A stretch of 62,323 nucleotides of DNA. Source: a virus (taxonomy: Duplodnaviria > Caudoviricetes). How positions within the stretch are numbered: the first letter of the stretch is position 1; every line of letters begins with the position of its first letter. Both the position numbers and the translations under genes were made by a program. Where the stretch lies: positions 1-62,323 of IMG/VR virus record IMGVR_UViG_3300006916_000050; one strand, given 5' to 3'. Of the stretch, positions 1 to 62,323 are shown in pieces. The notes under the pieces were generated by a model. The model did no database searches, had not been told where the DNA came from, and saw nothing but the letters and a program-made list of their open reading frames with translations.

Positions 1-349
1 GCACTCGATGTAGCAGGTCGTCTCGTCGCCCGTTGTTTCGTCGACCTCTACTTCGTCCTTGAGGAAGACCATCGTCAGAGCCTTGCGTCCGGCGACGATC
101 TCCTGCTCCCAATTTACAATGTCCTCCGCCATGTAGGTCGTGATGTATGGAACGTCGGCGACTGTTGCGAATTCAGGGAAGTCGAGGAGCATACCGTAGC
201 GCCCGAGCGACAGAACCTCGCGGATGACCTCGTCGATCATCACGTTGATCGGGGTCGCGTCGGACGTCGTTGCGGCGATCATTGGCTCGAGCTTGTCTGG
301 CACGTTGATGATCGGGTCGTTGCGCATGGCAAGGCCGACCATGCCGCGC
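1..349. repeat. Terminal direct overlap, copy 1 (circular genome / assembly overlap)
   Basis: 1-349 matches 61975-62323 apart from 6 substitutions; the portal ORF is continuous across the join. Confidence 0.95.
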
Positions 350-558
350 AGCGTGCGCTCGGTAGCCGGGAAGAAGTACGAGCGGGTCTTATAGGCTTCG
401 TATTGCTTCGGCGTGAGCCCGGAAGGCTTCGGCAGGTAGAGCTCGCCCTGTTGCTTGACGGCGTCCTCGCCCTCGATCGCCTCGCGAATCTTGATCCACT
501 GCGACAAGCGGGTTCCGTAGGACGTGTCTGTCAGGGTCGTGCTCGTGATCGTAGCCAT
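1..558 (-). CDS. Portal protein (DUF4055-like), 5' part
   Basis: ATG at 558 after AGGAG; MATITSTT...AIEGEDAVKQQGELYLPKPSG...YEAYKTRSYFFPATERTLRGMVG continues in frame into 61090..62316. Confidence 0.88.
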   Translation of the reverse strand, partial: MATITSTTLTDTSYGTRLSQWIKIREAIEGEDAVKQQGELYLPKPSGLTPKQYEAYKTRSYFFPATERTLRGMVGLAMRNDPIINVPDKLEPMIAATTSDATPINVMIDEVIREVLSLGRYGMLLDFPEFATVADVPYITTYMAEDIVNWEQEIVAGRKALTMVFLKDEVEVDETTGDETTCYIEC

Positions 559-567
559 TACGGGCTC

Positions 568-765
568 CTAATTGTTGAACAGGGGACCGAGTCTCTCTGC
601 CCGTCTGCAGCTGTCGATCAGCTTCTTGATTTCCGGCACAGAATAGCGCCCAGAGAGCCTCGCGTCCAGAATTATTGCTGCCGCCGCCATATCGACGGAG
701 AATTCATCGCGAATCCTCGCCTGTAGCTTTGCTCGCGCCGTTCGATTTAACCGTGATGTCGACAT
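568..765 (-). CDS. Hypothetical protein
   Basis: ORF track; stop lies next to the portal RBS. Confidence 0.5.
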   Translation of the reverse strand: MSTSRLNRTARAKLQARIRDEFSVDMAAAAIILDARLSGRYSVPEIKKLIDSCRRAERLGPLFNN

Positions 766-949
766 AGTTATTCACCAGATCGTAAACCTTGGAGAGGAGG
801 AAGCCGAGCACCAGATTCGCCCAGCCGAACAGCTGCTCGGGGACGTGGCCGGTCTTGGCCAGTGTGCCGAGCGCCACGATCAGAACCGACATGCACGTCA
901 CGATCGACAGGAACCATCCCGACAGGACGATGATGTTCGTCCACTTCAT
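704..949 (-). CDS. Small membrane protein with two hydrophobic helices (holin-like topology)
   Basis: Two hydrophobic stretches and a charged C-terminus; ATGA-coupled to the upstream gene. Confidence 0.55.
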   Translation of the reverse strand: MKWTNIIVLSGWFLSIVTCMSVLIVALGTLAKTGHVPEQLFGWANLVLGFLLSKVYDLVNNYVDITVKSNGASKATGEDSR

Positions 950-1194
950 CCCTCGAGCTCCTGACCTGCCGATGTGGTGTAAAAATACCGCATCCGACCG
1001 CCGGAGCCATGCTCGACGCGGGTCAGCTGCCCGATTATCACGTCGTCGTGATCCTTCGTCGCCTCTGCAGCGAGCTCCGGGGTTGCATAGCCGCTCGTTC
1101 TGTGAACCGGATACTCGCCGAACTTTCCGGTTCCCTTGGAGAAGGGTTTCAGCTCGTTCTTCGTGACCTTCAGAGGGTAGAACTCATATCTCAT
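946..1194 (-). CDS. Hypothetical protein
   Basis: Start moved to MRYEFY, which overlaps the upstream stop (ATGA). Confidence 0.55.
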   Translation of the reverse strand: MRYEFYPLKVTKNELKPFSKGTGKFGEYPVHRTSGYATPELAAEATKDHDDVIIGQLTRVEHGSGGRMRYFYTTSAGQELEG

Positions 1195-1430
1195 GGAATC
1201 AGCTCCATCCATTTTCGCACCTGACCGATCTTGATGTCTGCCAGCTTCAGGTTCTTGCGATTGACGCACTCCGCAGCCTGATTCATCGTGAAGGCCATCA
1301 GCGTAAACGCGAGAGGACTGCTCTCCCGGAACGCTGGCTTGATCTTGGCCATCATCTCGGTCAAGAGATCGTACCGAGCCTGCTGCTCGTCGTTAGGGTT
1401 CCCGGCGCGTTGTCGCAAATGGTTCATCAT
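1191..1430 (-). CDS. Hypothetical protein
   Basis: AAGGAG RBS; coupled ORF. Confidence 0.65.
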   Translation of the reverse strand: MMNHLRQRAGNPNDEQQARYDLLTEMMAKIKPAFRESSPLAFTLMAFTMNQAAECVNRKNLKLADIKIGQVRKWMELIP

Positions 1431-1791
1431 GGTCTCCTTCTAGCACTAGGCGTCCGTTATCGTCCACGTACGACCCGTTGATTGTCCTGAAAACGGCGAA
1501 GTTGGTTTGAGGTGCTTCTTTTTCGAGCTTGGTCATCGTATTTATGGCTTCGTTCACTGCGCCGTTCATCGTGGACGCCTTGCCCCAGCCGTCGCCATGG
1601 AAGGCAAAGTAAACAGGGCGGAAGAACCAGTTGACCGCGTCCGCGACCGTCATGAAGACACGCTTCATCTGACTGCCGTCAAGGAACTCGATCCGATAGC
1701 CGAACGCCCACGGCCGAGCATAGAATCGAACGCGCCCGCCGATAGCGACGGACCCGTGAGCTTGATCATACGTGAAGACAATGTTCGTCAT
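1393..1791 (-). CDS. Hypothetical protein
   Basis: GGAGG RBS; preceded by a promoter-like sequence. Confidence 0.65.
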   Translation of the reverse strand: MTNIVFTYDQAHGSVAIGGRVRFYARPWAFGYRIEFLDGSQMKRVFMTVADAVNWFFRPVYFAFHGDGWGKASTMNGAVNEAINTMTKLEKEAPQTNFAVFRTINGSYVDDNGRLVLEGDHDEPFATTRREP

Positions 1792-1794
1792 TGA

Positions 1795-1843
1795 ACTGGA
1801 CCTCCGAACCGGGAGAGTATCCCGGCTCGGCTTGAATGTCCAG
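1795..1843 (-). promoter_or_regulatory. Sigma70-like promoter with the -10 box in a hairpin loop
   Basis: TGGACA-17-TACTCT; CCGAGCCGGGA/TCCCGGTTCGG stem surrounds the -10. Confidence 0.5.
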
Positions 1844-1845
1844 TG

Positions 1846-2472
1846 TCATGCAGGCCGTGAGATGATGGTCTGCTTGACGCCGTTGCGCTCGCCGTGCTCC
1901 TTGACGGTAGCCTTGACTGTGAAGGTCTCGCCTTCTTCGCCCAGAACCTTGGAGCCCTTGTACACCACGTCGGCACCTGTTTCGGTGTCGGTCATCAGGT
2001 GGATGTAGCAGACGCCGAACTGGCTGTCGAAGTCGAGGAGCTTGTTCAGGGTCAGGGTGAAGTCGCGGCGAACCTTGATCTCGCCGATCCACTTGCTCGT
2101 CGCTGCGCGAGCTGCGTCGCGTGCTGCCCACTCCTTGACGCGTGCGTCGGCGTCCGAGATCATCTTCAGGGTTGCTGCAGTCTGCTTCTCGGTCAGGCCG
2201 CCCCACTCGTGGAGAGCTTCGACCATGGCGTTGAACAGGAAGCCGTTGAACGCAGCCTTGCGGGTAGGGTGCGGGTTGCTTGCGACCCACTGGCCGTCTT
2301 CGATGACCTTGGAGTCTTCGAACTCGCCGTAGCCGTGCAGGAAGGCTTCGATCAGCTTGGCTTGCTCGCCATAGGCTTCGTGCCAGCGTGCAGCGCGACC
2401 CTTGCGTGCGTTGTTGCGGATGTTGCGCTCTTTGCCGTTTTCGTAGGCTGCTGAATTGTGGATCATGGTCAT
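1846..2472 (-). CDS. Early hypothetical protein, possible C-terminal OB-fold
   Basis: AAGGA RBS after an early promoter; beta-rich C-terminus TFTVKATVKEHGERNGVKQTIISRP. Confidence 0.7.
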   Translation of the reverse strand: MTMIHNSAAYENGKERNIRNNARKGRAARWHEAYGEQAKLIEAFLHGYGEFEDSKVIEDGQWVASNPHPTRKAAFNGFLFNAMVEALHEWGGLTEKQTAATLKMISDADARVKEWAARDAARAATSKWIGEIKVRRDFTLTLNKLLDFDSQFGVCYIHLMTDTETGADVVYKGSKVLGEEGETFTVKATVKEHGERNGVKQTIISRPA

Positions 2473-2505
2473 GGTCGTTTTCCTTTTCTGTGTTTCGATC
2501 TGTCC

Positions 2506-2556
2506 ACCATAGCGAAAAACGGGACCGTGTAAACAGTCCCGTTCGTCCATGGTTAA
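2506..2556 (-). promoter_or_regulatory. Early promoter cassette (CtrA-like box, -35 in hairpin, -10)
   Basis: TTAACCAT-15-TTTACA-16-TATGGT; AACGGGAC/GTCCCGTT stem followed by a T-tract. Confidence 0.8.
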
Positions 2557-2584
2557 CAAATGGCCATGAGTGACATATACGTTA

Positions 2585-2977
2585 CTATCCGATCGCCGGG
2601 GTGATCAGGCAGCGGGGTCGCATCATCGCCAGCCGGGGTCCGTCGGGGTGCGCCTTCGTCAGGCATATCCACCAATGCTCGTCGATCCCCATGGTGGTGT
2701 CGTCGACCGGCCATCTGTACGTGCGATCGCCGTACACGACGATCCAGTGCTCGCCATCGAGGACAGGGTCGACCTTGACACGCTTGCAGTCGCCATCCGG
2801 CTCGCAACAGTCGATCGAGTTCTTCGGGTGCGTCATGGTCTGGAGCCACTGGTGCGGTCCAGTGCTATGCGTCAGAGCGTTCGATGCCGCCCATGCCATC
2901 AGGAACAGTGCCAGAGCTCCGACGAACACCAGCTGAATCAGTGCGAGCATGATCAGGCGGAGTGCGAGTACCATCAC
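2585..2977 (-). CDS. Exported or membrane-anchored Cys-rich hypothetical protein
   Basis: Hydrophobic N-terminus; CCEPDGDC plus further Cys residues. Confidence 0.6.
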   Translation of the reverse strand: MMVLALRLIMLALIQLVFVGALALFLMAWAASNALTHSTGPHQWLQTMTHPKNSIDCCEPDGDCKRVKVDPVLDGEHWIVVYGDRTYRWPVDDTTMGIDEHWWICLTKAHPDGPRLAMMRPRCLITPAIG

Positions 2978-3048
2978 AGGGGAGTCCTTGTACCGGAAGG
3001 GTTGAATCTCCCGGACCTTACCAGAGGCAGGTCTCCGGGTCGATAAGT

Positions 3049-3080
3049 AAAAACGCCCCAGAGCGTGAGCGCTGGAGCGT
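3049..3080 (-). terminator. Intrinsic terminator
   Basis: AACGCTCCAG...CTGGGGCGTT followed by a T-tract on the minus strand. Confidence 0.7.
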
Positions 3081-3104
3081 TGTTCCTTCCTGTGGTTGTT
3101 TACG

Positions 3105-3260
3105 TTACGCGGCGGACGTGGCGATCTGCTTCAGGAACAGGTTGTAGGCGACGCCGTGGCCTGCTTTGACCTGCTCGCATACCTTGAGAGCGTTGAAGCC
3201 GTATTTCCGAGCCACTACGAGGACTGCGGTGGTGATCTGCTTGCGTTCGGTGTTTGACAT
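3105..3260 (-). CDS. Small monocistronic early gene (51 aa)
   Basis: AAGGAG RBS; own promoter and terminator. Confidence 0.7.
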   Translation of the reverse strand: MSNTERKQITTAVLVVARKYGFNALKVCEQVKAGHGVAYNLFLKQIATSAA

Positions 3261-3291
3261 TGTCGGTCTCCTTGATTGATTTGATGCCCCG

Positions 3292-3344
3292 ATCGTAACC
3301 ACGGCCGGGAGGAGATTGCAATCAATGCCTGCGCATGTGGTTAA
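3292..3344 (-). promoter_or_regulatory. Promoter with CtrA-like box
   Basis: TTAACCAC-15-TTGCAA-18-TACGAT. Confidence 0.7.
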
Positions 3345-4166
3345 TTATTCGTCGACGACGACCATCTCGAAGTGTCCCGCGAGGCTCGAGGCAGCTGTAG
3401 CCGTCGCCCGGAGATGTATGTTCGTCAGCTCGGTGAGCCGGTCGATGAAGGCCGTGGCGTCGTGGCTCAGTTGCGGTGCGCCGGTGCTCACAGTGCCTTC
3501 GATGATGCGCCGACGGGGAGCCCATGAGGGGTTGCCGACCGTTGCGCCCTGTGCAAGCTCGGCGATTTCGATGAATACGGCCGCCGTTCGTGCCGACCCG
3601 GTCGTCGCCGCGCCCATGTACGCCTCATAGTTGTTGATGTATGCGACCTTGCCAGACGGCACGGTGTAGAGCGCCTTCTCGGTTTGCTGCGCTGCGTTGG
3701 TGAAGTCGATCTTCGCGTGAATCTTGGTTGCCGTGTCAGGGACGCCGGTCGTCAGGGTGTCGCTCTCTGCGATGTAGACGTCCGAGCCGGGATCGGGAGA
3801 CGCCGAGACCTGATACGAGCGGTTGATGCGGAGCCATGTCTGCGCTCCGCCCGCTGCGTCCTTGATCTCTGCCTGCGCGGTGCCGTTGAGGGTAACGAAG
3901 CCGGTCTGCGCCTTCCAGTCAGGTCCGAGCCCTTGAACGATCAGGACTTGCGTCGCTGCGCCACCGGCGGACGCGTACATGGTAGCCGCCGTTGTCAGGA
4001 GGGTCTCCTCGCCGCCTTGGTTCCAGAGGTCTTCCTCTGTGGTGGAGACGGCAGGGTTCGCGCCGAACTTGCGGACGACTTGCACGCCGCTGATCTCGCC
4101 AGCCGAGACGCGATAGCGCCAGCTCTCAGGGTACTTTTCCATGAAATCGAGCGGGGAGTATGACAT
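3345..4166 (-). CDS. Putative virion structural protein (beta-rich)
   Basis: Gly/Thr/Ala-rich; KFGANPAVSTTEEDLWNQGG resembles common phage structural hypotheticals. Confidence 0.55.
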   Translation of the reverse strand: MSYSPLDFMEKYPESWRYRVSAGEISGVQVVRKFGANPAVSTTEEDLWNQGGEETLLTTAATMYASAGGAATQVLIVQGLGPDWKAQTGFVTLNGTAQAEIKDAAGGAQTWLRINRSYQVSASPDPGSDVYIAESDTLTTGVPDTATKIHAKIDFTNAAQQTEKALYTVPSGKVAYINNYEAYMGAATTGSARTAAVFIEIAELAQGATVGNPSWAPRRRIIEGTVSTGAPQLSHDATAFIDRLTELTNIHLRATATAASSLAGHFEMVVVDE

Positions 4167-4170
4167 CAGG

Positions 4171-4296
4171 CTAGTCCTTCGACGGTGTGAAGACTGCGAT
4201 CATCGAGACCAGCGCCGTGTAAACGCAGCTGAAGATCACAGCGCCAGAGAGCGTTGCGAATATGACTGCGAGGGCTGCGATTATTGGCTCAATCAT
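4171..4296 (-). CDS. Small membrane peptide (41 aa)
   Basis: MIEPIIAALAVIFATLSG..., read manually, not in the ORF track. Confidence 0.5.
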   Translation of the reverse strand: MIEPIIAALAVIFATLSGAVIFSCVYTALVSMIAVFTPSKD

Positions 4297-4426
4297 TGCT
4301 GTAGCGTCCTTTTCTGAATCGGCGGCGCTCTAGCATGTACAGCACGAAGGCCGCCACGAAGGCCGCCACGGCCACGGCCATGAAAGCGATGATCGTGAGG
4401 GCCATGATGTTGAGAACGGTCATCAT
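4289..4426 (-). CDS. Small membrane peptide (45 aa)
   Basis: Hydrophobic helix and basic tail; TGATG coupling. Confidence 0.55.
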   Translation of the reverse strand: MMTVLNIMALTIIAFMAVAVAAFVAAFVLYMLERRRFRKGRYSND

Positions 4427-4554
4427 CAGCGCCGAGCCCATACGTCCGCGATCCATGTCTTGACGCTCTCGATTGGCTTGTCGGACCATGCCGGACGCTT
4501 GAAGAATATCCAGCCGATGCCGAATCCGAGTGCAATTAGTGCGATTTCGTTCAT
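4426..4554 (-). CDS. Small membrane peptide (42 aa)
   Basis: AGGAG RBS; MNEIALIALGFGIGWIFFKRP..., read manually. Confidence 0.6.
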   Translation of the reverse strand: MNEIALIALGFGIGWIFFKRPAWSDKPIESVKTWIADVWARR

Positions 4555-4563
4555 GGTGAGCTC

Positions 4564-5907
4564 CTAGTAAGCATTTTCGATGGTGTGCGATCTTACACCA
4601 GCATCTCCGATCATGCAATGCGTCAATGCCCAGACCATTGCGTCGAGCCTGTCCGGCGATCCATCGCCCGAGAGGGGTTCCCATGCACAGAGTTGATCCT
4701 CGAGCGTAGGCAGTGAGCCTGCGATGTGCGCTCGGCTTTGCTCAAACAGTGCTGCGACCGGCTCTGCCCGAGCGTATTTCCCCCTCGATGCGTGCACGAT
4801 GGTCACTGGCACGTTGCGATCGTTGGTGTGGAGGGTGTGCCGGACCATCTCGCCGCCTTGGTTTCCTTCCGCGACGATCCGATCGGCTTTCCATGTGGTG
4901 TACGCGTGGATCGCCTTGCTCGACCACTCGGCCGGGGAATAGACGCCCGAATAGTCTGCCAGAACGTAGCCATGGCCCAGATTCGTGATACCTGCGACGA
5001 TTATGCCGCACTCGTTGCTCGATCCCTTGTTGGCAGTGATGGCAGGATCGACGCCGACCACGATCCGGGTGAAGTGCTCGCCTTCTCCGGGGTGCTTCCG
5101 GGTCACATCGAGGAGCTCCCTGTTCCAGAGCGCGCCCTCCGCCTGCTTGAGCATCATCCCGAGGAGCTCCTGCTGTCCGAGCCGGGTCCCTTCGTATTTC
5201 TTGATGATGTTGTCGAAGAACGATTGCGCCAAGTTGGAGCGATTGGCGTATGTCGAGCTCGTCGTCATGTGCGTCGTGGGGTCTTCCATCAGGTCGACGA
5301 TGAACTTCTTCGGCTTCGGTGTCGTGGTAGCGAACGAGAACGGCCGCCGACCGAGGCGTAGGCCGAACGCTGCCAAGTCCCACGTTTCCGGGTATTTCCA
5401 TGCTGCGATCTCGTCTGCCCAGATGAATTGGTGCTGCGGACCACGTAGCCGCTCGGGCTCGTCGGCCGAATAGAGGGTTGCGATCTGCCCTGTCTGCCAT
5501 GTGAGCCGCCGCTTCGAGGGCTCGTACGTCGGAACGCCGAGCATCCGACCGAGATGATCCCGATCCCATTTCTGGCACACTGCAAGGACGCCGGATTCGC
5601 CTTCCACCATCACGTCCCGAGCATCTCCGGCCGTTGGTGCTATGAGACCGAGCCTGTCGTAGCCCTTCGCGATCATTTGGCGAACGAGCTCGGCTCCCGT
5701 GCGGGTCTTGCCGGTGCCTCGGCCGCCGAGGTATAGCCAAGTCGACCAGTGCTCGCCTTCGGGTAGTTGTTGAGATGGCCGCGACAGGAACGTCCAGTCG
5801 TGCAGGAGCTCTTGAAGCTCGAACGGGTCAAGGGTAGCGAAGAACTCCTCCGCTTGCCCGCTGTCCAGTAGCTCTTGCAGCCTGCTTCGTTCGAGTGTTT
5901 CAGTCAT
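4564..5907 (-). CDS. terL: Terminase large subunit
   Basis: Walker A GGRGTGKT, LRGPQ, Walker B WADE, nuclease motifs VGVDPA and SPDRLDA. Confidence 0.95.
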   Translation of the reverse strand: MTETLERSRLQELLDSGQAEEFFATLDPFELQELLHDWTFLSRPSQQLPEGEHWSTWLYLGGRGTGKTRTGAELVRQMIAKGYDRLGLIAPTAGDARDVMVEGESGVLAVCQKWDRDHLGRMLGVPTYEPSKRRLTWQTGQIATLYSADEPERLRGPQHQFIWADEIAAWKYPETWDLAAFGLRLGRRPFSFATTTPKPKKFIVDLMEDPTTHMTTSSTYANRSNLAQSFFDNIIKKYEGTRLGQQELLGMMLKQAEGALWNRELLDVTRKHPGEGEHFTRIVVGVDPAITANKGSSNECGIIVAGITNLGHGYVLADYSGVYSPAEWSSKAIHAYTTWKADRIVAEGNQGGEMVRHTLHTNDRNVPVTIVHASRGKYARAEPVAALFEQSRAHIAGSLPTLEDQLCAWEPLSGDGSPDRLDAMVWALTHCMIGDAGVRSHTIENAY

Positions 5908-6247
5908 AGTCCTCGTCCTCGTCGATGTCGGTGTCAAGGTGGCCGTTCAGGAGGATGTCGTTGAGCTTCTTCAGAGCCACGTCGACCACTGCAGGCAGCA
6001 TCGAGGCCGGGAATTCCCCGTCGGTGGAGAGGTATGGCATAACACCTTGCTCGGTTACGAGGACCACGTATGCGGCGTGGACGTTCTCGTCGCCCGACTC
6101 GAGCGTGCGCTCCATGTCGTCGAGGAACGCCCGAATGTGGTCGATTCTCGGCTGCCCGCGCGGCTCCATGCTCTCCGGGTTGAACCGGTGCACAGTGAAT
6201 CCGTTCTTGTACCGCACTGTGGCGATCCTAGTCCGCGCTTCCTTCAT
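5900..6247 (-). CDS. Hypothetical protein
   Basis: GGAGG RBS; between the putative terS and terL. Confidence 0.65.
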   Translation of the reverse strand: MKEARTRIATVRYKNGFTVHRFNPESMEPRGQPRIDHIRAFLDDMERTLESGDENVHAAYVVLVTEQGVMPYLSTDGEFPASMLPAVVDVALKKLNDILLNGHLDTDIDEDEDYD

Positions 6248-6782
6248 CGTCGTCCGCCCTCCGTAGGATCAGGTCGAGCTTAGCCTGAATCGCTTCCTTG
6301 TCAACCAGAGGCGTCTCGTCCTCGATCTTGGTGTGGAGCTCCTGCGGTGGCTTCGGTTGCGTGTACTGGATGACCGTCTTGGCGGCGTTTACACGCAGCT
6401 CCATGTTCACGCGCGGCGATGCAGCGACCAGAGATAGGAACAAAAGGGGATCGAAGTGCTTTCCGAGAGGATTGCCGGGGAACTTACGCGCCACGGTCCG
6501 CTCGATCGCCCTCTTCGCGGCGTCGTGCCGGGTCAATTGGGTCTTGAGATCGTATCCTCGGTCCGCCAAGCGTTGATCCTTGCGCGGAATATCGACCCGA
6601 TCGAGCTCGGCTTCGTGAATCGAGGCGTCAAACACCTCGACGTCGAGCCCGAGATCATCATCCGCGTCCTCGTCGGTGTCGATCCAGACGTCAGAACCGC
6701 GCTCGGGAATTCCCCGGACGACGGCCGTGCGCCGCGTGGCGCGCATATTGTCGACCCGATCGCCATCATCATTATTTGCCAT
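6228..6782 (-). CDS. Putative terminase small subunit
   Basis: Upstream of terL; PLLFLSLVAASPRVNMELRVNAAKTVIQYTQPK resembles small-terminase-like proteins; GGAGG RBS. Confidence 0.6.
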   Translation of the reverse strand: MANNDDGDRVDNMRATRRTAVVRGIPERGSDVWIDTDEDADDDLGLDVEVFDASIHEAELDRVDIPRKDQRLADRGYDLKTQLTRHDAAKRAIERTVARKFPGNPLGKHFDPLLFLSLVAASPRVNMELRVNAAKTVIQYTQPKPPQELHTKIEDETPLVDKEAIQAKLDLILRRADDDEGSAD

Positions 6783-6805
6783 CACATCCTCCAGATGTTT
6801 CCATG

Positions 6806-6822
6806 ATGTAATGTTATTACAT
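6806..6822. promoter_or_regulatory. Palindromic operator-like site
   Basis: ATGTAAT-GTT-ATTACAT just upstream of the terS RBS. Confidence 0.4.
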
Positions 6823-6896
6823 GACACGCCGCCAAGCGCAACAGGATGATTCATACGCGCCGCCACCGTCCAGAAAAACCTTACCTTGCGTCGAGG

Positions 6897-6989
6897 TCCC
6901 TTAATATTCACGCCTGCGTAAAAAAGTAAAAAAATAAAAAATCCTGCGCGCACACGTTATGAAGCGAACTGTAGAACAAAGGCGGAACA
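6897..6989. repeat. 93-bp AT-rich repeat, copy A, containing a LexA-type box
   Basis: 29-bp core identical to 28113 onward; A-tracts; GAAC-N7-GAAC at 6974-6988. Confidence 0.85.
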
Positions 6990-7041
6990 CTGTATCATTT
7001 CGAGAAACCCGGAAACAACACCGGATTCCGCCCTGCCCATT

Positions 7042-7356
7042 TCACTTCGCCCGATCGCCCTTCATTTGAGCCAGAACATTGAGCCTTGCCTCCTCCAGAC
7101 CGTTGAACCACTCGTCGTCGTTCACGCTCTGACCGCACGCTTTCGATAGTTCGGACACCATCTCCTGCGGTACTTGGAACCGCCTCACATAGAACAAGGC
7201 CGCCGACATCGTGGCGATCAGAACAGTGTCCGCGATCTCCCTCTTGTCCCTCCCGTTCGCCTCGAGGAAGTCCGCGAAGCTCGTCGCCTGCGACACGATC
7301 TGCAGTGTCATCGAGTTGACATCGCTCGGTGCTTCCATTGTAGTTTCTTTGACCAT
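7042..7356 (-). CDS. Hypothetical protein
   Basis: GGAGG RBS. Confidence 0.65.
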   Translation of the reverse strand: MVKETTMEAPSDVNSMTLQIVSQATSFADFLEANGRDKREIADTVLIATMSAALFYVRRFQVPQEMVSELSKACGQSVNDDEWFNGLEEARLNVLAQMKGDRAK

Positions 7357-7357
7357 A

Positions 7358-7579
7358 TCAAGTCCTCCTGTGGTTGTTGATCCACGCGTCAATCGCGTCT
7401 TCGTCATCAGTACATGCCTCGACCATCGCGATCGCGATCGCCAAGAACGTCGCCGAGACCATGCCGACATGATGATCCTCTCCTCCGAGAGCTTTCACCA
7501 TACCGAGAGCCGTCTCCCGACCACTTCGCTCCATCTCTGTGAGCGTCGCCATGTCGTCGTCTGAAAGTCTATGTAACAC
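7358..7579 (-). CDS. Hypothetical protein
   Basis: Coupled ORF. Confidence 0.55.
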   Translation of the reverse strand: MLHRLSDDDMATLTEMERSGRETALGMVKALGGEDHHVGMVSATFLAIAIAMVEACTDDEDAIDAWINNHRRT

Positions 7580-8006
7580 CTTCGATCCTTCCGTAATGCC
7601 CCTCCATCAGGAGCCTGATTGTCGCCGCGCACTCTCTGGCACTTGGCAATATTTCGACCTTATCCTGCCATATGGCAAGAGGTATTCCATGGTAGGCTTC
7701 GTCGATCTCGTCATGGCCCGAGAACAGCGCCCAGCCGTCAGGGACCCGAGCCCAGACGATCACGAGGCCGCCCGCCCGGTGCCGTTGCGAGGCCCAGACA
7801 TTTTGCTCCCGTCGTATGCCGACCCGGACCTTCGAACTCCCGCGCTTCGGGTACTCCTTGAGCCTCTTGCCCTCCAGCCAGCACTCCATCCCTTCGGAGC
7901 AGAGGTTCGAATCTGGTATTCCGGCCGAGAACTGGTCCTCGAACCGTTGAACATGCCCCTCGAGATGCGCTCGAAGGGTCTTCCATGCGCCGGACTCAGT
8001 TGCCAC
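7569..8006 (-). CDS. PD-(D/E)xK nuclease (VRR-NUC / Holliday junction resolvase-like)
   Basis: GIPD...WLEGK...RREQNVW pattern. Confidence 0.75.
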   Translation of the reverse strand: MATESGAWKTLRAHLEGHVQRFEDQFSAGIPDSNLCSEGMECWLEGKRLKEYPKRGSSKVRVGIRREQNVWASQRHRAGGLVIVWARVPDGWALFSGHDEIDEAYHGIPLAIWQDKVEILPSARECAATIRLLMEGHYGRIEGVT

Positions 8007-8364
8007 GGATGTCTCCACTCGTCGCGAGCGATATGAGCTCCTGTACGCGTTCGATGCCGAGCCTTGCGTTGATCCTGACACTGCCGACGATCACGTAGTT
8101 ATTGAGCCTCTCGATGCCGGTCCCGCACAAATGAGCGAACACGGACTCGACCGTGGAGGTGTCCCACTTACGGACGACATTGTCGAGCGCCGCCCGGATG
8201 TTCGGGTCGTCGAACATATACTCCGTGAAGACGAACTGATTGTAACCGCCGCGCTCCTTGACGATGATCTCGCGCCTCTCCGATCGCAGGGTGGCGTCCG
8301 TAGTTGGCCAGCGCCCCCGCACTTTTTCGAGGAAGTTCCTCTTCGAATTAGTCTCTACAGTCAT
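7996..8364 (-). CDS. Hypothetical protein
   Basis: AGGAG RBS. Confidence 0.65.
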   Translation of the reverse strand: MTVETNSKRNFLEKVRGRWPTTDATLRSERREIIVKERGGYNQFVFTEYMFDDPNIRAALDNVVRKWDTSTVESVFAHLCGTGIERLNNYVIVGSVRINARLGIERVQELISLATSGDIRGN

Positions 8365-8626
8365 GATTATTACTCTCCTGTTGCTTGGTGAATTCTTTGA
8401 CTACACTTGCCTTCGATGCGTTCTGCCAAGCCCGGACCCTTCCGATCCGAGCCATCCAGAGGCCGCTCCTCCCGCTATATGGACCCACGCCGTAGACGAT
8501 CGGCTCGAGCTCTATGCGACACGATCCTCGCTTGAGGGTCGTGCCGTAGAGGCGCAGGCCGGGGATCAGCTCTTTGAGCTCCCGCACGATCCGAGATAAG
8601 TTGTCTCGATCTCCTTGTCGTGCCAC
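8348..8626 (-). CDS. Hypothetical protein (start uncertain)
   Basis: 3' part of ORF 8348..8977 fills the gap between neighbours. Confidence 0.4.
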   Translation of the reverse strand: MARQGDRDNLSRIVRELKELIPGLRLYGTTLKRGSCRIELEPIVYGVGPYSGRSGLWMARIGRVRAWQNASKASVVKEFTKQQESNNHDCRD

Positions 8627-8811
8627 CGGAGAACCATCGCGGGCTCGGCGTCTTTGCGCAGCCGTTCGATAGCCGTTCGATGCACTACGTTCACCTTGAA
8701 CTGTATCCACGCGACATTCTCCAAATGCTTGATTTGCTGCTTCAGCTTGCCGACCTTCCAGAGCGCCCAGAAAAGGATCACGGTCTGGATCACCAGAACA
8801 GCGCCGGTCAT
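8566..8811 (-). CDS. Hypothetical membrane protein
   Basis: N-terminal hydrophobic helix; ATGA coupling. Confidence 0.55.
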   Translation of the reverse strand: MTGAVLVIQTVILFWALWKVGKLKQQIKHLENVAWIQFKVNVVHRTAIERLRKDAEPAMVLRWHDKEIETTYLGSCGSSKS

Positions 8812-9044
8812 TTGACCACCTCGATCCTGATGTCCGGCAGCACACGAACGCCGTGACCGTAGACGTACTTGATGTCGCCGGAACGCCGAGCCTCTGGCTT
8901 GCCGTCCGCCAATACGCAGCCCGCTTCGGCGTACGTGTTGATTGCCTCCAGCGCCGCGTTGTTGCAGGCAAGCACACGATCGAACGCGTGCTTCACCTCA
9001 TAGTCGCCGCCCATGATGGCAGCTACGATCAGGACGAACTTCAT
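8808..9044 (-). CDS. Hypothetical protein
   Basis: GGAGG RBS; ATGA coupling. Confidence 0.65.
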   Translation of the reverse strand: MKFVLIVAAIMGGDYEVKHAFDRVLACNNAALEAINTYAEAGCVLADGKPEARRSGDIKYVYGHGVRVLPDIRIEVVK

Positions 9045-9289
9045 TTGCGCGCCTCCCCGATTTCGCCGCCTTCATACGGAACGGGCTCCTTGGCGGGTGT
9101 GGCGATGACCGCAGTGTAGACGACGCCCTTGCCGAGCATGCACTCCGCACCAGACTTGCAGGACAGGTGGCGGATGTCGCCGCTCTCGATACCAGCCAGA
9201 GCGTCCGCTAGGGCCATCTCCTCGCCGATCAATACCTCGCCGAACTCCATCTTGTGAGGCCCGGTCAGCAGGGTTAGGTTGACGTACAT
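9041..9289 (-). CDS. Hypothetical protein
   Basis: AAGGAG RBS. Confidence 0.65.
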   Translation of the reverse strand: MYVNLTLLTGPHKMEFGEVLIGEEMALADALAGIESGDIRHLSCKSGAECMLGKGVVYTAVIATPAKEPVPYEGGEIGEARK

Positions 9290-9323
9290 TGTCTTCTCCT
9301 TGGTTGTGGCTTGGCGGGATGCC

Positions 9324-9563
9324 TTACCGAATTATTTCCTCGAGGTGCTGCTTCATACAGTCGATGCAGTCGTCCTCGAAGCGCTTGCCGTGCTCACAGA
9401 GCTCGAGAGCCTTGTTCATGGTGCCTTCCGTGGACTCCCGTGGGTAGTTGCCCGTGACGGCGACCGACATGGCGATCATCACCTTGTCGACCTCTGCCTG
9501 CAGAGCCTCGACAGACGCCTCGAGCTCCATCATGTAAACCTTCTCGAGCGGTGTCATAGCCAC
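9324..9563 (-). CDS. Hypothetical protein with C-terminal CEH..CxxC (possible Zn site)
   Basis: ORF track. Confidence 0.6.
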   Translation of the reverse strand: MAMTPLEKVYMMELEASVEALQAEVDKVMIAMSVAVTGNYPRESTEGTMNKALELCEHGKRFEDDCIDCMKQHLEEIIR

Positions 9564-9763
9564 TTCCTCGTTTTGAGCCCAGCGATGATCGCGTCGCGGT
9601 GCTCGGGCTCCATATCGTGTAAACGCTGCCGGATTATGGTCTGCGGGACCATTATCTCGATCACTTCCTCGTCGCTCTCGTCAAGGTAGGCCGAAACGTG
9701 CAGCTGCTTCTTGATCTGGTCGGACACGAGGGTCGACACGGCGTTCAAGGCATATTCAGACAT
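9554..9763 (-). CDS. Hypothetical protein
   Basis: Coupled ORF. Confidence 0.6.
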   Translation of the reverse strand: MSEYALNAVSTLVSDQIKKQLHVSAYLDESDEEVIEIMVPQTIIRQRLHDMEPEHRDAIIAGLKTRKWL

Positions 9764-10856
9764 CAGGCTTCTCCGTATGTGGCGGAACGGCGTCAGGGAT
9801 GCGCTCCATAATCCCGTCGACGGCAGCCTGCAGATCGGTGCGCAGCGCGTCCATGTCGATCGCAGGAGGTCGATCGTCGACCCAATTGCCCCTGATCATG
9901 CTGTCACGCATGACTACAAGCGATGCGATCGCCTTGGTGATGTGCGATAGGCCGCTGTCGGCGTCGATGTCCTCGCCCTCCCAGAACTGCCCGATGTGAC
10001 CTACGGCCGCGTCGACGTACACAGAGGCCCGAACGCCAGCGTCGCGGTAGTTGTGCCGCCCGTACTTGCGCGCGCCTTCCAGTAGCGCAACAGCGAGCTC
10101 CCATATAACCGTCATGGGGAGGACAGAGAACTGCCTCCACTTGCCGGTCCCGACCGCGTCCTTCGGGTTGGTCTTCTTCTTCGAAACCACCTCGGCGAAC
10201 TCCTTGTCGATCTGCCGGTTCAAGGCAAGGTCTTCGACCTTCCGGGTAACCCTGCCGCTATCAAGCAGCCACTTTATACCGTCGATGCAGCCCGACGGGA
10301 TGTTCGGCCGCGAGTGCCACTGCAGCTGCATTGCGCCGTACGCGCAATAAAGGACGCCGTCATCGTTTGGCCTGCCGTGACGATACTTGCTCGCCTGAAC
10401 CCATTGCGACGCAGCAATGTCGAACAGCATTTGGCTATTTTTTGGACCTGCCTTAACGAGAATCACTCGATCGTCCTCGCTAGACTTGCGGAACTCGACT
10501 TCGTTCTCCTTTTCGAAGTTGCCCATTCGCTCGAACTCTGACAGTGGAACGTAGTCATCGCCAAGTATGATCGAGCGGTCGTCTTCCTTGATCTTCTTGA
10601 AGAACGTCAGCACCTCGGGGATGTCGCACCAGCCGCCGGTCGTGAGCGTGCCGAGCCGCCTTTCCTTGACCGTGTTGATGAACCGAACCCTGCGCTCGGT
10701 CATGTACCAGTCGCTCTCGGGGATGATGAAGCAATCGTCCATGGGGATCGCCGCGCCGCTGATCAGGTCACGTTGATCGCCGGGAACCTTGCAGACATAG
10801 AACCGAGCACTTGTCCCGTTCTTGCGCTTGTCATCTCTCAGGTATTGCAGAGCCAT
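9756..10856 (-). CDS. dATP/dGTP diphosphohydrolase (DUF5664-like) domain fused to an unknown N-terminal region
   Basis: TNPKDAVG..EGARKYGRHNYR..RASVYVDAA..GEDIDADSGLSHI. Confidence 0.8.
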   Translation of the reverse strand: MALQYLRDDKRKNGTSARFYVCKVPGDQRDLISGAAIPMDDCFIIPESDWYMTERRVRFINTVKERRLGTLTTGGWCDIPEVLTFFKKIKEDDRSIILGDDYVPLSEFERMGNFEKENEVEFRKSSEDDRVILVKAGPKNSQMLFDIAASQWVQASKYRHGRPNDDGVLYCAYGAMQLQWHSRPNIPSGCIDGIKWLLDSGRVTRKVEDLALNRQIDKEFAEVVSKKKTNPKDAVGTGKWRQFSVLPMTVIWELAVALLEGARKYGRHNYRDAGVRASVYVDAAVGHIGQFWEGEDIDADSGLSHITKAIASLVVMRDSMIRGNWVDDRPPAIDMDALRTDLQAAVDGIMERIPDAVPPHTEKPDV

Positions 10857-11226
10857 CTAATCGTCCTTCCTTCTTGTGTAGCGATGCGACCTCGAACACG
10901 AAGTCCATCAGGTGAGCCGGGAACCTGTCGGTGTGCGGGTTCGTCGCGAACTCCGCGACCAGCAGGTCTTGGTCGGGTTCTGGATTGCAGCATAGAATGA
11001 TCTTCCCGAGCCGCAAGTCAAAATACAGTTTAAGGTAAACCTTACGGGTCGACGGCTTTACGACATACTCGTCGATGCACTCCCGGAGCTCACATAGCTG
11101 CTTGTACTTCTCGTCCATGCCGTCGATCATCGCCACGAACCGCGCGATGCTGCAGGTGTAGTTGTAAGGCCACGCCATGTCAGGTTGACAGTTGCCGCCT
11201 TCAAGAACCAGAGCGCGCCACGTCAT
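10831..11226 (-). CDS. Hypothetical protein
   Basis: Coupled ORF. Confidence 0.55.
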   Translation of the reverse strand: MTWRALVLEGGNCQPDMAWPYNYTCSIARFVAMIDGMDEKYKQLCELRECIDEYVVKPSTRKVYLKLYFDLRLGKIILCCNPEPDQDLLVAEFATNPHTDRFPAHLMDFVFEVASLHKKEGRLDGSAIPER

Positions 11227-11411
11227 GCGTCAAGCCCCTCGAGGTATGCGTTGCCCTTCTCGGTCGGTTGGCCGTTCGGGTGGACGTAGCCGTTGCGCCG
11301 GAGCTCGGTGTAGGCGTGCCATGTGGCAGCGCCGTCGTTGCATAGCGCCTGTCTGTCGTGCGTCCCTCGGTCCGCCAATAGCTCGAGAATTGTTTGCTCG
11401 AATTCAGTCAT
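11223..11411 (-). CDS. Small protein, possibly winged-HTH-like
   Basis: AAGGAG RBS; EQTILELL...ELRRNGYV...TEKGNAYL pattern. Confidence 0.5.
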   Translation of the reverse strand: MTEFEQTILELLADRGTHDRQALCNDGAATWHAYTELRRNGYVHPNGQPTEKGNAYLEGLDA

Positions 11412-11422
11412 TGCTTCACTCC

Positions 11423-12922
11423 TTACACGATGTCGATCAGGGTGGATTTCGCGCGCGTGACCGCGACATACTCGAGGTTGACCTCCTGCGCCATCTGCCA
11501 GTCTTGGCGAGCGAACTGCGAGGGGTTGTACTGGTCGCGGTGCAGGATGTAGACCGTGTCCCATTCCAGCCCCTTCGACTTGTGCTGCGAGCACAGGGTG
11601 ATCGTGTCCTGCAGGTTCGATACGTTATCGCCGAACATGCCCTCGATCAGAGCGCGCAGATCAGCGACGGTGTTACCGTTCTGTTCGCGCACACGGTCGA
11701 TCAGGACCTTGATGGTGGCGACTTGGTCGGTGATGCGATCAGCGCGATCTTCCTGCTCCTTCTCGAGAGCCTTCTTCACTTCCTTCTCGAGGTAGACTTC
11801 CAGCTTGTTCTCGAGAGCGTCGATGGTCTTGATCTTCCAGCGGGTCGCCAGCTTCACCAAGCCCTCGCCAATGTTGCGCCCTTCGATCTTCGCTGCCTTG
11901 CCTTCGCGTATCAATGCGAAGCACATCTCGACCAGTGGCTTGTTGTAGCGGCACAGGATCGCGTCGCCCGGTTCGGCTTCGGCGTAGGCCGTCGCGAGGT
12001 CGACGGTCCTGTAGGTGCCTTCTGGAGCGCCGGGGACCGACGTGATGTGCGAGACCAGCTTCCGGGCTTGAGCGACAACAGCCTTCGGGCAGCGGAACGA
12101 ATCGGTGAGCATCATCTCGGTGCACTTGAAGCGAGCCTTGATCTGATCGAGCGAATCATTGTCCGCGCCAGTGAAGCCGAAAATTGCCTGATGTGGATCG
12201 CCGACTGCGATCAGGCGGGACTCCCTCCACATCATCCGGGCAGCCATCTCGCGCCGGGTAGGGTTGGTGTCTTGAGCTTCGTCGATGACCACGAGGCCGT
12301 ATGTCCAGAACTTGCAGCGCTTGAGCAGTGGCATGTAGACCATGTCGTCGAAGTCGATCACGTCGAGCATGGTCGAGGACTTGCGCAGAACCCAATCCGC
12401 GCCCTTGAGCATACGAGCGACGTCGGCCGACTCCGGCAGAGCGTCGAGGAGGTCGTAGTGATACGCCATGTCCTCCCAATCCTGCAGCGTAGGGTTCGGC
12501 GTGCAGCCGTCAATATAGAAGCCACGCTGCTTGGCCATGGACACGACCTTCGCAATTACTGCCGTGTACTCGCCGAGGCTCGGGTCGTTGACCTCCAGCG
12601 CGTCCATGATCTTGAGGACCTTCTTGCCGTCCAGCTCGAGGTTGAACGTGCCTTCGTATGCGCGACGCAGAGCAGTGAGACCGGCCGAGTGAAACGTCAT
12701 GCAGAAGGTCTGCTTGAGTCCGACCGTCTTCTCTTTAAGCTCCTTGGCCATCTTGGTGTTGTAGGCGACGATGCAGGAGCGACCGTCGAAGCGCTTGGCA
12801 GCCTCGACCATCGTCGTGGTCTTGCCCGCGCCCGCGACTGCGATCAGGATGCCGTTACCGGTGCCAGCCTCGACGAAGTCGAAGACCGCTTGCTGCATGT
12901 CGGAGGGGATGAAGTTCGTCAT
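11423..12922 (-). CDS. SF1 UvrD/Rep-like helicase
   Basis: AVAGAGKTT, VIDEAQD, VGDPHQAIFGF, HKSKGLEW, YVAVTRAK. Confidence 0.92.
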   Translation of the reverse strand: MTNFIPSDMQQAVFDFVEAGTGNGILIAVAGAGKTTTMVEAAKRFDGRSCIVAYNTKMAKELKEKTVGLKQTFCMTFHSAGLTALRRAYEGTFNLELDGKKVLKIMDALEVNDPSLGEYTAVIAKVVSMAKQRGFYIDGCTPNPTLQDWEDMAYHYDLLDALPESADVARMLKGADWVLRKSSTMLDVIDFDDMVYMPLLKRCKFWTYGLVVIDEAQDTNPTRREMAARMMWRESRLIAVGDPHQAIFGFTGADNDSLDQIKARFKCTEMMLTDSFRCPKAVVAQARKLVSHITSVPGAPEGTYRTVDLATAYAEAEPGDAILCRYNKPLVEMCFALIREGKAAKIEGRNIGEGLVKLATRWKIKTIDALENKLEVYLEKEVKKALEKEQEDRADRITDQVATIKVLIDRVREQNGNTVADLRALIEGMFGDNVSNLQDTITLCSQHKSKGLEWDTVYILHRDQYNPSQFARQDWQMAQEVNLEYVAVTRAKSTLIDIV

Positions 12923-12952
12923 GTTTTTCTTCCTTGAATTGATTGAGGCCCG

Positions 12953-13004
12953 AGAATAGTTGTTCCCGGACCTCCTTGTCAATCGCTGATTTCGTTATGG
13001 TTAA
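12953..13004 (-). promoter_or_regulatory. Promoter with CtrA-like box
   Basis: TTAACCAT-14-TTGACA-18-TATTCT; a hairpin overlaps the -10. Confidence 0.75.
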
Positions 13005-13012
13005 TTCCCCAT

Positions 13013-13120
13013 TTAGAATCCGACCTGCGGTGCGTTGTAGACGTCGACCGCTGCGAACAATAACAGAGTCACGATGGCGATCGCGCCGAATATGATGATG
13101 ATCTTCGAGTTGTCGTTCAT
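13013..13120 (-). CDS. Small membrane peptide (35 aa)
   Basis: MNDNSKIIIIFGAIAIVTLLF..., ATGA-coupled, read manually. Confidence 0.5.
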   Translation of the reverse strand: MNDNSKIIIIFGAIAIVTLLLFAAVDVYNAPQVGF

Positions 13121-13542
13121 GAGTCGCCGCCCTCCTGATGGACGATCTTGTTGTAGTGCACTCGCTTGTCCTTCGTCAGGAACAGCGTCGTGAGCTGATC
13201 AGCGAGAGCGTCGCACATTATGTCGATGACCTCTGTGTCCCAGAGTTCGCACGGGTCGAACGGTAGCTTGAGCCTGATCATCTCAGGAGCGATAGAGACC
13301 TCGAAGAACTCGGCGTTCGCCGTGCGTGCCACGTTGATCGCTTCGACCTTCTCGACGACCCGAGCCGCGAGCTTGGTCGAGACCGAGTTCAGATTATTGA
13401 GTAGCTTGCCGACGATCTCTCGATTCAGCTGCAGCTCCTCGCGCATGTTCTTGAGCTCGGCCGACAGAGCCTTGAGCTCGTCGTCGTCAATCTTCCCGTC
13501 CTTCACTGCGTCCTTCAACAGCATCTCGATGCTCTTGCTCAT
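13117..13542 (-). CDS. Hypothetical coiled-coil protein
   Basis: ORF track. Confidence 0.65.
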   Translation of the reverse strand: MSKSIEMLLKDAVKDGKIDDDELKALSAELKNMREELQLNREIVGKLLNNLNSVSTKLAARVVEKVEAINVARTANAEFFEVSIAPEMIRLKLPFDPCELWDTEVIDIMCDALADQLTTLFLTKDKRVHYNKIVHQEGGDS

Positions 13543-13793
13543 GGAGTTCTTCCCTTAGTTTTGCCCGCCTGTCGGCGAACGGTTTCGAAACATATTCTCT
13601 CGACATGATGATCGACTTTGCAATCGACCGCTTCTTCGGCGGCTTCGACCGCCGTATCATTTGCCATCATCCTCGAACAGTGCTTGCAGCTCGCAGACCG
13701 CTTTTTTCAGAGCCTCGACCTCCTCGGCCAGCGTGGTCCGCTCCCGATCCTGTCGTTCTCTTCGTGCGTCGGCAGCCAGCGCCAGCTTCTTGA

Positions 13794-14078
13794 TCATCCG
13801 CCGCGCTCCTCGGTGTAGCGCAGGAGCTCGTTCGAGAGCTTGCCCTCATAGCCGTGCGGGTTCTTGATGATCTCCGCGTCGGTGTTGTCGATGCCGACCA
13901 GCGCCCACTCCGCGTCGATGATGTCCTTGTTGACCTTCTTGCGATCCATGAGGACGCGATACGATGCGAGGAACGCGATGCCGTCTTCCTTGGTCTTGAA
14001 GGGAATCCGCTCGACCACTTGCACGGTGTTGAGGGGTGAGCCGTTGTTATATTGAAACGTGATTCGGAGCGTCGGCAT
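13794..14078 (-). CDS. Hypothetical protein
   Basis: ORF track; operon context. Confidence 0.6.
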   Translation of the reverse strand: MPTLRITFQYNNGSPLNTVQVVERIPFKTKEDGIAFLASYRVLMDRKKVNKDIIDAEWALVGIDNTDAEIIKNPHGYEGKLSNELLRYTEERGG

Positions 14079-14376
14079 ATATCCAGACCTTCAGTAGGTT
14101 GCCCTCGACGACGATGCGCGAGGGGATGTTGAGGCGTTTACACGCTTCGCGGGTGTGCACTGTCCACCAAGCGTCGGATTCAGCATACCGGTCGCCCTTA
14201 CCCGGAAACAGCATCGAGAACAAGTTGTAGTCTTTTTCGGCTTGGCCGTCCAGAGCGTAGGTCATCAGCTTCGGACTACACTCGTCGACGATCGGGCAGG
14301 TGCCGAGCACGGCGACCTCCTTCTCGGTGATCACGAGGTCGTTACCGCAGGTCGCGCAAGTCATGTTGAGTCTCAC
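14047..14376 (-). CDS. Hypothetical protein (N-terminal CxxC)
   Basis: GTGA coupling to the deaminase gene. Confidence 0.55.
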   Translation of the reverse strand: MRLNMTCATCGNDLVITEKEVAVLGTCPIVDECSPKLMTYALDGQAEKDYNLFSMLFPGKGDRYAESDAWWTVHTREACKRLNIPSRIVVEGNLLKVWIYADAPNHVSI

Positions 14377-14858
14377 TTGGTTTCTTCCTCCTTTGGCATG
14401 TCTACGCGGTCGAGCGCATCGTGCATGTGATTCGTTGTCACCTCCTGCGCGCGGACGTCAACGCGACAGTGATGCAGAAGAAGGCCGCCGTGCTCGTGGT
14501 GATCGGCACGTTGTGGCCGAGCTGAATTGTAGACCACCTCCTTGATCCCGGCCGCCGCTATGTGCTTGCAGCAATTGTCGCACGGGTAGAACGACGTGTA
14601 GAGCGTCGCGCCGTCGGTGGAGACGCCGTTCTTCGCGGCGATCAGCAGAGCGTTCATCTCGGCGTGGACGACGAACTCATACTTGAGAGGCCGCTGCCAA
14701 TTGTGCGAGGTGTCGGGGAACCCTGCCGGGAACCCATTGTAGCCCATGGACAGGACTCGGTTGTCGAGAACCAGAACCGCGCCGACTTTCGTCGAAGGGT
14801 CCTTCGATCGCATGGCCGCCATCTCGGCCATGAGGAGAAAATACGTGTCCCAGTTCAT
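14373..14858 (-). CDS. dCMP deaminase
   Basis: WDTYF..RSKDPSTKVGAV..GYNG..HAEMNA..PCDNC. Confidence 0.92.
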   Translation of the reverse strand: MNWDTYFLLMAEMAAMRSKDPSTKVGAVLVLDNRVLSMGYNGFPAGFPDTSHNWQRPLKYEFVVHAEMNALLIAAKNGVSTDGATLYTSFYPCDNCCKHIAAAGIKEVVYNSARPQRADHHEHGGLLLHHCRVDVRAQEVTTNHMHDALDRVDMPKEEETK

Positions 14859-15220
14859 AGCATAACCTTCCCGAATAATTCCTCGTCTATGTCCCAGCAT
14901 CCGGCACTCTTCGACTGTTTCTCGATCGAGATCACCTGCGCCCGTGTCGCAATCATCCTGATTATCTTCGCCCGGTCGACTCCCGGCGCTGCCGTGTACT
15001 CGAGAGCGTCGATCACCTCGCCCAGCTTCGCGTCGTATTCACCGAGCCCCTTGCAGGCGACATACCGCACTGTCTTGAGCATCAGATCGTAGAACGCGTC
15101 CTTGCGCAGCTTCGCGTCTGCGCGCTCGATCTGCTCCTTCGTCAGGAGATCGCTCTTACCAGCGTGGGCGGACGTGATCAACAGGAGCGCGATCGGTATA
15201 GCATACAAGAGAGCCTTCAT
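14855..15220 (-). CDS. Hypothetical exported protein
   Basis: Signal peptide-like N-terminus ending AHA. Confidence 0.6.
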   Translation of the reverse strand: MKALLYAIPIALLLITSAHAGKSDLLTKEQIERADAKLRKDAFYDLMLKTVRYVACKGLGEYDAKLGEVIDALEYTAAPGVDRAKIIRMIATRAQVISIEKQSKSAGCWDIDEELFGKVML

Positions 15221-15373
15221 GGCGAACCTTCGCTTCTTGCCCGTTCGAGCAATTCTGTTTGTTCCTCACGCAGCCGCTTGTTGTCGGCCACAAGGTCGTT
15301 AATGTGGTCATTGGCGTTCGCCAAAGCCATCCAAATCACGCAGCAACAGTCCGGTCCCAGCTTGTCCTTGATG

Positions 15374-15640
15374 TCAATCATCGCCTTCTCTTTTCTCGGC
15401 CAGCGCGGCGCGGGCTGTGTCACCAAATTGAGGGTTGTCCCAGCAATAAGGATGCTGTCGATCTGCATAGTATTTCAACGCCTCCCGCAGCCGCTCGTTG
15501 TCGGCTTCCAGTCTGTCAATGGCCTTGTGCAATTCAGCATCAGCCCGCCTGCGTCTCTGCTTGTGGACGGGTAATAGTTCGTCAATTGGTTGCCACCATT
15601 TACTGTCAGCCATCACTTGCTCCATTAGTTTCTGATTCAT
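15374..15640 (-). CDS. Hypothetical protein
   Basis: IDRLEADNERLREALKYYAD, a common phage coiled-coil pattern. Confidence 0.55.
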   Translation of the reverse strand: MNQKLMEQVMADSKWWQPIDELLPVHKQRRRRADAELHKAIDRLEADNERLREALKYYADRQHPYCWDNPQFGDTARAALAEKREGDD

Positions 15641-15857
15641 TGCGCAAGCGTTTAATCATTCCATGCCAATCTTCAAGTTGACCGACAGTTTTACCGTGCT
15701 TAGAAATCCGACGCATAAATGGTCCGGGGCCACCGGCACTAAATCTGTCGCGTTCTTCGCGGGTGTGGAAACCCACAAGACCGTCCTCTGGCTCGTCACG
15801 ATCCCACCAACACCAGACAGGCTCGATTTCACCAGAATATTCGGGTGTCCATGTCAT
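15606..15857 (-). CDS. Hypothetical protein
   Basis: AAGGAG RBS. Confidence 0.55.
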   Translation of the reverse strand: MTWTPEYSGEIEPVWCWWDRDEPEDGLVGFHTREERDRFSAGGPGPFMRRISKHGKTVGQLEDWHGMIKRLRNESETNGASDG

Positions 15858-15868
15858 CGCTTGCTCCT

Positions 15869-16471
15869 TTATTCTTCTGTCGAATTTGCCGAAGGCACAA
15901 GCCTATAGAGCGGGTCGCCTTTTTGAAGGTCGGTGTCCCAGCAGTCGTCGTGCACTTCTGGATCATAGCCGCCGGGAACCTCCTCGGCGACGCCGAGCAG
16001 TAGAGCGCGATCTTGCAGCTCCCCGCCGTCGATGTCGAGCCCTTGCCAGCTCTCGGCCATGGCCCAGATCACCAGCTGCTCGTAACGCTTCAGACGGTAG
16101 AGTTCATCTGCCTGCAATTCAAGTTCACGAGCCATTCGGTGCGCGAGGACGACCATGTTGTTGTAGACTTCAGCGTTCTCGTGCCTATGATCGACGGTTT
16201 TCTGTATGCGTGCAGCTTTGATCAGCATCTCAGCAGGTGTTTTCATTGGGTCCTTCCTGTAGGGGTTTGTGTAAAGCTCGCCGTCAGGGAAGTGATACCG
16301 GCCGCACTGCTCGCAAGCCCATCGCTTATAGATCACCTCGCAGGTCGGAACTCGCTCCGAGTTAAGCGCCGCCTCTGCCTCACTGTAAACTGGTTTGAAC
16401 ACTGGATTCAGAGTTTCGTAGCCGCACCTCTTGCAGATCATTGTTGCGGTCCTTTCGGTAGGGGTTGCCAT
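15869..16471 (-). CDS. Hypothetical protein with N-terminal Zn-ribbon (CKRC..CEQC)
   Basis: ORF track; an internal start at MKTPAEM is possible. Confidence 0.55.
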   Translation of the reverse strand: MATPTERTATMICKRCGYETLNPVFKPVYSEAEAALNSERVPTCEVIYKRWACEQCGRYHFPDGELYTNPYRKDPMKTPAEMLIKAARIQKTVDHRHENAEVYNNMVVLAHRMARELELQADELYRLKRYEQLVIWAMAESWQGLDIDGGELQDRALLLGVAEEVPGGYDPEVHDDCWDTDLQKGDPLYRLVPSANSTEE

Positions 16472-16845
16472 GCTGTCGGGTAGGCTAACTCGCCGCTGTC
16501 TGAATAATAGCTGCCATTGGTGCCGCGCCAGCCAGAGAACACGACTTCGCGTTGGTGCCGGGTGCTGCCATGAAAAAGTACATGATCAGCGGGACAGGTG
16601 TTGATGGGTTGCCATGTGCCATCGAGAGCGGCCACATTGTCCGCCAGCCTTGTCCGCAGCCGGTCGTTTGCATCCTGCAGGTCCGCAAGCAAGCGAGCGA
16701 GAGCCTCGACCTGCTTCACATGCGCGTCGATAGCGTCAGCGCCATCGTGCAGGAGCTTCATCGCCGGTGCGTCGTGCATCACATAGTGTTGACGGTCGTA
16801 TATGATCGCCTCGCGCATCCTTGTCGTGAGGGACTTAGACATCAT
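16438..16845 (-). CDS. Hypothetical protein, DUF551-like C-terminus
   Basis: WQPINTCP...PTAWQPLPKGP. Confidence 0.6.
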   Translation of the reverse strand: MMSKSLTTRMREAIIYDRQHYVMHDAPAMKLLHDGADAIDAHVKQVEALARLLADLQDANDRLRTRLADNVAALDGTWQPINTCPADHVLFHGSTRHQREVVFSGWRGTNGSYYSDSGELAYPTAWQPLPKGPQQ

Positions 16846-17035
16846 CCACCGCCTTGAGCATGTTGTTCGCTTGTCCCTTTATGAATTCCTCGAGGTGCCG
16901 CGTCCTTCGGCGCAAGTAATTTATCTCTTTAGCTGCTTCGATCAGCAACTTCCTCGGGTCGACTGCGGTGTTGTATGCAGCCGCGTCAAGTGCACGGTGT
17001 ACGATGTCGTCTGTCATTACTTTGCCTCGTCCCAA
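16835..17035 (-). CDS. Hypothetical protein
   Basis: ORF track. Confidence 0.5.
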   Translation of the reverse strand: MGRGKVMTDDIVHRALDAAAYNTAVDPRKLLIEAAKEINYLRRRTRHLEEFIKGQANNMLKAVDDV

Positions 17036-18921
17036 TTGCTGCCAGTTTTGTGCGATGCCAGAACCGGAATGTTCAGGGTTCTGATCTGTTCCATGATCTT
17101 AACCGAGTGCTCGAACGCGTCAAGCCCCTCTTGATTGTTTGGTAAACTGGAGTCGAGCTCGTCGTGAACTATCAGGTGTGGCTTCAGCACGTCGAAGACT
17201 CCGTCGTCCTGCATTTTCACCATCGCCTCCTTCATCAGGTCCGCGTTAGAGCCCTGCAGGAGCGCGTTCAGAGCCGCGTGGACGCCCGCACGGCCGACCT
17301 TGGCCCCTCGCCTGTCGTCTGCCCACTCCATGCACTCCTCCTTCGTCCCTTGGAACTTGTCGCCAGTCTTCCAGACCTTCGCCTCGTACTCGTTGAACCT
17401 GCGCCGACGTCCAGAGATCGTCTTGATGTAGCCGCGCATGTCCGCGCGCTCGAGGACGAACTGGTACGTCTCTTTGAGGTAAGGCATAGCACTGTGGAAC
17501 TTCTTGAGAACCTTCTCGGACTCGTCGAGCGACTTTCCGAGATTCTTCGCCATGGTGTCCTTGCCCATGCCATAGAGAACACCGAAGTTGATCCCCTTGG
17601 CGTCGCCTCGAGGCAGCCCGGTGATCTCGGCAGCCGCGACGTGGAAGTCAGTCTTCGGGTCGCTGATGTAGTTGTCGCGAGCCCGCCGAGCCGAGTCGTC
17701 GATGTCGGGGATCGTGTTCGCGAAGTGTATCAAGAGACGATACTCAATCTGTGACCAGTCTGCGCAGCCCCAGAGGCAGCCCTGCTCGGGTAGGAACATG
17801 CTCCGCATCAGAGGCCCGTAAACGGGATCGCGAGAGGGGATGTTCTGTAGGTTCGGTCCAGAGGAGGAGAACCGCCCGGATACAGCGCCGCCTTCGTCGC
17901 TGCGAAGCGGGTGGAATGAGCAATGAATCCGGCCGTTGACGTGCTTGTCGAGGATATAGGACTTGATGAAGGTCGAGCGTATCTTGTCCATGGTCCTGAT
18001 ATTGAGAACCTTCGCCGCTGCCTCGTTGCCGTTCTTAGCCTCTGCCTTGAGCCACGGCTTCGTGATCGACGGGGTGCCTGATGGTGTGCTCGGCGTCCAG
18101 TCGAACAGGGTCGCAACAGACGCCGCCGACCAGACGTCAATCCCGCCGAGAGCTTCCTGCGTGTCCTTGATCCCCCGGCCGATCCGGTCATAGGCTTCGT
18201 TCGCCTTCTCGAGGTCGATCGGCACGCCCCGCATGTGCATGTCGACAAGGATCGGGATCAGCTTCGACTCGGTCTCGAACACTCCCATGAGTCCCTCGCG
18301 CTCCAGACGCTTGAGCTGATGGTCGATCAGGTCGATCGGTGCGGTGATGTCCCTGATCGCATACTCGGCGACGATCGCCGGAGGGATGTTGATCATGTTC
18401 TTGATGCCGCCATGCGGCTCGAGGATGCTCGAGAGCTTTCCTTCGAACCCATTGCGAGCGAGGATGTTGTCGAGGGAATAGGAGTATTGATTCTCGTCGA
18501 GCAGTGGCTCGGCGATTTGCACATCTCTGATTGACGCCCGAGGGAATATCACTCCCCACTTAGAGCGGAGCATAGAGAGATCATATTGCAGGTTCGCGCC
18601 GACCAGCTCGCCGGTGAAGGCCGCCGCTTCCTGTTGTAGCCACGCCCGGAACTGCCCCTCGTCCACGAGCTCGCCGGAGCCGTAGGTGGAGTGCGTGGCG
18701 TAGTAGGTAGCGTCGTTGTGATCGCGCGCCAGCCCGACTCCCAGAATCCGCGCTGCAGGGTCGAAGGTGCCGATCCTCGACTTGATGTCAGGGTCATGCG
18801 TCTCGATGTCCAGCGACACGCGTCCGGCGAGCTTGAACTCGCCGATCGCCGGTGCCGTGTAAACGGGGACGTTGGAGATGTTGGCTCCGCCCGTGAGCGG
18901 GAGCTGGTCCTGCTTCGCCAT
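17017..18921 (-). CDS. polA: Family A DNA polymerase with 3'-5' exonuclease domain
   Basis: LDIETH exonuclease motif; SGRFSSSGPNLQNIP; DWSQIEYR; KGINFGVLYGMG; VHDELD. Confidence 0.95.
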   Translation of the reverse strand: MAKQDQLPLTGGANISNVPVYTAPAIGEFKLAGRVSLDIETHDPDIKSRIGTFDPAARILGVGLARDHNDATYYATHSTYGSGELVDEGQFRAWLQQEAAAFTGELVGANLQYDLSMLRSKWGVIFPRASIRDVQIAEPLLDENQYSYSLDNILARNGFEGKLSSILEPHGGIKNMINIPPAIVAEYAIRDITAPIDLIDHQLKRLEREGLMGVFETESKLIPILVDMHMRGVPIDLEKANEAYDRIGRGIKDTQEALGGIDVWSAASVATLFDWTPSTPSGTPSITKPWLKAEAKNGNEAAAKVLNIRTMDKIRSTFIKSYILDKHVNGRIHCSFHPLRSDEGGAVSGRFSSSGPNLQNIPSRDPVYGPLMRSMFLPEQGCLWGCADWSQIEYRLLIHFANTIPDIDDSARRARDNYISDPKTDFHVAAAEITGLPRGDAKGINFGVLYGMGKDTMAKNLGKSLDESEKVLKKFHSAMPYLKETYQFVLERADMRGYIKTISGRRRRFNEYEAKVWKTGDKFQGTKEECMEWADDRRGAKVGRAGVHAALNALLQGSNADLMKEAMVKMQDDGVFDVLKPHLIVHDELDSSLPNNQEGLDAFEHSVKIMEQIRTLNIPVLASHKTGSNWDEAK

Positions 18922-18956
18922 CAAGGCCGCTCCTCCCTTCTCGAGGAATGGCATGA

Positions 18957-19268
18957 TCAGTTAGCCCAGCGACCAGCCGCCGCCCGTGCGCGCTTGCGCT
19001 CGAACTCCTTGACCATTGCCCGTGGCATACCTTGATGGATCGGCGCGCCATAGCTGCCGTCCTTCAGGCGTATGCGGTCGACGTTGCGCTTGATGATGAT
19101 CAGAGGCATCTTCTCGGTGAAGAGCCGGAACAGCGCCGGGGTCTTCCGAGTATGTGTAGCCCGCGAGGCTTGTGCGAGTGATGTGGTTCCCGGCTTGTCT
19201 TGCCCGGTTGCTTCGATAGATGTAGGCGAAACGGAACCGGTAGACATTCTCTTGATGCGTGAGGTCAT
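18957..19268 (-). CDS. Hypothetical basic protein
   Basis: AGGAG RBS. Confidence 0.5.
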   Translation of the reverse strand: MTSRIKRMSTGSVSPTSIEATGQDKPGTTSLAQASRATHTRKTPALFRLFTEKMPLIIIKRNVDRIRLKDGSYGAPIHQGMPRAMVKEFERKRARAAAGRWAN

Positions 19269-19304
19269 TGTGTAGCTCTCCTGTTTTGGGACTCCGTCCC
19301 GTTG

Positions 19305-19901
19305 CTATTGGATGATGTTTCCGCCATCTTGTACAGCCCAATAAACGGCAGCGCAAGCCCTAACGTCGACCATTGCATCGTGAGCGCCATCGAAGCCCGC
19401 AGGATCGACCAGCGCCTTGTAGGCTTCCATGAGCGTGGGCCACTTATAGTCCTTGTATTTCCCCGGCAGCTTCAGGATGTCCTTCGTCAGCTGAATCGTG
19501 CACTCGCTCTTCGGCACAGATAGCGCTCCGACAGGTCCGCCGAATCTCTCGTACGCCGATCGCAGGATTGCAATGTCGAATGGCATGTTGTGCGCGACGA
19601 TCGTGTCCGCCCGCGTCAGCAGGTTGTTGAAGGCCGCGAGGCCGACCTTGTACGGCACGCCGTAGCGGTCGATCATTGGCGTCGTGATCATGTGGAAGGC
19701 GCAGGCCGACTCGTTGCCTTCTATGTGGCCGCCTTCGTGCTTGCGTGGGTCAAGGATGAAGTTGACCTCGCCCACGACACGCCGATCCTCGTTGAACAGC
19801 TGCGCACCAATTTGCACTATCCACGGTTGCGTTTTGTGGTACGAAGGGAGATTCTTCTTCATGAATCCAGTTGTCTCGGTATCAAGAACGAGCGTGCTCA
19901 A
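19305..19901 (-). CDS. DEDDh 3'-5' exonuclease (DnaQ-like)
   Basis: LDTETTG, AHNMPFD, AHDAMVDV. Confidence 0.9.
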   Translation of the reverse strand: MSTLVLDTETTGFMKKNLPSYHKTQPWIVQIGAQLFNEDRRVVGEVNFILDPRKHEGGHIEGNESACAFHMITTPMIDRYGVPYKVGLAAFNNLLTRADTIVAHNMPFDIAILRSAYERFGGPVGALSVPKSECTIQLTKDILKLPGKYKDYKWPTLMEAYKALVDPAGFDGAHDAMVDVRACAAVYWAVQDGGNIIQ

Positions 19902-20049
19902 TGTGGTAGCCCTCCGGTGTCGTTTGGCTCGCCGTCGAGAGCCGTGTTGTTGTGTTCGTGGCAGCCGAGCACGTAGGCGTCGACCTCCTTGCCAGACAGG
20001 AACCGGAAGTCGTTCACGCCGTGCGCATCGTTCATGTGCTCGATTATCG

Positions 20050-20496
20050 TCAGGCGGAACTTGTTGAGCTCGTCTTCGTTGAGCGCTGCCCGGAACCGCA
20101 TTGTGATGACCGGAACCGTAATTTCGGCAAGTCTTGATGATGGATAGAACTCGTATCTAATCCGCGAATCTTCCGATGTGACGCTATCGCTTTCCGTAGC
20201 AGGAACGAGTTCGGCTTCACTAGGTGCAGCCTTGTCGGCTCGGGCCACTTCCAGAAGGAGCAGACTCCATAGCCGTTGTATCTGATCATACGCCATATTT
20301 GTCCGTTGACCTCCTGTTGCGTGTTGTTGAACATTGCCCGGAGCTCCGGCCATGTCGCGCCATCTGGCCGAGCCATAGCCTGCGCGAAGTACCACTTCTT
20401 CGTCCCGATCTTGAGCGGTCGGATTTGGAAGTCGGGCATTGGATGGTAGTCGATCCGACAATAGAGCTCGTCGTTGCGGTGTACCTTTCCAGTCAT
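20050..20496 (-). CDS. Hypothetical protein, possible winged-HTH
   Basis: MARPDGATWPEL... pattern; ATGA coupling; overlaps ORF 19898..20461, whose 3' half may be a separate gene. Confidence 0.5.
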   Translation of the reverse strand: MTGKVHRNDELYCRIDYHPMPDFQIRPLKIGTKKWYFAQAMARPDGATWPELRAMFNNTQQEVNGQIWRMIRYNGYGVCSFWKWPEPTRLHLVKPNSFLLRKAIASHRKIRGLDTSSIHHQDLPKLRFRSSQCGSGQRSTKTSSTSSA

Positions 20497-20771
20497 CGCT
20501 TCTTGCTCTTGATCATCACGATCTTCTCCGCCGCGTACGGCTTCGCCGTAGCCTCGAGCGTCGACCAGATCGTCCCGGCGATGTCGTACTTGCCGCCGTG
20601 CGTCGTCAGGCTCCTGTCGTCCGAGATGTCGATCAGCTCCACGATGTTGAACTTCTCCGCCAGCTCCTTGACGCTTCTCACGATCGTCCAGTCGCCGGGT
20701 CCGAAGTCTGTTTGACCTTCTTCTGCGGCGTGGACTTTCCAGCGCTTTTTATAGTGTCCGACTGCATACAT
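20493..20771 (-). CDS. Hypothetical protein
   Basis: GAGGAG RBS. Confidence 0.6.
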   Translation of the reverse strand: MYAVGHYKKRWKVHAAEEGQTDFGPGDWTIVRSVKELAEKFNIVELIDISDDRSLTTHGGKYDIAGTIWSTLEATAKPYAAEKIVMIKSKKR

Positions 20772-21295
20772 TGCTTGAATCTCCTCATGAATTGGAAGGC
20801 CGCATGTGGCGGACTCCAGTTAGTACCTATAGACGGATTGTGGCCCGGAAACAAGTCATCAGTTGGCCACTTCTCGGGTGGCTCCGACATGAGAGCCTGT
20901 TCAGCTCTCAGGATTGCGACGTCGACCTCGTTCACAACAGGCGGGAACGGGTAGATGAATCCGAACTTCTCCGCAGCGACCCGCTCGACCTCTGACTCGA
21001 GGTCCGCGAACTCCGGTCCCACGAGAGCCTTGAGCGGGCGCACCAGATCGCCGACGTACGCCTCTGCGCAGTCGTGCATCAGGCCGGTGTAGGCGACCTC
21101 GACCGTGTCCACCTTCAGGAGGTAGTCGTGAATGTGGCAGCAATGCTGCGCGACGGAATAGAAGTTCTTGGTGTGGCCGTTGTACCGGCAGGTCTGCGAA
21201 AGTGCTTGAGCGATGTCCCGGATGTCGAACATAGACGTCTTGACCGGGAACGAGAACTTCTTGCCGCTGTAGGTTTGCATCCATTTATCAGACAT
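20678..21295 (-). CDS. HD-domain nucleotide phosphohydrolase (YfbR/YfdR-like)
   Basis: DIAQALSQTCRYNGH..YSVAQH..LMHDCAEAYVGD. Confidence 0.88.
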   Translation of the reverse strand: MSDKWMQTYSGKKFSFPVKTSMFDIRDIAQALSQTCRYNGHTKNFYSVAQHCCHIHDYLLKVDTVEVAYTGLMHDCAEAYVGDLVRPLKALVGPEFADLESEVERVAAEKFGFIYPFPPVVNEVDVAILRAEQALMSEPPEKWPTDDLFPGHNPSIGTNWSPPHAAFQFMRRFKQCMQSDTIKSAGKSTPQKKVKQTSDPATGRS

Positions 21296-22865
21296 TGAGA
21301 TCATCCTTGTGGTTGTAATAAAACAAGCGTTTTCGTGCGCGACTCATTCCGACGTATGCGACTCTCGCCTCGGTGTCGGGGTTGAGCGCCATGCGGCTCC
21401 TTATCTTGTTCGTGATGCGTCGCGAGAGGATCACGTTGTCGGCTTCCGCGCCCTTGACAGAGTGAATCGTCCCGAGCGTAACGGGTGGCTTGGAGTCGAA
21501 GGTGTAGCCGCTATCGAGCAGTCCCTTGATGTAGTCGATGTCGGTCTGACGCAGGTCGAGAACCTTCCACCAAGGCAGGTCGAATCGCTTCATGATCATC
21601 GCCGGATATATCGGCCGCCGGGTCATCTTAGAGATGCCGAGCTCCTCCGGGCTCCCCTTGCGAACGTCCGGGTGCAAGTAATTGAGCAGTTGATACGCCT
21701 TCGGCCCGGAGATGTCCTCGTCGTTCTGGACTGCAATGTAGCTCTTGATCACGTCGCATAGAGGGGTGTCGAGCGAGCTCTGCCCCTTGTCCATATAGAG
21801 CACGCCGAACGTCCGTAGCACTCTGCGCCACTTCTTCAGGAAGTCAGCGGTCCGCGCAAGCAAGAACCACGTCTCTCCGTTGTTGAAACCGCCGAGCGTG
21901 GCATGTCTGCCCAGCGACAGAGCGATGATCTCGTCGTCGTTGATCGAGTCGATCACACCGCCCTCCTTGTTCGGCTCGAACTCCTTCGTGATCCTGTTCT
22001 TGATCCCTTCGACCGCGTACGTCGTGCACTCCTTCCAGATAACAGACGGCAGCCGGTGCGACTTCGGGAGGACTATCTTCTCGCAGGTGTCACGCAGCGA
22101 CAGGAAGTGTCCGACGTCCGCGCCGCTCCACTCATAGATCGCTTGATCATCATCGCCCGCGTATATGATCTCCTTCGCATTGATCTCGAGCTTCTCCACG
22201 CATCGCCACTGCAGGAGCGATAGGTCTTGCGCCTCGTCGACGATCAGCAAATCGAAGTCAGGCGATTCCCCGTCCTCGACGTAGCCCTCGAGGACGGCAG
22301 TGTGGTCGATGTAGCCCTCGTCGAGGAGTAGGCGGTATTCTGCGTCGCGTTGCTTTGCGTGCTCGTAGGACATGCCGAGGAAGTCCGTGACCTGCTTGAG
22401 GTCTTGCTGCAGGACCCTTGCGTAGCCGGAGGCAAAGAGCGCGGCGTCGTCTTCGGTAGCGTAGGTGACCTCGTACTCTAGAGAAATTCTGCCCTTAACG
22501 GCTCGGCTTTCGGGGTGTATGTCGACCGCCTCACACCACTGTCTGTACCTCGAGTGCGTCAGGAACTTCTTCGTCTTGTCGCGACGCAGCCGGGTCGCCA
22601 TCGAGTGCAGCGTCCGAAAATACGGCAGGGGATCGTCGTCGCCCCGACCAGTGAACGAGTCCGCGTCGATGCCAAGCTGGTCAAGAGCACGCTCCCGCGC
22701 CTCCTGTATCGCGCGCCGTGTAAACGACACGAACGCGATCCGGCTCGGGTGTCCTCCGGCCGCGATATATTCCTCGACCCTCTTCAGGAGGTATGTGGTT
22801 TTGCCGCAGCCGGGTCCGCCGAGAACAATACTAGAACGAGGTCGAGTCTGTCGTGGTTGTGACAT
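21288..22865 (-). CDS. SF1 UvrD-like helicase (second copy)
   Basis: GGPGCGKTT, IVDEAQD, AGDDDQAIY, TIHSVKGAEAD, YVGMSRAR. Confidence 0.92.
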   Translation of the reverse strand: MSQPRQTRPRSSIVLGGPGCGKTTYLLKRVEEYIAAGGHPSRIAFVSFTRRAIQEARERALDQLGIDADSFTGRGDDDPLPYFRTLHSMATRLRRDKTKKFLTHSRYRQWCEAVDIHPESRAVKGRISLEYEVTYATEDDAALFASGYARVLQQDLKQVTDFLGMSYEHAKQRDAEYRLLLDEGYIDHTAVLEGYVEDGESPDFDLLIVDEAQDLSLLQWRCVEKLEINAKEIIYAGDDDQAIYEWSGADVGHFLSLRDTCEKIVLPKSHRLPSVIWKECTTYAVEGIKNRITKEFEPNKEGGVIDSINDDEIIALSLGRHATLGGFNNGETWFLLARTADFLKKWRRVLRTFGVLYMDKGQSSLDTPLCDVIKSYIAVQNDEDISGPKAYQLLNYLHPDVRKGSPEELGISKMTRRPIYPAMIMKRFDLPWWKVLDLRQTDIDYIKGLLDSGYTFDSKPPVTLGTIHSVKGAEADNVILSRRITNKIRSRMALNPDTEARVAYVGMSRARKRLFYYNHKDDLNV

Positions 22866-24486
22866 CGAGTTCTCCTTGCTTGAAGTTCTGGTTCTCTTTT
22901 ACGTTCAAGCACCAGACCAGACCAGTGAATCCGCCTTCGTCAATGTGCCGCTTTTCGGCAGCCGAGTCGATGTTCAATAGATGACTATGCAGGGTCTCGA
23001 ATACCATGTTCGGCTCCTCTTTTCGAAGCCATCCCATGAGAGTGCTGTCGGAGACCATCAGGAGCCCGTTGTGGAGGTACGGCCGCCCGTGCTTCATGTG
23101 CCTTGTGTTGAAGGTGCCTTGTGTCAGAACCCAATTCCCGAGCTTCTCCTGAAAGCGCTCGAAGGTCGAAGCGCCCTTGACGTAGACGACATTCTTCTTC
23201 GCGAGCTGCATCAGCCCCGTGACATGGCCCTGCCATTCGGGCTCCGACATCTTGCGAGGGAACGCGAACAAAAGGGGAACGACGGCGCTTTGATATTCTG
23301 CGAACTTGCCGATCCGATCGCCCGAGAACGGACCAAGACGGGTCTCGAAGTTGGAGAGGCTCAAATAGTAGGACTGCTCGCCGGGTCCGTATTCATAGAT
23401 TGTGATCGCGTTCGGGAGCATGGCTTCGTCGTTCGCCTCTATGCCGAACGGTAGCTTCCGACAGGCCGTCGCACGGCAATGTTGCTTGAGCTGATCCCTG
23501 TTGCAGCGATAGTGGTAGTCCTTCTTGAACAGGGTCTTCATTACCGTGTTCTTGATCTCCTTGTCGCCGAGCCCGAACGCCGGAATATGCTTCCCGTCTA
23601 TGGTCGCAGCGCCTAGATCGAGCTTCACCAGCTTATCGAATACCGTGTCTGTCGTCTCGTACTTGCGCTTGTAGTAGAGGCCGATGTCGAAGAGGAGCTC
23701 GTTGCGCGGTGAGCCCTGCGAGGACCCGTCCGCCACGTAGCCCCGGAGGATTGATTGAAGGCAGGGAGGCCCGTCGATGAAGTCCTCAGAGGAAACGGAG
23801 CGCTTGGCCTTAGTTGCGTTGGCCAGTGGATCATAGTCGTACTGCTCGAGCCACTTGTCGACCCATGGCTGGTCAACAGATTCGACCATGTCGACGAACT
23901 GCTCGAGCGGCACGTCGTAGAACGCGTCGTCTTCGGGAGAGTAGCCCCGACATTTGCAGATGTCGCCATAAAACGGAATGTTGATCCAATTGCCGACGTC
24001 TTCGTCGTCAATGCGAACCGTCTGCTTCGGGAACACCTCCGCGTTGCCGTAGCCGAGCTCGCCAGCGAGCTCCCGCATTGCGCGGAACGCCAGCGTCGCT
24101 GCAATAGGCTCCTTCGACAGGAGCCAGACGTGGCAGCCGCCGGACTTCGATCTGGTAACGAATAGAGGCCGCTCGCCGATAACCTTGACCACCGCGTCGA
24201 TGATCGTGTCCTTGTCCTCACCCTCGGCAGGATAGACGTCGATGTCGATCGCGGCGAACCTGATCGACTTGCCGTCGTCCATCAGCGGGACGATGCCCAT
24301 GCGTTGCTTGCCCTCGATGTGCGCGACATAGTCCTCGAGGGTCGGCCCTCGGCCGAGCGTCTCGGCACGCCCTTCGTGCTTGTTCTTCTCTTTGTTGATC
24401 CCCTTGACGGTGTACTGCCCGAACCGCTTGGAGAGTCCGGTGTATATGTCTGCCAGCTTGGCAGCGAGAGCGGGTGTATTTTCCAT
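22831..24486 (-). CDS. Archaeo-eukaryotic-type primase (prim-pol)
   Basis: AIDID, RSKSGGCHVW, EVFPKQ, GNWINIPF; later GPPCL and Cys cluster. Confidence 0.85.
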   Translation of the reverse strand: MENTPALAAKLADIYTGLSKRFGQYTVKGINKEKNKHEGRAETLGRGPTLEDYVAHIEGKQRMGIVPLMDDGKSIRFAAIDIDVYPAEGEDKDTIIDAVVKVIGERPLFVTRSKSGGCHVWLLSKEPIAATLAFRAMRELAGELGYGNAEVFPKQTVRIDDEDVGNWINIPFYGDICKCRGYSPEDDAFYDVPLEQFVDMVESVDQPWVDKWLEQYDYDPLANATKAKRSVSSEDFIDGPPCLQSILRGYVADGSSQGSPRNELLFDIGLYYKRKYETTDTVFDKLVKLDLGAATIDGKHIPAFGLGDKEIKNTVMKTLFKKDYHYRCNRDQLKQHCRATACRKLPFGIEANDEAMLPNAITIYEYGPGEQSYYLSLSNFETRLGPFSGDRIGKFAEYQSAVVPLLFAFPRKMSEPEWQGHVTGLMQLAKKNVVYVKGASTFERFQEKLGNWVLTQGTFNTRHMKHGRPYLHNGLLMVSDSTLMGWLRKEEPNMVFETLHSHLLNIDSAAEKRHIDEGGFTGLVWCLNVKENQNFKQGELDVTTTTDSTSF

Positions 24487-24593
24487 GAAGTTGTCCTTCG
24501 AAAATATGTGGTTGGTGAGCCGACCGCGAGCCCGCCGGGAGCTGGTGCGATCGGCTCGGTATCAGGTCCGCAGGGGAACGGACCGGATGGTGC

Positions 24594-25421
24594 TTAGAAC
24601 GGAACCTCTTCGTCGATAACCGAGTCGTTGTCACTAGGCTTCGGTTTCGCGACAGTATCGTCCATCGACTTCTCCATGTCCACCTTGACCTCGCCAGCTG
24701 CGAGAGCTTCGGCGAACGCCTTCGCGTCGAGAATGTCGTCCTTGTTGGCGAACCCAATGCGCTCGAAGTGCCAGACGTACCACTTGTCGTCGCCCTTGGT
24801 CTTGAGGACCGTCGTGGCCTTGAACTGGTGAGCGTAGCGGATGGCCTTGCCCGAGATCGCGTTGTCCATGATCAGGCCGTTCATGTCCATGGACGGCTTC
24901 AGCTGCGTCTTGGTCATGTTCATGACCGCCCCGACAGTGTTGCCCGACTTGTTCTGGAACCGGATGACGTGAGTGTGCGTCTTCAGGAGATGGTTGCCGG
25001 GTGTGAAGCAGTCAGGAGCGCCCTTCTGGATCACGTCGTTGTTGCTATCGTCGCGGATGACAGGACATGCCTCGCCCTGCGCTACGCTGTACTCTGCAAC
25101 CAGTCCACCACCTTCGCGACGGGGAACCCATTCGACGTACGAAACCTTGTAGGCGCACGGCACGAACAGGAACCCTTCACCCTTCTCGTACAAGTCGCCC
25201 GTGAGCGTGTTGACGATCATCCCCGGCTTCGCGCCTTCGATGTAAGCAGGATCGTCCTCGTCGACCTGCGGAGAGAGCTGTTGCAGGATTCGGAGGTATG
25301 GGATCGAGATGTCGTCCCGTCCGAGCACTTCGCCTTCTGTGTCGTCTGCCAGCTTGGCGAGGAACTCGGCTTCTGCCGGGAGCCCCGCTTTTTCGGTTTT
25401 AGTCACTTCTTGCTTTGCCAT
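24594..25421 (-). CDS. Putative single-stranded DNA-binding protein
   Basis: IPYLRILQQLSPQV..GAKPG..YVEWVPR; acidic tail ending EEVPF. Confidence 0.75.
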   Translation of the reverse strand: MAKQEVTKTEKAGLPAEAEFLAKLADDTEGEVLGRDDISIPYLRILQQLSPQVDEDDPAYIEGAKPGMIVNTLTGDLYEKGEGFLFVPCAYKVSYVEWVPRREGGGLVAEYSVAQGEACPVIRDDSNNDVIQKGAPDCFTPGNHLLKTHTHVIRFQNKSGNTVGAVMNMTKTQLKPSMDMNGLIMDNAISGKAIRYAHQFKATTVLKTKGDDKWYVWHFERIGFANKDDILDAKAFAEALAAGEVKVDMEKSMDDTVAKPKPSDNDSVIDEEVPF

Positions 25422-25457
25422 GGTGTTTTGTCCTTCCTTGGCGTTGATGAAACAGGT

Positions 25458-26024
25458 TTACTTGATGTCGACGCGTTCGAACTCGAACGCACCGAGCAGG
25501 GAGAGGTCCGTCGGCTTGTTGTCCTTGAGCCGCTCCCTGATCCACTTCGAATATGTCGGAGCCGCGATCGACTCGGTCTCCGAGCCCTCGAGCCCGAGAG
25601 CCTTCGCTTCGTCCAGTATTGCAGCGACCGCATTGGCCTTGCCGCGTCCTGCGTCGATGGTCACGATCTGCTTGATGATGTCCTCGCCACCGTTCTCTCG
25701 GACGTACTTCATCACCTCGTCGGACCGAGCCTTCGGGAGCGATGCCTTGAGATCGCTTGCCAGTTTGAGGGTCTGGCCAGTCGAGAGCTCTAGGCTCCTG
25801 ATTCCGATGTCCTTCATCATCTTCGGGAGCTTGTCGAGAGCTATCTCGTTCACCTGCTTCTTGATTGCCTTGGCTTCCTCCTCGAGGCGCGACAGTGTGC
25901 CTTGTAGCGCCATCAGGTGATTGCCGTACTTTGTCACGGCAGCAAGGTCGGCAGGTGCAGCCTTCTCGCCTTCGTCGGCCGCAGCCAGCTCAGCAAGGAA
26001 CGGATCGAGTTCTTCAGTCGTCAT
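25458..26024 (-). CDS. Conserved phage replication-module protein
   Basis: Coiled-coil N-terminus, LPKMMKDIGI; located upstream of the SSB. Confidence 0.7.
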   Translation of the reverse strand: MTTEELDPFLAELAAADEGEKAAPADLAAVTKYGNHLMALQGTLSRLEEEAKAIKKQVNEIALDKLPKMMKDIGIRSLELSTGQTLKLASDLKASLPKARSDEVMKYVRENGGEDIIKQIVTIDAGRGKANAVAAILDEAKALGLEGSETESIAAPTYSKWIRERLKDNKPTDLSLLGAFEFERVDIK

Positions 26025-26367
26025 GGTTCTCTCCTTCGGTGTCGTCAATCTGCAGGTCGATCGGACTGTACTCGCCGAGCGACGGGTTATATGCGAGCAA
26101 GGTCAGCACGCCGTCGTTCATGTACGTGAACAGGGAGCTCGCGATCGCGTTGTTCAGGAGCGGTCCGGGATTCAGGATCATGAAGTTCTGCTCCTCACCT
26201 CCTACACCGTCCAGCTTGGCTCGAGCATAGTCGCGCATTGCGACCATCCCGCGTTTGCCGTTGCTGCGATAATTAGCATCGAAGATGTACAGGAGCTCGC
26301 CGAACTTGGCCGCTGCCGTGTAGTCGAATTCGTCTCCGTCGCTTTCCGTAACTATAAAAACTGCCAT
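26014..26367 (-). CDS. Hypothetical protein
   Basis: AAGGA RBS after a promoter. Confidence 0.65.
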   Translation of the reverse strand: MAVFIVTESDGDEFDYTAAAKFGELLYIFDANYRSNGKRGMVAMRDYARAKLDGVGGEEQNFMILNPGPLLNNAIASSLFTYMNDGVLTLLAYNPSLGEYSPIDLQIDDTEGENHDD

Positions 26368-26397
26368 TATGTAGTCCTTCTCTTGTTTCCGGTTTGC

Positions 26398-26427
26398 ACC
26401 ATACATTCCGGTTCTTGCTTATGTCAA
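26398..26427 (-). promoter_or_regulatory. Sigma70-like promoter for the replication genes
   Basis: TTGACA-18-TATGGT at the end of the SNF2 gene. Confidence 0.65.
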
Positions 26428-28103
26428 CCACTAAATAGATCGACCTCGTCCGGGGTTAATATCCAATTTTTGACCATGTCGCCGACAAGGTGTGCCGCGA
26501 TCTCGCGCCGTTCTCGTAGCACTTTGATCAGCTTCGAGTCCATCGTCTTGTATGCTGCGAGGTCGGTGTAGTCGATCGAGAACTTCTGCCCGATCCTGTG
26601 AACACGGTCCTCGGACTGCAGCCGTTGGCCCATGTTGAAGCTGTTGTTGAAATAGCAGACGTGCCGTGCCGCCCGGAGGTCGATCCCGGTTCCACCGGCC
26701 GCAGGGTTCGACACGAAGAACCGCTTCTTGCCGTCCCGGAAGTCCGTCAGAGCCTTGGAGCGATCGGCCGGGGATGTTCGCCCGGTGTACATCGTGCAGT
26801 CGCTCCCGAGCGCCTCCGCTATCTGGTCTTGGTTGAACTGGAACGTCGTCCAGATCACGCCCTGCCCGTGGCAGTCCTCGACCCATGCCATCAGCGCCTC
26901 CATACGGGAGGAGCTCTTACCAAGCAGGTGAGGTTCGCCATCGTCGACCTTGACGAAGCCGCAGGTGATCTGCTGTAGCCGCAGGAGGAGCGTCAGAGCG
27001 TGCGTTGTGGAGACGATCTCGTTCTCGCCGACCTCGGAGATCATCTCGTCCTTCATCGCGTTGTAGACCTTGCGCTCGTCGTCGTTGAGCTCGAACGGGT
27101 GCGTCCGGTAGACCTTGTCTGGCAGGTCGAGGCAGTCCTCCTTCATCAGGCGCGACGTGCACGCCTTGAGCCAGCCACTCAGCTCGTCGGTGTTCTTGTA
27201 GCCGACCACCGTCTCGATCGGCCGCTCGATCGTCTTGCCCGACTTCGTCTTGCGGGAGTATGTCATGCTGCCCAGCGGACGCTTGATCGCGAACCGCTTC
27301 TCGAACGTGAAATAGTCGAGGCCGTTTACACAGGATGGATCGAGGAACCGCAGCTGCGACCAGACGTCGAGCGGTGAGTGTGGTGTAACGGTGCCTGTCA
27401 GGATAGCCCGCTTGACCGCCTTCGGTGCGAGTTTGTGCAGCGCCTTCGTCCGAGAGCCCTTCGGCGACTTCATACCGTGGCTCTCGTCGATGATCAGGAA
27501 AACCTTCCGGTGCTCGAGCATCTCGGAGGCGAACGCGAACGCCTTCTTGTGGATCAGTGCGTCGTAGTTGATCGCTGCGACGATCAGCTTGTCCTCCTCG
27601 AGGAAGCCAGCGTCGCGCCGCTTCTTCGTGGGCCATGCGAACGCCCGGTAGGGGATCGAGAGGTTCTCGTCGAGGTCGGTCGTGATCCATTTCTCATGAA
27701 CGCCCTTGAGGGTCACGATCAGGATCGCGTCGATGTCGCCCTCGGCGAACGCGTGCGCCGCGATGTCGAGCGCAGCCTTCGACTTGCCGAGGCCCATCTC
27801 CCAGAGCAGGCCGAAGAACTTGCGGTCCTTGTACAGCTCGAGCGCCTTGCGCTGATGTTCCATGGCCGGAATCTTCTCGACGTTGACCGCGTGCTCGACC
27901 GAGCTCTTCGACCGGGTCTCGATGCCCGTCGTGTCGACGCCCATCTTTTCGACCAGCCGCAGGTTGCGCCGGGTCGTCGCGAACGTGACACGGTTGCCAG
28001 TGACCTCGACCAGCGGGTCGAAGTGCGCCTTGATTGCCGAGAGGTACTTCGGCGGAACGTCGGACAGGATTGCCGTGGTTGCCTGCTGTTGTGTCAGTAT
28101 CAT
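26424..28103 (-). CDS. SNF2-family (SF2) helicase
   Basis: EMGLGKS, IIDESH, LTGT, GGTGIDL, QSEDRVHRIGQ. Confidence 0.92.
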   Translation of the reverse strand: MILTQQQATTAILSDVPPKYLSAIKAHFDPLVEVTGNRVTFATTRRNLRLVEKMGVDTTGIETRSKSSVEHAVNVEKIPAMEHQRKALELYKDRKFFGLLWEMGLGKSKAALDIAAHAFAEGDIDAILIVTLKGVHEKWITTDLDENLSIPYRAFAWPTKKRRDAGFLEEDKLIVAAINYDALIHKKAFAFASEMLEHRKVFLIIDESHGMKSPKGSRTKALHKLAPKAVKRAILTGTVTPHSPLDVWSQLRFLDPSCVNGLDYFTFEKRFAIKRPLGSMTYSRKTKSGKTIERPIETVVGYKNTDELSGWLKACTSRLMKEDCLDLPDKVYRTHPFELNDDERKVYNAMKDEMISEVGENEIVSTTHALTLLLRLQQITCGFVKVDDGEPHLLGKSSSRMEALMAWVEDCHGQGVIWTTFQFNQDQIAEALGSDCTMYTGRTSPADRSKALTDFRDGKKRFFVSNPAAGGTGIDLRAARHVCYFNNSFNMGQRLQSEDRVHRIGQKFSIDYTDLAAYKTMDSKLIKVLRERREIAAHLVGDMVKNWILTPDEVDLFSG

Positions 28104-28112
28104 GTTTAGAGC

Positions 28113-28205
28113 TCCCTTAATATTCACGCCTGCGTAAAAAAATAAAAAATAAAAAAATCTCGCCCGTACACGTAATGAAGCGAGGTTGAGAACAAATCGG
28201 GAACA
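28113..28205. repeat. 93-bp AT-rich repeat, copy B, containing a LexA-type box
   Basis: Colinear with 6897-6989; GAAC-N7-GAAC at 28190-28204; abuts the helicase RBS. Confidence 0.85.
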
Positions 28206-28246
28206 GGAGCCTCCGGGACCGTTTACACGATCCCGGCTCCCTGATC

Positions 28247-28855
28247 CTACGCGTCGTCCATCTTGATGAAGCCCTCGCAATTTCCGTCCGGGCAGCGCAT
28301 TGATTCGCCGATCCGATCCATGTGCGCGCGTGCCATTCTGAAGATCAGTCCACATTCTCCGCACTCGCATTTGCGTTGACGGGTCTTCTGTTTTGCAGGT
28401 CCCGAGCCCTGTGATTTGAGCTGCTTGTGAGGGTACGGACCCAGCGCGTTGATCGTGTCAGCGAACAGGTAGTCGAAGCGCTCGCCTTCGGTCGTGGCGG
28501 TCATCTTGCCCTCGAGGCCGAGCTCGGTGGCGACCTTCTTGAACACCTTGCCGTGGCCTTCCTTGAGGCCGACCATGACGTGCACGTTCTCGTGCACCAG
28601 CACGCCAGCGACGCGGCGGGGATCGTCGAGCAGGTTCGAGATGATGATCTCGGAGGTCTTGTCGGCCGAGACGCTTGAGCACCATGCTTCGCCGATGCGC
28701 TTGCCGCGACGACCGGTCGAAGGGAAACCGACGCCGATCCTGATCTTGTCGGTCTCGAGAGTATAGGCACCATCGAGCACGTCTTCGATGATCGGAGCTG
28801 CCAGCTTGTTGAACTGGTGCAGCCATTCTTCGCGGTTCTGAATTGAGTTAGTCAT
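28247..28855 (-). CDS. SprT-like zinc metalloprotease with C-terminal Zn ribbon
   Basis: HENVH..HGKVF; CECGEC and CPDGNC. Confidence 0.8.
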   Translation of the reverse strand: MTNSIQNREEWLHQFNKLAAPIIEDVLDGAYTLETDKIRIGVGFPSTGRRGKRIGEAWCSSVSADKTSEIIISNLLDDPRRVAGVLVHENVHVMVGLKEGHGKVFKKVATELGLEGKMTATTEGERFDYLFADTINALGPYPHKQLKSQGSGPAKQKTRQRKCECGECGLIFRMARAHMDRIGESMRCPDGNCEGFIKMDDA

Positions 28856-28889
28856 GTCTGTCGTCTCCTTGTTTCGTTTCGATGTCCTC

Positions 28890-28940
28890 ACCATAGAGGA
28901 AAACGAGGCCGTGTAAACAGCCTCGTTGAGTTGTGGTTAA
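28890..28940 (-). promoter_or_regulatory. Early promoter cassette
   Basis: TTAACCAC-15-TTTACA-16-TATGGT; AACGAGGC/GCCTCGTT stem. Confidence 0.8.
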
Positions 28941-29230
28941 CGAACTTGATCGGGCAGCGCTCTCGCCACTCGCCAAGACTCCGCATCCACGTCCGCGCAT
29001 ATACTATTGCGGACGGCGATCGCCACCTCCTGCGCGACGCGTACAGTCTCGATCGCTGCCATGGACGCCTGTTCGCGAGTGAGCGCCCACGAGTCGCAGC
29101 CCTCGGACTCGTCGAAGCCGAAGCTCGACAGGGTGCGCATATTATCGCCCGACGTGGTGAGACGTATGACGAAGTCTCCGCGCAGGTGCGAGTTGTCTTG
29201 TGGCTTGTAGGCGATTGTCAAACTGATCAT
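28937..29230 (-). CDS. Early hypothetical protein
   Basis: ACAAGGAAAC RBS. Confidence 0.7.
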   Translation of the reverse strand: MISLTIAYKPQDNSHLRGDFVIRLTTSGDNMRTLSSFGFDESEGCDSWALTREQASMAAIETVRVAQEVAIAVRNSICADVDAESWRVARALPDQVR

Positions 29231-29234
29231 GGTG

Positions 29235-29279
29235 TCGTTTCCTTGTGGTAGTTGAGGGCGACGTTACCGCCGCCCGGTT
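29235..29279 (-). repeat. Intergenic hairpin-RBS repeat, copy 1
   Basis: 43 of 45 bases identical to 52634-52678. Confidence 0.8.
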
Positions 29280-29283
29280 ATTG

Positions 29284-29616
29284 TTAGCGAGAGGCAAATA
29301 CCCACTCGGTGTCATAGGCGCGGTGGCCCTTGATGTCCCACTTCTGCCGATCGGTCAGACCTTCGTCGGTCTGGATGTATGCGACAGTCTTCAGGACGTT
29401 CGCGAGGCGGTAGCCGCGATCACCGACGGCGATCATGTGCGGGAGGTCCGGGAACAGCGACGCGGGGAATATGCGGTCGTCACGCTCGAGGAATTCGAAG
29501 GTGTTGCCGAATTCCTTCTCGATGAACTGCCCGAGGATCAAGGCCGGAGCCTTGTCCTCGTTGCCTGCGATTACGTGACGCTGGACGTCGGTGTTGGTGT
29601 GGTCGGCGAAAGCCAT
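29284..29616 (-). CDS. Early hypothetical protein
   Basis: AAGGAG RBS. Confidence 0.7.
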   Translation of the reverse strand: MAFADHTNTDVQRHVIAGNEDKAPALILGQFIEKEFGNTFEFLERDDRIFPASLFPDLPHMIAVGDRGYRLANVLKTVAYIQTDEGLTDRQKWDIKGHRAYDTEWVFASR

Positions 29617-29633
29617 GTCGTCTCTCCTTCGTG

Positions 29634-30029
29634 TTAAACAGGACCCGACCATATGCCGTCGCCGACGCCGTGTAAACGCTCTTTATTCCTGATGGTTAAC
29701 TGGAGCTTACAGTCGTCCTGATCGACGTTCGACTTCCAGCATACCAGCCACGTCGCCCGCATAGGGTCAGGATCGTCCTCAGAGGCCACCACCACGCCGC
29801 CATTGCCATCGAGACGTCGTATGGTGGCTCGGTAGACGTTCGGGTCGTCCACGAGCTCGAGGTTGAGTATATGCTCGCCCTCGTGGAGCCTGCAGAACGC
29901 TTGCCAGCACTCGCGCACCGGAGCCTCCTCGAGGGTCATTGTCTTGGCCACCGAGGCGATCGTTGCTCTCGGGTTCATGAGGAACTGGTTCGCGATCGGT
30001 TGAATCCATCGCTCGTTGGTCTTCTCCAT
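29634..30029 (-). CDS. Early hypothetical protein
   Basis: TAATG coupling. Confidence 0.6.
   Translation of the reverse strand: MEKTNERWIQPIANQFLMNPRATIASVAKTMTLEEAPVRECWQAFCRLHEGEHILNLELVDDPNVYRATIRRLDGNGGVVVASEDDPDPMRATWLVCWKSNVDQDDCKLQLTIRNKERLHGVGDGIWSGPV
29648..29699 (-). promoter_or_regulatory. Early promoter embedded in the 3' end of the upstream ORF
   Basis: TTAACCAT-15-TTTACA-17-TATGGT. Confidence 0.75.
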
Positions 30030-30190
30030 TATTTCATACTCCTTGCTTGATAGTCGGTCAGGCGATAGCCGAACAGCTTCGCGTCACGCTTGGCACGCGA
30101 GATCGCCTTGTCGGCGTCGGCGTCGTTGTGCCACTGGAAGCAGATGATCCGAATCTTCTGCTCTTCGTCGTATGCGCTGATCTCTAGCAT
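30029..30190 (-). CDS. Early hypothetical protein
   Basis: ACAAGGAAAC RBS. Confidence 0.65.
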   Translation of the reverse strand: MLEISAYDEEQKIRIICFQWHNDADADKAISRAKRDAKLFGYRLTDYQARSMK

Positions 30191-30236
30191 GTCGTTTCCT
30201 TGTGTTTGGGAGGAGCCGAAGCCCCTCCCGGTTGAG

Positions 30237-30797
30237 TTAGGCTGCCAGCTTCTTGAAGGCAGCTTCCGAAGTGAACTTGCCGTCGACATATATGCGTGCA
30301 GGCCACTGGCAGAACGGAGTTCCCTTGTTGGAGACCTTGAAGACCACCTGCTGCTCGACGAACACCTTGCGATCGCCCAGCTTGCCGGAGATGGTGAACT
30401 CGAACCGGCCGCAGTCGATCGAGGTCAGCTTGACGTCGGTCAGGTCGACCAGCTTCTTGTTCAGCTTCATGGTGAAGGATGCGATCTGGCCTTCAGCATG
30501 TTCGGTCGAGAACTTCTCGAGGCGAGCTTCGTCCAGTCCCAGAACCTTCGGGTCGGAGATGTAGTTGCCGCTAGTGCTCTTCTCGCGTTCGATCAGGTGC
30601 GTGATGTTGGCCATCGCATTGTAGAGGGGATCGTAACGGCTCGCCTGAATCTTGCGGCGACGGTTGTTGTAGCTCCAGTCACCTTCCAGAGCTTCGTCCA
30701 AATACTTGAACGTGTTGCGAGCGCGATTGATGTAGTTTGCCTTGATGGCGGGGATCAGTGCTTCGAACTGTGCTGCGATGTTTTCGATCTTGTTCAT
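30237..30797 (-). CDS. Early hypothetical protein
   Basis: ACAAGGAAAC RBS after a promoter. Confidence 0.75.
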   Translation of the reverse strand: MNKIENIAAQFEALIPAIKANYINRARNTFKYLDEALEGDWSYNNRRRKIQASRYDPLYNAMANITHLIEREKSTSGNYISDPKVLGLDEARLEKFSTEHAEGQIASFTMKLNKKLVDLTDVKLTSIDCGRFEFTISGKLGDRKVFVEQQVVFKVSNKGTPFCQWPARIYVDGKFTSEAAFKKLAA

Positions 30798-30834
30798 GTC
30801 CGTGTTTCCTTGTGTTCGTTTCTTCAGTCCGATC

Positions 30835-30886
30835 ACCATACGCAGAGACCGAGGCCGTGTAAACAGCCTCGTTCTCCTATGGTTAA
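30835..30886 (-). promoter_or_regulatory. Early promoter cassette
   Basis: TTAACCAT-15-TTTACA-17-TATGGT; CGAGGC/GCCTCG stem. Confidence 0.8.
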
Positions 30887-30887
30887 T

Positions 30888-31055
30888 TTATGCTGAACCC
30901 TTGACGATCTCGTCCCAGACCTTGCGCTTGAACTTCTTGCGTGCGCCGTAAGCTCGGACTGTTACCCACTTGTGTCCGAGGGTCAGAACTTCGACGTTGC
31001 GCCAGCCGGAGCCGATCCGGGGAGCTTCATCATTGAGGTGAATTCTGATCTTCAT
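30888..31055 (-). CDS. Early small protein (55 aa)
   Basis: MKIRIHLNDEAPRIGSGWR..., AAGGA RBS, read manually. Confidence 0.65.
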   Translation of the reverse strand: MKIRIHLNDEAPRIGSGWRNVEVLTLGHKWVTVRAYGARKKFKRKVWDEIVKGSA

Positions 31056-31107
31056 TTTGTGTTCCTTCTGTTTATTAACAGGTCAGTGGAACACATCCCG
31101 GAAACAA

Positions 31108-31148
31108 AGTCAAACAGAACCACTCAACATGGTTAACAAGAAGTTAAC
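31108..31148 (-). promoter_or_regulatory. Full CtrA-type site and -35 box
   Basis: TTAA-CTTCTTG-TTAACCAT-15-TTGACT. Confidence 0.7.
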
Positions 31149-31578
31149 GGCGCGACTTCAGATAGCCGACGATTGAGTTCGTCATGTTCTGCAGGATCGG
31201 TCCGCCGACGTAGCCGCCGACCGCGATCGTCGCCATGGTGTAGACCCACTCGAGCAGAGCGTCGCCCACGCGAGGAGCTGGCATACCGAACCACGCGACC
31301 AGAATCGGCGTTGCCAGAGCGTACCACATCACCACGAACCAAGCCGAGAACCCGACCATCGCACGCCATGAGCGGACGAACCAGCTCTCGGAGTTGAGCT
31401 CTGCGAGCACTGCAGCGCCTTGTTGCTTGAGCCCCTCCACGATCGCAGGACCGAGCATACCGGCGATCTTGGCCGCCGCTTCCTCGCGACTGATCTCCTT
31501 GTTGAGGTACGCCTTCGCGATGTCGAATATCCCGTCGAGCAGGGACCCTGACAGTATCTTGGCGATGATTGCGAACAT
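31144..31578 (-). CDS. Holin (GTA 3TM holin-like)
   Basis: AELNSESWFVRSWR followed by two hydrophobic helices. Confidence 0.75.
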   Translation of the reverse strand: MFAIIAKILSGSLLDGIFDIAKAYLNKEISREEAAAKIAGMLGPAIVEGLKQQGAAVLAELNSESWFVRSWRAMVGFSAWFVVMWYALATPILVAWFGMPAPRVGDALLEWVYTMATIAVGGYVGGPILQNMTNSIVGYLKSRR

Positions 31579-31590
31579 GATGCGCTTCTC

Positions 31591-31767
31591 CTAGCTCATT
31601 ATTGTGTACGTCGCGCCACGCCCTGCAGGCAGTGCAGGGCTCGCCGGTCCGGTGGCCGTGTTCGGTGAGGCGATGACTTCCGCATACATGCGGACGACTC
31701 TGGCCGCCTTGTCCGACGTATCTGTGACAAGGACGTCCGCGCCGACTCTGCTTATCCGTACGGTCAT
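31591..31767 (-). CDS. Small tail-associated protein
   Basis: GAGG RBS; ATGA coupling to a tail gene. Confidence 0.55.
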   Translation of the reverse strand: MTVRISRVGADVLVTDTSDKAARVVRMYAEVIASPNTATGPASPALPAGRGATYTIMS

Positions 31768-32861
31768 GAAATCACCTCGTATCCGATCTCCATAGCGTTG
31801 ACGGTCGTCGCCGTCCATGCAGGTGTCCCCGCGCCGGGGTCTAGCGTCTGGACGTGGCGGTATGTGTCGTAACTGGTTGTCAATGTGAAGGTCGCAGAGT
31901 TAGCCTCGACAGAGGAGCTCCTGACGACGTTCTGGAACGTGTTCGAACCGTCCGTCCGGCCGTATGTCTTGACGCTCACGCCCTTGATCGTCGTGCCGAA
32001 GGTCAGGTTGTCTACGCCGAAGGTGTCGGTGTCGAGCGCCGTGTTGCTCGAGTTGTAGGTCGTGTCGCCGTCAGGTGTGCCGCTCTCGTCGACCTGCGAG
32101 ATGTTGGTGCTCGCGAGCGGGGTGAAGTCGGTGTTCGTCCCGGCCGCGTTCACAACAAGCCCCTCGACCCGGTGCTCGCCCAGCTGCCCGGTGAAGTCCG
32201 AGCCTCCGTCGTCCCAGATCACAATGTCGTCGAACTCGATGTCGGACCCTGCGCCGCCGGATGCTCTCGGCAGCTTCAGGGACACAGTGTCGAGCGACGT
32301 GACGTCGCCCGATGCTGCGTTGCTGGTGTCGCCGGTGAAGTCGATAATCTTGACGCCGTTGTCCCAGACCTCGATCGTCCCTGCAGCGAGGTCAGCGATC
32401 AGGTTCATCTCGACGTGGTGCCATAGGCCGTCGTTCAAGCACGTCTCTCCAGTGGCGCGCGTGCCAACGAGGAGCGTGTCGTCAAAATAACCCATGACTA
32501 TCTGACCGTCGGAATCGAACCACATCTTCCACCACCGGTCCGTCCTGTTGCCGAGGATTATAAGCCCGTCATTGCCCGATAGATCGGACGTCACCCAATT
32601 GTTAACTCGGACCCAGAACGCGATCCGCAATTGGTTGGTTGGCATGTTCGTCCCGGCTTTGTCGATGATGTAATGCGCCAGCTCGGACTCGGTTGTCGCC
32701 CAGAGGTATTGGTAACACCCGGTTCCGAAGGGTCCTCCGTTGGTAATAAAGAACTGATGGACGCCCGCCGTGCCGACAAGGTGCTCCCAGCCGTTCGCCG
32801 CGAGGTCAGCGTCGGCCGCGAAGTGCTTGTCGTCAAAACCTTCTACGAAGAGCAGTGTCAT
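31764..32861 (-). CDS. Tail / receptor-binding protein, LamG/ConA-like (paralog 2)
   Basis: NDGLWHHVEM; FDDIVIWDD. Confidence 0.7.
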   Translation of the reverse strand: MTLLFVEGFDDKHFAADADLAANGWEHLVGTAGVHQFFITNGGPFGTGCYQYLWATTESELAHYIIDKAGTNMPTNQLRIAFWVRVNNWVTSDLSGNDGLIILGNRTDRWWKMWFDSDGQIVMGYFDDTLLVGTRATGETCLNDGLWHHVEMNLIADLAAGTIEVWDNGVKIIDFTGDTSNAASGDVTSLDTVSLKLPRASGGAGSDIEFDDIVIWDDGGSDFTGQLGEHRVEGLVVNAAGTNTDFTPLASTNISQVDESGTPDGDTTYNSSNTALDTDTFGVDNLTFGTTIKGVSVKTYGRTDGSNTFQNVVRSSSVEANSATFTLTTSYDTYRHVQTLDPGAGTPAWTATTVNAMEIGYEVIS

Positions 32862-33947
32862 CTATACGACCTCCAAACCGATTTGCACGTCCGCGATGTC
32901 CGTGTCGACCCAGACCGCCCCGGTGCCGGGATCATATGGCAGACAGAACTCGTGCTCTGCATGTGCGATTGTCAACGCTTTCGCAGCGGACTGGACTTCT
33001 GTCGTCCCGTCGCTGATCACGTTCTTGATGCTCACGCCGCCGACGTTCGTGGCTCGCGCGCATGTCTTGACGACGACGCCCCAGACGTCAGTTGCCGGTT
33101 GTGCAGCGATCGAGCCCATGGTCGTGACCGTGTACAGGTCCTTGTGGCCGCTTGTCGCGCTCTCGTTGTACGTCGTGCCGAGGTCTACGCTCGCCTCGTC
33201 CACGTTGAGATAGTTTGATCCTGCAGAGGGTGTGAACTGTGTCGACGCGCCTGCGCCGTCCACCGTGAGCCCGTAGATTCGGTGCGCTCCGATCTGCCCG
33301 GTGAAGCCGTCGGTTCCCGAGTCGTCCCAGAGAACCACGTCGTCGAACCGCACGTAGTCAACGACGCCGCCGCTCGAGCGGGAGTTCGACAGGTGGATGG
33401 TGTCCAATCCGATAAGGGTTAGAGACCCTGTGTTCGTGCCGGAGACGTTGATGTCGAGTGTGCCGTCGACCCACATCTTGACCGCGCCCGCCGAGGCGTC
33501 GCGCGTGAACTCGACTTCGATGTGGTGCCATGCGTCGTCCTGAATGTCGACCGTGCCGGTTGCTCCGGCGACGCTCTTGCTCCCGAACGTGTCGCCGACG
33601 GTCAGGAAGCCGCTCGAGTTGACGTACATATTCAGGAAAGTTGTCTGCGCCGCGTCCGTAAACCAGACAAGCCCTTGAGACGAGCAGGTATAGCCCGACG
33701 GGATGTAGACATAGAACGCCAGCCGGAAGAACTCGGTCGTGAACGCCGGGAACCGCTTTGTCATGGTCCCGTCGGTGGAGTTTGCGATGATCTTTAGGCA
33801 GCCGCCGCCGAACTTGCCGTCGGTAGCGTGCCAGTTGATGTCGTCCGTCAGCTGCCCGTCGGTCTTGAACCATCCGCTCGAGGCGATCAAGTCGGCAGTA
33901 GCGCCGAAGCCCGCAGCGTCGAACCCGCTCGAAGTTAGGAAGGCCAT
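32862..33947 (-). CDS. Tail / receptor-binding protein, LamG/ConA-like (paralog 1)
   Basis: DDAWHHIEV..MWVDG; FDDVVLWDD. Confidence 0.7.
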   Translation of the reverse strand: MAFLTSSGFDAAGFGATADLIASSGWFKTDGQLTDDINWHATDGKFGGGCLKIIANSTDGTMTKRFPAFTTEFFRLAFYVYIPSGYTCSSQGLVWFTDAAQTTFLNMYVNSSGFLTVGDTFGSKSVAGATGTVDIQDDAWHHIEVEFTRDASAGAVKMWVDGTLDINVSGTNTGSLTLIGLDTIHLSNSRSSGGVVDYVRFDDVVLWDDSGTDGFTGQIGAHRIYGLTVDGAGASTQFTPSAGSNYLNVDEASVDLGTTYNESATSGHKDLYTVTTMGSIAAQPATDVWGVVVKTCARATNVGGVSIKNVISDGTTEVQSAAKALTIAHAEHEFCLPYDPGTGAVWVDTDIADVQIGLEVV

Positions 33948-34801
33948 CAGTCGCCCCTTGTTGCCACGAGGTTGAGGTACAGGTTCGCCAGTGTTGCGTC
34001 GGCCGAGGATGGCGCGACGATGTCAAGGCGATCGCCGGAAGCCAGAGAGAAGGCCGAGATGGACACGTATGTCGCCGTCGTGCCTGCAGCTGCGAATCTG
34101 ATGGTGCCTTGAGAGACGCCGTTCTTCTGGACGTCGAAGTCTGCCTGCGCAGTGGCCGCCGTCGTCGCGATGACCACAGAGTTCGTCAGGGATGCCGGGA
34201 AGTCGATCGCCTTGCTCGCCACGAAGCCGAGCACGATCGCCAGAGAGCCCGGTGCGCCGCCGAAGGATGTTCCGATGTCGTAATATGGCGAGGCGAACTC
34301 GATCGCCGTCTCGCCCGTGTTTACGCGTGCAATCTTCAGGCCCGAGCCGGTGAAGTTGGCAGGGGTGTCCGACAGACTTACGAAGTCCGACGCGCCGCCG
34401 CCGCCTGCGCTGCCTGCCTCGTAGACGTCGTCCGACGTGACCATGAACAAGCCAGAGGCGGTCGTCGCCAGTGTCGGAGGTGAGACGGGTGAGGTGCCGG
34501 TGATCTTGATCGTCGCAGTGTAGGACGTGTTGTTCTGGATGTAGACCAGCCCACGAGCCACCGCAGGGAATTCAAGGTCGAAGTCGGCGACCGGAGGAGT
34601 GCCGTGGTCGTCGAGTGTGAAGAATATGTAGCGGTCCGAGTTTGTGGCTTGAACAAGCACGACGGGGTCGGTCGTCGAGATCAGAATCGAGACCTCCTTC
34701 GCAATACAGCCCTCGAGCTGCGCGATCGCGTTGTTGGCCGTGACTTCCTTTTGAGATTGAGCCGCTGTGATCTCGTCAAGGGACAGGGTTGCAGTCGTCA
34801 T
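33947..34801 (-). CDS. Tail fibre protein with DUF2793-like N-terminus
   Basis: AAQSQKEVTANNAIAQLE; FVSLSDTPANFTG. Confidence 0.7.
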   Translation of the reverse strand: MTTATLSLDEITAAQSQKEVTANNAIAQLEGCIAKEVSILISTTDPVVLVQATNSDRYIFFTLDDHGTPPVADFDLEFPAVARGLVYIQNNTSYTATIKITGTSPVSPPTLATTASGLFMVTSDDVYEAGSAGGGGASDFVSLSDTPANFTGSGLKIARVNTGETAIEFASPYYDIGTSFGGAPGSLAIVLGFVASKAIDFPASLTNSVVIATTAATAQADFDVQKNGVSQGTIRFAAAGTTATYVSISAFSLASGDRLDIVAPSSADATLANLYLNLVATRGD

Positions 34802-34815
34802 GAGTTAGAACCTCC

Positions 34816-37800
34816 TTAGAGTCCCGTTGTGATTGACTTCATGGTCATCTGCCGACCATTCGCTGTCAAAAATGCCGAGTATTGATAAGCTGTAGCATAG
34901 ATCGTCGCAGGTGTCGACGTACCGTACACCGTGTTGAGCTGCGCCGCCGTGAACGTGACCTCTTCAAGGCCGCTTCCGTTCTCGGTCGTTGCCTGCGCGA
35001 GCGAGTTGCCGGTGCCGTCAGCGTTCTGCGTCAGCAGGATGTTGATGACCTGCGTCTGCTCGGTGTTGATGATGTCGCCGGTCAGGTCGCCCCACTCGGG
35101 GACCGATCGGTCGCGCCGGTGGCAGGTCATGACCATGTCAGCGCCCGACGCGACGCCGTTCACGTTTACAGGCTCCAGAGGGATTGCGGACTCTCCGGTG
35201 AAGGTTGAGAAGGATGTGATCGCGTCGAGCTCGTCCTGACCGTTCGAGACGAACCTGTAGGCGAGGTTCGTGTCCTTGCTGGTGAGCGGGACCGCATAGA
35301 AGCGCATAAAGTCAGCGTCGAGCAGGAAGACATACTCGCCCGCATAGTGAGGGTTCGTGCCAGAGCTGAATTCAGGGTGGCCAGTCATGTGTTCCGAGCC
35401 CTTGCGCCCACGCAGCAAGTGCGAGAGCGTGTAAACGCCTCCACTTACGGACACGTCGCGGAACTGAACGACCTCCCAGCCGGTGCGAGGATGCCCGACC
35501 ACGGCCGCGTTCTCGCCGTTGAGAAGCTGCAGATCGGTGCAAGTTGCGATCTCGCTGTTGTAGTCCTCGTTCTGTAGCCGCACTGTCATGGTGTTGACCG
35601 TGTCGGCCGACTGCGTGTTCTCTGGTATGCCGAGTTGATTCATCATCCGCCCGACGACAGGAGCTCCGAAGAACCACTCGAAGTCGGTGAATTCAATATT
35701 GTCGAGCGAGATTTGTGCATATCCGCCCGTCCACCGCTCGGAGAGGGAGAGGAGCGGGTAGCCCTGCCCGTACAGAGTGATCGCCGCAGCCGTTGTGAAG
35801 GTCGAGGCGTCGTCCTGTGCACGCAGAAGCACGCAATCAATGGGAACGAACAGGCCGAGGGAGAAGAACGGCGTGCTTGCCTGCAGGTAGGTTCCGGCGT
35901 CCGCCGAGATCGTGATCGGCTCGTCGACAAGGTAGCCGACCGCCTTGAACGAGACGCTGTAGTCGGCGTTGTAGGACGCCTCGACGATGCGACAGGTGTA
36001 TGTGAAGTTCGTCGCATTGCCGACGACCTCGACCGTCCCAATGTCAGAGGGCTCGAGGTATATGAACTCCTGCGGGACCCTGAACTGGTACGTCACGCGC
36101 GACGCCCACGTCAGGAACAGGGCTCGGTAGGCGAGCGCCTTCGCTTCGTCCGCTGTCATGATGATCGGGACCCGGACAGTCAGGGTCGAGTTCGAGTACA
36201 TGGTGCCGATCGGGTTCGCCGTCCGTTGGAAGTTCTGCGAGCTGTAGCCGTAGTCGCGGGTCTTGTCGACGTATGTGATCTCGATCGAGCGTGGCAGTGT
36301 CAGGTCCATCTCGCGCCGTGTCATCACTGCGACCGCGTTCGGGTTATCGTTCTGCGCCATGGCGATGTCAGTCGAAGCGAGCTCGAAGTCATAGTCCACC
36401 GAGGAGATCGAGGCAGGCTTCCGCACCAGCTTCAAGGCTCCACCGCTCTCGATCACGTCGAAGGCATAGATCGTCGAACAGCTATCGAGCAGAGCTCGGA
36501 AGGAGACCCGCTCTGTGATGTACGCCCCGTCGATCAGGTCGTCGATCTCGGGGTCGACGATGAAGTCAGTCCCGACGGTGTAGCCAGCCATCGTCGCCGC
36601 AAGCTCGAGGAACGCCTTCAAGGTCTGTCGCTCGTCTTCGAGCAGGTCGTAGCGATAGCGCTGCGGGTCGCTCGATCCACTGTTGACGCCGTAACCAGCG
36701 CGACTCTTGCTGTCGTAGGTGAACGTAAGGGAGGCGTTTGACGCGCCAGTGAACTCCGTGATGCTGCCGTCGCGCAGGTCGATCTCTGCCCAGCCGCCAC
36801 CGACGATCGGGTATGCCATGATACCGCCGGAGATGTCGCTGTATTGCATTGCGTGCGGCTCTTTGACAACGAGGTCGATGTCGCCGGTGTCCCAGATCGT
36901 CGTCTTGCTCACAGGGTCAAACTTGAGCACGCCCTCGCCGGTGCCGTTGTCGTAGTTGATGATCAGGGAGTCGTCGAACTTGTCGTAGAGCATAGAGCTG
37001 ATCTGCATGTTCGAGTTGCCGAAGTCATGGTAGACCGCGCCCTCGGTGCCGCCCTTCCACAGGACCGCTTGAGCCTGCAGGCATTGTAAGCAGTAAATGT
37101 GGCCGTTGTCGTCGCCGTAGTAGACGTCGAGCGCGCCGTAATACTCCGCGCCGATTGTGACGCAGCTCCAGTTGATCGACGTGATGGCCGAGATGTTCGA
37201 GCCGTAGAACCACTGCAGCGCGCGAGAGGTAGGGTTTACCGAATAGATGACGATCGTGTCTTGGAATGTGAATCCGGCGATGATGGTCTGGTTGTAGGAC
37301 AGGTTGTCGAGTTGCCCTGCAGTCATCATCTCCGGTTGATCGCCATCGTCAACGCCGAATGTTCCACCGCTGCCGGTGATGTTGAGCGTCGAGATCACTT
37401 CGCCGGACCATGCGTCGACGAAGTTGCACTCCTGCGAGGCCGACAGGGACGAGTCAGCGAGGAAGAACGCTTCCTCCCACGGGATGTATATCACAGAGCG
37501 GTCGTTGAACCCGGAGACGTATCCGGTGTCGATCGTGATCTCCTGTTCAAGAGTCCAGCCGTCGGAGATGTTGTACTTGTGAATCTCGTTCGACGTCCCG
37601 AGGTTGACGATGAAATACGCCCGCTGGTGCTGCAGGTCGATCATGTGGTTTACCGACTCGTAATTGTAACCGGTCGATGTCAGCGTCTCGGAAGCGAGCG
37701 TCGTGTTGTCTCCGATCTCGCACGAGAGATTCGGCACACGGTCGCCGAACTCCTCGACAGGGAGGTCGTCGAACACGACATACATCAGGTCGCGGTAGCC

Positions 37801-38421
37801 CGGAGTCGGGATGCCGTCGATGTCGTTGTAGAACTTGATGATCGGGTCAGCGCCTTGCGTCGCACTGCCGTCGTGGAAGGTGTAGCGAAGGTTCTGGAAC
37901 TTCGTCCCGCGCGATCCGAGCCTGCGGTCAACCAAGAGCTGCGAGTCCGCCCATATGCGCAGCACCTCACGGTTTCCGACTGCAGCCGGAGCGGTGCCGA
38001 AGGATGACGCGAACGTCGCGAAGTATTTGTAGGTCGTTTCCTTCTTCTTCTTGCCGCCGCCGCCCTTTCCGCCGCCGGACTTCTTCCGGTTCGTGCGCTC
38101 GGTCAGAGGGTTCGCCCATATGATGCTCGAGATCAGTCGGCGAACGCCGAAGGTGATCGGGATCGGTGCGCCATAGACGGAGTAATTCACATCGAGAGTC
38201 TTGAGCCGTGGTCCGACGTATGTCTTCTTGCCGTTCTCGTCGACGATCGAGTAGCCGGGGAGGTAGCGATCGTCGGGTGGTGCGACGATCGAGAACCTAT
38301 AGACGCCGTTGCCGGAGGCTCCAGAATTGCGAAGCTGATTCTCGAAGTCTGCGCCCTCATTCCAGAGGCTCGAAACACTGCTTTGAGCGGGTGTTGATCT
38401 TGGACCGATATATTGAACCAT
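34816..38421 (-). CDS. Central tail tip / host-specificity protein (GTA-like)
   Basis: YGAPIPITFG..IIWA; PGYRDLMYVVF..FGDRVP; WEVVQF..LLRGRKGSE. Confidence 0.85.
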   Translation of the reverse strand: MVQYIGPRSTPAQSSVSSLWNEGADFENQLRNSGASGNGVYRFSIVAPPDDRYLPGYSIVDENGKKTYVGPRLKTLDVNYSVYGAPIPITFGVRRLISSIIWANPLTERTNRKKSGGGKGGGGKKKKETTYKYFATFASSFGTAPAAVGNREVLRIWADSQLLVDRRLGSRGTKFQNLRYTFHDGSATQGADPIIKFYNDIDGIPTPGYRDLMYVVFDDLPVEEFGDRVPNLSCEIGDNTTLASETLTSTGYNYESVNHMIDLQHQRAYFIVNLGTSNEIHKYNISDGWTLEQEITIDTGYVSGFNDRSVIYIPWEEAFFLADSSLSASQECNFVDAWSGEVISTLNITGSGGTFGVDDGDQPEMMTAGQLDNLSYNQTIIAGFTFQDTIVIYSVNPTSRALQWFYGSNISAITSINWSCVTIGAEYYGALDVYYGDDNGHIYCLQCLQAQAVLWKGGTEGAVYHDFGNSNMQISSMLYDKFDDSLIINYDNGTGEGVLKFDPVSKTTIWDTGDIDLVVKEPHAMQYSDISGGIMAYPIVGGGWAEIDLRDGSITEFTGASNASLTFTYDSKSRAGYGVNSGSSDPQRYRYDLLEDERQTLKAFLELAATMAGYTVGTDFIVDPEIDDLIDGAYITERVSFRALLDSCSTIYAFDVIESGGALKLVRKPASISSVDYDFELASTDIAMAQNDNPNAVAVMTRREMDLTLPRSIEITYVDKTRDYGYSSQNFQRTANPIGTMYSNSTLTVRVPIIMTADEAKALAYRALFLTWASRVTYQFRVPQEFIYLEPSDIGTVEVVGNATNFTYTCRIVEASYNADYSVSFKAVGYLVDEPITISADAGTYLQASTPFFSLGLFVPIDCVLLRAQDDASTFTTAAAITLYGQGYPLLSLSERWTGGYAQISLDNIEFTDFEWFFGAPVVGRMMNQLGIPENTQSADTVNTMTVRLQNEDYNSEIATCTDLQLLNGENAAVVGHPRTGWEVVQFRDVSVSGGVYTLSHLLRGRKGSEHMTGHPEFSSGTNPHYAGEYVFLLDADFMRFYAVPLTSKDTNLAYRFVSNGQDELDAITSFSTFTGESAIPLEPVNVNGVASGADMVMTCHRRDRSVPEWGDLTGDIINTEQTQVINILLTQNADGTGNSLAQATTENGSGLEEVTFTAAQLNTVYGTSTPATIYATAYQYSAFLTANGRQMTMKSITTGL

Positions 38422-38852
38422 TACTCTGTCCCTCTGAATCGGAAGGCCATGATCGCGCTGTCGACCATGATCTCCATTGCAGTGATCGAGACCTTGCGAG
38501 CGTGCGCCTCTGCGTGCACGATATACCGTCGGCCGTCACTGTCGTCCGTGACCACGATCCCGCAGTGGTGCGGATAAGGCCCAGACTTGAACATGACCAC
38601 GTCGCCGTTGCCGACATCCCGGAGAAGGACCCTGTCCATGTGCTCCTTGAACGGTTGCAGGAGTTCGTGACCGCGCGAGTCGCGACTGTAGGCGATCTTG
38701 TCCGGGTAGGTGTGCAGGTCGAAGGGCTCGGCGACCTTGAGGATAAGCCCGACGCAGTCGATCCCGTCCCGGTTGCGCCCGAGGTGCCTGTAGCGTACGC
38801 CGACCCATGTCCGAGCCTCCGCCGCGATGTCCTTGCGCTTAACCAGAGACAT
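38421..38852 (-). CDS. NlpC/P60 tail peptidase
   Basis: ARTWVGVRYRHLG..GIDCVGL..HCGI. Confidence 0.9.
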   Translation of the reverse strand: MSLVKRKDIAAEARTWVGVRYRHLGRNRDGIDCVGLILKVAEPFDLHTYPDKIAYSRDSRGHELLQPFKEHMDRVLLRDVGNGDVVMFKSGPYPHHCGIVVTDDSDGRRYIVHAEAHARKVSITAMEIMVDSAIMAFRFRGTE

Positions 38853-39708
38853 ATCCGTTCACCCAATCTGCTCCCGGCTTCGCCGGTTCCCCTCGGAAGT
38901 TGAGGACGTTGCTGAATTTGCTGTTGCACGTCGTGATGCGCTTGTCGCAGCCCGCGTATATCGTTGCGGTGTCACCTATCTGTATGTCAAAAGGCATTGG
39001 AAGGGTCATCCGAAGCGACTGCGTCGTCCCAGAGGCAGAGCTGCTCGCGATCTCCATCTTGACGCCGCTGTTCAGGCCGCCCGTCCAGACGATCAGGCCG
39101 AGGGAGAAGTATCCGGTCGCCAGTGTTTGAGCGATTGTCCCGGCGAAGTTGCTCGAGGCGCTGATGACAGACGTCACGGTGAGCGTGTCCGTGATGGTGC
39201 CGGTGTCCACTAGGCACTTGCTGTCGCCGAGATCAGCTCGACAGGACGGCATGTATATGTTGCCGAGGACGAAGTTGGCTCTGTACAGCTTGCCCCGGAG
39301 CTCGATCCGGCAGAAGCCCTTGTGAGTGTTCTCGATCGCGCCGATGTTGCCAGAGAAGATCGTCATCAGGCCGTAGCTCACGGTCGCGTTCTCGTAGTCC
39401 ACGAGGTAGACATCGACCGACGCGAAGTCGAACAGGCCGACGACGACGTCCTGCTCGTTGATGAAGCTCGAGTCGTAGGACAGGATCGCCTCCGACGTCT
39501 GCGTGACGCCGCCGATCGTGCCGTATATGGCCGACATCAGCAGGGAGGCTTCTGCGTAGTACGTGTCGCCGTCGTAGACGATGTCCGCGTCGTGGTCGGT
39601 GAACCTGTAAATGTTGCCGTCCGTCCGCGTGATCACATACAAGCGAGCGAGCGTGGTCGCACCTGATGCAAGAGCGGTGCGGAGGTTGGCTGTTGTGGTT
39701 ATGCTCAC
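38839..39708 (-). CDS. Baseplate hub (DUF2163/BR0599-like)
   Basis: FTDHD; CRADLGDSKC; AGCDKRITTCNSKFSNVLNFRGEP. Confidence 0.9.
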   Translation of the reverse strand: MSITTTANLRTALASGATTLARLYVITRTDGNIYRFTDHDADIVYDGDTYYAEASLLMSAIYGTIGGVTQTSEAILSYDSSFINEQDVVVGLFDFASVDVYLVDYENATVSYGLMTIFSGNIGAIENTHKGFCRIELRGKLYRANFVLGNIYMPSCRADLGDSKCLVDTGTITDTLTVTSVISASSNFAGTIAQTLATGYFSLGLIVWTGGLNSGVKMEIASSSASGTTQSLRMTLPMPFDIQIGDTATIYAGCDKRITTCNSKFSNVLNFRGEPAKPGADWVNGYVSG

Positions 39709-40313
39709 TCGCGGACCTCGATGATCGGCAGGTTAGGGATTCGACCTGCTTCTGCCCACTCAAGTTGCACAGAGATTGCGTCCGTGTCAAACCGCATTGG
39801 CACATCGAACTCGAAGTCGGCCGTGACGGCCGCCGCAGCTGCCGGGGTGTTCGGCCCAGAGAATGTCACTGTGCCGGTCGTGTAGTTGATCGTCGCAGCT
39901 GTAGGCACTCCGGCGACGTAGACCGTCACTGTGCCGTTGACCGGCCGCGTGATCGTTCTGGTGTACGGGAACACCGTGTCGTCGTAGACCTTCACCAGTT
40001 GGAAGACAGTCTCGACGCCGTCGCCGGTGCCGATCGTCCCGCCGACGACGCTGTAGTCAGACCAGTCCTTGAACAGGAAGCCCCGAGCCTTGCCGCGTCG
40101 TGCGCGGAAGAACTCGATCAGCTCGAAGTAGGAGTCGCGCTCGGCGATGCCATATCCGATCGTCCCGATCCAGCGAGCCTGTGACCAGTTGATCTGCGAC
40201 ACCTCGTAGCCGCCGTCGAGGGTCGTGACGTTCGTGCGATAGGAAGGACCGCCCCGAGCTCCTCGCTCGATCGTGACCGGCAGCCGGACTGCATCTACTG
40301 GAATCGTTGCCAT
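39705..40313 (-). CDS. Distal tail protein (DUF2460/TIGR02217-like)
   Basis: FFRARRGKARGFLFKDWSD; IGTGDG..FQLVK; FEFDVPMRFDTD. Confidence 0.9.
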   Translation of the reverse strand: MATIPVDAVRLPVTIERGARGGPSYRTNVTTLDGGYEVSQINWSQARWIGTIGYGIAERDSYFELIEFFRARRGKARGFLFKDWSDYSVVGGTIGTGDGVETVFQLVKVYDDTVFPYTRTITRPVNGTVTVYVAGVPTAATINYTTGTVTFSGPNTPAAAAAVTADFEFDVPMRFDTDAISVQLEWAEAGRIPNLPIIEVRE

Positions 40314-40316
40314 TGC

Positions 40317-42824
40317 TTATCTCCTCGACTGCGCATTTTTGACCATCGAGGCGAGCTCGTTCTCGATTTGTGCAGAGCTCTCCCGGAATGAGTTTGCGTC
40401 TTGCACGCCTTGCACAGTCATGTTGATTGAAAGCGACTCGTTGTTATCCCGGATTCCCGCGTCCATGGTCGCGCGTGCCGCCGCAAGCGCCTGTCGGTCC
40501 TGTGCGGTGAAGTTGGAACCGTCGCGGTTCTTCTGGTTGCCGTTCTTGTCGTACATGGTGCCATACGCCGCCGAGCCGTTGTTGAACTCGCCCATGCCGC
40601 CGCGAGCTTCAGCGAACGCCGCCTTGTAGTCGACCAGAAACGCGTCCTTTTTCTGCCGCGTCTCGAAGTTCTTCATCTGTTGAATCAGGTACGCGAACGC
40701 CTCGCCCTGATCCTCCAATAGCAGACCGCCCAGCCCGAGATTCTTAGCGATCAGAGCTGGCATTTTCTTGATCGACTCCTCTGCCTCCTTGCCGAATATC
40801 GACCCAGCCAGCGAGGCTGCCTGCCCCTTCAATGCTTGCGTCTCCGAGCTCGCGCTGAAAGTGTACTTTCCGCCGCCTCCCGAGATGCCACCCGCGCCGA
40901 CGTAACCGGCGAGGTTCACCATGTCCTTGTTGTAAAGGTCAGGGAACAGGTTCGACCCGAACGCCTGATTCCCACCGGTCAGGCTTGGCGCTGTCGAGTC
41001 CGCTCCGCGCGAGACGTTGGTGGTCAGCGCCTTCCAGTAGTTGCCGGGTGTTACTTGAACATTCTGCTCCTTGACGAAGAAGGGGTTGTTCACTGCGTCC
41101 GTGATGTTGCTCGCTGCTTGATAGGTCTTCGTCGTCATCCCCTCGACTTTACGAACGATCGTATTGCCGGTGCTTATGGTGTTGTCGACCGATCCCAGAG
41201 CTGCGACGATGTTGAACGAGCCACGAGCGACGCCCTCCGCGATGTCCCGTACGGTCAAGCCGCCGTCGCGTGGTCCCGCGTACTTCTTAGGGGTCACGTT
41301 TAGCTGCTCTCCGGGCATTAGGTCGACCATGGCCCGGAAGTTGTCGGTGTTGCCGTTGCCGGGTACAGTGAAGCCCATACCGCCCGCAGCTCGGCCCATG
41401 TAGTTGATGGAGCCGCCTCCGGCCATCTTAGAGGCACTTGAGCTACCCGCAGAGCTCGAACTCCCGCCACCGGCCGCCGCAAGCCGTTTAAGCGCGGCAA
41501 TGGCACGGTTGACGCCGTCGATGATGGCGTTGACCACGCCCACGATCGCGGAGACGGTGCTTTTCACTATAGCAATGAATCCATCCCACGCGCCGGACAG
41601 TGTTTCGATCGCGGACGCGCCCGCCGTCTTGATTGCATCCCACGCGCCCATGACAGTGGCAGAGAAGGCTTCGAAGGCCGCCGCCCCGCTCTCGGTCTGC
41701 GTTATCCAATAGACCAGCCCAGCAACGGCCGCCGCGATCAATGTGGCGATAAGGATGAAGGGGTTCGCCATGAGCGTTGCAGTTAGCACCTTGAACGCCG
41801 CAGTAACCTGCGGGAGCAAGGCGATCAGCTGAACGAAGGGAGCGATGAATGTCGAGTAAGCGAACGCCGTCGCCCAGACGCCCGCGAGCGTCAGGACGAT
41901 CGGCGCGATGATGTTCATGTTGTTAGCGACAAATTGGATCGCCTGCGCCAGCATATTGGCCGCTGTACCGGCCGTCTGCGAGCTCTGAATCCAGATCAGT
42001 ATCGCGTTGTTGAGCTGTGTAAACGCCTGCGGGATCGTGACCGACATCTTGTCAGCCAGAGGTTGCAGCTGCGCCGCCGCCTTTGCCAGACCTTCTGCGA
42101 ACGCCTTCGACGTGACCGTTCCCGCCACCACTTCCGCCCGCAGCTTTGCGGTGGCTCCCGTTGCGCCATACATTGCGGTGGCCACTGCCTTGACCAGATC
42201 AGGCATAGTTTGGACGACCGAGTTATACTCTTCCGCCCGAAGGATGGAGTTGCCCAGACCTTGAGTCAGCTGCATGAGCGCGCCGGAGAGCTCGCCTTGT
42301 GTTCGGCCCGAGACCTTCGCACCGAGTGCGATGGATTCGAATATCTTGTTGACCTTATCGCCGCTGATTCCGAGGTCTGTTTGAAGCCGGTTTATCTTGG
42401 AGTAAACCTCCGCAAGCGCACCGAGCGGCGCGGAATTCTGTTGAGCGACCTTGCCGACGTAGGCGAACTTCTCGTTGAGGTCTTCCGTGCTGGTGGAGAC
42501 CAGCTTGATTTGGTTCTCGACGCTCTGCATCTGGCCGAGCAGGGATACCGCCCACGTCAGGGACACGCCAGCGCCGATGATCCTGATCATGTTGCCGAAG
42601 GATCGGCCCGCGCTGTAGGCTGCCTTGTCAGCTCGTTTGAGCTGCGCTGCAGTCATTGTGGCCGACTGCCCGAGCCTGTCGACGCCCTTCGCACCTTTCG
42701 CCGCCTGTGAGCCCGTCTTGTCAGCCGACCGCCCGAGCTTCTCGAGTATTTGAGAAGCCCGCTTAGCGCCCTTTTCGGCGCTGGTTGTGTCGATTCCTAG
42801 TTGGAGAACTGCGCTCTCGGCCAT
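40317..42824 (-). CDS. Tape measure protein
   Basis: Ala-rich helical; ALMQLTQGLGNSILRAEEYNSV. Confidence 0.88.
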   Translation of the reverse strand: MAESAVLQLGIDTTSAEKGAKRASQILEKLGRSADKTGSQAAKGAKGVDRLGQSATMTAAQLKRADKAAYSAGRSFGNMIRIIGAGVSLTWAVSLLGQMQSVENQIKLVSTSTEDLNEKFAYVGKVAQQNSAPLGALAEVYSKINRLQTDLGISGDKVNKIFESIALGAKVSGRTQGELSGALMQLTQGLGNSILRAEEYNSVVQTMPDLVKAVATAMYGATGATAKLRAEVVAGTVTSKAFAEGLAKAAAQLQPLADKMSVTIPQAFTQLNNAILIWIQSSQTAGTAANMLAQAIQFVANNMNIIAPIVLTLAGVWATAFAYSTFIAPFVQLIALLPQVTAAFKVLTATLMANPFILIATLIAAAVAGLVYWITQTESGAAAFEAFSATVMGAWDAIKTAGASAIETLSGAWDGFIAIVKSTVSAIVGVVNAIIDGVNRAIAALKRLAAAGGGSSSSAGSSSASKMAGGGSINYMGRAAGGMGFTVPGNGNTDNFRAMVDLMPGEQLNVTPKKYAGPRDGGLTVRDIAEGVARGSFNIVAALGSVDNTISTGNTIVRKVEGMTTKTYQAASNITDAVNNPFFVKEQNVQVTPGNYWKALTTNVSRGADSTAPSLTGGNQAFGSNLFPDLYNKDMVNLAGYVGAGGISGGGGKYTFSASSETQALKGQAASLAGSIFGKEAEESIKKMPALIAKNLGLGGLLLEDQGEAFAYLIQQMKNFETRQKKDAFLVDYKAAFAEARGGMGEFNNGSAAYGTMYDKNGNQKNRDGSNFTAQDRQALAAARATMDAGIRDNNESLSINMTVQGVQDANSFRESSAQIENELASMVKNAQSRR

Positions 42825-43167
42825 CGTTGCGTTGCCTTACCTTCTCGTCGATCATCGAGATGTAGTTCAGATCGACTGCTTGAATGATTCGAAGATACTC
42901 GAGTCGGTCGTCAATGTCGACGATATTGAACATATCGAGCGCCGCAGCGATCTCGGTGATCGCGATTGATTCGGCTCCTCTGTCCGTTATGCCCCGGCAT
43001 TGATGCAGTGAGAAGTAAACCTCGCTGTAGCGCTGGAACTGATCCTTGATCTTAGGTCGGTTTAGCAGGCTCTTCGGGATCGTCCCGGAGGTCTGCGCCC
43101 TGTCGATCAGGAATTGCTCGCGCCCTCCGAAGTCGATTCCCCACCGGAGGTACTCGGTGAGTTTTTT
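42763..43167 (-). CDS. Tail assembly chaperone, -1 frameshift extension (gpGT-like)
   Basis: Open -1 frame KLTEYLRWG...IIQAVDLNY after the slippery A_AAA_AAC at 43161-43167. Confidence 0.75.
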   Translation of the reverse strand, partial: KKLTEYLRWGIDFGGREQFLIDRAQTSGTIPKSLLNRPKIKDQFQRYSEVYFSLHQCRGITDRGAESIAITEIAAALDMFNIVDIDDRLEYLRIIQAVDLNYISMIDEKVRQRNDGRERSSPTRNRHNQRRKGR

Positions 43168-43547
43168 ACCGCTGCGGCCTCGTGCTTGCCTTGGAAGTTA
43201 GACATCTGACCGGACTCCTGCAGTATGCGTGCAGTGAATCTCTCGACCTCGAGGAAGGTCTTCTTTGCGACCGCCTCGGAGAAGTTAACAGGACCCTCGT
43301 CATCTTCGACGCCGTCCCAATCAAGCACAAGGTGCTTCGCCATGCCTTCCGAGACGATCGCGTTCATCTCGTCGTTCGTTGGCTCCTTGCCCATCAGGGC
43401 GTACGGCTTCTTCTTGTGTTCGACGAACTCCATAAAAGGCCGGTAGCTTGCGGCGCGCATCTTGACGCGTACGCCGGGGAATATGTCTTCAATCCAGACG
43501 CCCTCGTTCTCGAGCTTCTTGTCGGTCATGAGTTCTTTGAGGTTCAT
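43107..43547 (-). CDS. Tail assembly chaperone (gpG-like)
   Basis: LENEGVW..VLDWDGV..KNS; between the major tail and tape measure genes. Confidence 0.8.
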   Translation of the reverse strand: MNLKELMTDKKLENEGVWIEDIFPGVRVKMRAASYRPFMEFVEHKKKPYALMGKEPTNDEMNAIVSEGMAKHLVLDWDGVEDDEGPVNFSEAVAKKTFLEVERFTARILQESGQMSNFQGKHEAAAVKNSPSTSGGESTSEGASNS

Positions 43548-43616
43548 CAGTCGGGTCCTTTGCCATTGCCTGACGGTGGAGGATGTGAGAGCACCTCCCG
43601 AAGGAGGTGCGCCCGG

Positions 43617-44810
43617 TTAGCTGCGCGACACTTGGATCATGTGAGTGCCTGCAGTATTCAGTAGAGCTTCGAATTCAGAGGAGACGAAAATGTCTTCGTC
43701 CGATCCGCCTGCGACGATCTCGGCCGAGGTCAGCTTCGCTTTCGGGAGGTTTACGATGTAGTAATTCCCGGACGCGTCCATGGCCATGAAGGTCAATTCG
43801 AAGGCCGTCGCAGCTGCGAACTTGTCGTACAGTGTCGAGTCTTCGAAGTACAACTCCATGCTGCCACTGATCTCGCAGCGACCGCCGACGACGCCGACGA
43901 AGCCCAGAGTGCCGACCGCTTCCTGTCCGCGCACATTGTTCGCGATGTTCAGGTCCAGCGAGTTGAACGAGAATGTCGTACCGCCGGGATCGCCGTCGAA
44001 GGTGATCGCCGAGATGTTCGACACTGCGTTCAGGACGTCGTTGGTATTGGCTGCCGGTGTAGTGGCCGAAGCGAACTGCGTCTCGGTCATTGCGCCATTC
44101 AAGGCGATGAATCCGAAGGACGTGGTCAGGATCGACCGGGTTGCGAGGTTGAGGTTCCAGCTGTCCACGACCGAGCCGACGAAGTTGTAGTATTCAACAG
44201 TCGAGAGATCGGTGAAGCCCTTCTGCAGTGTGAAGGACTTCTTCGTGACGCCGTTGCGAATGTAGTTGAGCGGGGTCAATGTGACACTGTCGCCAGCTGA
44301 TTCCGACGCGACGTTGGTCAATGGCTTGATGCCGATTGTGCCTGCAGCGATCGAGGTGATCTCGGCGTAGAAGGTGCCAGCGACGGCGAAGCCCGTGACT
44401 GCCAGAACTTGCCCAACGACCCATGAGTTCGCAGCGAGGCCAGAGCCGGAGTCCGTGATCGCCCATGTGTTCGGAGTGCCGCCGGTCTTGACGATGGCTA
44501 ACGTGGTCGCAGGGCCAAGCGCCGAGCCTGTAGTCTGCCATGTGCTGAAGAGAGCCGACTCGATGAAGTCGTCCCACGTAGAATATGAGAACTCTCCGTT
44601 GATGGAGCCGTCCGCAGACGCGCCCACGAGGATGGTGTCGGTCGTTGCTCGGTCGGCTCGGAGCTCGTTGGAGCGTTCGAACTCGATGTTATAGTTGAGG
44701 CTCTCGTCGGTGAGACGGAGCTCTTGAAGTGCAGGTGATGCGGGTGTCGTGCCGAAGGTCACTTCGGCGACATAGCGCACGCTGATGTAGTTAGAGGCTG
44801 CAAAAGTCAT
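43617..44810 (-). CDS. Major tail tube protein
   Basis: YVAEVTFGTTP..SNELRADR; ISGSMELYF; position in the operon. Confidence 0.85.
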   Translation of the reverse strand: MTFAASNYISVRYVAEVTFGTTPASPALQELRLTDESLNYNIEFERSNELRADRATTDTILVGASADGSINGEFSYSTWDDFIESALFSTWQTTGSALGPATTLAIVKTGGTPNTWAITDSGSGLAANSWVVGQVLAVTGFAVAGTFYAEITSIAAGTIGIKPLTNVASESAGDSVTLTPLNYIRNGVTKKSFTLQKGFTDLSTVEYYNFVGSVVDSWNLNLATRSILTTSFGFIALNGAMTETQFASATTPAANTNDVLNAVSNISAITFDGDPGGTTFSFNSLDLNIANNVRGQEAVGTLGFVGVVGGRCEISGSMELYFEDSTLYDKFAAATAFELTFMAMDASGNYYIVNLPKAKLTSAEIVAGGSDEDIFVSSEFEALLNTAGTHMIQVSRS

Positions 44811-44822
44811 GCCGGAGTTCTC

Positions 44823-45248
44823 CTAAAATAGCTCGTCTCGTTCAAACGGACAGGTCACGTTAACCTGAAACCAGTTTCCATCCGTCCCGATACGAGAGAC
44901 CGAAGGAGTAAAGAACCGGGTCTTGGTCGCGGCGTGCTGCCACTTTCGAAGGATCGAGGCCACCTCGTCCGCCATGGCCAGCGCCAGACCGTCACCCACG
45001 TTCAAGGGTGCGAATATATTAACCATAACCACGCCCGAATGTCTATAGGTGTCGGAGTTGTTGGTGGCCGCCCCGAAGGACGCCTTGAAGGCTTCGCCGT
45101 CCAGTATTGTGACGCGAATCCACTCGTCCTCGCTCGGAGGATCGAACTCTGCGTTCGACCATGCGATCGGGACCGCAGCATAGGCTCCGGCCGTCCAGTC
45201 GGTGTTGATCTTGCTCCGAATCGCGTTGTGCGCTGCAGCGTAGCCCAT
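44823..45248 (-). CDS. Tail terminator (DUF4128-like)
   Basis: IAWSNAEFDPP..GVVMVNIFAP..WFQVNVTCPF. Confidence 0.75.
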   Translation of the reverse strand: MGYAAAHNAIRSKINTDWTAGAYAAVPIAWSNAEFDPPSEDEWIRVTILDGEAFKASFGAATNNSDTYRHSGVVMVNIFAPLNVGDGLALAMADEVASILRKWQHAATKTRFFTPSVSRIGTDGNWFQVNVTCPFERDELF

Positions 45249-45251
45249 AGC

Positions 45252-45647
45252 CTAGCTCCCATATTTCGACTTGAACCGCGCGACGTTGATCGCGACCATC
45301 CCAGCCGGTGCTTGCTTCGACCAGCCGTTCTCTAGCCGGTTTATGTATGGCAGGTTGTTTGCCATCCAGATCGTGTCGCCGAGCTTGAGCTGCGCGACCG
45401 CCGCGTTCAGCTGCCCCATTGCCTTCCCTGCCGAGCCGCCTGCGCTCACTGCGCTCGACGGGTTGCCGATCGTCGTGAACCAATTGCCACGAGCGCGACC
45501 GGTGTCGACAGGTGTCCCGAGGATGACGCTGGAGTCGATGTCGAGAGCGATCTTGCGGAACACCTTCTCGAACGTCTCCTCCGACTGTTCGCCGAACTTC
45601 TTCAGGTCGAGCTTGAACTGCGTCGTGTTCTTGAACTTGACGACCAT
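45252..45647 (-). CDS. Neck protein (HK97 gp10-like)
   Basis: TPVDTGRARGNW; NNLPYINRLENGWSKQAPAGMV. Confidence 0.85.
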   Translation of the reverse strand: MVVKFKNTTQFKLDLKKFGEQSEETFEKVFRKIALDIDSSVILGTPVDTGRARGNWFTTIGNPSSAVSAGGSAGKAMGQLNAAVAQLKLGDTIWMANNLPYINRLENGWSKQAPAGMVAINVARFKSKYGS

Positions 45648-46019
45648 CTAGTCCTCCACCAAGAACTTGTAGACCACCGCCGTCCCGCCCGGTCCGACCT
45701 CGTTGATGTCGAGGATCGCGTAGACCTGCGAGCCGAAGACGACCTTGTCCGTCGCTTCCGGTGTCACGCCCGCCGTGGCGAGCTCCTTGGCCGACACGAG
45801 CAGGATGTAGGCCGCCCGAGCGACCAGCTCCTCTTGGAACTCTGTCCGGTTCCCGAGCTTGAGCTTCAGGAACTTGATCGCGGTGTCGGTTGCCGCGTTC
45901 GTGCTGATGCCGGTCGCCTCGTCGTATGTCGGCGCAAGTTGGCGCAGAACGCCGTCCATGCCGAACTCGGCGATCAGAGGTGCCGCGTCGTTGTCCCGGA
46001 GGTCGGTGTAGAAGGTCAT
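45648..46019 (-). CDS. Head closure / head-tail joining protein
   Basis: LIAEFG..YDEATG..PGGTAVVY; synteny. Confidence 0.7.
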   Translation of the reverse strand: MTFYTDLRDNDAAPLIAEFGMDGVLRQLAPTYDEATGISTNAATDTAIKFLKLKLGNRTEFQEELVARAAYILLVSAKELATAGVTPEATDKVVFGSQVYAILDINEVGPGGTAVVYKFLVED

Positions 46020-46020
46020 G

Positions 46021-46515
46021 TCAAACTCGCTTCAGAGAGCCCGGTGCCAGTACGACGCCCTTGAGCTTCTTGTAAACGTGGACGGGGATCGCGGCGACTA
46101 CGCCGTTGGAGTAGGCGGTGTCGTACTTGATGGTGATCACGTCGACAGTCTTCTCGGAGATCGAGCGACCGGTGTCGGCCGTCAGGATGCCCTCCATGTC
46201 GAGGGTCCCAGCGCGATAAAGCTCGGCGATCTCTGCCATGGCTTCCTCGACTTGCCACGGCACTTCGTCGACTGCAAATACATAGCCATCGTCGTCCTCC
46301 GCGCCAGCCCGAGGCCAGCCGAGGCGCTGCGCTTGCGTGTAGCGCGTGCCGCGCCAGTCAAGGTTGCGATCAAGCCAGTCTGTAGCCTTGATGATTGCGA
46401 TCTCGCGATTCGCCGTGGTGTCCGCTGCCCACGCCGTGCCGCCACGATCTGACCAGTACGTGTCGACGTTGGCGAGCGTGTCGTATGCGTTATTTCCGAC
46501 TGTGAGAGTAGGCAT
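46021..46515 (-). CDS. Head-tail adaptor (DnaT-like domain)
   Basis: NAYDTLA..IKATDWLD..QRLGWPR..VPWQVEEA..VDVITIKY. Confidence 0.8.
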   Translation of the reverse strand: MPTLTVGNNAYDTLANVDTYWSDRGGTAWAADTTANREIAIIKATDWLDRNLDWRGTRYTQAQRLGWPRAGAEDDDGYVFAVDEVPWQVEEAMAEIAELYRAGTLDMEGILTADTGRSISEKTVDVITIKYDTAYSNGVVAAIPVHVYKKLKGVVLAPGSLKRV

Positions 46516-46581
46516 GGAAGAGACTCCTCGTGTAAACGTGCTCCACAATACCGTTTCTGGCACAGGAGAGCAAGCAGAGGT

Positions 46582-48198
46582 TCACGCCCGCCATTTGCCT
46601 TCCCAGAAGGTGACAAGGGTTCGTTTCCCGTTCGGGTAGGTGATGATGTGCGAATATGACCAGCTCGAGGGTCCCTTCGCATAACCGGGTTGTAGAGCCA
46701 TTACGCCGGACTGATACAGCCCGTCGACGATAGCCGCAGAGTGCGAGTGTCCTATATTGCACCGTCTGCCGATCTTGTACAGGTTCATCGCCGAGCCGCG
46801 TGATCCGTTCGGACCGAGATCGCCGTGCATACCGAACTCGATGTCTGCGAGAACCATGGACTCGTCTGGATCGAGGAAGACCACATCGTCCACGCCGCCG
46901 TATGACTTCACCGCATCCTCGAAGAGGCAGGTCTTCTCACCCTTCTGGATGCTCCTGTAAGCGTGCAGCTGCCACGTCAGGAAGAAGACCGCGTTGACAG
47001 GGTCGAACCTGTAGTCCACCTCGTGCAGCCACCGTGTAAACGCCCTGTCGTGGTTACTGTCGACGACATACGTCTTCACCCAGTCTCGAGTCCCTCGGCC
47101 GAGCAGGAACGCGTTGACGTTCTTGAACTCTGCCTCGACGCACTCGTGACCGCTCACATATTTCTCGAAGTTCAGGTGAGGGTTGCCTCGGTCGTGATGG
47201 TTGCGCCTGCGGAAGTCGAGCAGGTCGTGCATAAATTGGTGTTCTGGCTGCAGCGTGTCGAGCATACCGCCCTCGCCGAACGCGACCTCCATGGGCTCCT
47301 CGTCTGCGATCTCGAGGTGTATGTCGCCCCAATTTATCGCGAGAGGCCGGTGGCCGCTTGTCACGATGCCGCCCTTCACCTTCAGGTCGAGCTCGTAGAA
47401 TGTCCCGTCGTCTTCTCCGTTTATCTGCCTGACGAACCATGTCCCGTTGTCATCGACCTCGACTAACGTGGCTCCGTAAGCGTGATGGAACTCTGCCTTG
47501 ATGCCTGCCTTCTTCTGCAGGTAGTTTCGCAGCGTGGCCGAGCCCGTCGTGTATTGCAGCTTCGTCCCTTGCGATCGCATGGTCGGGACCGACTGCATGG
47601 CGATCTTCGTATGCGGGAAAATGGTTGAGTCTCGACCGCCGTACGTGTCCATCCCGGACAGTGGCCGCGTCGCCGTTGGTAGGATGTTCATATGACCGCA
47701 CCAGAGAAGGCCGGGAGCGAGCTCGATGTACTCGTCGTTCGCGTGCGCCTCGACCCAATGGTCGAACCATATGTCGGACAGGTCTTCTCGGGTCGGATGC
47801 TTGTCCGGCTTGACGGACTTCTTGCTGAATTTGTTCTTGTTGTAGGTGAATCTGGATGCCCAGAGCTCGACCTCGTCGACGTCCTTCCGCTTCGAGAGGT
47901 GCGCTGCGAGCGCGCCGAGGTTGTTGGTAAAGCCCTCATGAATGTGAGTGTTGTTCTGTGCTGATGTCAGGATGAATATGTTGACCTTTCCCTTCGCCGG
48001 GAGCGGTAGCTTCCGAGGGTCGAGTGCGTTGATCGCTCCGAGGAACTCTGGAGGCTCGGACTCTACTGACTGTTGAACCCACATCTGGACGTTCGATCGC
48101 GGGATGCCCAGAGCGCGAGCCACGCCCCTGATCGAACGCAGCTCGGCATATAGCGCAAGAGCCTTCTTGCGCCCTGCCTTGTCGGCTTTTTTGACCAT
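46582..48198 (-). CDS. T5 A1-like protein: N-terminal HTH plus metallophosphoesterase-fold nuclease
   Basis: LTSAQNNT, MNILPTA, KKAGIKAEFHH; GDIH, SNHD, HGD, GHSHS. Confidence 0.75.
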   Translation of the reverse strand: MVKKADKAGRKKALALYAELRSIRGVARALGIPRSNVQMWVQQSVESEPPEFLGAINALDPRKLPLPAKGKVNIFILTSAQNNTHIHEGFTNNLGALAAHLSKRKDVDEVELWASRFTYNKNKFSKKSVKPDKHPTREDLSDIWFDHWVEAHANDEYIELAPGLLWCGHMNILPTATRPLSGMDTYGGRDSTIFPHTKIAMQSVPTMRSQGTKLQYTTGSATLRNYLQKKAGIKAEFHHAYGATLVEVDDNGTWFVRQINGEDDGTFYELDLKVKGGIVTSGHRPLAINWGDIHLEIADEEPMEVAFGEGGMLDTLQPEHQFMHDLLDFRRRNHHDRGNPHLNFEKYVSGHECVEAEFKNVNAFLLGRGTRDWVKTYVVDSNHDRAFTRWLHEVDYRFDPVNAVFFLTWQLHAYRSIQKGEKTCLFEDAVKSYGGVDDVVFLDPDESMVLADIEFGMHGDLGPNGSRGSAMNLYKIGRRCNIGHSHSAAIVDGLYQSGVMALQPGYAKGPSSWSYSHIITYPNGKRTLVTFWEGKWRA

Positions 48199-48202
48199 GC
48201 GG

Positions 48203-48703
48203 CTAGTTTCCGTTATATGCGGGAGTCCGCGTCAGGAAGAGCGGATGACACTTGTGCACTGATTCGATCACGAGATTCTCCTTCTTGAACATTGGGAACG
48301 GGACCGAGATATTCCACGGTCCTGAATCATGGCGTCCGGGAACGCGGGAGAAGGGTTCTCCCTTGGCGTCCAATTCGGTATATACCACGTCGATGGACTT
48401 CGCGCCGATCCCTTTGAAATCGTAGTAAACATTATTTCTGATGAACTCGCACGGCCGAACCTTGTTGAATACGACCGACAAGTCCGTCGTGCCGTCAGGT
48501 GCTTCCACGGCCGAGGTGACTCGGAAGCCGATCACAACAGGAAGTGCGCGACCCTCCCACTCCGGGAACCGCTCCCAATTGGTCATCACGATGACCGACC
48601 ATACCAAGGACAGGCCGACGAAAGTGAGCAAGGAGAACATTTGCATGACGATGAAGGCCGCCTGCATGTTGATTTTTTTGCCGTCAAGGTCAGAGTATTT
48701 CAT
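48203..48703 (-). CDS. Membrane-anchored hypothetical protein
   Basis: Single long hydrophobic helix followed by a beta-rich domain. Confidence 0.6.
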   Translation of the reverse strand: MKYSDLDGKKINMQAAFIVMQMFSLLTFVGLSLVWSVIVMTNWERFPEWEGRALPVVIGFRVTSAVEAPDGTTDLSVVFNKVRPCEFIRNNVYYDFKGIGAKSIDVVYTELDAKGEPFSRVPGRHDSGPWNISVPFPMFKKENLVIESVHKCHPLFLTRTPAYNGN

Positions 48704-48996
48704 CCGCCCACTCCCTTCGAGAGCCACTGGAAGAATCCTTCTTTTGCAAACGACCATATGATCATGAACGCCGCAGGGATTCCCAGCATTAGCAGACCAT
48801 ACAGCCCCTTGCGCATTAGCTTGCGAGCCTCGTCTCGCCCCTTCCTCTGAATCCGCGCATAGTGCAAATCCTCGCGGAGCTCCCTGATCTCTTTCACGTT
48901 GTCGAGGTCGACGTCGAGCAGAGTCAGGAACTTCCGCAAGGCCGCTTCCGACGCCGCCTCGGCTACGTCGTTGAGGTCACGAGGATCGTGGGCCAA
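48700..48996 (-). CDS. Small membrane protein (possibly lysis-related)
   Basis: Coiled-coil then a C-terminal hydrophobic helix. Confidence 0.6.
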   Translation of the reverse strand: MAHDPRDLNDVAEAASEAALRKFLTLLDVDLDNVKEIRELREDLHYARIQRKGRDEARKLMRKGLYGLLMLGIPAAFMIIWSFAKEGFFQWLSKGVGG

Positions 48997-49000
48997 TCAC

Positions 49001-49228
49001 TTAGTCCTTCGAGTAGGAAGAGCGCTTGATCGACGATGGCTTGACGGCTTCAGTCGGCTCGACTGTCTTGACCGGTTCCGCTTTCGGAGCAGGCTTCGAC
49101 TCGTCCCAGACGACATACATGCCGGGGTGCTTTTCGAAGAACTTCTTCGCGCCGAGCGACGGCACGAGGCCGAGGTACTTGGTAGGTGTGATCGCCTTGG
49201 CGACCTTGATGAAATCGGAATCAGACAT
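49001..49228 (-). CDS. Small protein downstream of the capsid gene
   Basis: AAGGAG RBS. Confidence 0.6.
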   Translation of the reverse strand: MSDSDFIKVAKAITPTKYLGLVPSLGAKKFFEKHPGMYVVWDESKPAPKAEPVKTVEPTEAVKPSSIKRSSYSKD

Positions 49229-49248
49229 CGGAATCTCCTTGTTGAACG

Positions 49249-49279
49249 AAAAAGAGAGGCGAGGTTTCCCTCGCCTCTC
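49249..49279 (-). terminator. Intrinsic terminator after the major capsid gene
   Basis: GAGAGGCGAGG-GAAA-CCTCGCCTCTC-TTTTT. Confidence 0.85.
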
Positions 49280-49322
49280 AAACACTAGCCCGAGACCCTT
49301 ACCGGGTCAAGGTGTTGTTATA

Positions 49323-50546
49323 CTAGGCCGGTGCGATCGAAGTCGCGCGAAGCGAGCGGACTGACATCATCGAGTCGAGGGTCTGTACACCGTACAGAAC
49401 GTCGAGCGCGACCATGTTCTTGGCCAGATCGCCATCGTACCACATACGAGCGCGGACGCTCATACCGGTGATCGGGTCGCGTGCAGTGGAGATCACTGCG
49501 CCCTTGCCGTCGCCTGTGGAAGGAAGGGGAGCGAATACCAGAGCGAACGCGTTCTGGTGGAACATGAGGTTCTGGTAATGCGCGGCTTCCTGTGTAGCCG
49601 ACAGGTTGTCGAAGGTGATGACCACGTCGTTCGCGACCGCCTTGCGGAGGCCGGGATAGAACGAGATCGAACCTGCGCCACCGGAGAAGGTGGTATTCGC
49701 CGTCAGGATGTAGGTCGTGTCGTCGCCTGCGAGGGTGAAGGTATCACCAATCTCGACGGTTTCGATCGTACCCATAGCGTCGATCAGGATGGTCGCGTCG
49801 TTGATCGCGTAGCCAGCCACGAGGTTGACCGCACCAGCTTCGTCGCCGGAACCGTCAGACGCGGTGCCGGTTGAAGTCATGGCGGCGTTCGTGATGTCGG
49901 CGTTCTGCGAAACGAAGGTTTCAACACCGAAGCGAGTGCCGAGAGAACCCTGCATCAGGGCGCTGCGGTTCTCGCCGTCGCCTGCGATCCGTGCAGCGTG
50001 GAAGATTTCCAGCTCAAGGAACGCCTGCTCGAGGCCCGTGTCGATGCCGTAGTAAACGCGGTCCATTGGGACCTTGTTACCACGAAGCACCTTGCGAGGC
50101 TCGGTGATGAAGCCGGTGTCGACTGCGCCCGTCAGGGTCGCCTTCGGTCCGACCTTAGCGCCGAGGCCGTGCAGAGCAAGGTCGACGTTGTCGGCGATGG
50201 CTGCAGCTGCCGGAGCGATGTGATCATTGATCAGCTTCTCCGAGGCGTAAGCCAGCTCGACGTCTGTCACTGCGAATTTGACTTCGTAGTGCTGGTCGAG
50301 GGTGATGGCGACGTTCTGGCCGCCGACGTCCTGTGCAGTGGTGCCGGTATTGGCGACGTGCTGCGCTGCAGTGAAGGTCACTGGACGCTTGGTATTGACA
50401 ATCGAGCCCTTCTCGTTGCCAGCGCTGTTGCGCTCGCCTTCGAGAGAACGGTGGACGCGTGCAGCCATGCCGAGTTGCTTGTAGAGCACCTCGAGAGCGC
50501 TGTTCGCGTAGAACTGCGGGTTATAGTTACCGAGAGTGTTAGACAT
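49323..50546 (-). CDS. Major capsid protein (P22 gp5-like family)
   Basis: IAPAAAAIADNVD; NLMFHQNAFALVFAPL; LDVLYGV; AGGAGG RBS; follows the scaffold gene. Confidence 0.9.
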   Translation of the reverse strand: MSNTLGNYNPQFYANSALEVLYKQLGMAARVHRSLEGERNSAGNEKGSIVNTKRPVTFTAAQHVANTGTTAQDVGGQNVAITLDQHYEVKFAVTDVELAYASEKLINDHIAPAAAAIADNVDLALHGLGAKVGPKATLTGAVDTGFITEPRKVLRGNKVPMDRVYYGIDTGLEQAFLELEIFHAARIAGDGENRSALMQGSLGTRFGVETFVSQNADITNAAMTSTGTASDGSGDEAGAVNLVAGYAINDATILIDAMGTIETVEIGDTFTLAGDDTTYILTANTTFSGGAGSISFYPGLRKAVANDVVITFDNLSATQEAAHYQNLMFHQNAFALVFAPLPSTGDGKGAVISTARDPITGMSVRARMWYDGDLAKNMVALDVLYGVQTLDSMMSVRSLRATSIAPA

Positions 50547-50570
50547 GGCTTTTTGAGCCTCCTAAGTTGT

Positions 50571-50646
50571 GCGCACGACGCGCGCGATGAAAAGTCACCT
50601 TACAGCGTCGTGCGCTTATCGGTGACGCCGTTAACCATACATTAAC
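50571..50646 (-). promoter_or_regulatory. Structured capsid leader with a full CtrA-type site
   Basis: TTAA-N7-TTAAC at 50631-50646; interleaved 6-bp and 11-bp stems. Confidence 0.55.
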
Positions 50647-51436
50647 CGGGAACGACTTGCAACTCCTGACCTGCTTTTTCGGCTTCGGCTTTGCGAGCCT
50701 TCCAAAGCTGGTGATTCTCTGCTTCGCTCGAGGTAATTGTAAAAGCTCCCTGACGTCGACCCTGCGGGCTCTGTGTTCCGCCACCTGACGGACCTTCGAA
50801 CCAGTGCGGAGCCTTCTCCTTCATACCGTCCAACCATTCGACGACCGAGAGCGGCGACTTGGCGTCCTTGCCCACGAGGAGCGTGCCGTCAGAGTTGCGA
50901 GCGACAGGCTCGTAATTCTCGTTCAGCTGGAACGTGGTCTTCGCCCGGAATATGGCGTCTTCCACCGCAGTAGGTGTGAGACCCTGTTTCGAGGCAGCGT
51001 CGCGAACCATCCCAGCGATGGTCAGGTCTGCGATCTTGTTCTCGAGGGCCGTACGCTTCGAGGATTCTTCCTCGAACTTGGTCTGCGATGCGGTCAGCTT
51101 CGCGTCGTGGTCCTTCTGATAGGCTTCAACACGCTTGTTGATCACCTCGTCGAATTTCCCTTCCGCGATCATCTTGGTCTCTTCGTCGTTCTGCATCCTT
51201 GCGACAAGGTTCTGGACGACTTTAGGGTCGAGATCGCCCCATTGAGATTTCAGCTGCTTGAGGTTGTCCTCGAGAGCCTTCTTCTCCTTGAGAATCTCTT
51301 CCTTGTTTGAGACCAGTCCTTGAGTCTGCGACTTGAACCATTCCTGTACGTCAGGGTTGTTTGGATCGAAGGCTGCAGTCTCGGGAGGAGGACTAGATTC
51401 GGGTGCAGGTGTCGGGGTAGCTTGAGGATCGGCCAT
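50642..51436 (-). CDS. Capsid scaffolding protein
   Basis: Coiled-coil; GLVSNKEEILKEKK; EWLDGMKEKAPHWF..SGGG. Confidence 0.8.
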   Translation of the reverse strand: MADPQATPTPAPESSPPPETAAFDPNNPDVQEWFKSQTQGLVSNKEEILKEKKALEDNLKQLKSQWGDLDPKVVQNLVARMQNDEETKMIAEGKFDEVINKRVEAYQKDHDAKLTASQTKFEEESSKRTALENKIADLTIAGMVRDAASKQGLTPTAVEDAIFRAKTTFQLNENYEPVARNSDGTLLVGKDAKSPLSVVEWLDGMKEKAPHWFEGPSGGGTQSPQGRRQGAFTITSSEAENHQLWKARKAEAEKAGQELQVVPG

Positions 51437-51551
51437 TCTTGGCACTCCCATGATGTCCGCAGCGGCGACGTCCGGTCGACCGATTTGCGGATTGTTTTAT
51501 TGAGCGGAGATCATCTCTGCTCGTGTAAACGCACCATAGCCAATTTTATGG

Positions 51552-52265
51552 TTAACAGTCAATAGCCGAGCGGATCGACTTCTGCTCGTCTTCCAGTTGC
51601 TCGAAGGCTTCCGCGAACTCGCGGCACAGGCCCGAGCGGACGATGTCGGCCATCGCGAACTTGCACAGGAAGCTCGACGGCAGCCATCCGCGAGAGTGCG
51701 CTCGGAGTAACCAAGCGAGACCGGACTCGCCGGGTAGGTCGGTCTGCGAAGTGTCGCCGCATACGATGATCGTCGAGTCCTCGCCGATCCGGGTTGTCAG
51801 AGCCTTGAGCTCGCCGGGTGTTGTGTTCTGCGCCTCGTCGATGATCACGATCGAGTCCTCGAAGGTCAGGCCGCGTACATGCTCGATCGAGCCGACCTCG
51901 ATCCGCTCCTCCCGCAGCGCTTGCTCGTAGCGCTTCGCCGAGAGCGTCTGTTTGAAGACGTCGACCAGAGGACGCGCCCACGGGTCGAGCTTCTGCCCGA
52001 GGCGACCCGGTAGGAAGCCCAGAGAGCGCCCGACGCCGACGGTAGGCCGACAGAGGACAATCCGGGAGGTCTTGATATTGAACAGCTGCTCGGCCGCCCA
52101 CGCTGCGGCTATGTAGGTCTTGCCGGTGCCAGCAGGCCCGACGGCGATCACAGAGCTGCTCGTCTGCATCGCGTTGATCATATGCGCCTGTGCGGCGTTC
52201 ATTGGCTTTAAGGGGTCTGGTCGGAATTCGCGCTCTGCTTTACGTTGCTTGCGTTGTGTCGCCAT
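51552..52265 (-). CDS. phoH: PhoH-like ATPase
   Basis: GPAGTGKTY, LGFLPG, RGLTF, DEAQN, TRIGE, GDTSQTD, DIVRSG. Confidence 0.93.
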   Translation of the reverse strand: MATQRKQRKAEREFRPDPLKPMNAAQAHMINAMQTSSSVIAVGPAGTGKTYIAAAWAAEQLFNIKTSRIVLCRPTVGVGRSLGFLPGRLGQKLDPWARPLVDVFKQTLSAKRYEQALREERIEVGSIEHVRGLTFEDSIVIIDEAQNTTPGELKALTTRIGEDSTIIVCGDTSQTDLPGESGLAWLLRAHSRGWLPSSFLCKFAMADIVRSGLCREFAEAFEQLEDEQKSIRSAIDC

Positions 52266-52371
52266 TCCGAAAGTACCTCCGAGCCGTTCTGAACAGCCCA
52301 AATGATGAACGGACCAGACCGTTAAGTCTAGCCCGTAATTTGCGCAGGGTGTCAATAAATTGGTTAACAGA

Positions 52372-52629
52372 TCAGAAGGGGAGGTCTTCGTCGTCGGCCG
52401 GTTCCCACGCGGTGCGCTCGGTCAGGGACTTCTTCCACTCCTCGAAGGAGAGAGGCTCCTCGCCTGCGTCCATCGCTTCGAAGCAATGGTTGCAGTGGCC
52501 TTCCTGATAAGGGTCGAGCTCGGAGGAGGCATACGCTTCGCGGACGCTGTCGTATTGAGCGTTGAGCTCGTAGTCGGCGTTCTCGGCTGCCTGATCGCCG
52601 TCGAAGTATTCTTCGTAAAAGCATGTCAT
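52372..52629 (-). CDS. Acidic early hypothetical protein
   Basis: ACAAGGAAAC RBS; D/E-rich; ends DDEDLPF. Confidence 0.7.
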   Translation of the reverse strand: MTCFYEEYFDGDQAAENADYELNAQYDSVREAYASSELDPYQEGHCNHCFEAMDAGEEPLSFEEWKKSLTERTAWEPADDEDLPF

Positions 52630-52633
52630 GTCT

Positions 52634-52678
52634 TCGTTTCCTTGTGGTAGTTAAGGGCGACGTTGCCGCCGCCCGGTT
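52634..52678 (-). repeat. Intergenic hairpin-RBS repeat, copy 2
   Basis: 43 of 45 bases identical to 29235-29279. Confidence 0.8.
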
Positions 52679-52682
52679 GAGA

Positions 52683-52925
52683 TTAGATTGCGATCGCTTG
52701 CGCGAGGTGGCGGAGGAAGTGACGGACGTCGCCGTTGTGGAAGTCGATCTTGACGATCGTCGTCTTGATGCCAGCCTGCTCGTGCTTCGGTGCGCCCTTG
52801 ATGGCCGCGACGACAATGCCGTAGCTCATGTGGTTCGTGCCGCTTGCGCCCTCGACTTCGAAGCCCTGCTCGAGGTCGATGCCTTTTTCGGTGATCAGGG
52901 TGTTGAGCCAGTTGGAGAAGGTCAT
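52683..52925 (-). CDS. Early hypothetical protein
   Basis: ACAAGGAAAC RBS after a promoter. Confidence 0.75.
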   Translation of the reverse strand: MTFSNWLNTLITEKGIDLEQGFEVEGASGTNHMSYGIVVAAIKGAPKHEQAGIKTTIVKIDFHNGDVRHFLRHLAQAIAI

Positions 52926-52959
52926 GTCGTCGTTTCCTTGTGTTTGTTTCGATGTGATG

Positions 52960-53010
52960 ACCATAGCGAAAAACGGGAACGTGTAAACGCCCCCGTTGCT
53001 ATATGGTTAA
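52960..53010 (-). promoter_or_regulatory. Early promoter cassette
   Basis: TTAACCAT-15-TTTACA-16-TATGGT; AACGGG/CCCGTT stem and T-tract. Confidence 0.8.
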
Positions 53011-53013
53011 TAT

Positions 53014-53265
53014 TTACACGTCCTCCGCTGTAAAGGTTACGCGGTCAGGGTCGATGAAGCGCTGCGCCAAGCCGGACGCGGTGGCCAGTGCCGAGTAGGC
53101 TCCGTCTGCGAACGCCGACGCGAGATCGTACGTCGTGCCCTCGTCCTGTAAGTCGCTCTCGAAGAACTTGTAGGTCGTGCTGCAGACGTGTCCGAGCGGT
53201 CCGATCTGGACGGTGAAGATTGCGCGATCGTCGTCGCCTGTGGTGCGGGTGATGTTGATGTTCAT
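53014..53265 (-). CDS. Early hypothetical protein
   Basis: AAGGAG RBS. Confidence 0.7.
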   Translation of the reverse strand: MNINITRTTGDDDRAIFTVQIGPLGHVCSTTYKFFESDLQDEGTTYDLASAFADGAYSALATASGLAQRFIDPDRVTFTAEDV

Positions 53266-53277
53266 GTCGTTTACTCC

Positions 53278-53541
53278 TTACTTGATTGAGGCCAAAGCCA
53301 CGATGAATCTGTCGTCGTCAAGGTTGACGCGAGTCGCCTTCAGCTCATAGTCGTCGCCACGATAGCGAACCACTGGAACACCGTCGACCAGACGGCAGGT
53401 GGAGCGCGTGATCTTGATGTGGCGGACGCCGTTCCATGTGCGACGATCGAGAACCTCGCGAGCCCAATGCTCGAACGATACCTTCTCGCCGACGTACTTG
53501 GCGATGACTTCTTCGCGGGTGGCTGGTTGTTGGCGGCTCAT
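53278..53541 (-). CDS. Early hypothetical protein
   Basis: ACAAGGAAA RBS. Confidence 0.7.
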   Translation of the reverse strand: MSRQQPATREEVIAKYVGEKVSFEHWAREVLDRRTWNGVRHIKITRSTCRLVDGVPVVRYRGDDYELKATRVNLDDDRFIVALASIK

Positions 53542-53595
53542 GTCTGTTTTCCTTGTTTGTGTTTGTCCGATCAGGCAAGCACAAGCCGCCGCCGA

Positions 53596-53635
53596 TCGCA
53601 AGGCGATCATACGAACATGGTTAACAGCTCGTTGA
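53596..53635 (-). promoter_or_regulatory. Promoter with near-full CtrA-type site
   Basis: TCAA-N7-TTAACCAT-15-TTGCGA; -10 box unclear. Confidence 0.55.
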
Positions 53636-53676
53636 TAAGCAGGATTATCGCCACGACCGCCACGTACTTTAGGACG

Positions 53677-54648
53677 TCAGAGATCGACATTCTTGCCAGA
53701 GATCGAATCCTCGACCCTCGCCTTGACGACCTTCCGGTTGTTGTACCAGATCATGATCGCCGTGCCGATAGCGACTGCGCCGAGCACTGCGAAGATCAGG
53801 TTGTTGTCGAGGCCGAACGTGGTGCCGATCGTCTGCGTCTTCTGCTTGGTGTCGGTCACGATGTCGATGACCGTCGCACCAGCCGCCGGGACTCCGAAGA
53901 TCGCTCCGAAGAACGCCTGCAGCTTCGCCCAGAACGTCGAGCTCTTTGCTCCCTCGATCGTGCGGGACTTGCCTGTCAGGTCCTTCTCGACCTTGGCGCG
54001 ATCTGTCGCCCGACCCGAGCCCCGCATGTCGACGTACTGCGACGGCGCTGCGTGAGCGTAGCCTTCAAGCTCGAACAGTGCGAAGACGTCGTTGTACCAC
54101 TGGACGAACCTGTCGGCGTGCTTGCCGGTGCCGATCGGGTACTGCCGGGTCTTCCACCTGTTCGACGCGCCGGTCTGCTTGTACACGCCACCGGCGTTGT
54201 AGGCAGCCGCGACCAGAGGAGGGTCGAAGGAGGTGTGCTTTCGCTGGAACGCGATGTAGGACGTCCCGGCATAGATCGAGCCTGCAGGTTGCAACAGGTC
54301 CGCTCGGACGATGTCGCTGCGCCACATACGAGCGGTCGAGATTAGTGTCTGCATCAGCCCCGCAGATATGCGGTGCGGCGTTGAGCGGTCGGACTTGTAG
54401 CCGGGTTCCTTGCGCAATGCACTTGCATTACCTCCGCTCTCGGTGGCGATCGTCGCGATGATCAGCTCGACGGGTACGTTGAACTCCTGCGCCGCGCCCA
54501 GAATCTCGACCTTGTAGTCCTTCCAGATACGCGACACAGTTGCCGGGTAGCCACGCGTTCGCGGTATCTGACCATCGACCTCGATGCCTTGCTTCGTGAG
54601 CCGCCACTCGACCGAGCCCCATATGCTGTGCAGTCTTGCGATTCTCAT
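53677..54648 (-). CDS. Lytic transglycosylase (SLT) endolysin with C-terminal hydrophobic helices
   Basis: ATIATESGG, GLMQ, AAYNAG; AGGAG RBS. Confidence 0.85.
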   Translation of the reverse strand: MRIARLHSIWGSVEWRLTKQGIEVDGQIPRTRGYPATVSRIWKDYKVEILGAAQEFNVPVELIIATIATESGGNASALRKEPGYKSDRSTPHRISAGLMQTLISTARMWRSDIVRADLLQPAGSIYAGTSYIAFQRKHTSFDPPLVAAAYNAGGVYKQTGASNRWKTRQYPIGTGKHADRFVQWYNDVFALFELEGYAHAAPSQYVDMRGSGRATDRAKVEKDLTGKSRTIEGAKSSTFWAKLQAFFGAIFGVPAAGATVIDIVTDTKQKTQTIGTTFGLDNNLIFAVLGAVAIGTAIMIWYNNRKVVKARVEDSISGKNVDL

Positions 54649-54836
54649 GATTCGACGTCTCCTGAATCTATGCCCGGTGCGAACTGCGTGAACTTCTTGT
54701 TCTCGCGCTTGCCGACCATTGTCATCGTACCGCTTGCCACACGCAGGTCGTAGTCCGCCTCTGCGTCCTTCGCCCACTGCGGCCGGTTCTTGTTAAGCAG
54801 TGCGATTTCTGCCTTGTCTTTTGCGCTCAATGCCAT
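54645..54836 (-). CDS. Small protein directly after MuF-ART (candidate immunity or accessory factor)
   Basis: Starts 3 nt after the MuF-ART stop; GGAGG RBS. Confidence 0.6.
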   Translation of the reverse strand: MALSAKDKAEIALLNKNRPQWAKDAEADYDLRVASGTMTMVGKRENKKFTQFAPGIDSGDVES

Positions 54837-54839
54837 GCC

Positions 54840-57800
54840 TTAAACCTCCTCGAATTCGATGATCCATGAATCGTTGCCCTTGTCGGTCATGCCGACGATG
54901 CGCAGCTTCGTCCCAGCCTTCAACAGCACCTCCGCTTCGTTGGCATGATGCGACGCGATCTGGATGTGCTTGCCGTTCTTCGACCTGATGTGCATCCGTA
55001 TGTTCGCGCCGAACGCCTTGCCCGGACTTGCCGACGTCGATGTGAACGCCTTCTCTGTGACGATCTCGCCAGCCGCGAACGCGTCCTTGTACTTCTTCAG
55101 GATCGAGCCATCGCCATCCCGGACTCCCCGGAAGACCATCCCGCTGTACGTGTCGAGCTTGTCCAGCGTCTTGTTGAGGACTTCCGTGAACGCGTCGTAG
55201 GTCTCCTTCTGATCGGCCGCGATCCTGTACTGCTTGCCGCCGCGTAAATAGTCGTTGAGCTTGGCATAGTAGCTCGACGTGTATTTAGAAACAGTAAACA
55301 GCTCAGTTGAGGCGAGCTCCTGAATCTTGTCGATGTTCGGGACCTTGAGACCGCGCTCGAAGTTGTTGACGAAGGTGCGGTGCGCTTCCTTCAGGGAGTT
55401 CTCGTCAACGAGGCCGCTCTTCGTCAACACGTCTTCGGCAGCCTGCGTGTCTGGTGAGATAGGGAGACGAACATACGAACGCGTGCGCAATGTAATGCCC
55501 GCGTAACGCCGCTGGTTGTCTGTCAGGTCGTCAACAGTGCGTGTAAACAGGTCGAGAGCGTTGGTTGCCTCCTGCCCCTTGTCGACCGCCGTCTTGAAGT
55601 CATTAAACGCGTTCAGGAGCGAGCTCTGGTATGCGTCGCTCTTTTGGAGCGTCTTGTCGGCGTCGATGGCCTTGATCTTGTTGCCGACGATGTTCTTGAT
55701 CTCTTCAGGGACGTTCACGAAGCCGGGATTGTCCACGCCGGGTCGTTCGTAGCCGTTGCCAGCGATCGCGTTCTTGAGCTCGGTATATGACAAGCTATCA
55801 GCACCGGTGGCTTGCGCGGCAGTGATGCTCGCCTTCTGGTGCGCTTCCTTGATAATCGTGAGCTGATTGACCTGCAGCTTCTTATACTTGTTCAAGAGAA
55901 TATCATTGTCGACTGTTCCCTTCGTGATGTAGTCGACGATGTCGTTCAGGTTCTTGTTGATCTTGTTCGCATGGCCCACGTCTACGCTCTCGGGGAGAGC
56001 GTTCAGGAGGTCGTCCATACCAGCCGGGAGCTTCTCTTGAACCGATTCGAGGATGTTGAGCGTGTTGTGCTGTATCCAGCCAGCCTTGCCCTTCGCGGAG
56101 AAGGTTGTCAACGCCTTCTGCTTCACGTCTGCGGAGACCTTCTTGATCACCATCTCGGCGAAGTTCGACGCGCCCTTCGCTGCGTTCGCCGCTTCGGTCA
56201 GCTCTGTGAGCGTCGCCTTGTTGGCCTTCAGGTCAGCGTAAGCGGCGAATTTCGTGATCATGGTCTCGATTGTCTTGAACACGTTCGAGTTCTGCTCCGC
56301 CGACATCGCCGACTTAGCAGGGAGAAGATCAAGGTTGTCGATGTCGAAGAACTGCTCGACGACGTCCTTCATCTGTATGAAGTCCGACTTCTGGAACGCG
56401 TTCAGGTTTTGCGACGCCTGTATTTTCGTCGGGTACACGATACCGTCAGGGACCTTGATCTGGATCGTCTGCGCTGCCGAGGCCGCTGCGGTCTTGGCCT
56501 TCGCCGCCGCGAGTTCTTCCTTGGTCAGGAGCGTCCCTGTCCAGTCTGCCTTGCCTTCCTTGTAGAAGTCGGTGAACGTCTTCTGCAGGTTGTCGACGAC
56601 CACTTGCTGCTTCGCCACCTGCGACGGGTTGATCGCTGCGATCTTCTGGAGGATCAGATCATAGCCGGGAGTGTCCTTCGGGACCATGTGCGCTGCGTTG
56701 TTCTTGAATATCTGGACCTTCTCGAGGTTAGCCTTGAACGTGTCCACCTGCTTTGGGAGAGACTTGATAAACAGATTCAGGTTCTTGATGTCGCCCTTCA
56801 CCGTGTCCTTGAGCTTTTTCGCGTAGGCCGCGTCCTTGCCGAGGAGCTCCACGTTCACCGCCTTGTTCGCGGTGTTCAGCATCGTGTTCAAGAGCGAGTT
56901 CAGTTTGTCCTTGTCGGCGAGGCCGAGCAGAGCCTTGATGGGGAGCTTCTCGAGTATCTTGTAGCCGCCGAGCTCGTCCATGACCGAGGAGACCTCGAGG
57001 AACGTCGTTTTCTGGATGTCCGACAGAGCGTCGCCGCTATACTCGAGCACCTTGAGCTCGGTCGTGGCTCCGCCGAGATCGGCGACCGGCTTCGCTTGCG
57101 CGACCGGAGTGTCGATAGCCAAGAACGGGGAGTCAGACTTCGGTAGCGGTGCCGGTGTGACAGGCTTCGGAGCGGCGACCGGCGTAGTCGGTGACAGGGG
57201 TGCCGCTTCCGCGCCGGTCTTCTTGAACGCCGAGGGTGAGAGCTTCTTGAGCTCTGCCAGTGTCAGAACCTTGCCGGAATCGTTCACGAACTTGTCAGGA
57301 CTGACTCCGCCCTTCTTCCACAGGTCGTATCGCACCGCCCCGAGGACGTCCTTCTGCGTCGATGCCGACTGTGTAGCCAGCCACTCGTAATATGTCTGGT
57401 TCGCTGGCACCTGCCCGTTCATACTCGCGCGCGTGCCGGGAGAGACCTCGTCGATGTCTATGCCGAGCTCCTTGAATGATTTCGTGACCGCCACTGTCGT
57501 CGACCTGCAATTCGGGTGCGCCGGTGGCCGGGGTCCATCGTTGATCGGGAATATCTTCCCGTCGCGATCCCTGCAGATCGGTGTCGTGCGAGTGTCAAGC
57601 GTAGCGACCCAGCGGACGCCCTTCATGATGTCCGCGTTCGCGGTCCATGCCGATTGCCTGCCGAGATTCGCCGCGTAGTTGATCGCTGTACGTGAGAACA
57701 TGGCGACGCCGTTGCGCGACGCCTGCCTGACGCCGTCCTTGTAGCGCAGCCCCTTCGTGCCGATCAGACGTCGAACGATCGAGTCTGTCGTCTCGCCTGC

Positions 57801-58268
57801 GACCATCATCTCGTTGATCGTGCGCCACGTACGGGTGAGGTCTGACCGCTTGAGCTGGTCAAGCCAGTCCTTGAGCTGCAGGCCGTTCATTGGGACCCTG
57901 CGGAGCGACGTCGCGATCACACCGGCGTTCGGGGTCGAGAGGGAGAGCGTGACGTCCTTCGGGATAGTTTGCTGCAGCGTGCCGACTTCGATGTCGGCCG
58001 AGGCCACGGCAGTCTCGAGAACGTCCTTGTTGATCTCGGTGCCGATCGCCCCGTGGACCTGTGACAGGATGGCGTTCACCTCCCTGCGCACGGCTTGACG
58101 CTTGGCGACCGAGAGCTCGGTGCCAGACTTGAGCAGGAGCTTCGCGAGCTCCTTGTCTGCGCCGTTGAGTAGCGCGAGCATGTCCTTCACAGAGGCGTTA
58201 CCCTTGCGCAGCCAGTTGATCTGCTGTCGCACGGCTTCGTTCAGGAGCTTGTCATTGACGGATGCCAT
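54840..58268 (-). CDS. MuF (SPP1 gp7-like) minor head protein with C-terminal ADP-ribosyltransferase
   Basis: WVATLDTRTTPICR..PPAHPNCRS (MuF); YT..LNDYLR, VFRGV, FTSTS, EAEVLL (R-S-E ART). Confidence 0.88.
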   Translation of the reverse strand: MASVNDKLLNEAVRQQINWLRKGNASVKDMLALLNGADKELAKLLLKSGTELSVAKRQAVRREVNAILSQVHGAIGTEINKDVLETAVASADIEVGTLQQTIPKDVTLSLSTPNAGVIATSLRRVPMNGLQLKDWLDQLKRSDLTRTWRTINEMMVAGETTDSIVRRLIGTKGLRYKDGVRQASRNGVAMFSRTAINYAANLGRQSAWTANADIMKGVRWVATLDTRTTPICRDRDGKIFPINDGPRPPAHPNCRSTTVAVTKSFKELGIDIDEVSPGTRASMNGQVPANQTYYEWLATQSASTQKDVLGAVRYDLWKKGGVSPDKFVNDSGKVLTLAELKKLSPSAFKKTGAEAAPLSPTTPVAAPKPVTPAPLPKSDSPFLAIDTPVAQAKPVADLGGATTELKVLEYSGDALSDIQKTTFLEVSSVMDELGGYKILEKLPIKALLGLADKDKLNSLLNTMLNTANKAVNVELLGKDAAYAKKLKDTVKGDIKNLNLFIKSLPKQVDTFKANLEKVQIFKNNAAHMVPKDTPGYDLILQKIAAINPSQVAKQQVVVDNLQKTFTDFYKEGKADWTGTLLTKEELAAAKAKTAAASAAQTIQIKVPDGIVYPTKIQASQNLNAFQKSDFIQMKDVVEQFFDIDNLDLLPAKSAMSAEQNSNVFKTIETMITKFAAYADLKANKATLTELTEAANAAKGASNFAEMVIKKVSADVKQKALTTFSAKGKAGWIQHNTLNILESVQEKLPAGMDDLLNALPESVDVGHANKINKNLNDIVDYITKGTVDNDILLNKYKKLQVNQLTIIKEAHQKASITAAQATGADSLSYTELKNAIAGNGYERPGVDNPGFVNVPEEIKNIVGNKIKAIDADKTLQKSDAYQSSLLNAFNDFKTAVDKGQEATNALDLFTRTVDDLTDNQRRYAGITLRTRSYVRLPISPDTQAAEDVLTKSGLVDENSLKEAHRTFVNNFERGLKVPNIDKIQELASTELFTVSKYTSSYYAKLNDYLRGGKQYRIAADQKETYDAFTEVLNKTLDKLDTYSGMVFRGVRDGDGSILKKYKDAFAAGEIVTEKAFTSTSASPGKAFGANIRMHIRSKNGKHIQIASHHANEAEVLLKAGTKLRIVGMTDKGNDSWIIEFEEV

Positions 58269-58454
58269 TTATACGGCTTTCGACTTGAACTTGATGTAGC
58301 GGAGTTGCACGCCCCTCCAGTAGTAGAGGGTGTCGTCTGTCGTGTCAAACGCTACAGCGTTGGAGGGTAGGCCGACGGGAGCTGCTCCCGTCGACTGTAA
58401 CACCAGATTGAAAGCCGACTGCGAGTCCTTCTCGATGTCGACTAGGCTCCGCAT
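58269..58454 (-). CDS. Small putative virion protein
   Basis: Coupled ORF; AFDTTDDTLYYW. Confidence 0.55.
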   Translation of the reverse strand: MRSLVDIEKDSQSAFNLVLQSTGAAPVGLPSNAVAFDTTDDTLYYWRGVQLRYIKFKSKAV

Positions 58455-58789
58455 CAGCTCTTGACGACGACACGGTACTCGTCGAGCGCCGGTGCCACGT
58501 TGAACTCGAGGTTGATGTTGTCAGCATCGACCCGGACCACGTTGCAGATCACGTCGTCGAGGCTCACCGTGTCGTAGACATGGACAATCACGTCGAGCGA
58601 GTTGAGCAGGTGAGCGACAGGAATCACCGTCAGGACGCCGTCGCCGATGTTAGCGGCGAACGATGTCGAGGACAGTGCGTCGACATACGATTTCGGGACC
58701 GCGTCGCCGGGGTCCACAGGGGTCGGGACGTTGATCGGCTTGGAGCCGTTCAGGAAGTCCAGATCGACGAGCACTTTTTTCGCAACCAT
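58454..58789 (-). CDS. Small putative virion structural protein
   Basis: PVDPGDAVPKSYVD; IGDG..HLLNSLDVIVHVYD. Confidence 0.65.
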   Translation of the reverse strand: MVAKKVLVDLDFLNGSKPINVPTPVDPGDAVPKSYVDALSSTSFAANIGDGVLTVIPVAHLLNSLDVIVHVYDTVSLDDVICNVVRVDADNINLEFNVAPALDEYRVVVKS

Positions 58790-58798
58790 GAGCGTCTC

Positions 58799-58993
58799 CT
58801 ATATCATTTGAACCGAGCCGGTTGTCGGTTCGTTGAACTCGACCTCAATGGTCGACGTGGTTATATTTACCACGGCCGGGATCACGACACAATTCCCTGC
58901 GTCGAGTATCTGGACGATCGGTATCCGCCCGAGGTTGTGAGTCACGACCCACTTCTCGGACGGCACCGTCTGCCAGTGTTGCGCGAGTTGCAC
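58799..58993 (-). CDS. Small putative virion structural protein
   Basis: WVVTHNLGRIPIVQILD, similar to the domain in the next gene. Confidence 0.6.
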   Translation of the reverse strand: MQLAQHWQTVPSEKWVVTHNLGRIPIVQILDAGNCVVIPAVVNITTSTIEVEFNEPTTGSVQMI

Positions 58994-60703
58994 CTAATCG
59001 GAACAGGAGCGAGCGCCGGTCTGCGGGTCGAACGTGCAGGATTCGCCTTGAGGCTCGTCTGCAGGTTGCTCGACCTTCGTCAGGATGCCGAATCGCTTGC
59101 CAGCTGCCCGGAATGTCGTGCAGCCCTTCGCTCCGCCGTCATATGCGGCCATGTACACCTTCTTGAACTCCTCGAAAGTTGCGTCGTCGCCGATATTACA
59201 CGTCTTTGAGACCGCACTGTCCACATATTTTTGAGCGGCGACCAGAACAGAGACGTGTTCCATGGGTGTGAGCTCGTCGGCGCACTTGGCTTTGACGCCG
59301 AACTCGCGCCAGCCGTAGTCCTTGACGCGAACCTTGATCGGACCCTCTGGCATGTTCATGATCCGGTCCTGCTCGAGAGCGAACACCGGCTCGATCCCGC
59401 CCGAGATGTTGTCGGCAGAGAACGCGATCGTCCCTGTCGGTGCCATCGAGGTCAAATGTGAGTTCCGTATCCCATATTGTGAGATAAGGTCCCGCACTTT
59501 GGGATCGAGTTGCTTGACGAAGTTGCCGTCGAGGTATTTCTCCTTGTCGAAGAGCGGGAACGAGCCCTTCTCCTTCGCGAGGAGCGCCGACGCCCGGTAG
59601 GCTTCGTTCATGAGCGTCTTCATCATCTTGTTTTGCGTGCGGATGTACGCCTCAGAGGCGTACGGATGCCCGCAGGCTTCGATCGCGTTCGCCAAGCCAG
59701 CGAAACCGATCCCCATGCGCCGCTTGTTCTGTTGCTCGAGCTGTTGCTGCTCGAGCGGGTATTGCGTCAGGTCGATGATGTTGTCGGTCGCCCGTATCAC
59801 GTTCGGGATGTCAGCCATCAGTTGCTCGTAGTCGATGTTCGTCTTGCCGCCCGAGCGCTTGACGTACTTGACCGCGTTATGCGATCCGAGCAAACACGCG
59901 CCGTAAGGCGGCAGGGGTTGCTCGCCACACGGGTTAGTCGCTGCGATATGCTCGCAATAGTAGAGATTGTTCATCCGGTTGATCGTGTCGAGGAACAGGA
60001 CGCCCGGTTCGGCGTAGTCCCACGTCGTCCGCATGATCAAGTCCCAGAGCGCCCGAGCGTCGACCGTAGAGACCGACTTGCCCTCGAACAGGAGGTCGGT
60101 GGCTCCGCCCTTCTTCACCGCTGCCATGAGACTGTCGAGCACGCCGACGGAGATGTTGAACCCTGTCAGCTTCGACAGATCAGACTTGATGCGCACGAAC
60201 TCCTCAATGTCCGGGTGATCCGAGCGGAGGACTGCCATCATAGCGCCCCGACGATTGCCTGCAGAGGCGACCGTCTTGCACATTGCATCATATGGACCCA
60301 TGAACGAGACCGCGCCAGAGGCCGGTTGCCCCTGCGACTTGATCATCGCGCCACGGTAGCGGATGGTGGAGAAGTCGTAGCCGATCCCGCCGCCCATGCG
60401 CATGGTCTTGAACGCCTCCTTGAGGCGGTCGAAGATTCCGTCCGTACTGTCCTCGATTGTCCCAGAGACGAAGCAGTTGACCGCAGTCACGGCGTGGACT
60501 CCGCCCACGGCTCTCTGTGAGCGTCCTGCGGGGAGATAGCGCTGGTTGGCGATGATCGACTTCATGGCGAGGCGGTGGTTCTCGTCGTCGGACGTTGCCC
60601 CGGAGAACCGGTAGACGAAGTCCATGAAGGTCTCGCCCGGTGCTCTGTATTTTTCCGCGTGGGTTCGCGCACATATTTTCTCTTGTGGTCCGTACTGTTC
60701 CAT
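58994..60703 (-). CDS. nrdJ: Class II (B12-dependent) ribonucleotide reductase
   Basis: TNPCGEQPL, APTGT, GGIEP, C-terminal Cys pair; no beta subunit gene seen. Confidence 0.9.
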   Translation of the reverse strand: MEQYGPQEKICARTHAEKYRAPGETFMDFVYRFSGATSDDENHRLAMKSIIANQRYLPAGRSQRAVGGVHAVTAVNCFVSGTIEDSTDGIFDRLKEAFKTMRMGGGIGYDFSTIRYRGAMIKSQGQPASGAVSFMGPYDAMCKTVASAGNRRGAMMAVLRSDHPDIEEFVRIKSDLSKLTGFNISVGVLDSLMAAVKKGGATDLLFEGKSVSTVDARALWDLIMRTTWDYAEPGVLFLDTINRMNNLYYCEHIAATNPCGEQPLPPYGACLLGSHNAVKYVKRSGGKTNIDYEQLMADIPNVIRATDNIIDLTQYPLEQQQLEQQNKRRMGIGFAGLANAIEACGHPYASEAYIRTQNKMMKTLMNEAYRASALLAKEKGSFPLFDKEKYLDGNFVKQLDPKVRDLISQYGIRNSHLTSMAPTGTIAFSADNISGGIEPVFALEQDRIMNMPEGPIKVRVKDYGWREFGVKAKCADELTPMEHVSVLVAAQKYVDSAVSKTCNIGDDATFEEFKKVYMAAYDGGAKGCTTFRAAGKRFGILTKVEQPADEPQGESCTFDPQTGARSCSD

Positions 60704-60737
60704 GGCGTGTAAACGCTCCTGTGTGAGATTGAGATGG

Positions 60738-60802
60738 AAACGGCGACGCCCGCAAGGACGCCGCCGAAAGGTTGACTGTAGACTACTGGTCGCTTTTGGC
60801 AA
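60738..60802 (-). promoter_or_regulatory. Promoter and leader hairpin for nrdJ
   Basis: TTGCCA-16-TACAGT then CGGCGGCGTCC-TTGC-GGGCGTCGCCG. Confidence 0.5.
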
Positions 60803-60834
60803 TAGCCTCGGCTTCCGCAGGATGGAAAGCGAGC

Positions 60835-61086
60835 CTATTTTGTGCGCGGGTCGTTCAGGGATTCCTTCGCTTCCGCGTGCGTCATGCACTTGGTCTCGAC
60901 GGAGGTAGGCTCGCCCCACTTCTCGATCCGACGCAGGACAGGCTCCTGCTTCAAGGCTTCCTCCTCCGCCACCGGCGCGGCGATCTCGCAATACACCAGA
61001 GGACGGGGTGGAATCAGCGCCATGCCATAGCACTCCGGCGAGCCCGATGCCCAGCACATCATTATGACCGCGAAAAATAGCTCCAC
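60835..61086 (-). CDS. Small exported Cys-containing protein
   Basis: Hydrophobic N-terminus; four Cys. Confidence 0.55.
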   Translation of the reverse strand: MELFFAVIMMCWASGSPECYGMALIPPRPLVYCEIAAPVAEEEALKQEPVLRRIEKWGEPTSVETKCMTHAEAKESLNDPRTK

Positions 61087-61089
61087 AGG

Positions 61090-62323
61090 TTAGTCCTCCT
61101 CGATTTCAGGGGTGATCGAATCGTTCGTAGGGTTGTCGATCTCGTCCGGCTCCGCTACGTCGAGCGGGTCGGGTGCGTCGAGCAGGTTGACCTCGTCGGT
61201 CATGATCTCGTCGACCTCCGCCTCGATCGTGCGCTTGCCGTCGACGATCTCGCCACGCTGGAGGTTCTCGTGCAGGGTCGTGCGCGAGATAGCGCCCGCC
61301 TGCCATGCCTTGACCAGCTCGGACAAGTCACCGGCAGCCATGCGACTGTCGTAAAAGTCCTTGTTCAGCTTGATGTCGACCTTGCTCGGGTCTGCGCCTG
61401 TCCAGTCCGCCGCCCAATAGAACAGACGATTGAGAGCGTGCTCCGCCATGTTGACGACCGAGAGCATCAGAGACGTCTCGGAGCGCCCGCGCATACGTGC
61501 AGTGTCGGTGCTCTCGTTGCGGTTCATGAACTCGGCGATCATGCGAGCGCCCAGCGCCGCCATGTTGCCCTCCTTGTCTTCCATGGCTTGCCGCTGCGCC
61601 GCTATGCCAGCGCCAGAGAACTCGAGCATCCCTGCCTTACCGTCTGGACCGAGCGCCCAGATCGTCGAAGGCCCGATCGTGCGTGGTCGCATCTCGTCGG
61701 TCACGGTGCCAGAAAACCACGGGGTCGGTTGCGCCGTGTAGAAGAGCGCGTGCTCATAGTCGGCAGAATTGCGATAGTGCGCCATATTGACGTTGACCAG
61801 ATCGAGGAACGGAGGCTTCTCGACCGTCGGTCGGTTGTCGTACGGGTTGACGAACACGAAGGGGATGTAGCCGAGCGACTTGCCCTTCACGCGCGGAACG
61901 ACCTCGTCGATCTTGATCATGCCCTCCTTCGCGTCCTTCCACCTTGACACTGTGTAAACACCATCGACCAGTGAGCACTCGATGTAGCAGGTCGTCTCGT
62001 CGCCCGTTGTTTCGTCGACCTCTACTTCGTCCTTGAGGAAGACCATCGTCAGAGCCTTGCGTCCGGCGACGATCTCCTGCTTCCAATTGACAATATCCTC
62101 GGCCATGTAGGTCGTGATGTATGGAACGTCGGCGACTGTTGCGAATTCAGGGAAGTCGAGGAGCATGCCGTAGCGCCCGAGCGACAGAACCTCGCGGATG
62201 ATCTCGTCGATCATCACGTTGATCGGGGTCGCGTCGGACGTCGTTGCGGCGATCATTGGCTCGAGCTTGTCTGGCACGTTGATGATCGGGTCGTTGCGCA
62301 TGGCAAGGCCGACCATGCCGCGC
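61090..62323 (-). CDS. Portal protein (DUF4055-like), 3' part; about 480 aa in total
   Basis: IPFVFVN..EKPPFLDLVNVNMAHYRNSADYEHAL..TAQPTP motifs typical of DUF4055 portals; lies downstream of the terminase on the circle. Confidence 0.88.
   Translation of the reverse strand, partial: RGMVGLAMRNDPIINVPDKLEPMIAATTSDATPINVMIDEIIREVLSLGRYGMLLDFPEFATVADVPYITTYMAEDIVNWKQEIVAGRKALTMVFLKDEVEVDETTGDETTCYIECSLVDGVYTVSRWKDAKEGMIKIDEVVPRVKGKSLGYIPFVFVNPYDNRPTVEKPPFLDLVNVNMAHYRNSADYEHALFYTAQPTPWFSGTVTDEMRPRTIGPSTIWALGPDGKAGMLEFSGAGIAAQRQAMEDKEGNMAALGARMIAEFMNRNESTDTARMRGRSETSLMLSVVNMAEHALNRLFYWAADWTGADPSKVDIKLNKDFYDSRMAAGDLSELVKAWQAGAISRTTLHENLQRGEIVDGKRTIEAEVDEIMTDEVNLLDAPDPLDVAEPDEIDNPTNDSITPEIEED
61975..62323. 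repeat. Terminal direct overlap, copy 2
   Basis: Matches 1-349. Confidence 0.95.

Follow-up and report, generated by a model that had tools for sequence, protein, structure and literature searches.

A two-copy element at the heads of the replication and terminase blocks of a freshwater phage, a candidate paired control cassette

An uncultured freshwater phage, whose sequence comes from freshwater, sediment and crustacean metagenomes, carries an element (D5) in two copies, one heading the helicase/replication block, the other the terminase block. The window analyzed is the whole stretch of 62,323 nucleotides. Syntenic relatives of the phage have a two-copy element of their own at the same two places, which is a new finding of this analysis. 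Judging from the sequence, and with about even confidence, we read D5 as the form taken in this phage by a twin promoter/regulatory cassette of operon heads, which would be bound by a factor of the phage group.

The copies at 6897-6989 (copy A) and 28113-28205 (copy B) are colinear, with an ungapped identity of 78/93. In the repeat search the similarity extends over 108 nt, with 81% identity (6882-6989 versus 28098-28205, family D5). In copy A this whole homologous stretch comprises the 93-nt element and 15 nt of weaker similarity; that of copy B was located by the repeat search and by alignment with copy A. Even at up to three mismatches, the window has only two matches to the 29-bp core TCCCTTAATATTCACGCCTGCGTAAAAAA, the exact ones at 6897-6925 and 28113-28141 (0 expected, 100 shuffles). 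Both copies also have CACGT(T/A)ATGAAGCGA, which recurs at no other site in the window at up to three mismatches. The A-tracts of D5 are the only places in the ~62-kb phage genome where at least 21 of 25 positions are A or T. GAAC-N7-GAAC is located at 6974-6988 and 28190-28204, at equal offset in both copies. The original prediction of colinear 93-bp elements with an identical 29-bp core, of A-tracts and the CACGT(T/A) motif in both (here followed up with window-wide motif and composition scans), and of GAAC-N7-GAAC at one shared offset was thus borne out.

Since the minus strand carries all genes of the phage, D5 reads in the direction of transcription as GTTC-N7-GTTC, oligo-T tract and core; both copies with their parts, and the hairpins and genes located below, are on this strand. 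Each copy separates a stop codon and the stable hairpin after it from the gene that comes next, in gaps that rank among the larger intergenic gaps of the genome. The GTTC-N7-GTTC direct repeat (TGTTCCGCCTTTGTTCT at 6974-6988 in copy A; TGTTCCCGATTTGTTCT at 28190-28204 in copy B, from the motif scan) is a candidate LexA box, and in copy A it also belongs to the 3′ arm of the hairpin and to the U-rich tail. The middle block (CGCTTCATAACGTGTGCGCGC at 6946-6966; CGCTTCATTACGTGTACGGGC at 28162-28182) is, by motif comparison, the only part of D5 common to the two-copy elements of relatives. It is followed by the oligo-T tract (6920-6941, three T-rich units of roughly 8 nt; 28136-28157, from the composition scan). 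The invariant 29-nt core (TTTTTTACGCAGGCGTGAATATTAAGGGA at 6897-6925, with an exact match at 28113-28141) contains the only -10-like hexamer (GAATAT/TATTAA) and one TTAA.

The first gene behind copy B encodes an SNF2-family helicase (26424-28103; PF00176 2.7e-17, PF00271 5.9e-13). The 93-nt element ends 10 nt before the helicase ATG at 28103, and its end, AAGGGAG, is the ribosome-binding site of this gene, which confirms that one copy abuts the ribosome-binding site of the SNF2 helicase at the replication block. In copy A, AAGGGA has no start codon after it. Behind copy A lies an ORF of 184 amino acids (6228-6782) that starts 115 nt beyond the copy; in the leader between them a 17-bp palindrome, ATGTAATGTTATTACAT (6806-6822), was read by eye. 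The ORF has no match to protein families, solved structures or cultured-phage proteins and can be called terS only by its position upstream of the large terminase subunit gene terL (4564-5937; PF03237 2.6e-24, PF17289 9.3e-16). The portal gene is over 4 kb more distant, and a further regulatory cassette precedes it. Thus, of the terS-terL-portal series predicted downstream of copy A, terL is secured by its Pfam matches, but terS is positional and the portal gene is distant.

A stable hairpin overlaps the upstream edge of each copy. At copy A (6976-7036; -26.5 kcal/mol, z -4.19, 0/200 shuffles) it begins 6 nt past the stop codon of the ORF at 7042-7470, and its 3′ arm takes in the first GTTC half-site and the spacer. 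This hairpin is preserved in variant L164 by G-U-compatible (wobble) changes. At copy B (28200-28247; -30.0 kcal/mol, z -3.60, 0/200 shuffles) the hairpin begins at the stop codon of a SprT-like ORF (28247-28894), and its 3′ arm takes in the first GTTC half-site. In both copies the arrangement is that of an intrinsic terminator, a G+C-rich stable hairpin after a stop codon and then a U-rich tail (UUUGUUCU), which in copy B begins 3 nt beyond the stem. A simple terminator scan called neither hairpin.

The standard promoter of the phage, TTTACA-N16-18-TATGGT, is found at seven places in the genome and at none in D5, which therefore represents a separate class; consensus scans of D5 found no -35/-10 pair. 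Class I activator-dependent promoters have an upstream-bound factor and no -35, and promoter/operator cassettes are repeated in phages. D5 resembles these in the missing -35, in a conserved upstream block at fixed distance from the -10-like hexamer and in the few copies at operon heads. For such a cassette, an oligo-T tract of 22 nt and an invariant core of 29 nt would be out of the ordinary. Protein-family and similarity searches among the phage ORFs identified no candidate D5-binding protein.

Three syntenic relatives (G095, G096 and G102), with terL 56-61% identical to that of the phage, each have their own two-copy direct repeat (3/3), one copy lying upstream of the packaging genes, the other heading the replication genes. 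The module-head arrangement is present in 4/4 genomes that share the replication module, the phage included. The repeat pair measures 64 nt at 90.6% in G095 (E 4e-15) and 47 nt at 93.6% in G102, and is a mosaic of ~190 nt in G096. G099, which has only terL in common, contains no such pair. The middle block of D5 (CGCTTCATWACGTGT/CGTGTRCGSGC) recurs in 2/3 relatives, and an ACGTGT-containing block is common to 3/4 genomes (the phage, G096 and G095); the element of G102 has merely a looser CACGTGCGC theme instead. T[AT]ACGTGT is confined to D5 within the window (2/2) and to the elements within G096 (3/3), and CGCTTCATAACGTGT matches a G096 arm at 13/15 positions. CGTGT[AG]CG[CG]GC is confined to D5 (2/2) and to copy c1 of G095 (1/1). 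Neither the GTTC pair nor the T-tract nor the 29-bp core was found in the elements of the three relatives; since T-tract and 29-mer are absent there, the parts of D5 that we read as promoter are lineage-specific. By eye, the G102 element contains the sigma-70-like hexamers CAGACA-16-TATAAC, similar hexamers with the -10 TATAAC lie 70-90 nt behind both G096 copies, and TATAAT is found directly behind c1 of G095.

The host is likely an alphaproteobacterium, because the phage has CtrA-type boxes and GTA-like tail and holin genes. The CtrA motifs are given as TTAA-N7-TTAA and TTAACCAT (PMC6180460). Boxes of the type TTAACCAT are strongly enriched in the window, with 10 found versus 0.31 expected; 7/10 are intergenic. 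The window also contains two full TTAA-N7-TTAA sites. A protein-family search among the ORFs found no phage-encoded CtrA. CtrA-binding sites in alphaproteobacterial phages are described in connection with ‘lytic deferment’ (PMC9437464). As in those phages, the motif of a global host regulator appears to be co-opted in phage promoter regions, but D5 has a single TTAA only, in its core; the CtrA-type boxes mark other units, namely the structural, lysis and small-gene units.

With LexA the same host could supply the regulator of D5 itself. Host LexA at GTTC-N7-GTTC of both copies would then be the main gate, keeping the helicase/replication and terminase units off until the SOS response, for instance by blocking an adjacent activator site or the alpha subunits of RNA polymerase; the parallel would be phage GIL01, in which LexA controls early and late promoters alike. 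We regard occupancy of the pair by LexA as a tentative possibility and its role as main gate as doubtful. Both copies contain, at the shared offset, the exact alphaproteobacterial LexA core, an identification in the original prediction that stands: GTTCN7GTTC is the Caulobacter LexA motif (PMC12700426), and GTTC-N7-GTTC lies upstream of lexA in 30/33 and of recA in 13/30 sampled alphaproteobacterial loci. The box is present in just 0.33-0.39% of composition-matched shuffles of D5, each half-site is flanked by T on both sides like those of true LexA sites, the distance from box to start codon (87-206 nt) falls in the range of lexA/recA boxes, and the enriched CtrA-type boxes show that the phage uses host-type regulator motifs. 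A precedent is GIL01 of Bacillus thuringiensis, for which host LexA with gp7 is described at P1/P2 (replication genes) and P3 (late genes), with repression of P1 and P3 (PMC6182141). As in GIL01, one type of host SOS repressor site, here a candidate, precedes a replication unit and a late unit, and a dedicated phage repressor gene is not recognizable. However, GIL01 is described as a Firmicute tectivirus with palindromic LexA boxes inside its promoters and with experimental proof, whereas D5 has a candidate direct-repeat box that overlaps a hairpin, lies ~75-85 nt upstream of its sole -10-like hexamer and is not found in relatives. Consensus scans detected no sigma-70-like promoter overlapping or near the box, and the phage ORFs include no recognizable integrase, repressor or S24 peptidase. 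Scored with a position weight matrix built from 47 sites, flanks and spacers reach 0.26 (A) and 2.10 (B), compared with 5.95 as the leave-one-out mean of true sites, which places both boxes in the lowest 15-21% of true LexA sites. Random sequence of D5-like composition scores as high in 37% (A) and 25% (B) of cases; against genome composition the D5 boxes are at the ~95th-97th percentile. A chance box in a coding region (22823-22837) outscores both with 6.04, ~0.19 chance boxes are expected in the intergenic DNA of the genome, and GAAC-N7-GAAC shows no enrichment across the window (7 occurrences versus 3.43 expected; 9/100 shuffles reach 7). Conserved half-sites around a differing spacer had been taken as the sign of a binding site, an argument of little weight: 4/7 spacer bases are identical too, and with 49/64 positions outside the core identical anyway, 8/8 identical half-site bases have p ~0.12. 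Since the box overlaps the hairpin arm and the U-tail, its conservation is also explained without LexA. The proposed search for the element in related genomes recovered two-copy elements at the same places but GTTC-N7-GTTC (GAAC-N7-GAAC on the other strand) in 0/6 copies from the three relatives, and it was a loss of this spacing in homologues that the original prediction had named as speaking against LexA. A LexA site specific to this lineage may be compatible with this result. Among 80 terL loci one has the box upstream of packaging genes, which is chance level; variant L164 also carries it, which is uninformative on conservation because L164 is 97-98% identical genome-wide. Of the claim that host LexA gates replication and late genes, the position of the copies at both blocks and the exact core remain; the relatives speak against it, and flanks and promoter context lend it no clear support.

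Roles in replication, at the RNA level or in packaging were weighed against the same data. It seems unlikely that D5 is a paired replication element like oriL/oriR of SPP1 (Bacillus subtilis), in which direct repeats would bind an initiator beside an A+T-rich unwinding tract, with the copy beside the helicase/primase genes firing and the late-region copy serving as second origin or fork barrier. For SPP1, two similar origins that combine direct repeats with an AT-rich unwinding element are described in the early and the late region, marked by A+T islands that stand out in a compact one-strand genome (PMC6316719). D5 likewise has two copies with direct repeats (GTTC spaced 11 nt), strongly A+T-rich tracts occur in the genome only within D5, and copy B adjoins the helicase gene. 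But 93 nt will often contain some 4-mer repeated at 11-nt spacing by chance, and the SPP1 origins bind the known initiator gp38, with oriL inside the gp38 gene (PMC6316719), whereas the D5 copies lie precisely at the head of operons, each preceded by a terminator-like hairpin. The A+T tract is also not kept in relatives, being near neither G096 copy and only at c1 of G095. No initiator protein was recognized among 88 ORFs, a weak negative because many of them have no assigned function. In the cumulative GC skew there is a sharp turn at 6.5-7 kb and a local minimum at 28 kb; the skew difference between the copies is 355 of a range of 409, which 2% of random position pairs reach, and ranks 2nd of 231 intergenic-gap pairs. 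This difference would fit a replication role and speaks against a control cassette. On the other hand, the minimum is drawn out into a flat plateau (16-34 kb), the lowest point overall being at 33375, the G095 pair is not set apart (25% of random pairs are as large), and in the phage and G095 the steep stretch looks like a property of the genes beside the packaging block. We consider it quite unlikely that D5 acts as an RNA-level boundary element, a terminator tail and conserved U-rich leader that would act within read-through transcripts in 3′-end formation, in processing or in enhancing translation, with neither promoter nor DNA-binding protein. Such a role would suit the stable hairpins right after the stop codons that overlap the 5′ end of D5, the wobble-compatible changes in L164, the U-rich tract with the AAGGGAG ribosome-binding site ahead of the helicase start, and the lack of a standard promoter. 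Against it, an Rfam search of D5 gave no family match, D5 itself has no consistent fold (the z values of -1.6 and -2.5 for the whole region are driven by the upstream hairpins), and a candidate pairing of middle block and core is weakened in copy B without compensation. The AAGGGA of copy A also lacks a following start codon, and the shared block is palindromic and inverted in G096, which suggests a DNA site. That copy A is a pac site for the small terminase, with copy B as second or decoy site, is very improbable. Copy A does lie just upstream of the terminase block and the record is self-closing (1-300 versus 61975-62274 at 98%), as expected of a permuted headful genome, but a second full copy precedes the helicase gene, and all three relatives have a replication-head copy too.

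For the twin operon-head cassette, which we prefer, the following layout can be proposed. D5 begins within the terminator-like hairpin and its U-rich tail, TTTGTTCT, which would close the preceding transcription unit; the GTTC pair would be part of this tail and may also serve host LexA as an accessory site. The conserved block CGCTTCATWACGTGTRCGSGC would be the putative binding site of a DNA-binding factor of the phage group, ~62 nt upstream of the predicted transcript start, and is followed by the 22-nt oligo-T tract and the invariant 29-mer with its -10-like hexamer. Transcription would begin close to the GGGA that doubles as the helicase ribosome-binding site, and since there are just 10 nt between core and ATG in copy B, its leader would be very short. 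One factor-dependent promoter without a -35 would thereby (re)start both the helicase/replication block and the terminase block, and two DNA-handling functions would be switched on together. Because related phages have a pair of their own in the same two positions, D5 is probably a control site common to this phage group.

Copy A of the two-copy element D5 (6882-6989) precedes the terminase block and copy B (28098-28205) the gene for an SNF2 helicase. The repeat itself was found as originally predicted: the 29-bp core is exact in both copies and occurs nowhere else in the window, the 93-nt elements are identical at 78 of 93 positions without gaps (similarity reaches 108 nt at 81%), and the GAAC-N7-GAAC pair lies at the same offset in both. 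A third copy of the middle block or the core was not found in the window, even with three mismatches. Stretches with at least 21 A+T in 25 nucleotides are confined in the whole genome to the two D5 A-tracts. Contigs from four runs break at the A-tract and provided no usable variant, end or joint for copy B. Numbered on the coding strand, with position 1 at window position 6989 (copy A) or 28205 (copy B), D5 comprises the GTTC-N7-GTTC pair (positions 1-17, TGTTCC-N3-TTTGTTCT), a middle block (positions 24-44, CGCTTCATWACGTGTRCGSGC), an oligo-T tract (positions 49-70, three T-rich units of about 8 nt each) and the invariant core (positions 65-93, TTTTTTACGCAGGCGTGAATATTAAGGGA). Copy B ends with AAGGGAG, 8 nt upstream of the helicase ATG. 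Copy A is separated from the ATG at 6782 by 115 nt, and this gap contains an A+T-rich palindrome of 17 bp (6806-6822, ATGTAATGTTATTACAT). The palindrome is unchanged in L164, which is a metagenome variant of copy A; it might serve as an operator or as a site related to the terminase.

The window is an IMG/VR virus record whose ends overlap (1-300 versus 61975-62274, inside the portal gene, with 98% and not 100% identity). The record thus represents one phage genome of approximately 61,974 bp, assembled in closed form either from a permuted genome or from a mixed population. The G+C content is about 59%, tRNAs were not found in the window and all recognisable genes are on the minus strand. In the direction of transcription, copy B is followed by the genes for the SNF2 helicase (ATG at 28103), Pam3 gp32-34-like proteins, an AEP primase, UvrD, an exonuclease, PolA, dCMP deaminase, a second UvrD and a dATP/dGTP diphosphohydrolase-domain protein, and by a final ORF (7470..7042) that leads to copy A. 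Behind copy A are located a 184-aa ORF (6782..6228), a 115-aa ORF, terL (5937..4564) and small ORFs, followed by portal, RNR, a MuF-ADP-ribosyltransferase fusion, SLT, PhoH, scaffold, coat, connectors, tube and tape measure. The last stretch encodes a GTA-like distal tail, the holin, small ORFs and a SprT-like ORF (28894..28247), after which copy B is reached again. Among cultured phages even the nearest are distant, with 39% identity between the SNF2 proteins of the window and of Dinoroseobacter phage R5C. The runs containing the window DNA are freshwater, sediment and crustacean metagenomes, and RNA runs with the window sequence are not listed among them.

The 1142-aa fusion (54840-58268, minus strand) joins a MuF-like head protein to a C-terminal ADP-ribosyltransferase domain (PF04233, PF03496, PF01129) and may be an injected host-modifying enzyme. 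Nucleotide enzymes occur together on the minus strand, namely the dATP/dGTP diphosphohydrolase-domain protein (9756-10856), the dCMP deaminase (14373-14900) and a 5′-deoxynucleotidase-like protein (20678-21304), a nucleotide-pool toolkit that hints at modified DNA bases.

A terL-based search identified three uncultured relatives, each a whole record with synteny to the window: G095 (62,337 bp; 61% identity to the window for terL, 63% for coat, 46% for PolA and 40% for SNF2), G096 (83,753 bp, closed; terL 61%, coat 61%, UvrD2 51%, SNF2 38%) and G102 (71,520 bp; terL 56%, replication proteins 28-32%). All three carry a two-copy direct repeat of their own, with one copy heading the packaging module and one the replication module. 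Of the two G095 copies (9656-9719 and 43635-43698; 64 nt, 90.6% identity, E 4e-15), the first precedes terL by about 2 kb and the second precedes SNF2 by about 1.4 kb. The G096 pair (approximately 2030-2200 and 45590-45740) is a mosaic of conserved blocks, the best piece being 35 nt with 97% identity; one copy precedes terL by about 1.5 kb, the other SNF2 by about 0.9 kb. In G102 (65593-65638 and 24988-25034; 47 nt, 93.6%) one copy precedes terL by about 1.4 kb and the other heads the replication genes, which lie on the minus strand. G099, which has only terL in common with the window, contains no such pair. The closest relative is represented by protein P0002, an SNF2 protein with 71% identity encoded on a 64-kb contig, and phage R5C, at the equivalent synteny point, has a long intergenic region with repeats, from which GTTC-N7-GTTC is absent.

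Part of D5 recurs in these elements. The motif T[AT]ACGTGT is found in the window only in D5 (2/2) and in G096 only in its elements (3/3), where it forms inverted arms; CGCTTCATAACGTGT of D5 matches one G096 arm at 13 of 15 positions. CGTGT[AG]CG[CG]GC is restricted to D5 (2/2) and G095 copy c1 (1/1), and the local alignment of copy B with c1 beats 300 of 300 shuffles, which the other three pairings do not. The relatives' elements thus appear to be partly homologous to D5. Every relative copy contains short repeats of its own, either tandem or direct. An A+T tract is absent near the G096 copies and is present in G095 at c1 only. By eye, sigma-70-like hexamers were recognised within the G102 element, immediately behind G095 c1 and, at a distance of 70-90 nt, behind each of the two G096 copies. 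Copies G095 c2, G096 e2 and G102 f2 are located in divergent intergenic regions; at G095 c2 a divergent 66-aa HTH ORF is present, of which no homologue was found in the window or G096. The G096 element is bounded by its inverted arms and contains an 18-bp perfect palindrome with GATC sites, and the G102 element has a tandem TATAAGAT repeat that also serves as promoter spacer and -10. In this comparison, a shared cis element heading the replication and packaging blocks is a conserved design of this phage group, and the part of D5 that belongs to it is the ACGTGT block and not the GTTC pair, the T-tract or the 29-mer.

IMG/VR scans with the exact 25-nt core and with a two-block pattern of D5 gave no matches. 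In metagenome contigs the two-block pattern had two: L164 is the copy A variant, with 97-98% identity, and L163 was rejected as a chance match. The GTTC box plus T-tract architecture matched 41 times in IMG/VR, all of them low-GC chance matches (best nhmmer E 1.4, none D5-like). An nhmmer model of D5 reached only E 1.7 against 225 loci (1.29 Mb) and found nothing at E up to 10 in 80 terL loci. SNF2-based searches yielded only distant phages (at most 39% identity in IMG/VR and 37% in genome contigs) and nothing D5-like. Among 76 SNF2 loci (80 minus four that were too short), none had an upstream box, and an upstream A/T tract was seen only in three low-GC loci. Rfam gave no match for D5. A hairpin between middle block and core, as well as boxA/nut-like, sigma-54, ECF-sigma and full CtrA-site readings of D5, were considered by eye and dropped; a phage-type RNA polymerase promoter was dropped since no such polymerase is found among the window ORFs. 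The ori/crr iterons of satellite phage P4 might be a further lead for D5.

D5 also differs from the ordinary promoters of this phage. A consensus scan of the minus strand identified T(T/G)(T/G)AC(A/T)-N16-18-TATGGT at seven places (first hexamer at 52987, 51562, 30863, 29676, 28917, 26427 and 2533); TATGGT is an unusual -10 hexamer that is common to all seven. The site at 26427 is directly behind the SNF2 gene, thus the replication block is not one operon. Four of the seven fall within repeat family D2, which has four 78-nt copies on the minus strand (2479-2556, 28863-28940, 30809-30886 and 52933-53010). Each D2 copy combines TTAACCAT, a terminator hairpin (a covarying stem around TGTTTACAC, z -4.6 and -6.7), a TTTACA-16/17-TATGGT promoter-like pair and a conserved leader (ATCGAAAC..AAGGAAAC..ATG). 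The same scan found no TATGGT-class promoter in D5, which makes D5 a distinct class. Its core has a single -10-like hexamer (GAATAT/TATTAA) without a -35. If this hexamer is used, the transcript would begin near GGGA, and the T-tract would then lie at about -47 to -26, the middle block would be centred at about -62 and the GTTC pair at about -87.

Directly 5′ of each D5 copy a hairpin begins 0-6 nt past the stop codon of the preceding ORF. Its 5′ arm lies in the non-homologous flank and is paired with the first bases of D5; two different arms thus came to pair with one conserved TGTTCC segment. Folding energies are −26.5 kcal/mol for hairpin A (z −4.19) and −30.0 kcal/mol for hairpin B (z −3.60), and none of 200 shuffles was as stable in either case. 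The U-rich TTTGTTCT comes after each hairpin. Variant L164 differs in the 5′ arm of hairpin A by two transitions, after which the arm still pairs via G-U. A D2-like hairpin in inverted orientation flanks copy B at 28206-28246.

The original prediction read the GTTC pair as a LexA operator, with the half-sites conserved as expected for a protein-binding site. The Caulobacter LexA motif is given as GTTCN7GTTC (PMC12700426), and the exact motif occurs at most 350 nt upstream of lexA in 30 of 33 and of recA in 13 of 30 sampled alphaproteobacterial loci, none of them taken from genome G035. Both D5 copies contain this exact core, which is present in 0.33-0.39% of composition-matched shuffles of the element; for this chance estimate the two boxes are one ancestral event. 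In the whole window the motif is not enriched (7 versus 3.43 expected), and about 0.19 chance boxes are expected in the intergenic DNA (5.5% of the genome). With a flank and spacer matrix built on 47 true sites, copy A scores 0.26 and copy B 2.10, in the lowest 15-21% of the true sites (leave-one-out mean 5.95; quartiles 2.32, 7.25 and 9.86). Random sequence with the T-rich composition of D5 reaches the copy A score in 37% and the copy B score in 25% of trials. Against whole-genome composition the two scores are at about the 95th-97th percentile. Flanks and spacer are therefore uninformative as to LexA. All eight half-site bases are indeed identical between the copies, but so are 49 of 64 elsewhere outside the core (p approximately 0.12), and the conserved blocks proper are TGTTCC and TTTGTTCT, which are also hairpin arm and tail. 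No sigma-70-like promoter overlapping the GTTC box in D5 was found. The search of relatives went against the prediction, since GTTC-N7-GTTC is present in none of the six copies in G095, G096 and G102; the nearest match is GTTC-N7-GGTC in one G096 copy.

Boxes were also noted elsewhere. Within coding sequence on the minus strand, the box at 22823-22837 has a matrix score of 6.04, above the D5 boxes, and the one at 23266-23280 (CGTTCCCCTTTTGTTCG) is like the D5 boxes at 15 of 17 positions; we take both to be due to chance. In locus L319, from a phage with a 54% identical terL, TTTGTTCATGATTTGTTCC (2249-2263) is located between divergent genes, in an intergenic region of 470 bp, and precedes a terS-like ORF by about 270 nt. 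It is the only box in 80 terL loci, the number expected by chance.

Motifs of a second host regulator are abundant in the window. CtrA motifs are described as TTAA(N7)TTAA and TTAACCAT (PMC6180460), and CtrA sites are reported from phages of alphaproteobacteria (PMC9437464). TTAACCAT occurs ten times versus 0.31 expected, a number reached by 0 of 100 shuffles (2549-2556, 12997-13004, 29692-29699, 30879-30886, 31129-31136, 45019-45026, 50631-50638, 51548-51555, 53003-53010 and 53617-53624). Seven of the ten fall in the intergenic 5.5% of the genome, 14-194 nt before gene starts. TTAA-N7-TTAA is found twice versus 0.04 expected (31133-31147 and 50631-50645), one site ahead of the coat gene and one immediately past the holin gene. 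In seven other records, namely the syntenic G095, G096 and G102 as well as G099-G101 and G103, TTAACCAT occurs 0-2 times each. This motif distribution points to an alphaproteobacterial host whose CtrA may control units of structural, lysis and small genes. D5 contains no TTAACCAT; its core has one TTAA, within the -10-like hexamer. Caulobacter CtrA is described as repressing via a half-site over the -10 (PMC6180460), and by this analogy the TTAA of the D5 core might be a repression half-site, which we regard as a lead only.

How the twin element works can be read in several ways. The relatives' pattern fits a common regulator acting on twin promoters better than a host-LexA device. For the LexA reading speak the CtrA-type boxes, by which the phage carries host-regulator motifs, and the precedent of phage GIL01, in which LexA is reported to be able to hold replication and late promoters (PMC6182141). 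On balance, functional binding of LexA at D5 seems possible but rather doubtful, and host LexA as the main gate of both D5-headed units is unlikely. Less probable still is a scheme in which a virulent-looking phage without a repressor gene would be wired to LexA at the twin heads and to CtrA at most other units (structural, lysis and small genes), and would be lytic only in a host both in the right cell-cycle state and DNA-stressed; only the present lineage would then have added LexA sites to a cassette that related phages employ without them.

The D5 pair might instead represent replication origins. Phage SPP1 is described as having two origins of just such organisation (PMC6316719), and cumulative GC skew between the D5 copies differs by 355 of a range of 409, which only 2% of random pairs reach. 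The skew minimum of the window is a flat plateau, however, and the G095 pair is undistinguished by skew (25% of random pairs). The origin reading becomes less probable because the unwinding tract is not conserved in the relatives.

Should LexA not bind, D5 would be a caution that an exact 8-base operator match can come from a terminator arm and tail. Should it bind, D5 would provide the first case of replication and packaging units in a tailed phage that are controlled by LexA through a direct repeat (alphaproteobacterial type) and, with the strong CtrA-box signal, a double co-option of host regulators. The phage group in question has genomes of about 60-84 kb and GTA-like tails, and its replication module comprises SNF2, primase and PolA. 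If the twin element acts as a common switch, D5 would mark where this uncultured group couples genome replication to packaging, and the conserved ACGTGT block provides a concrete handle towards the factor.
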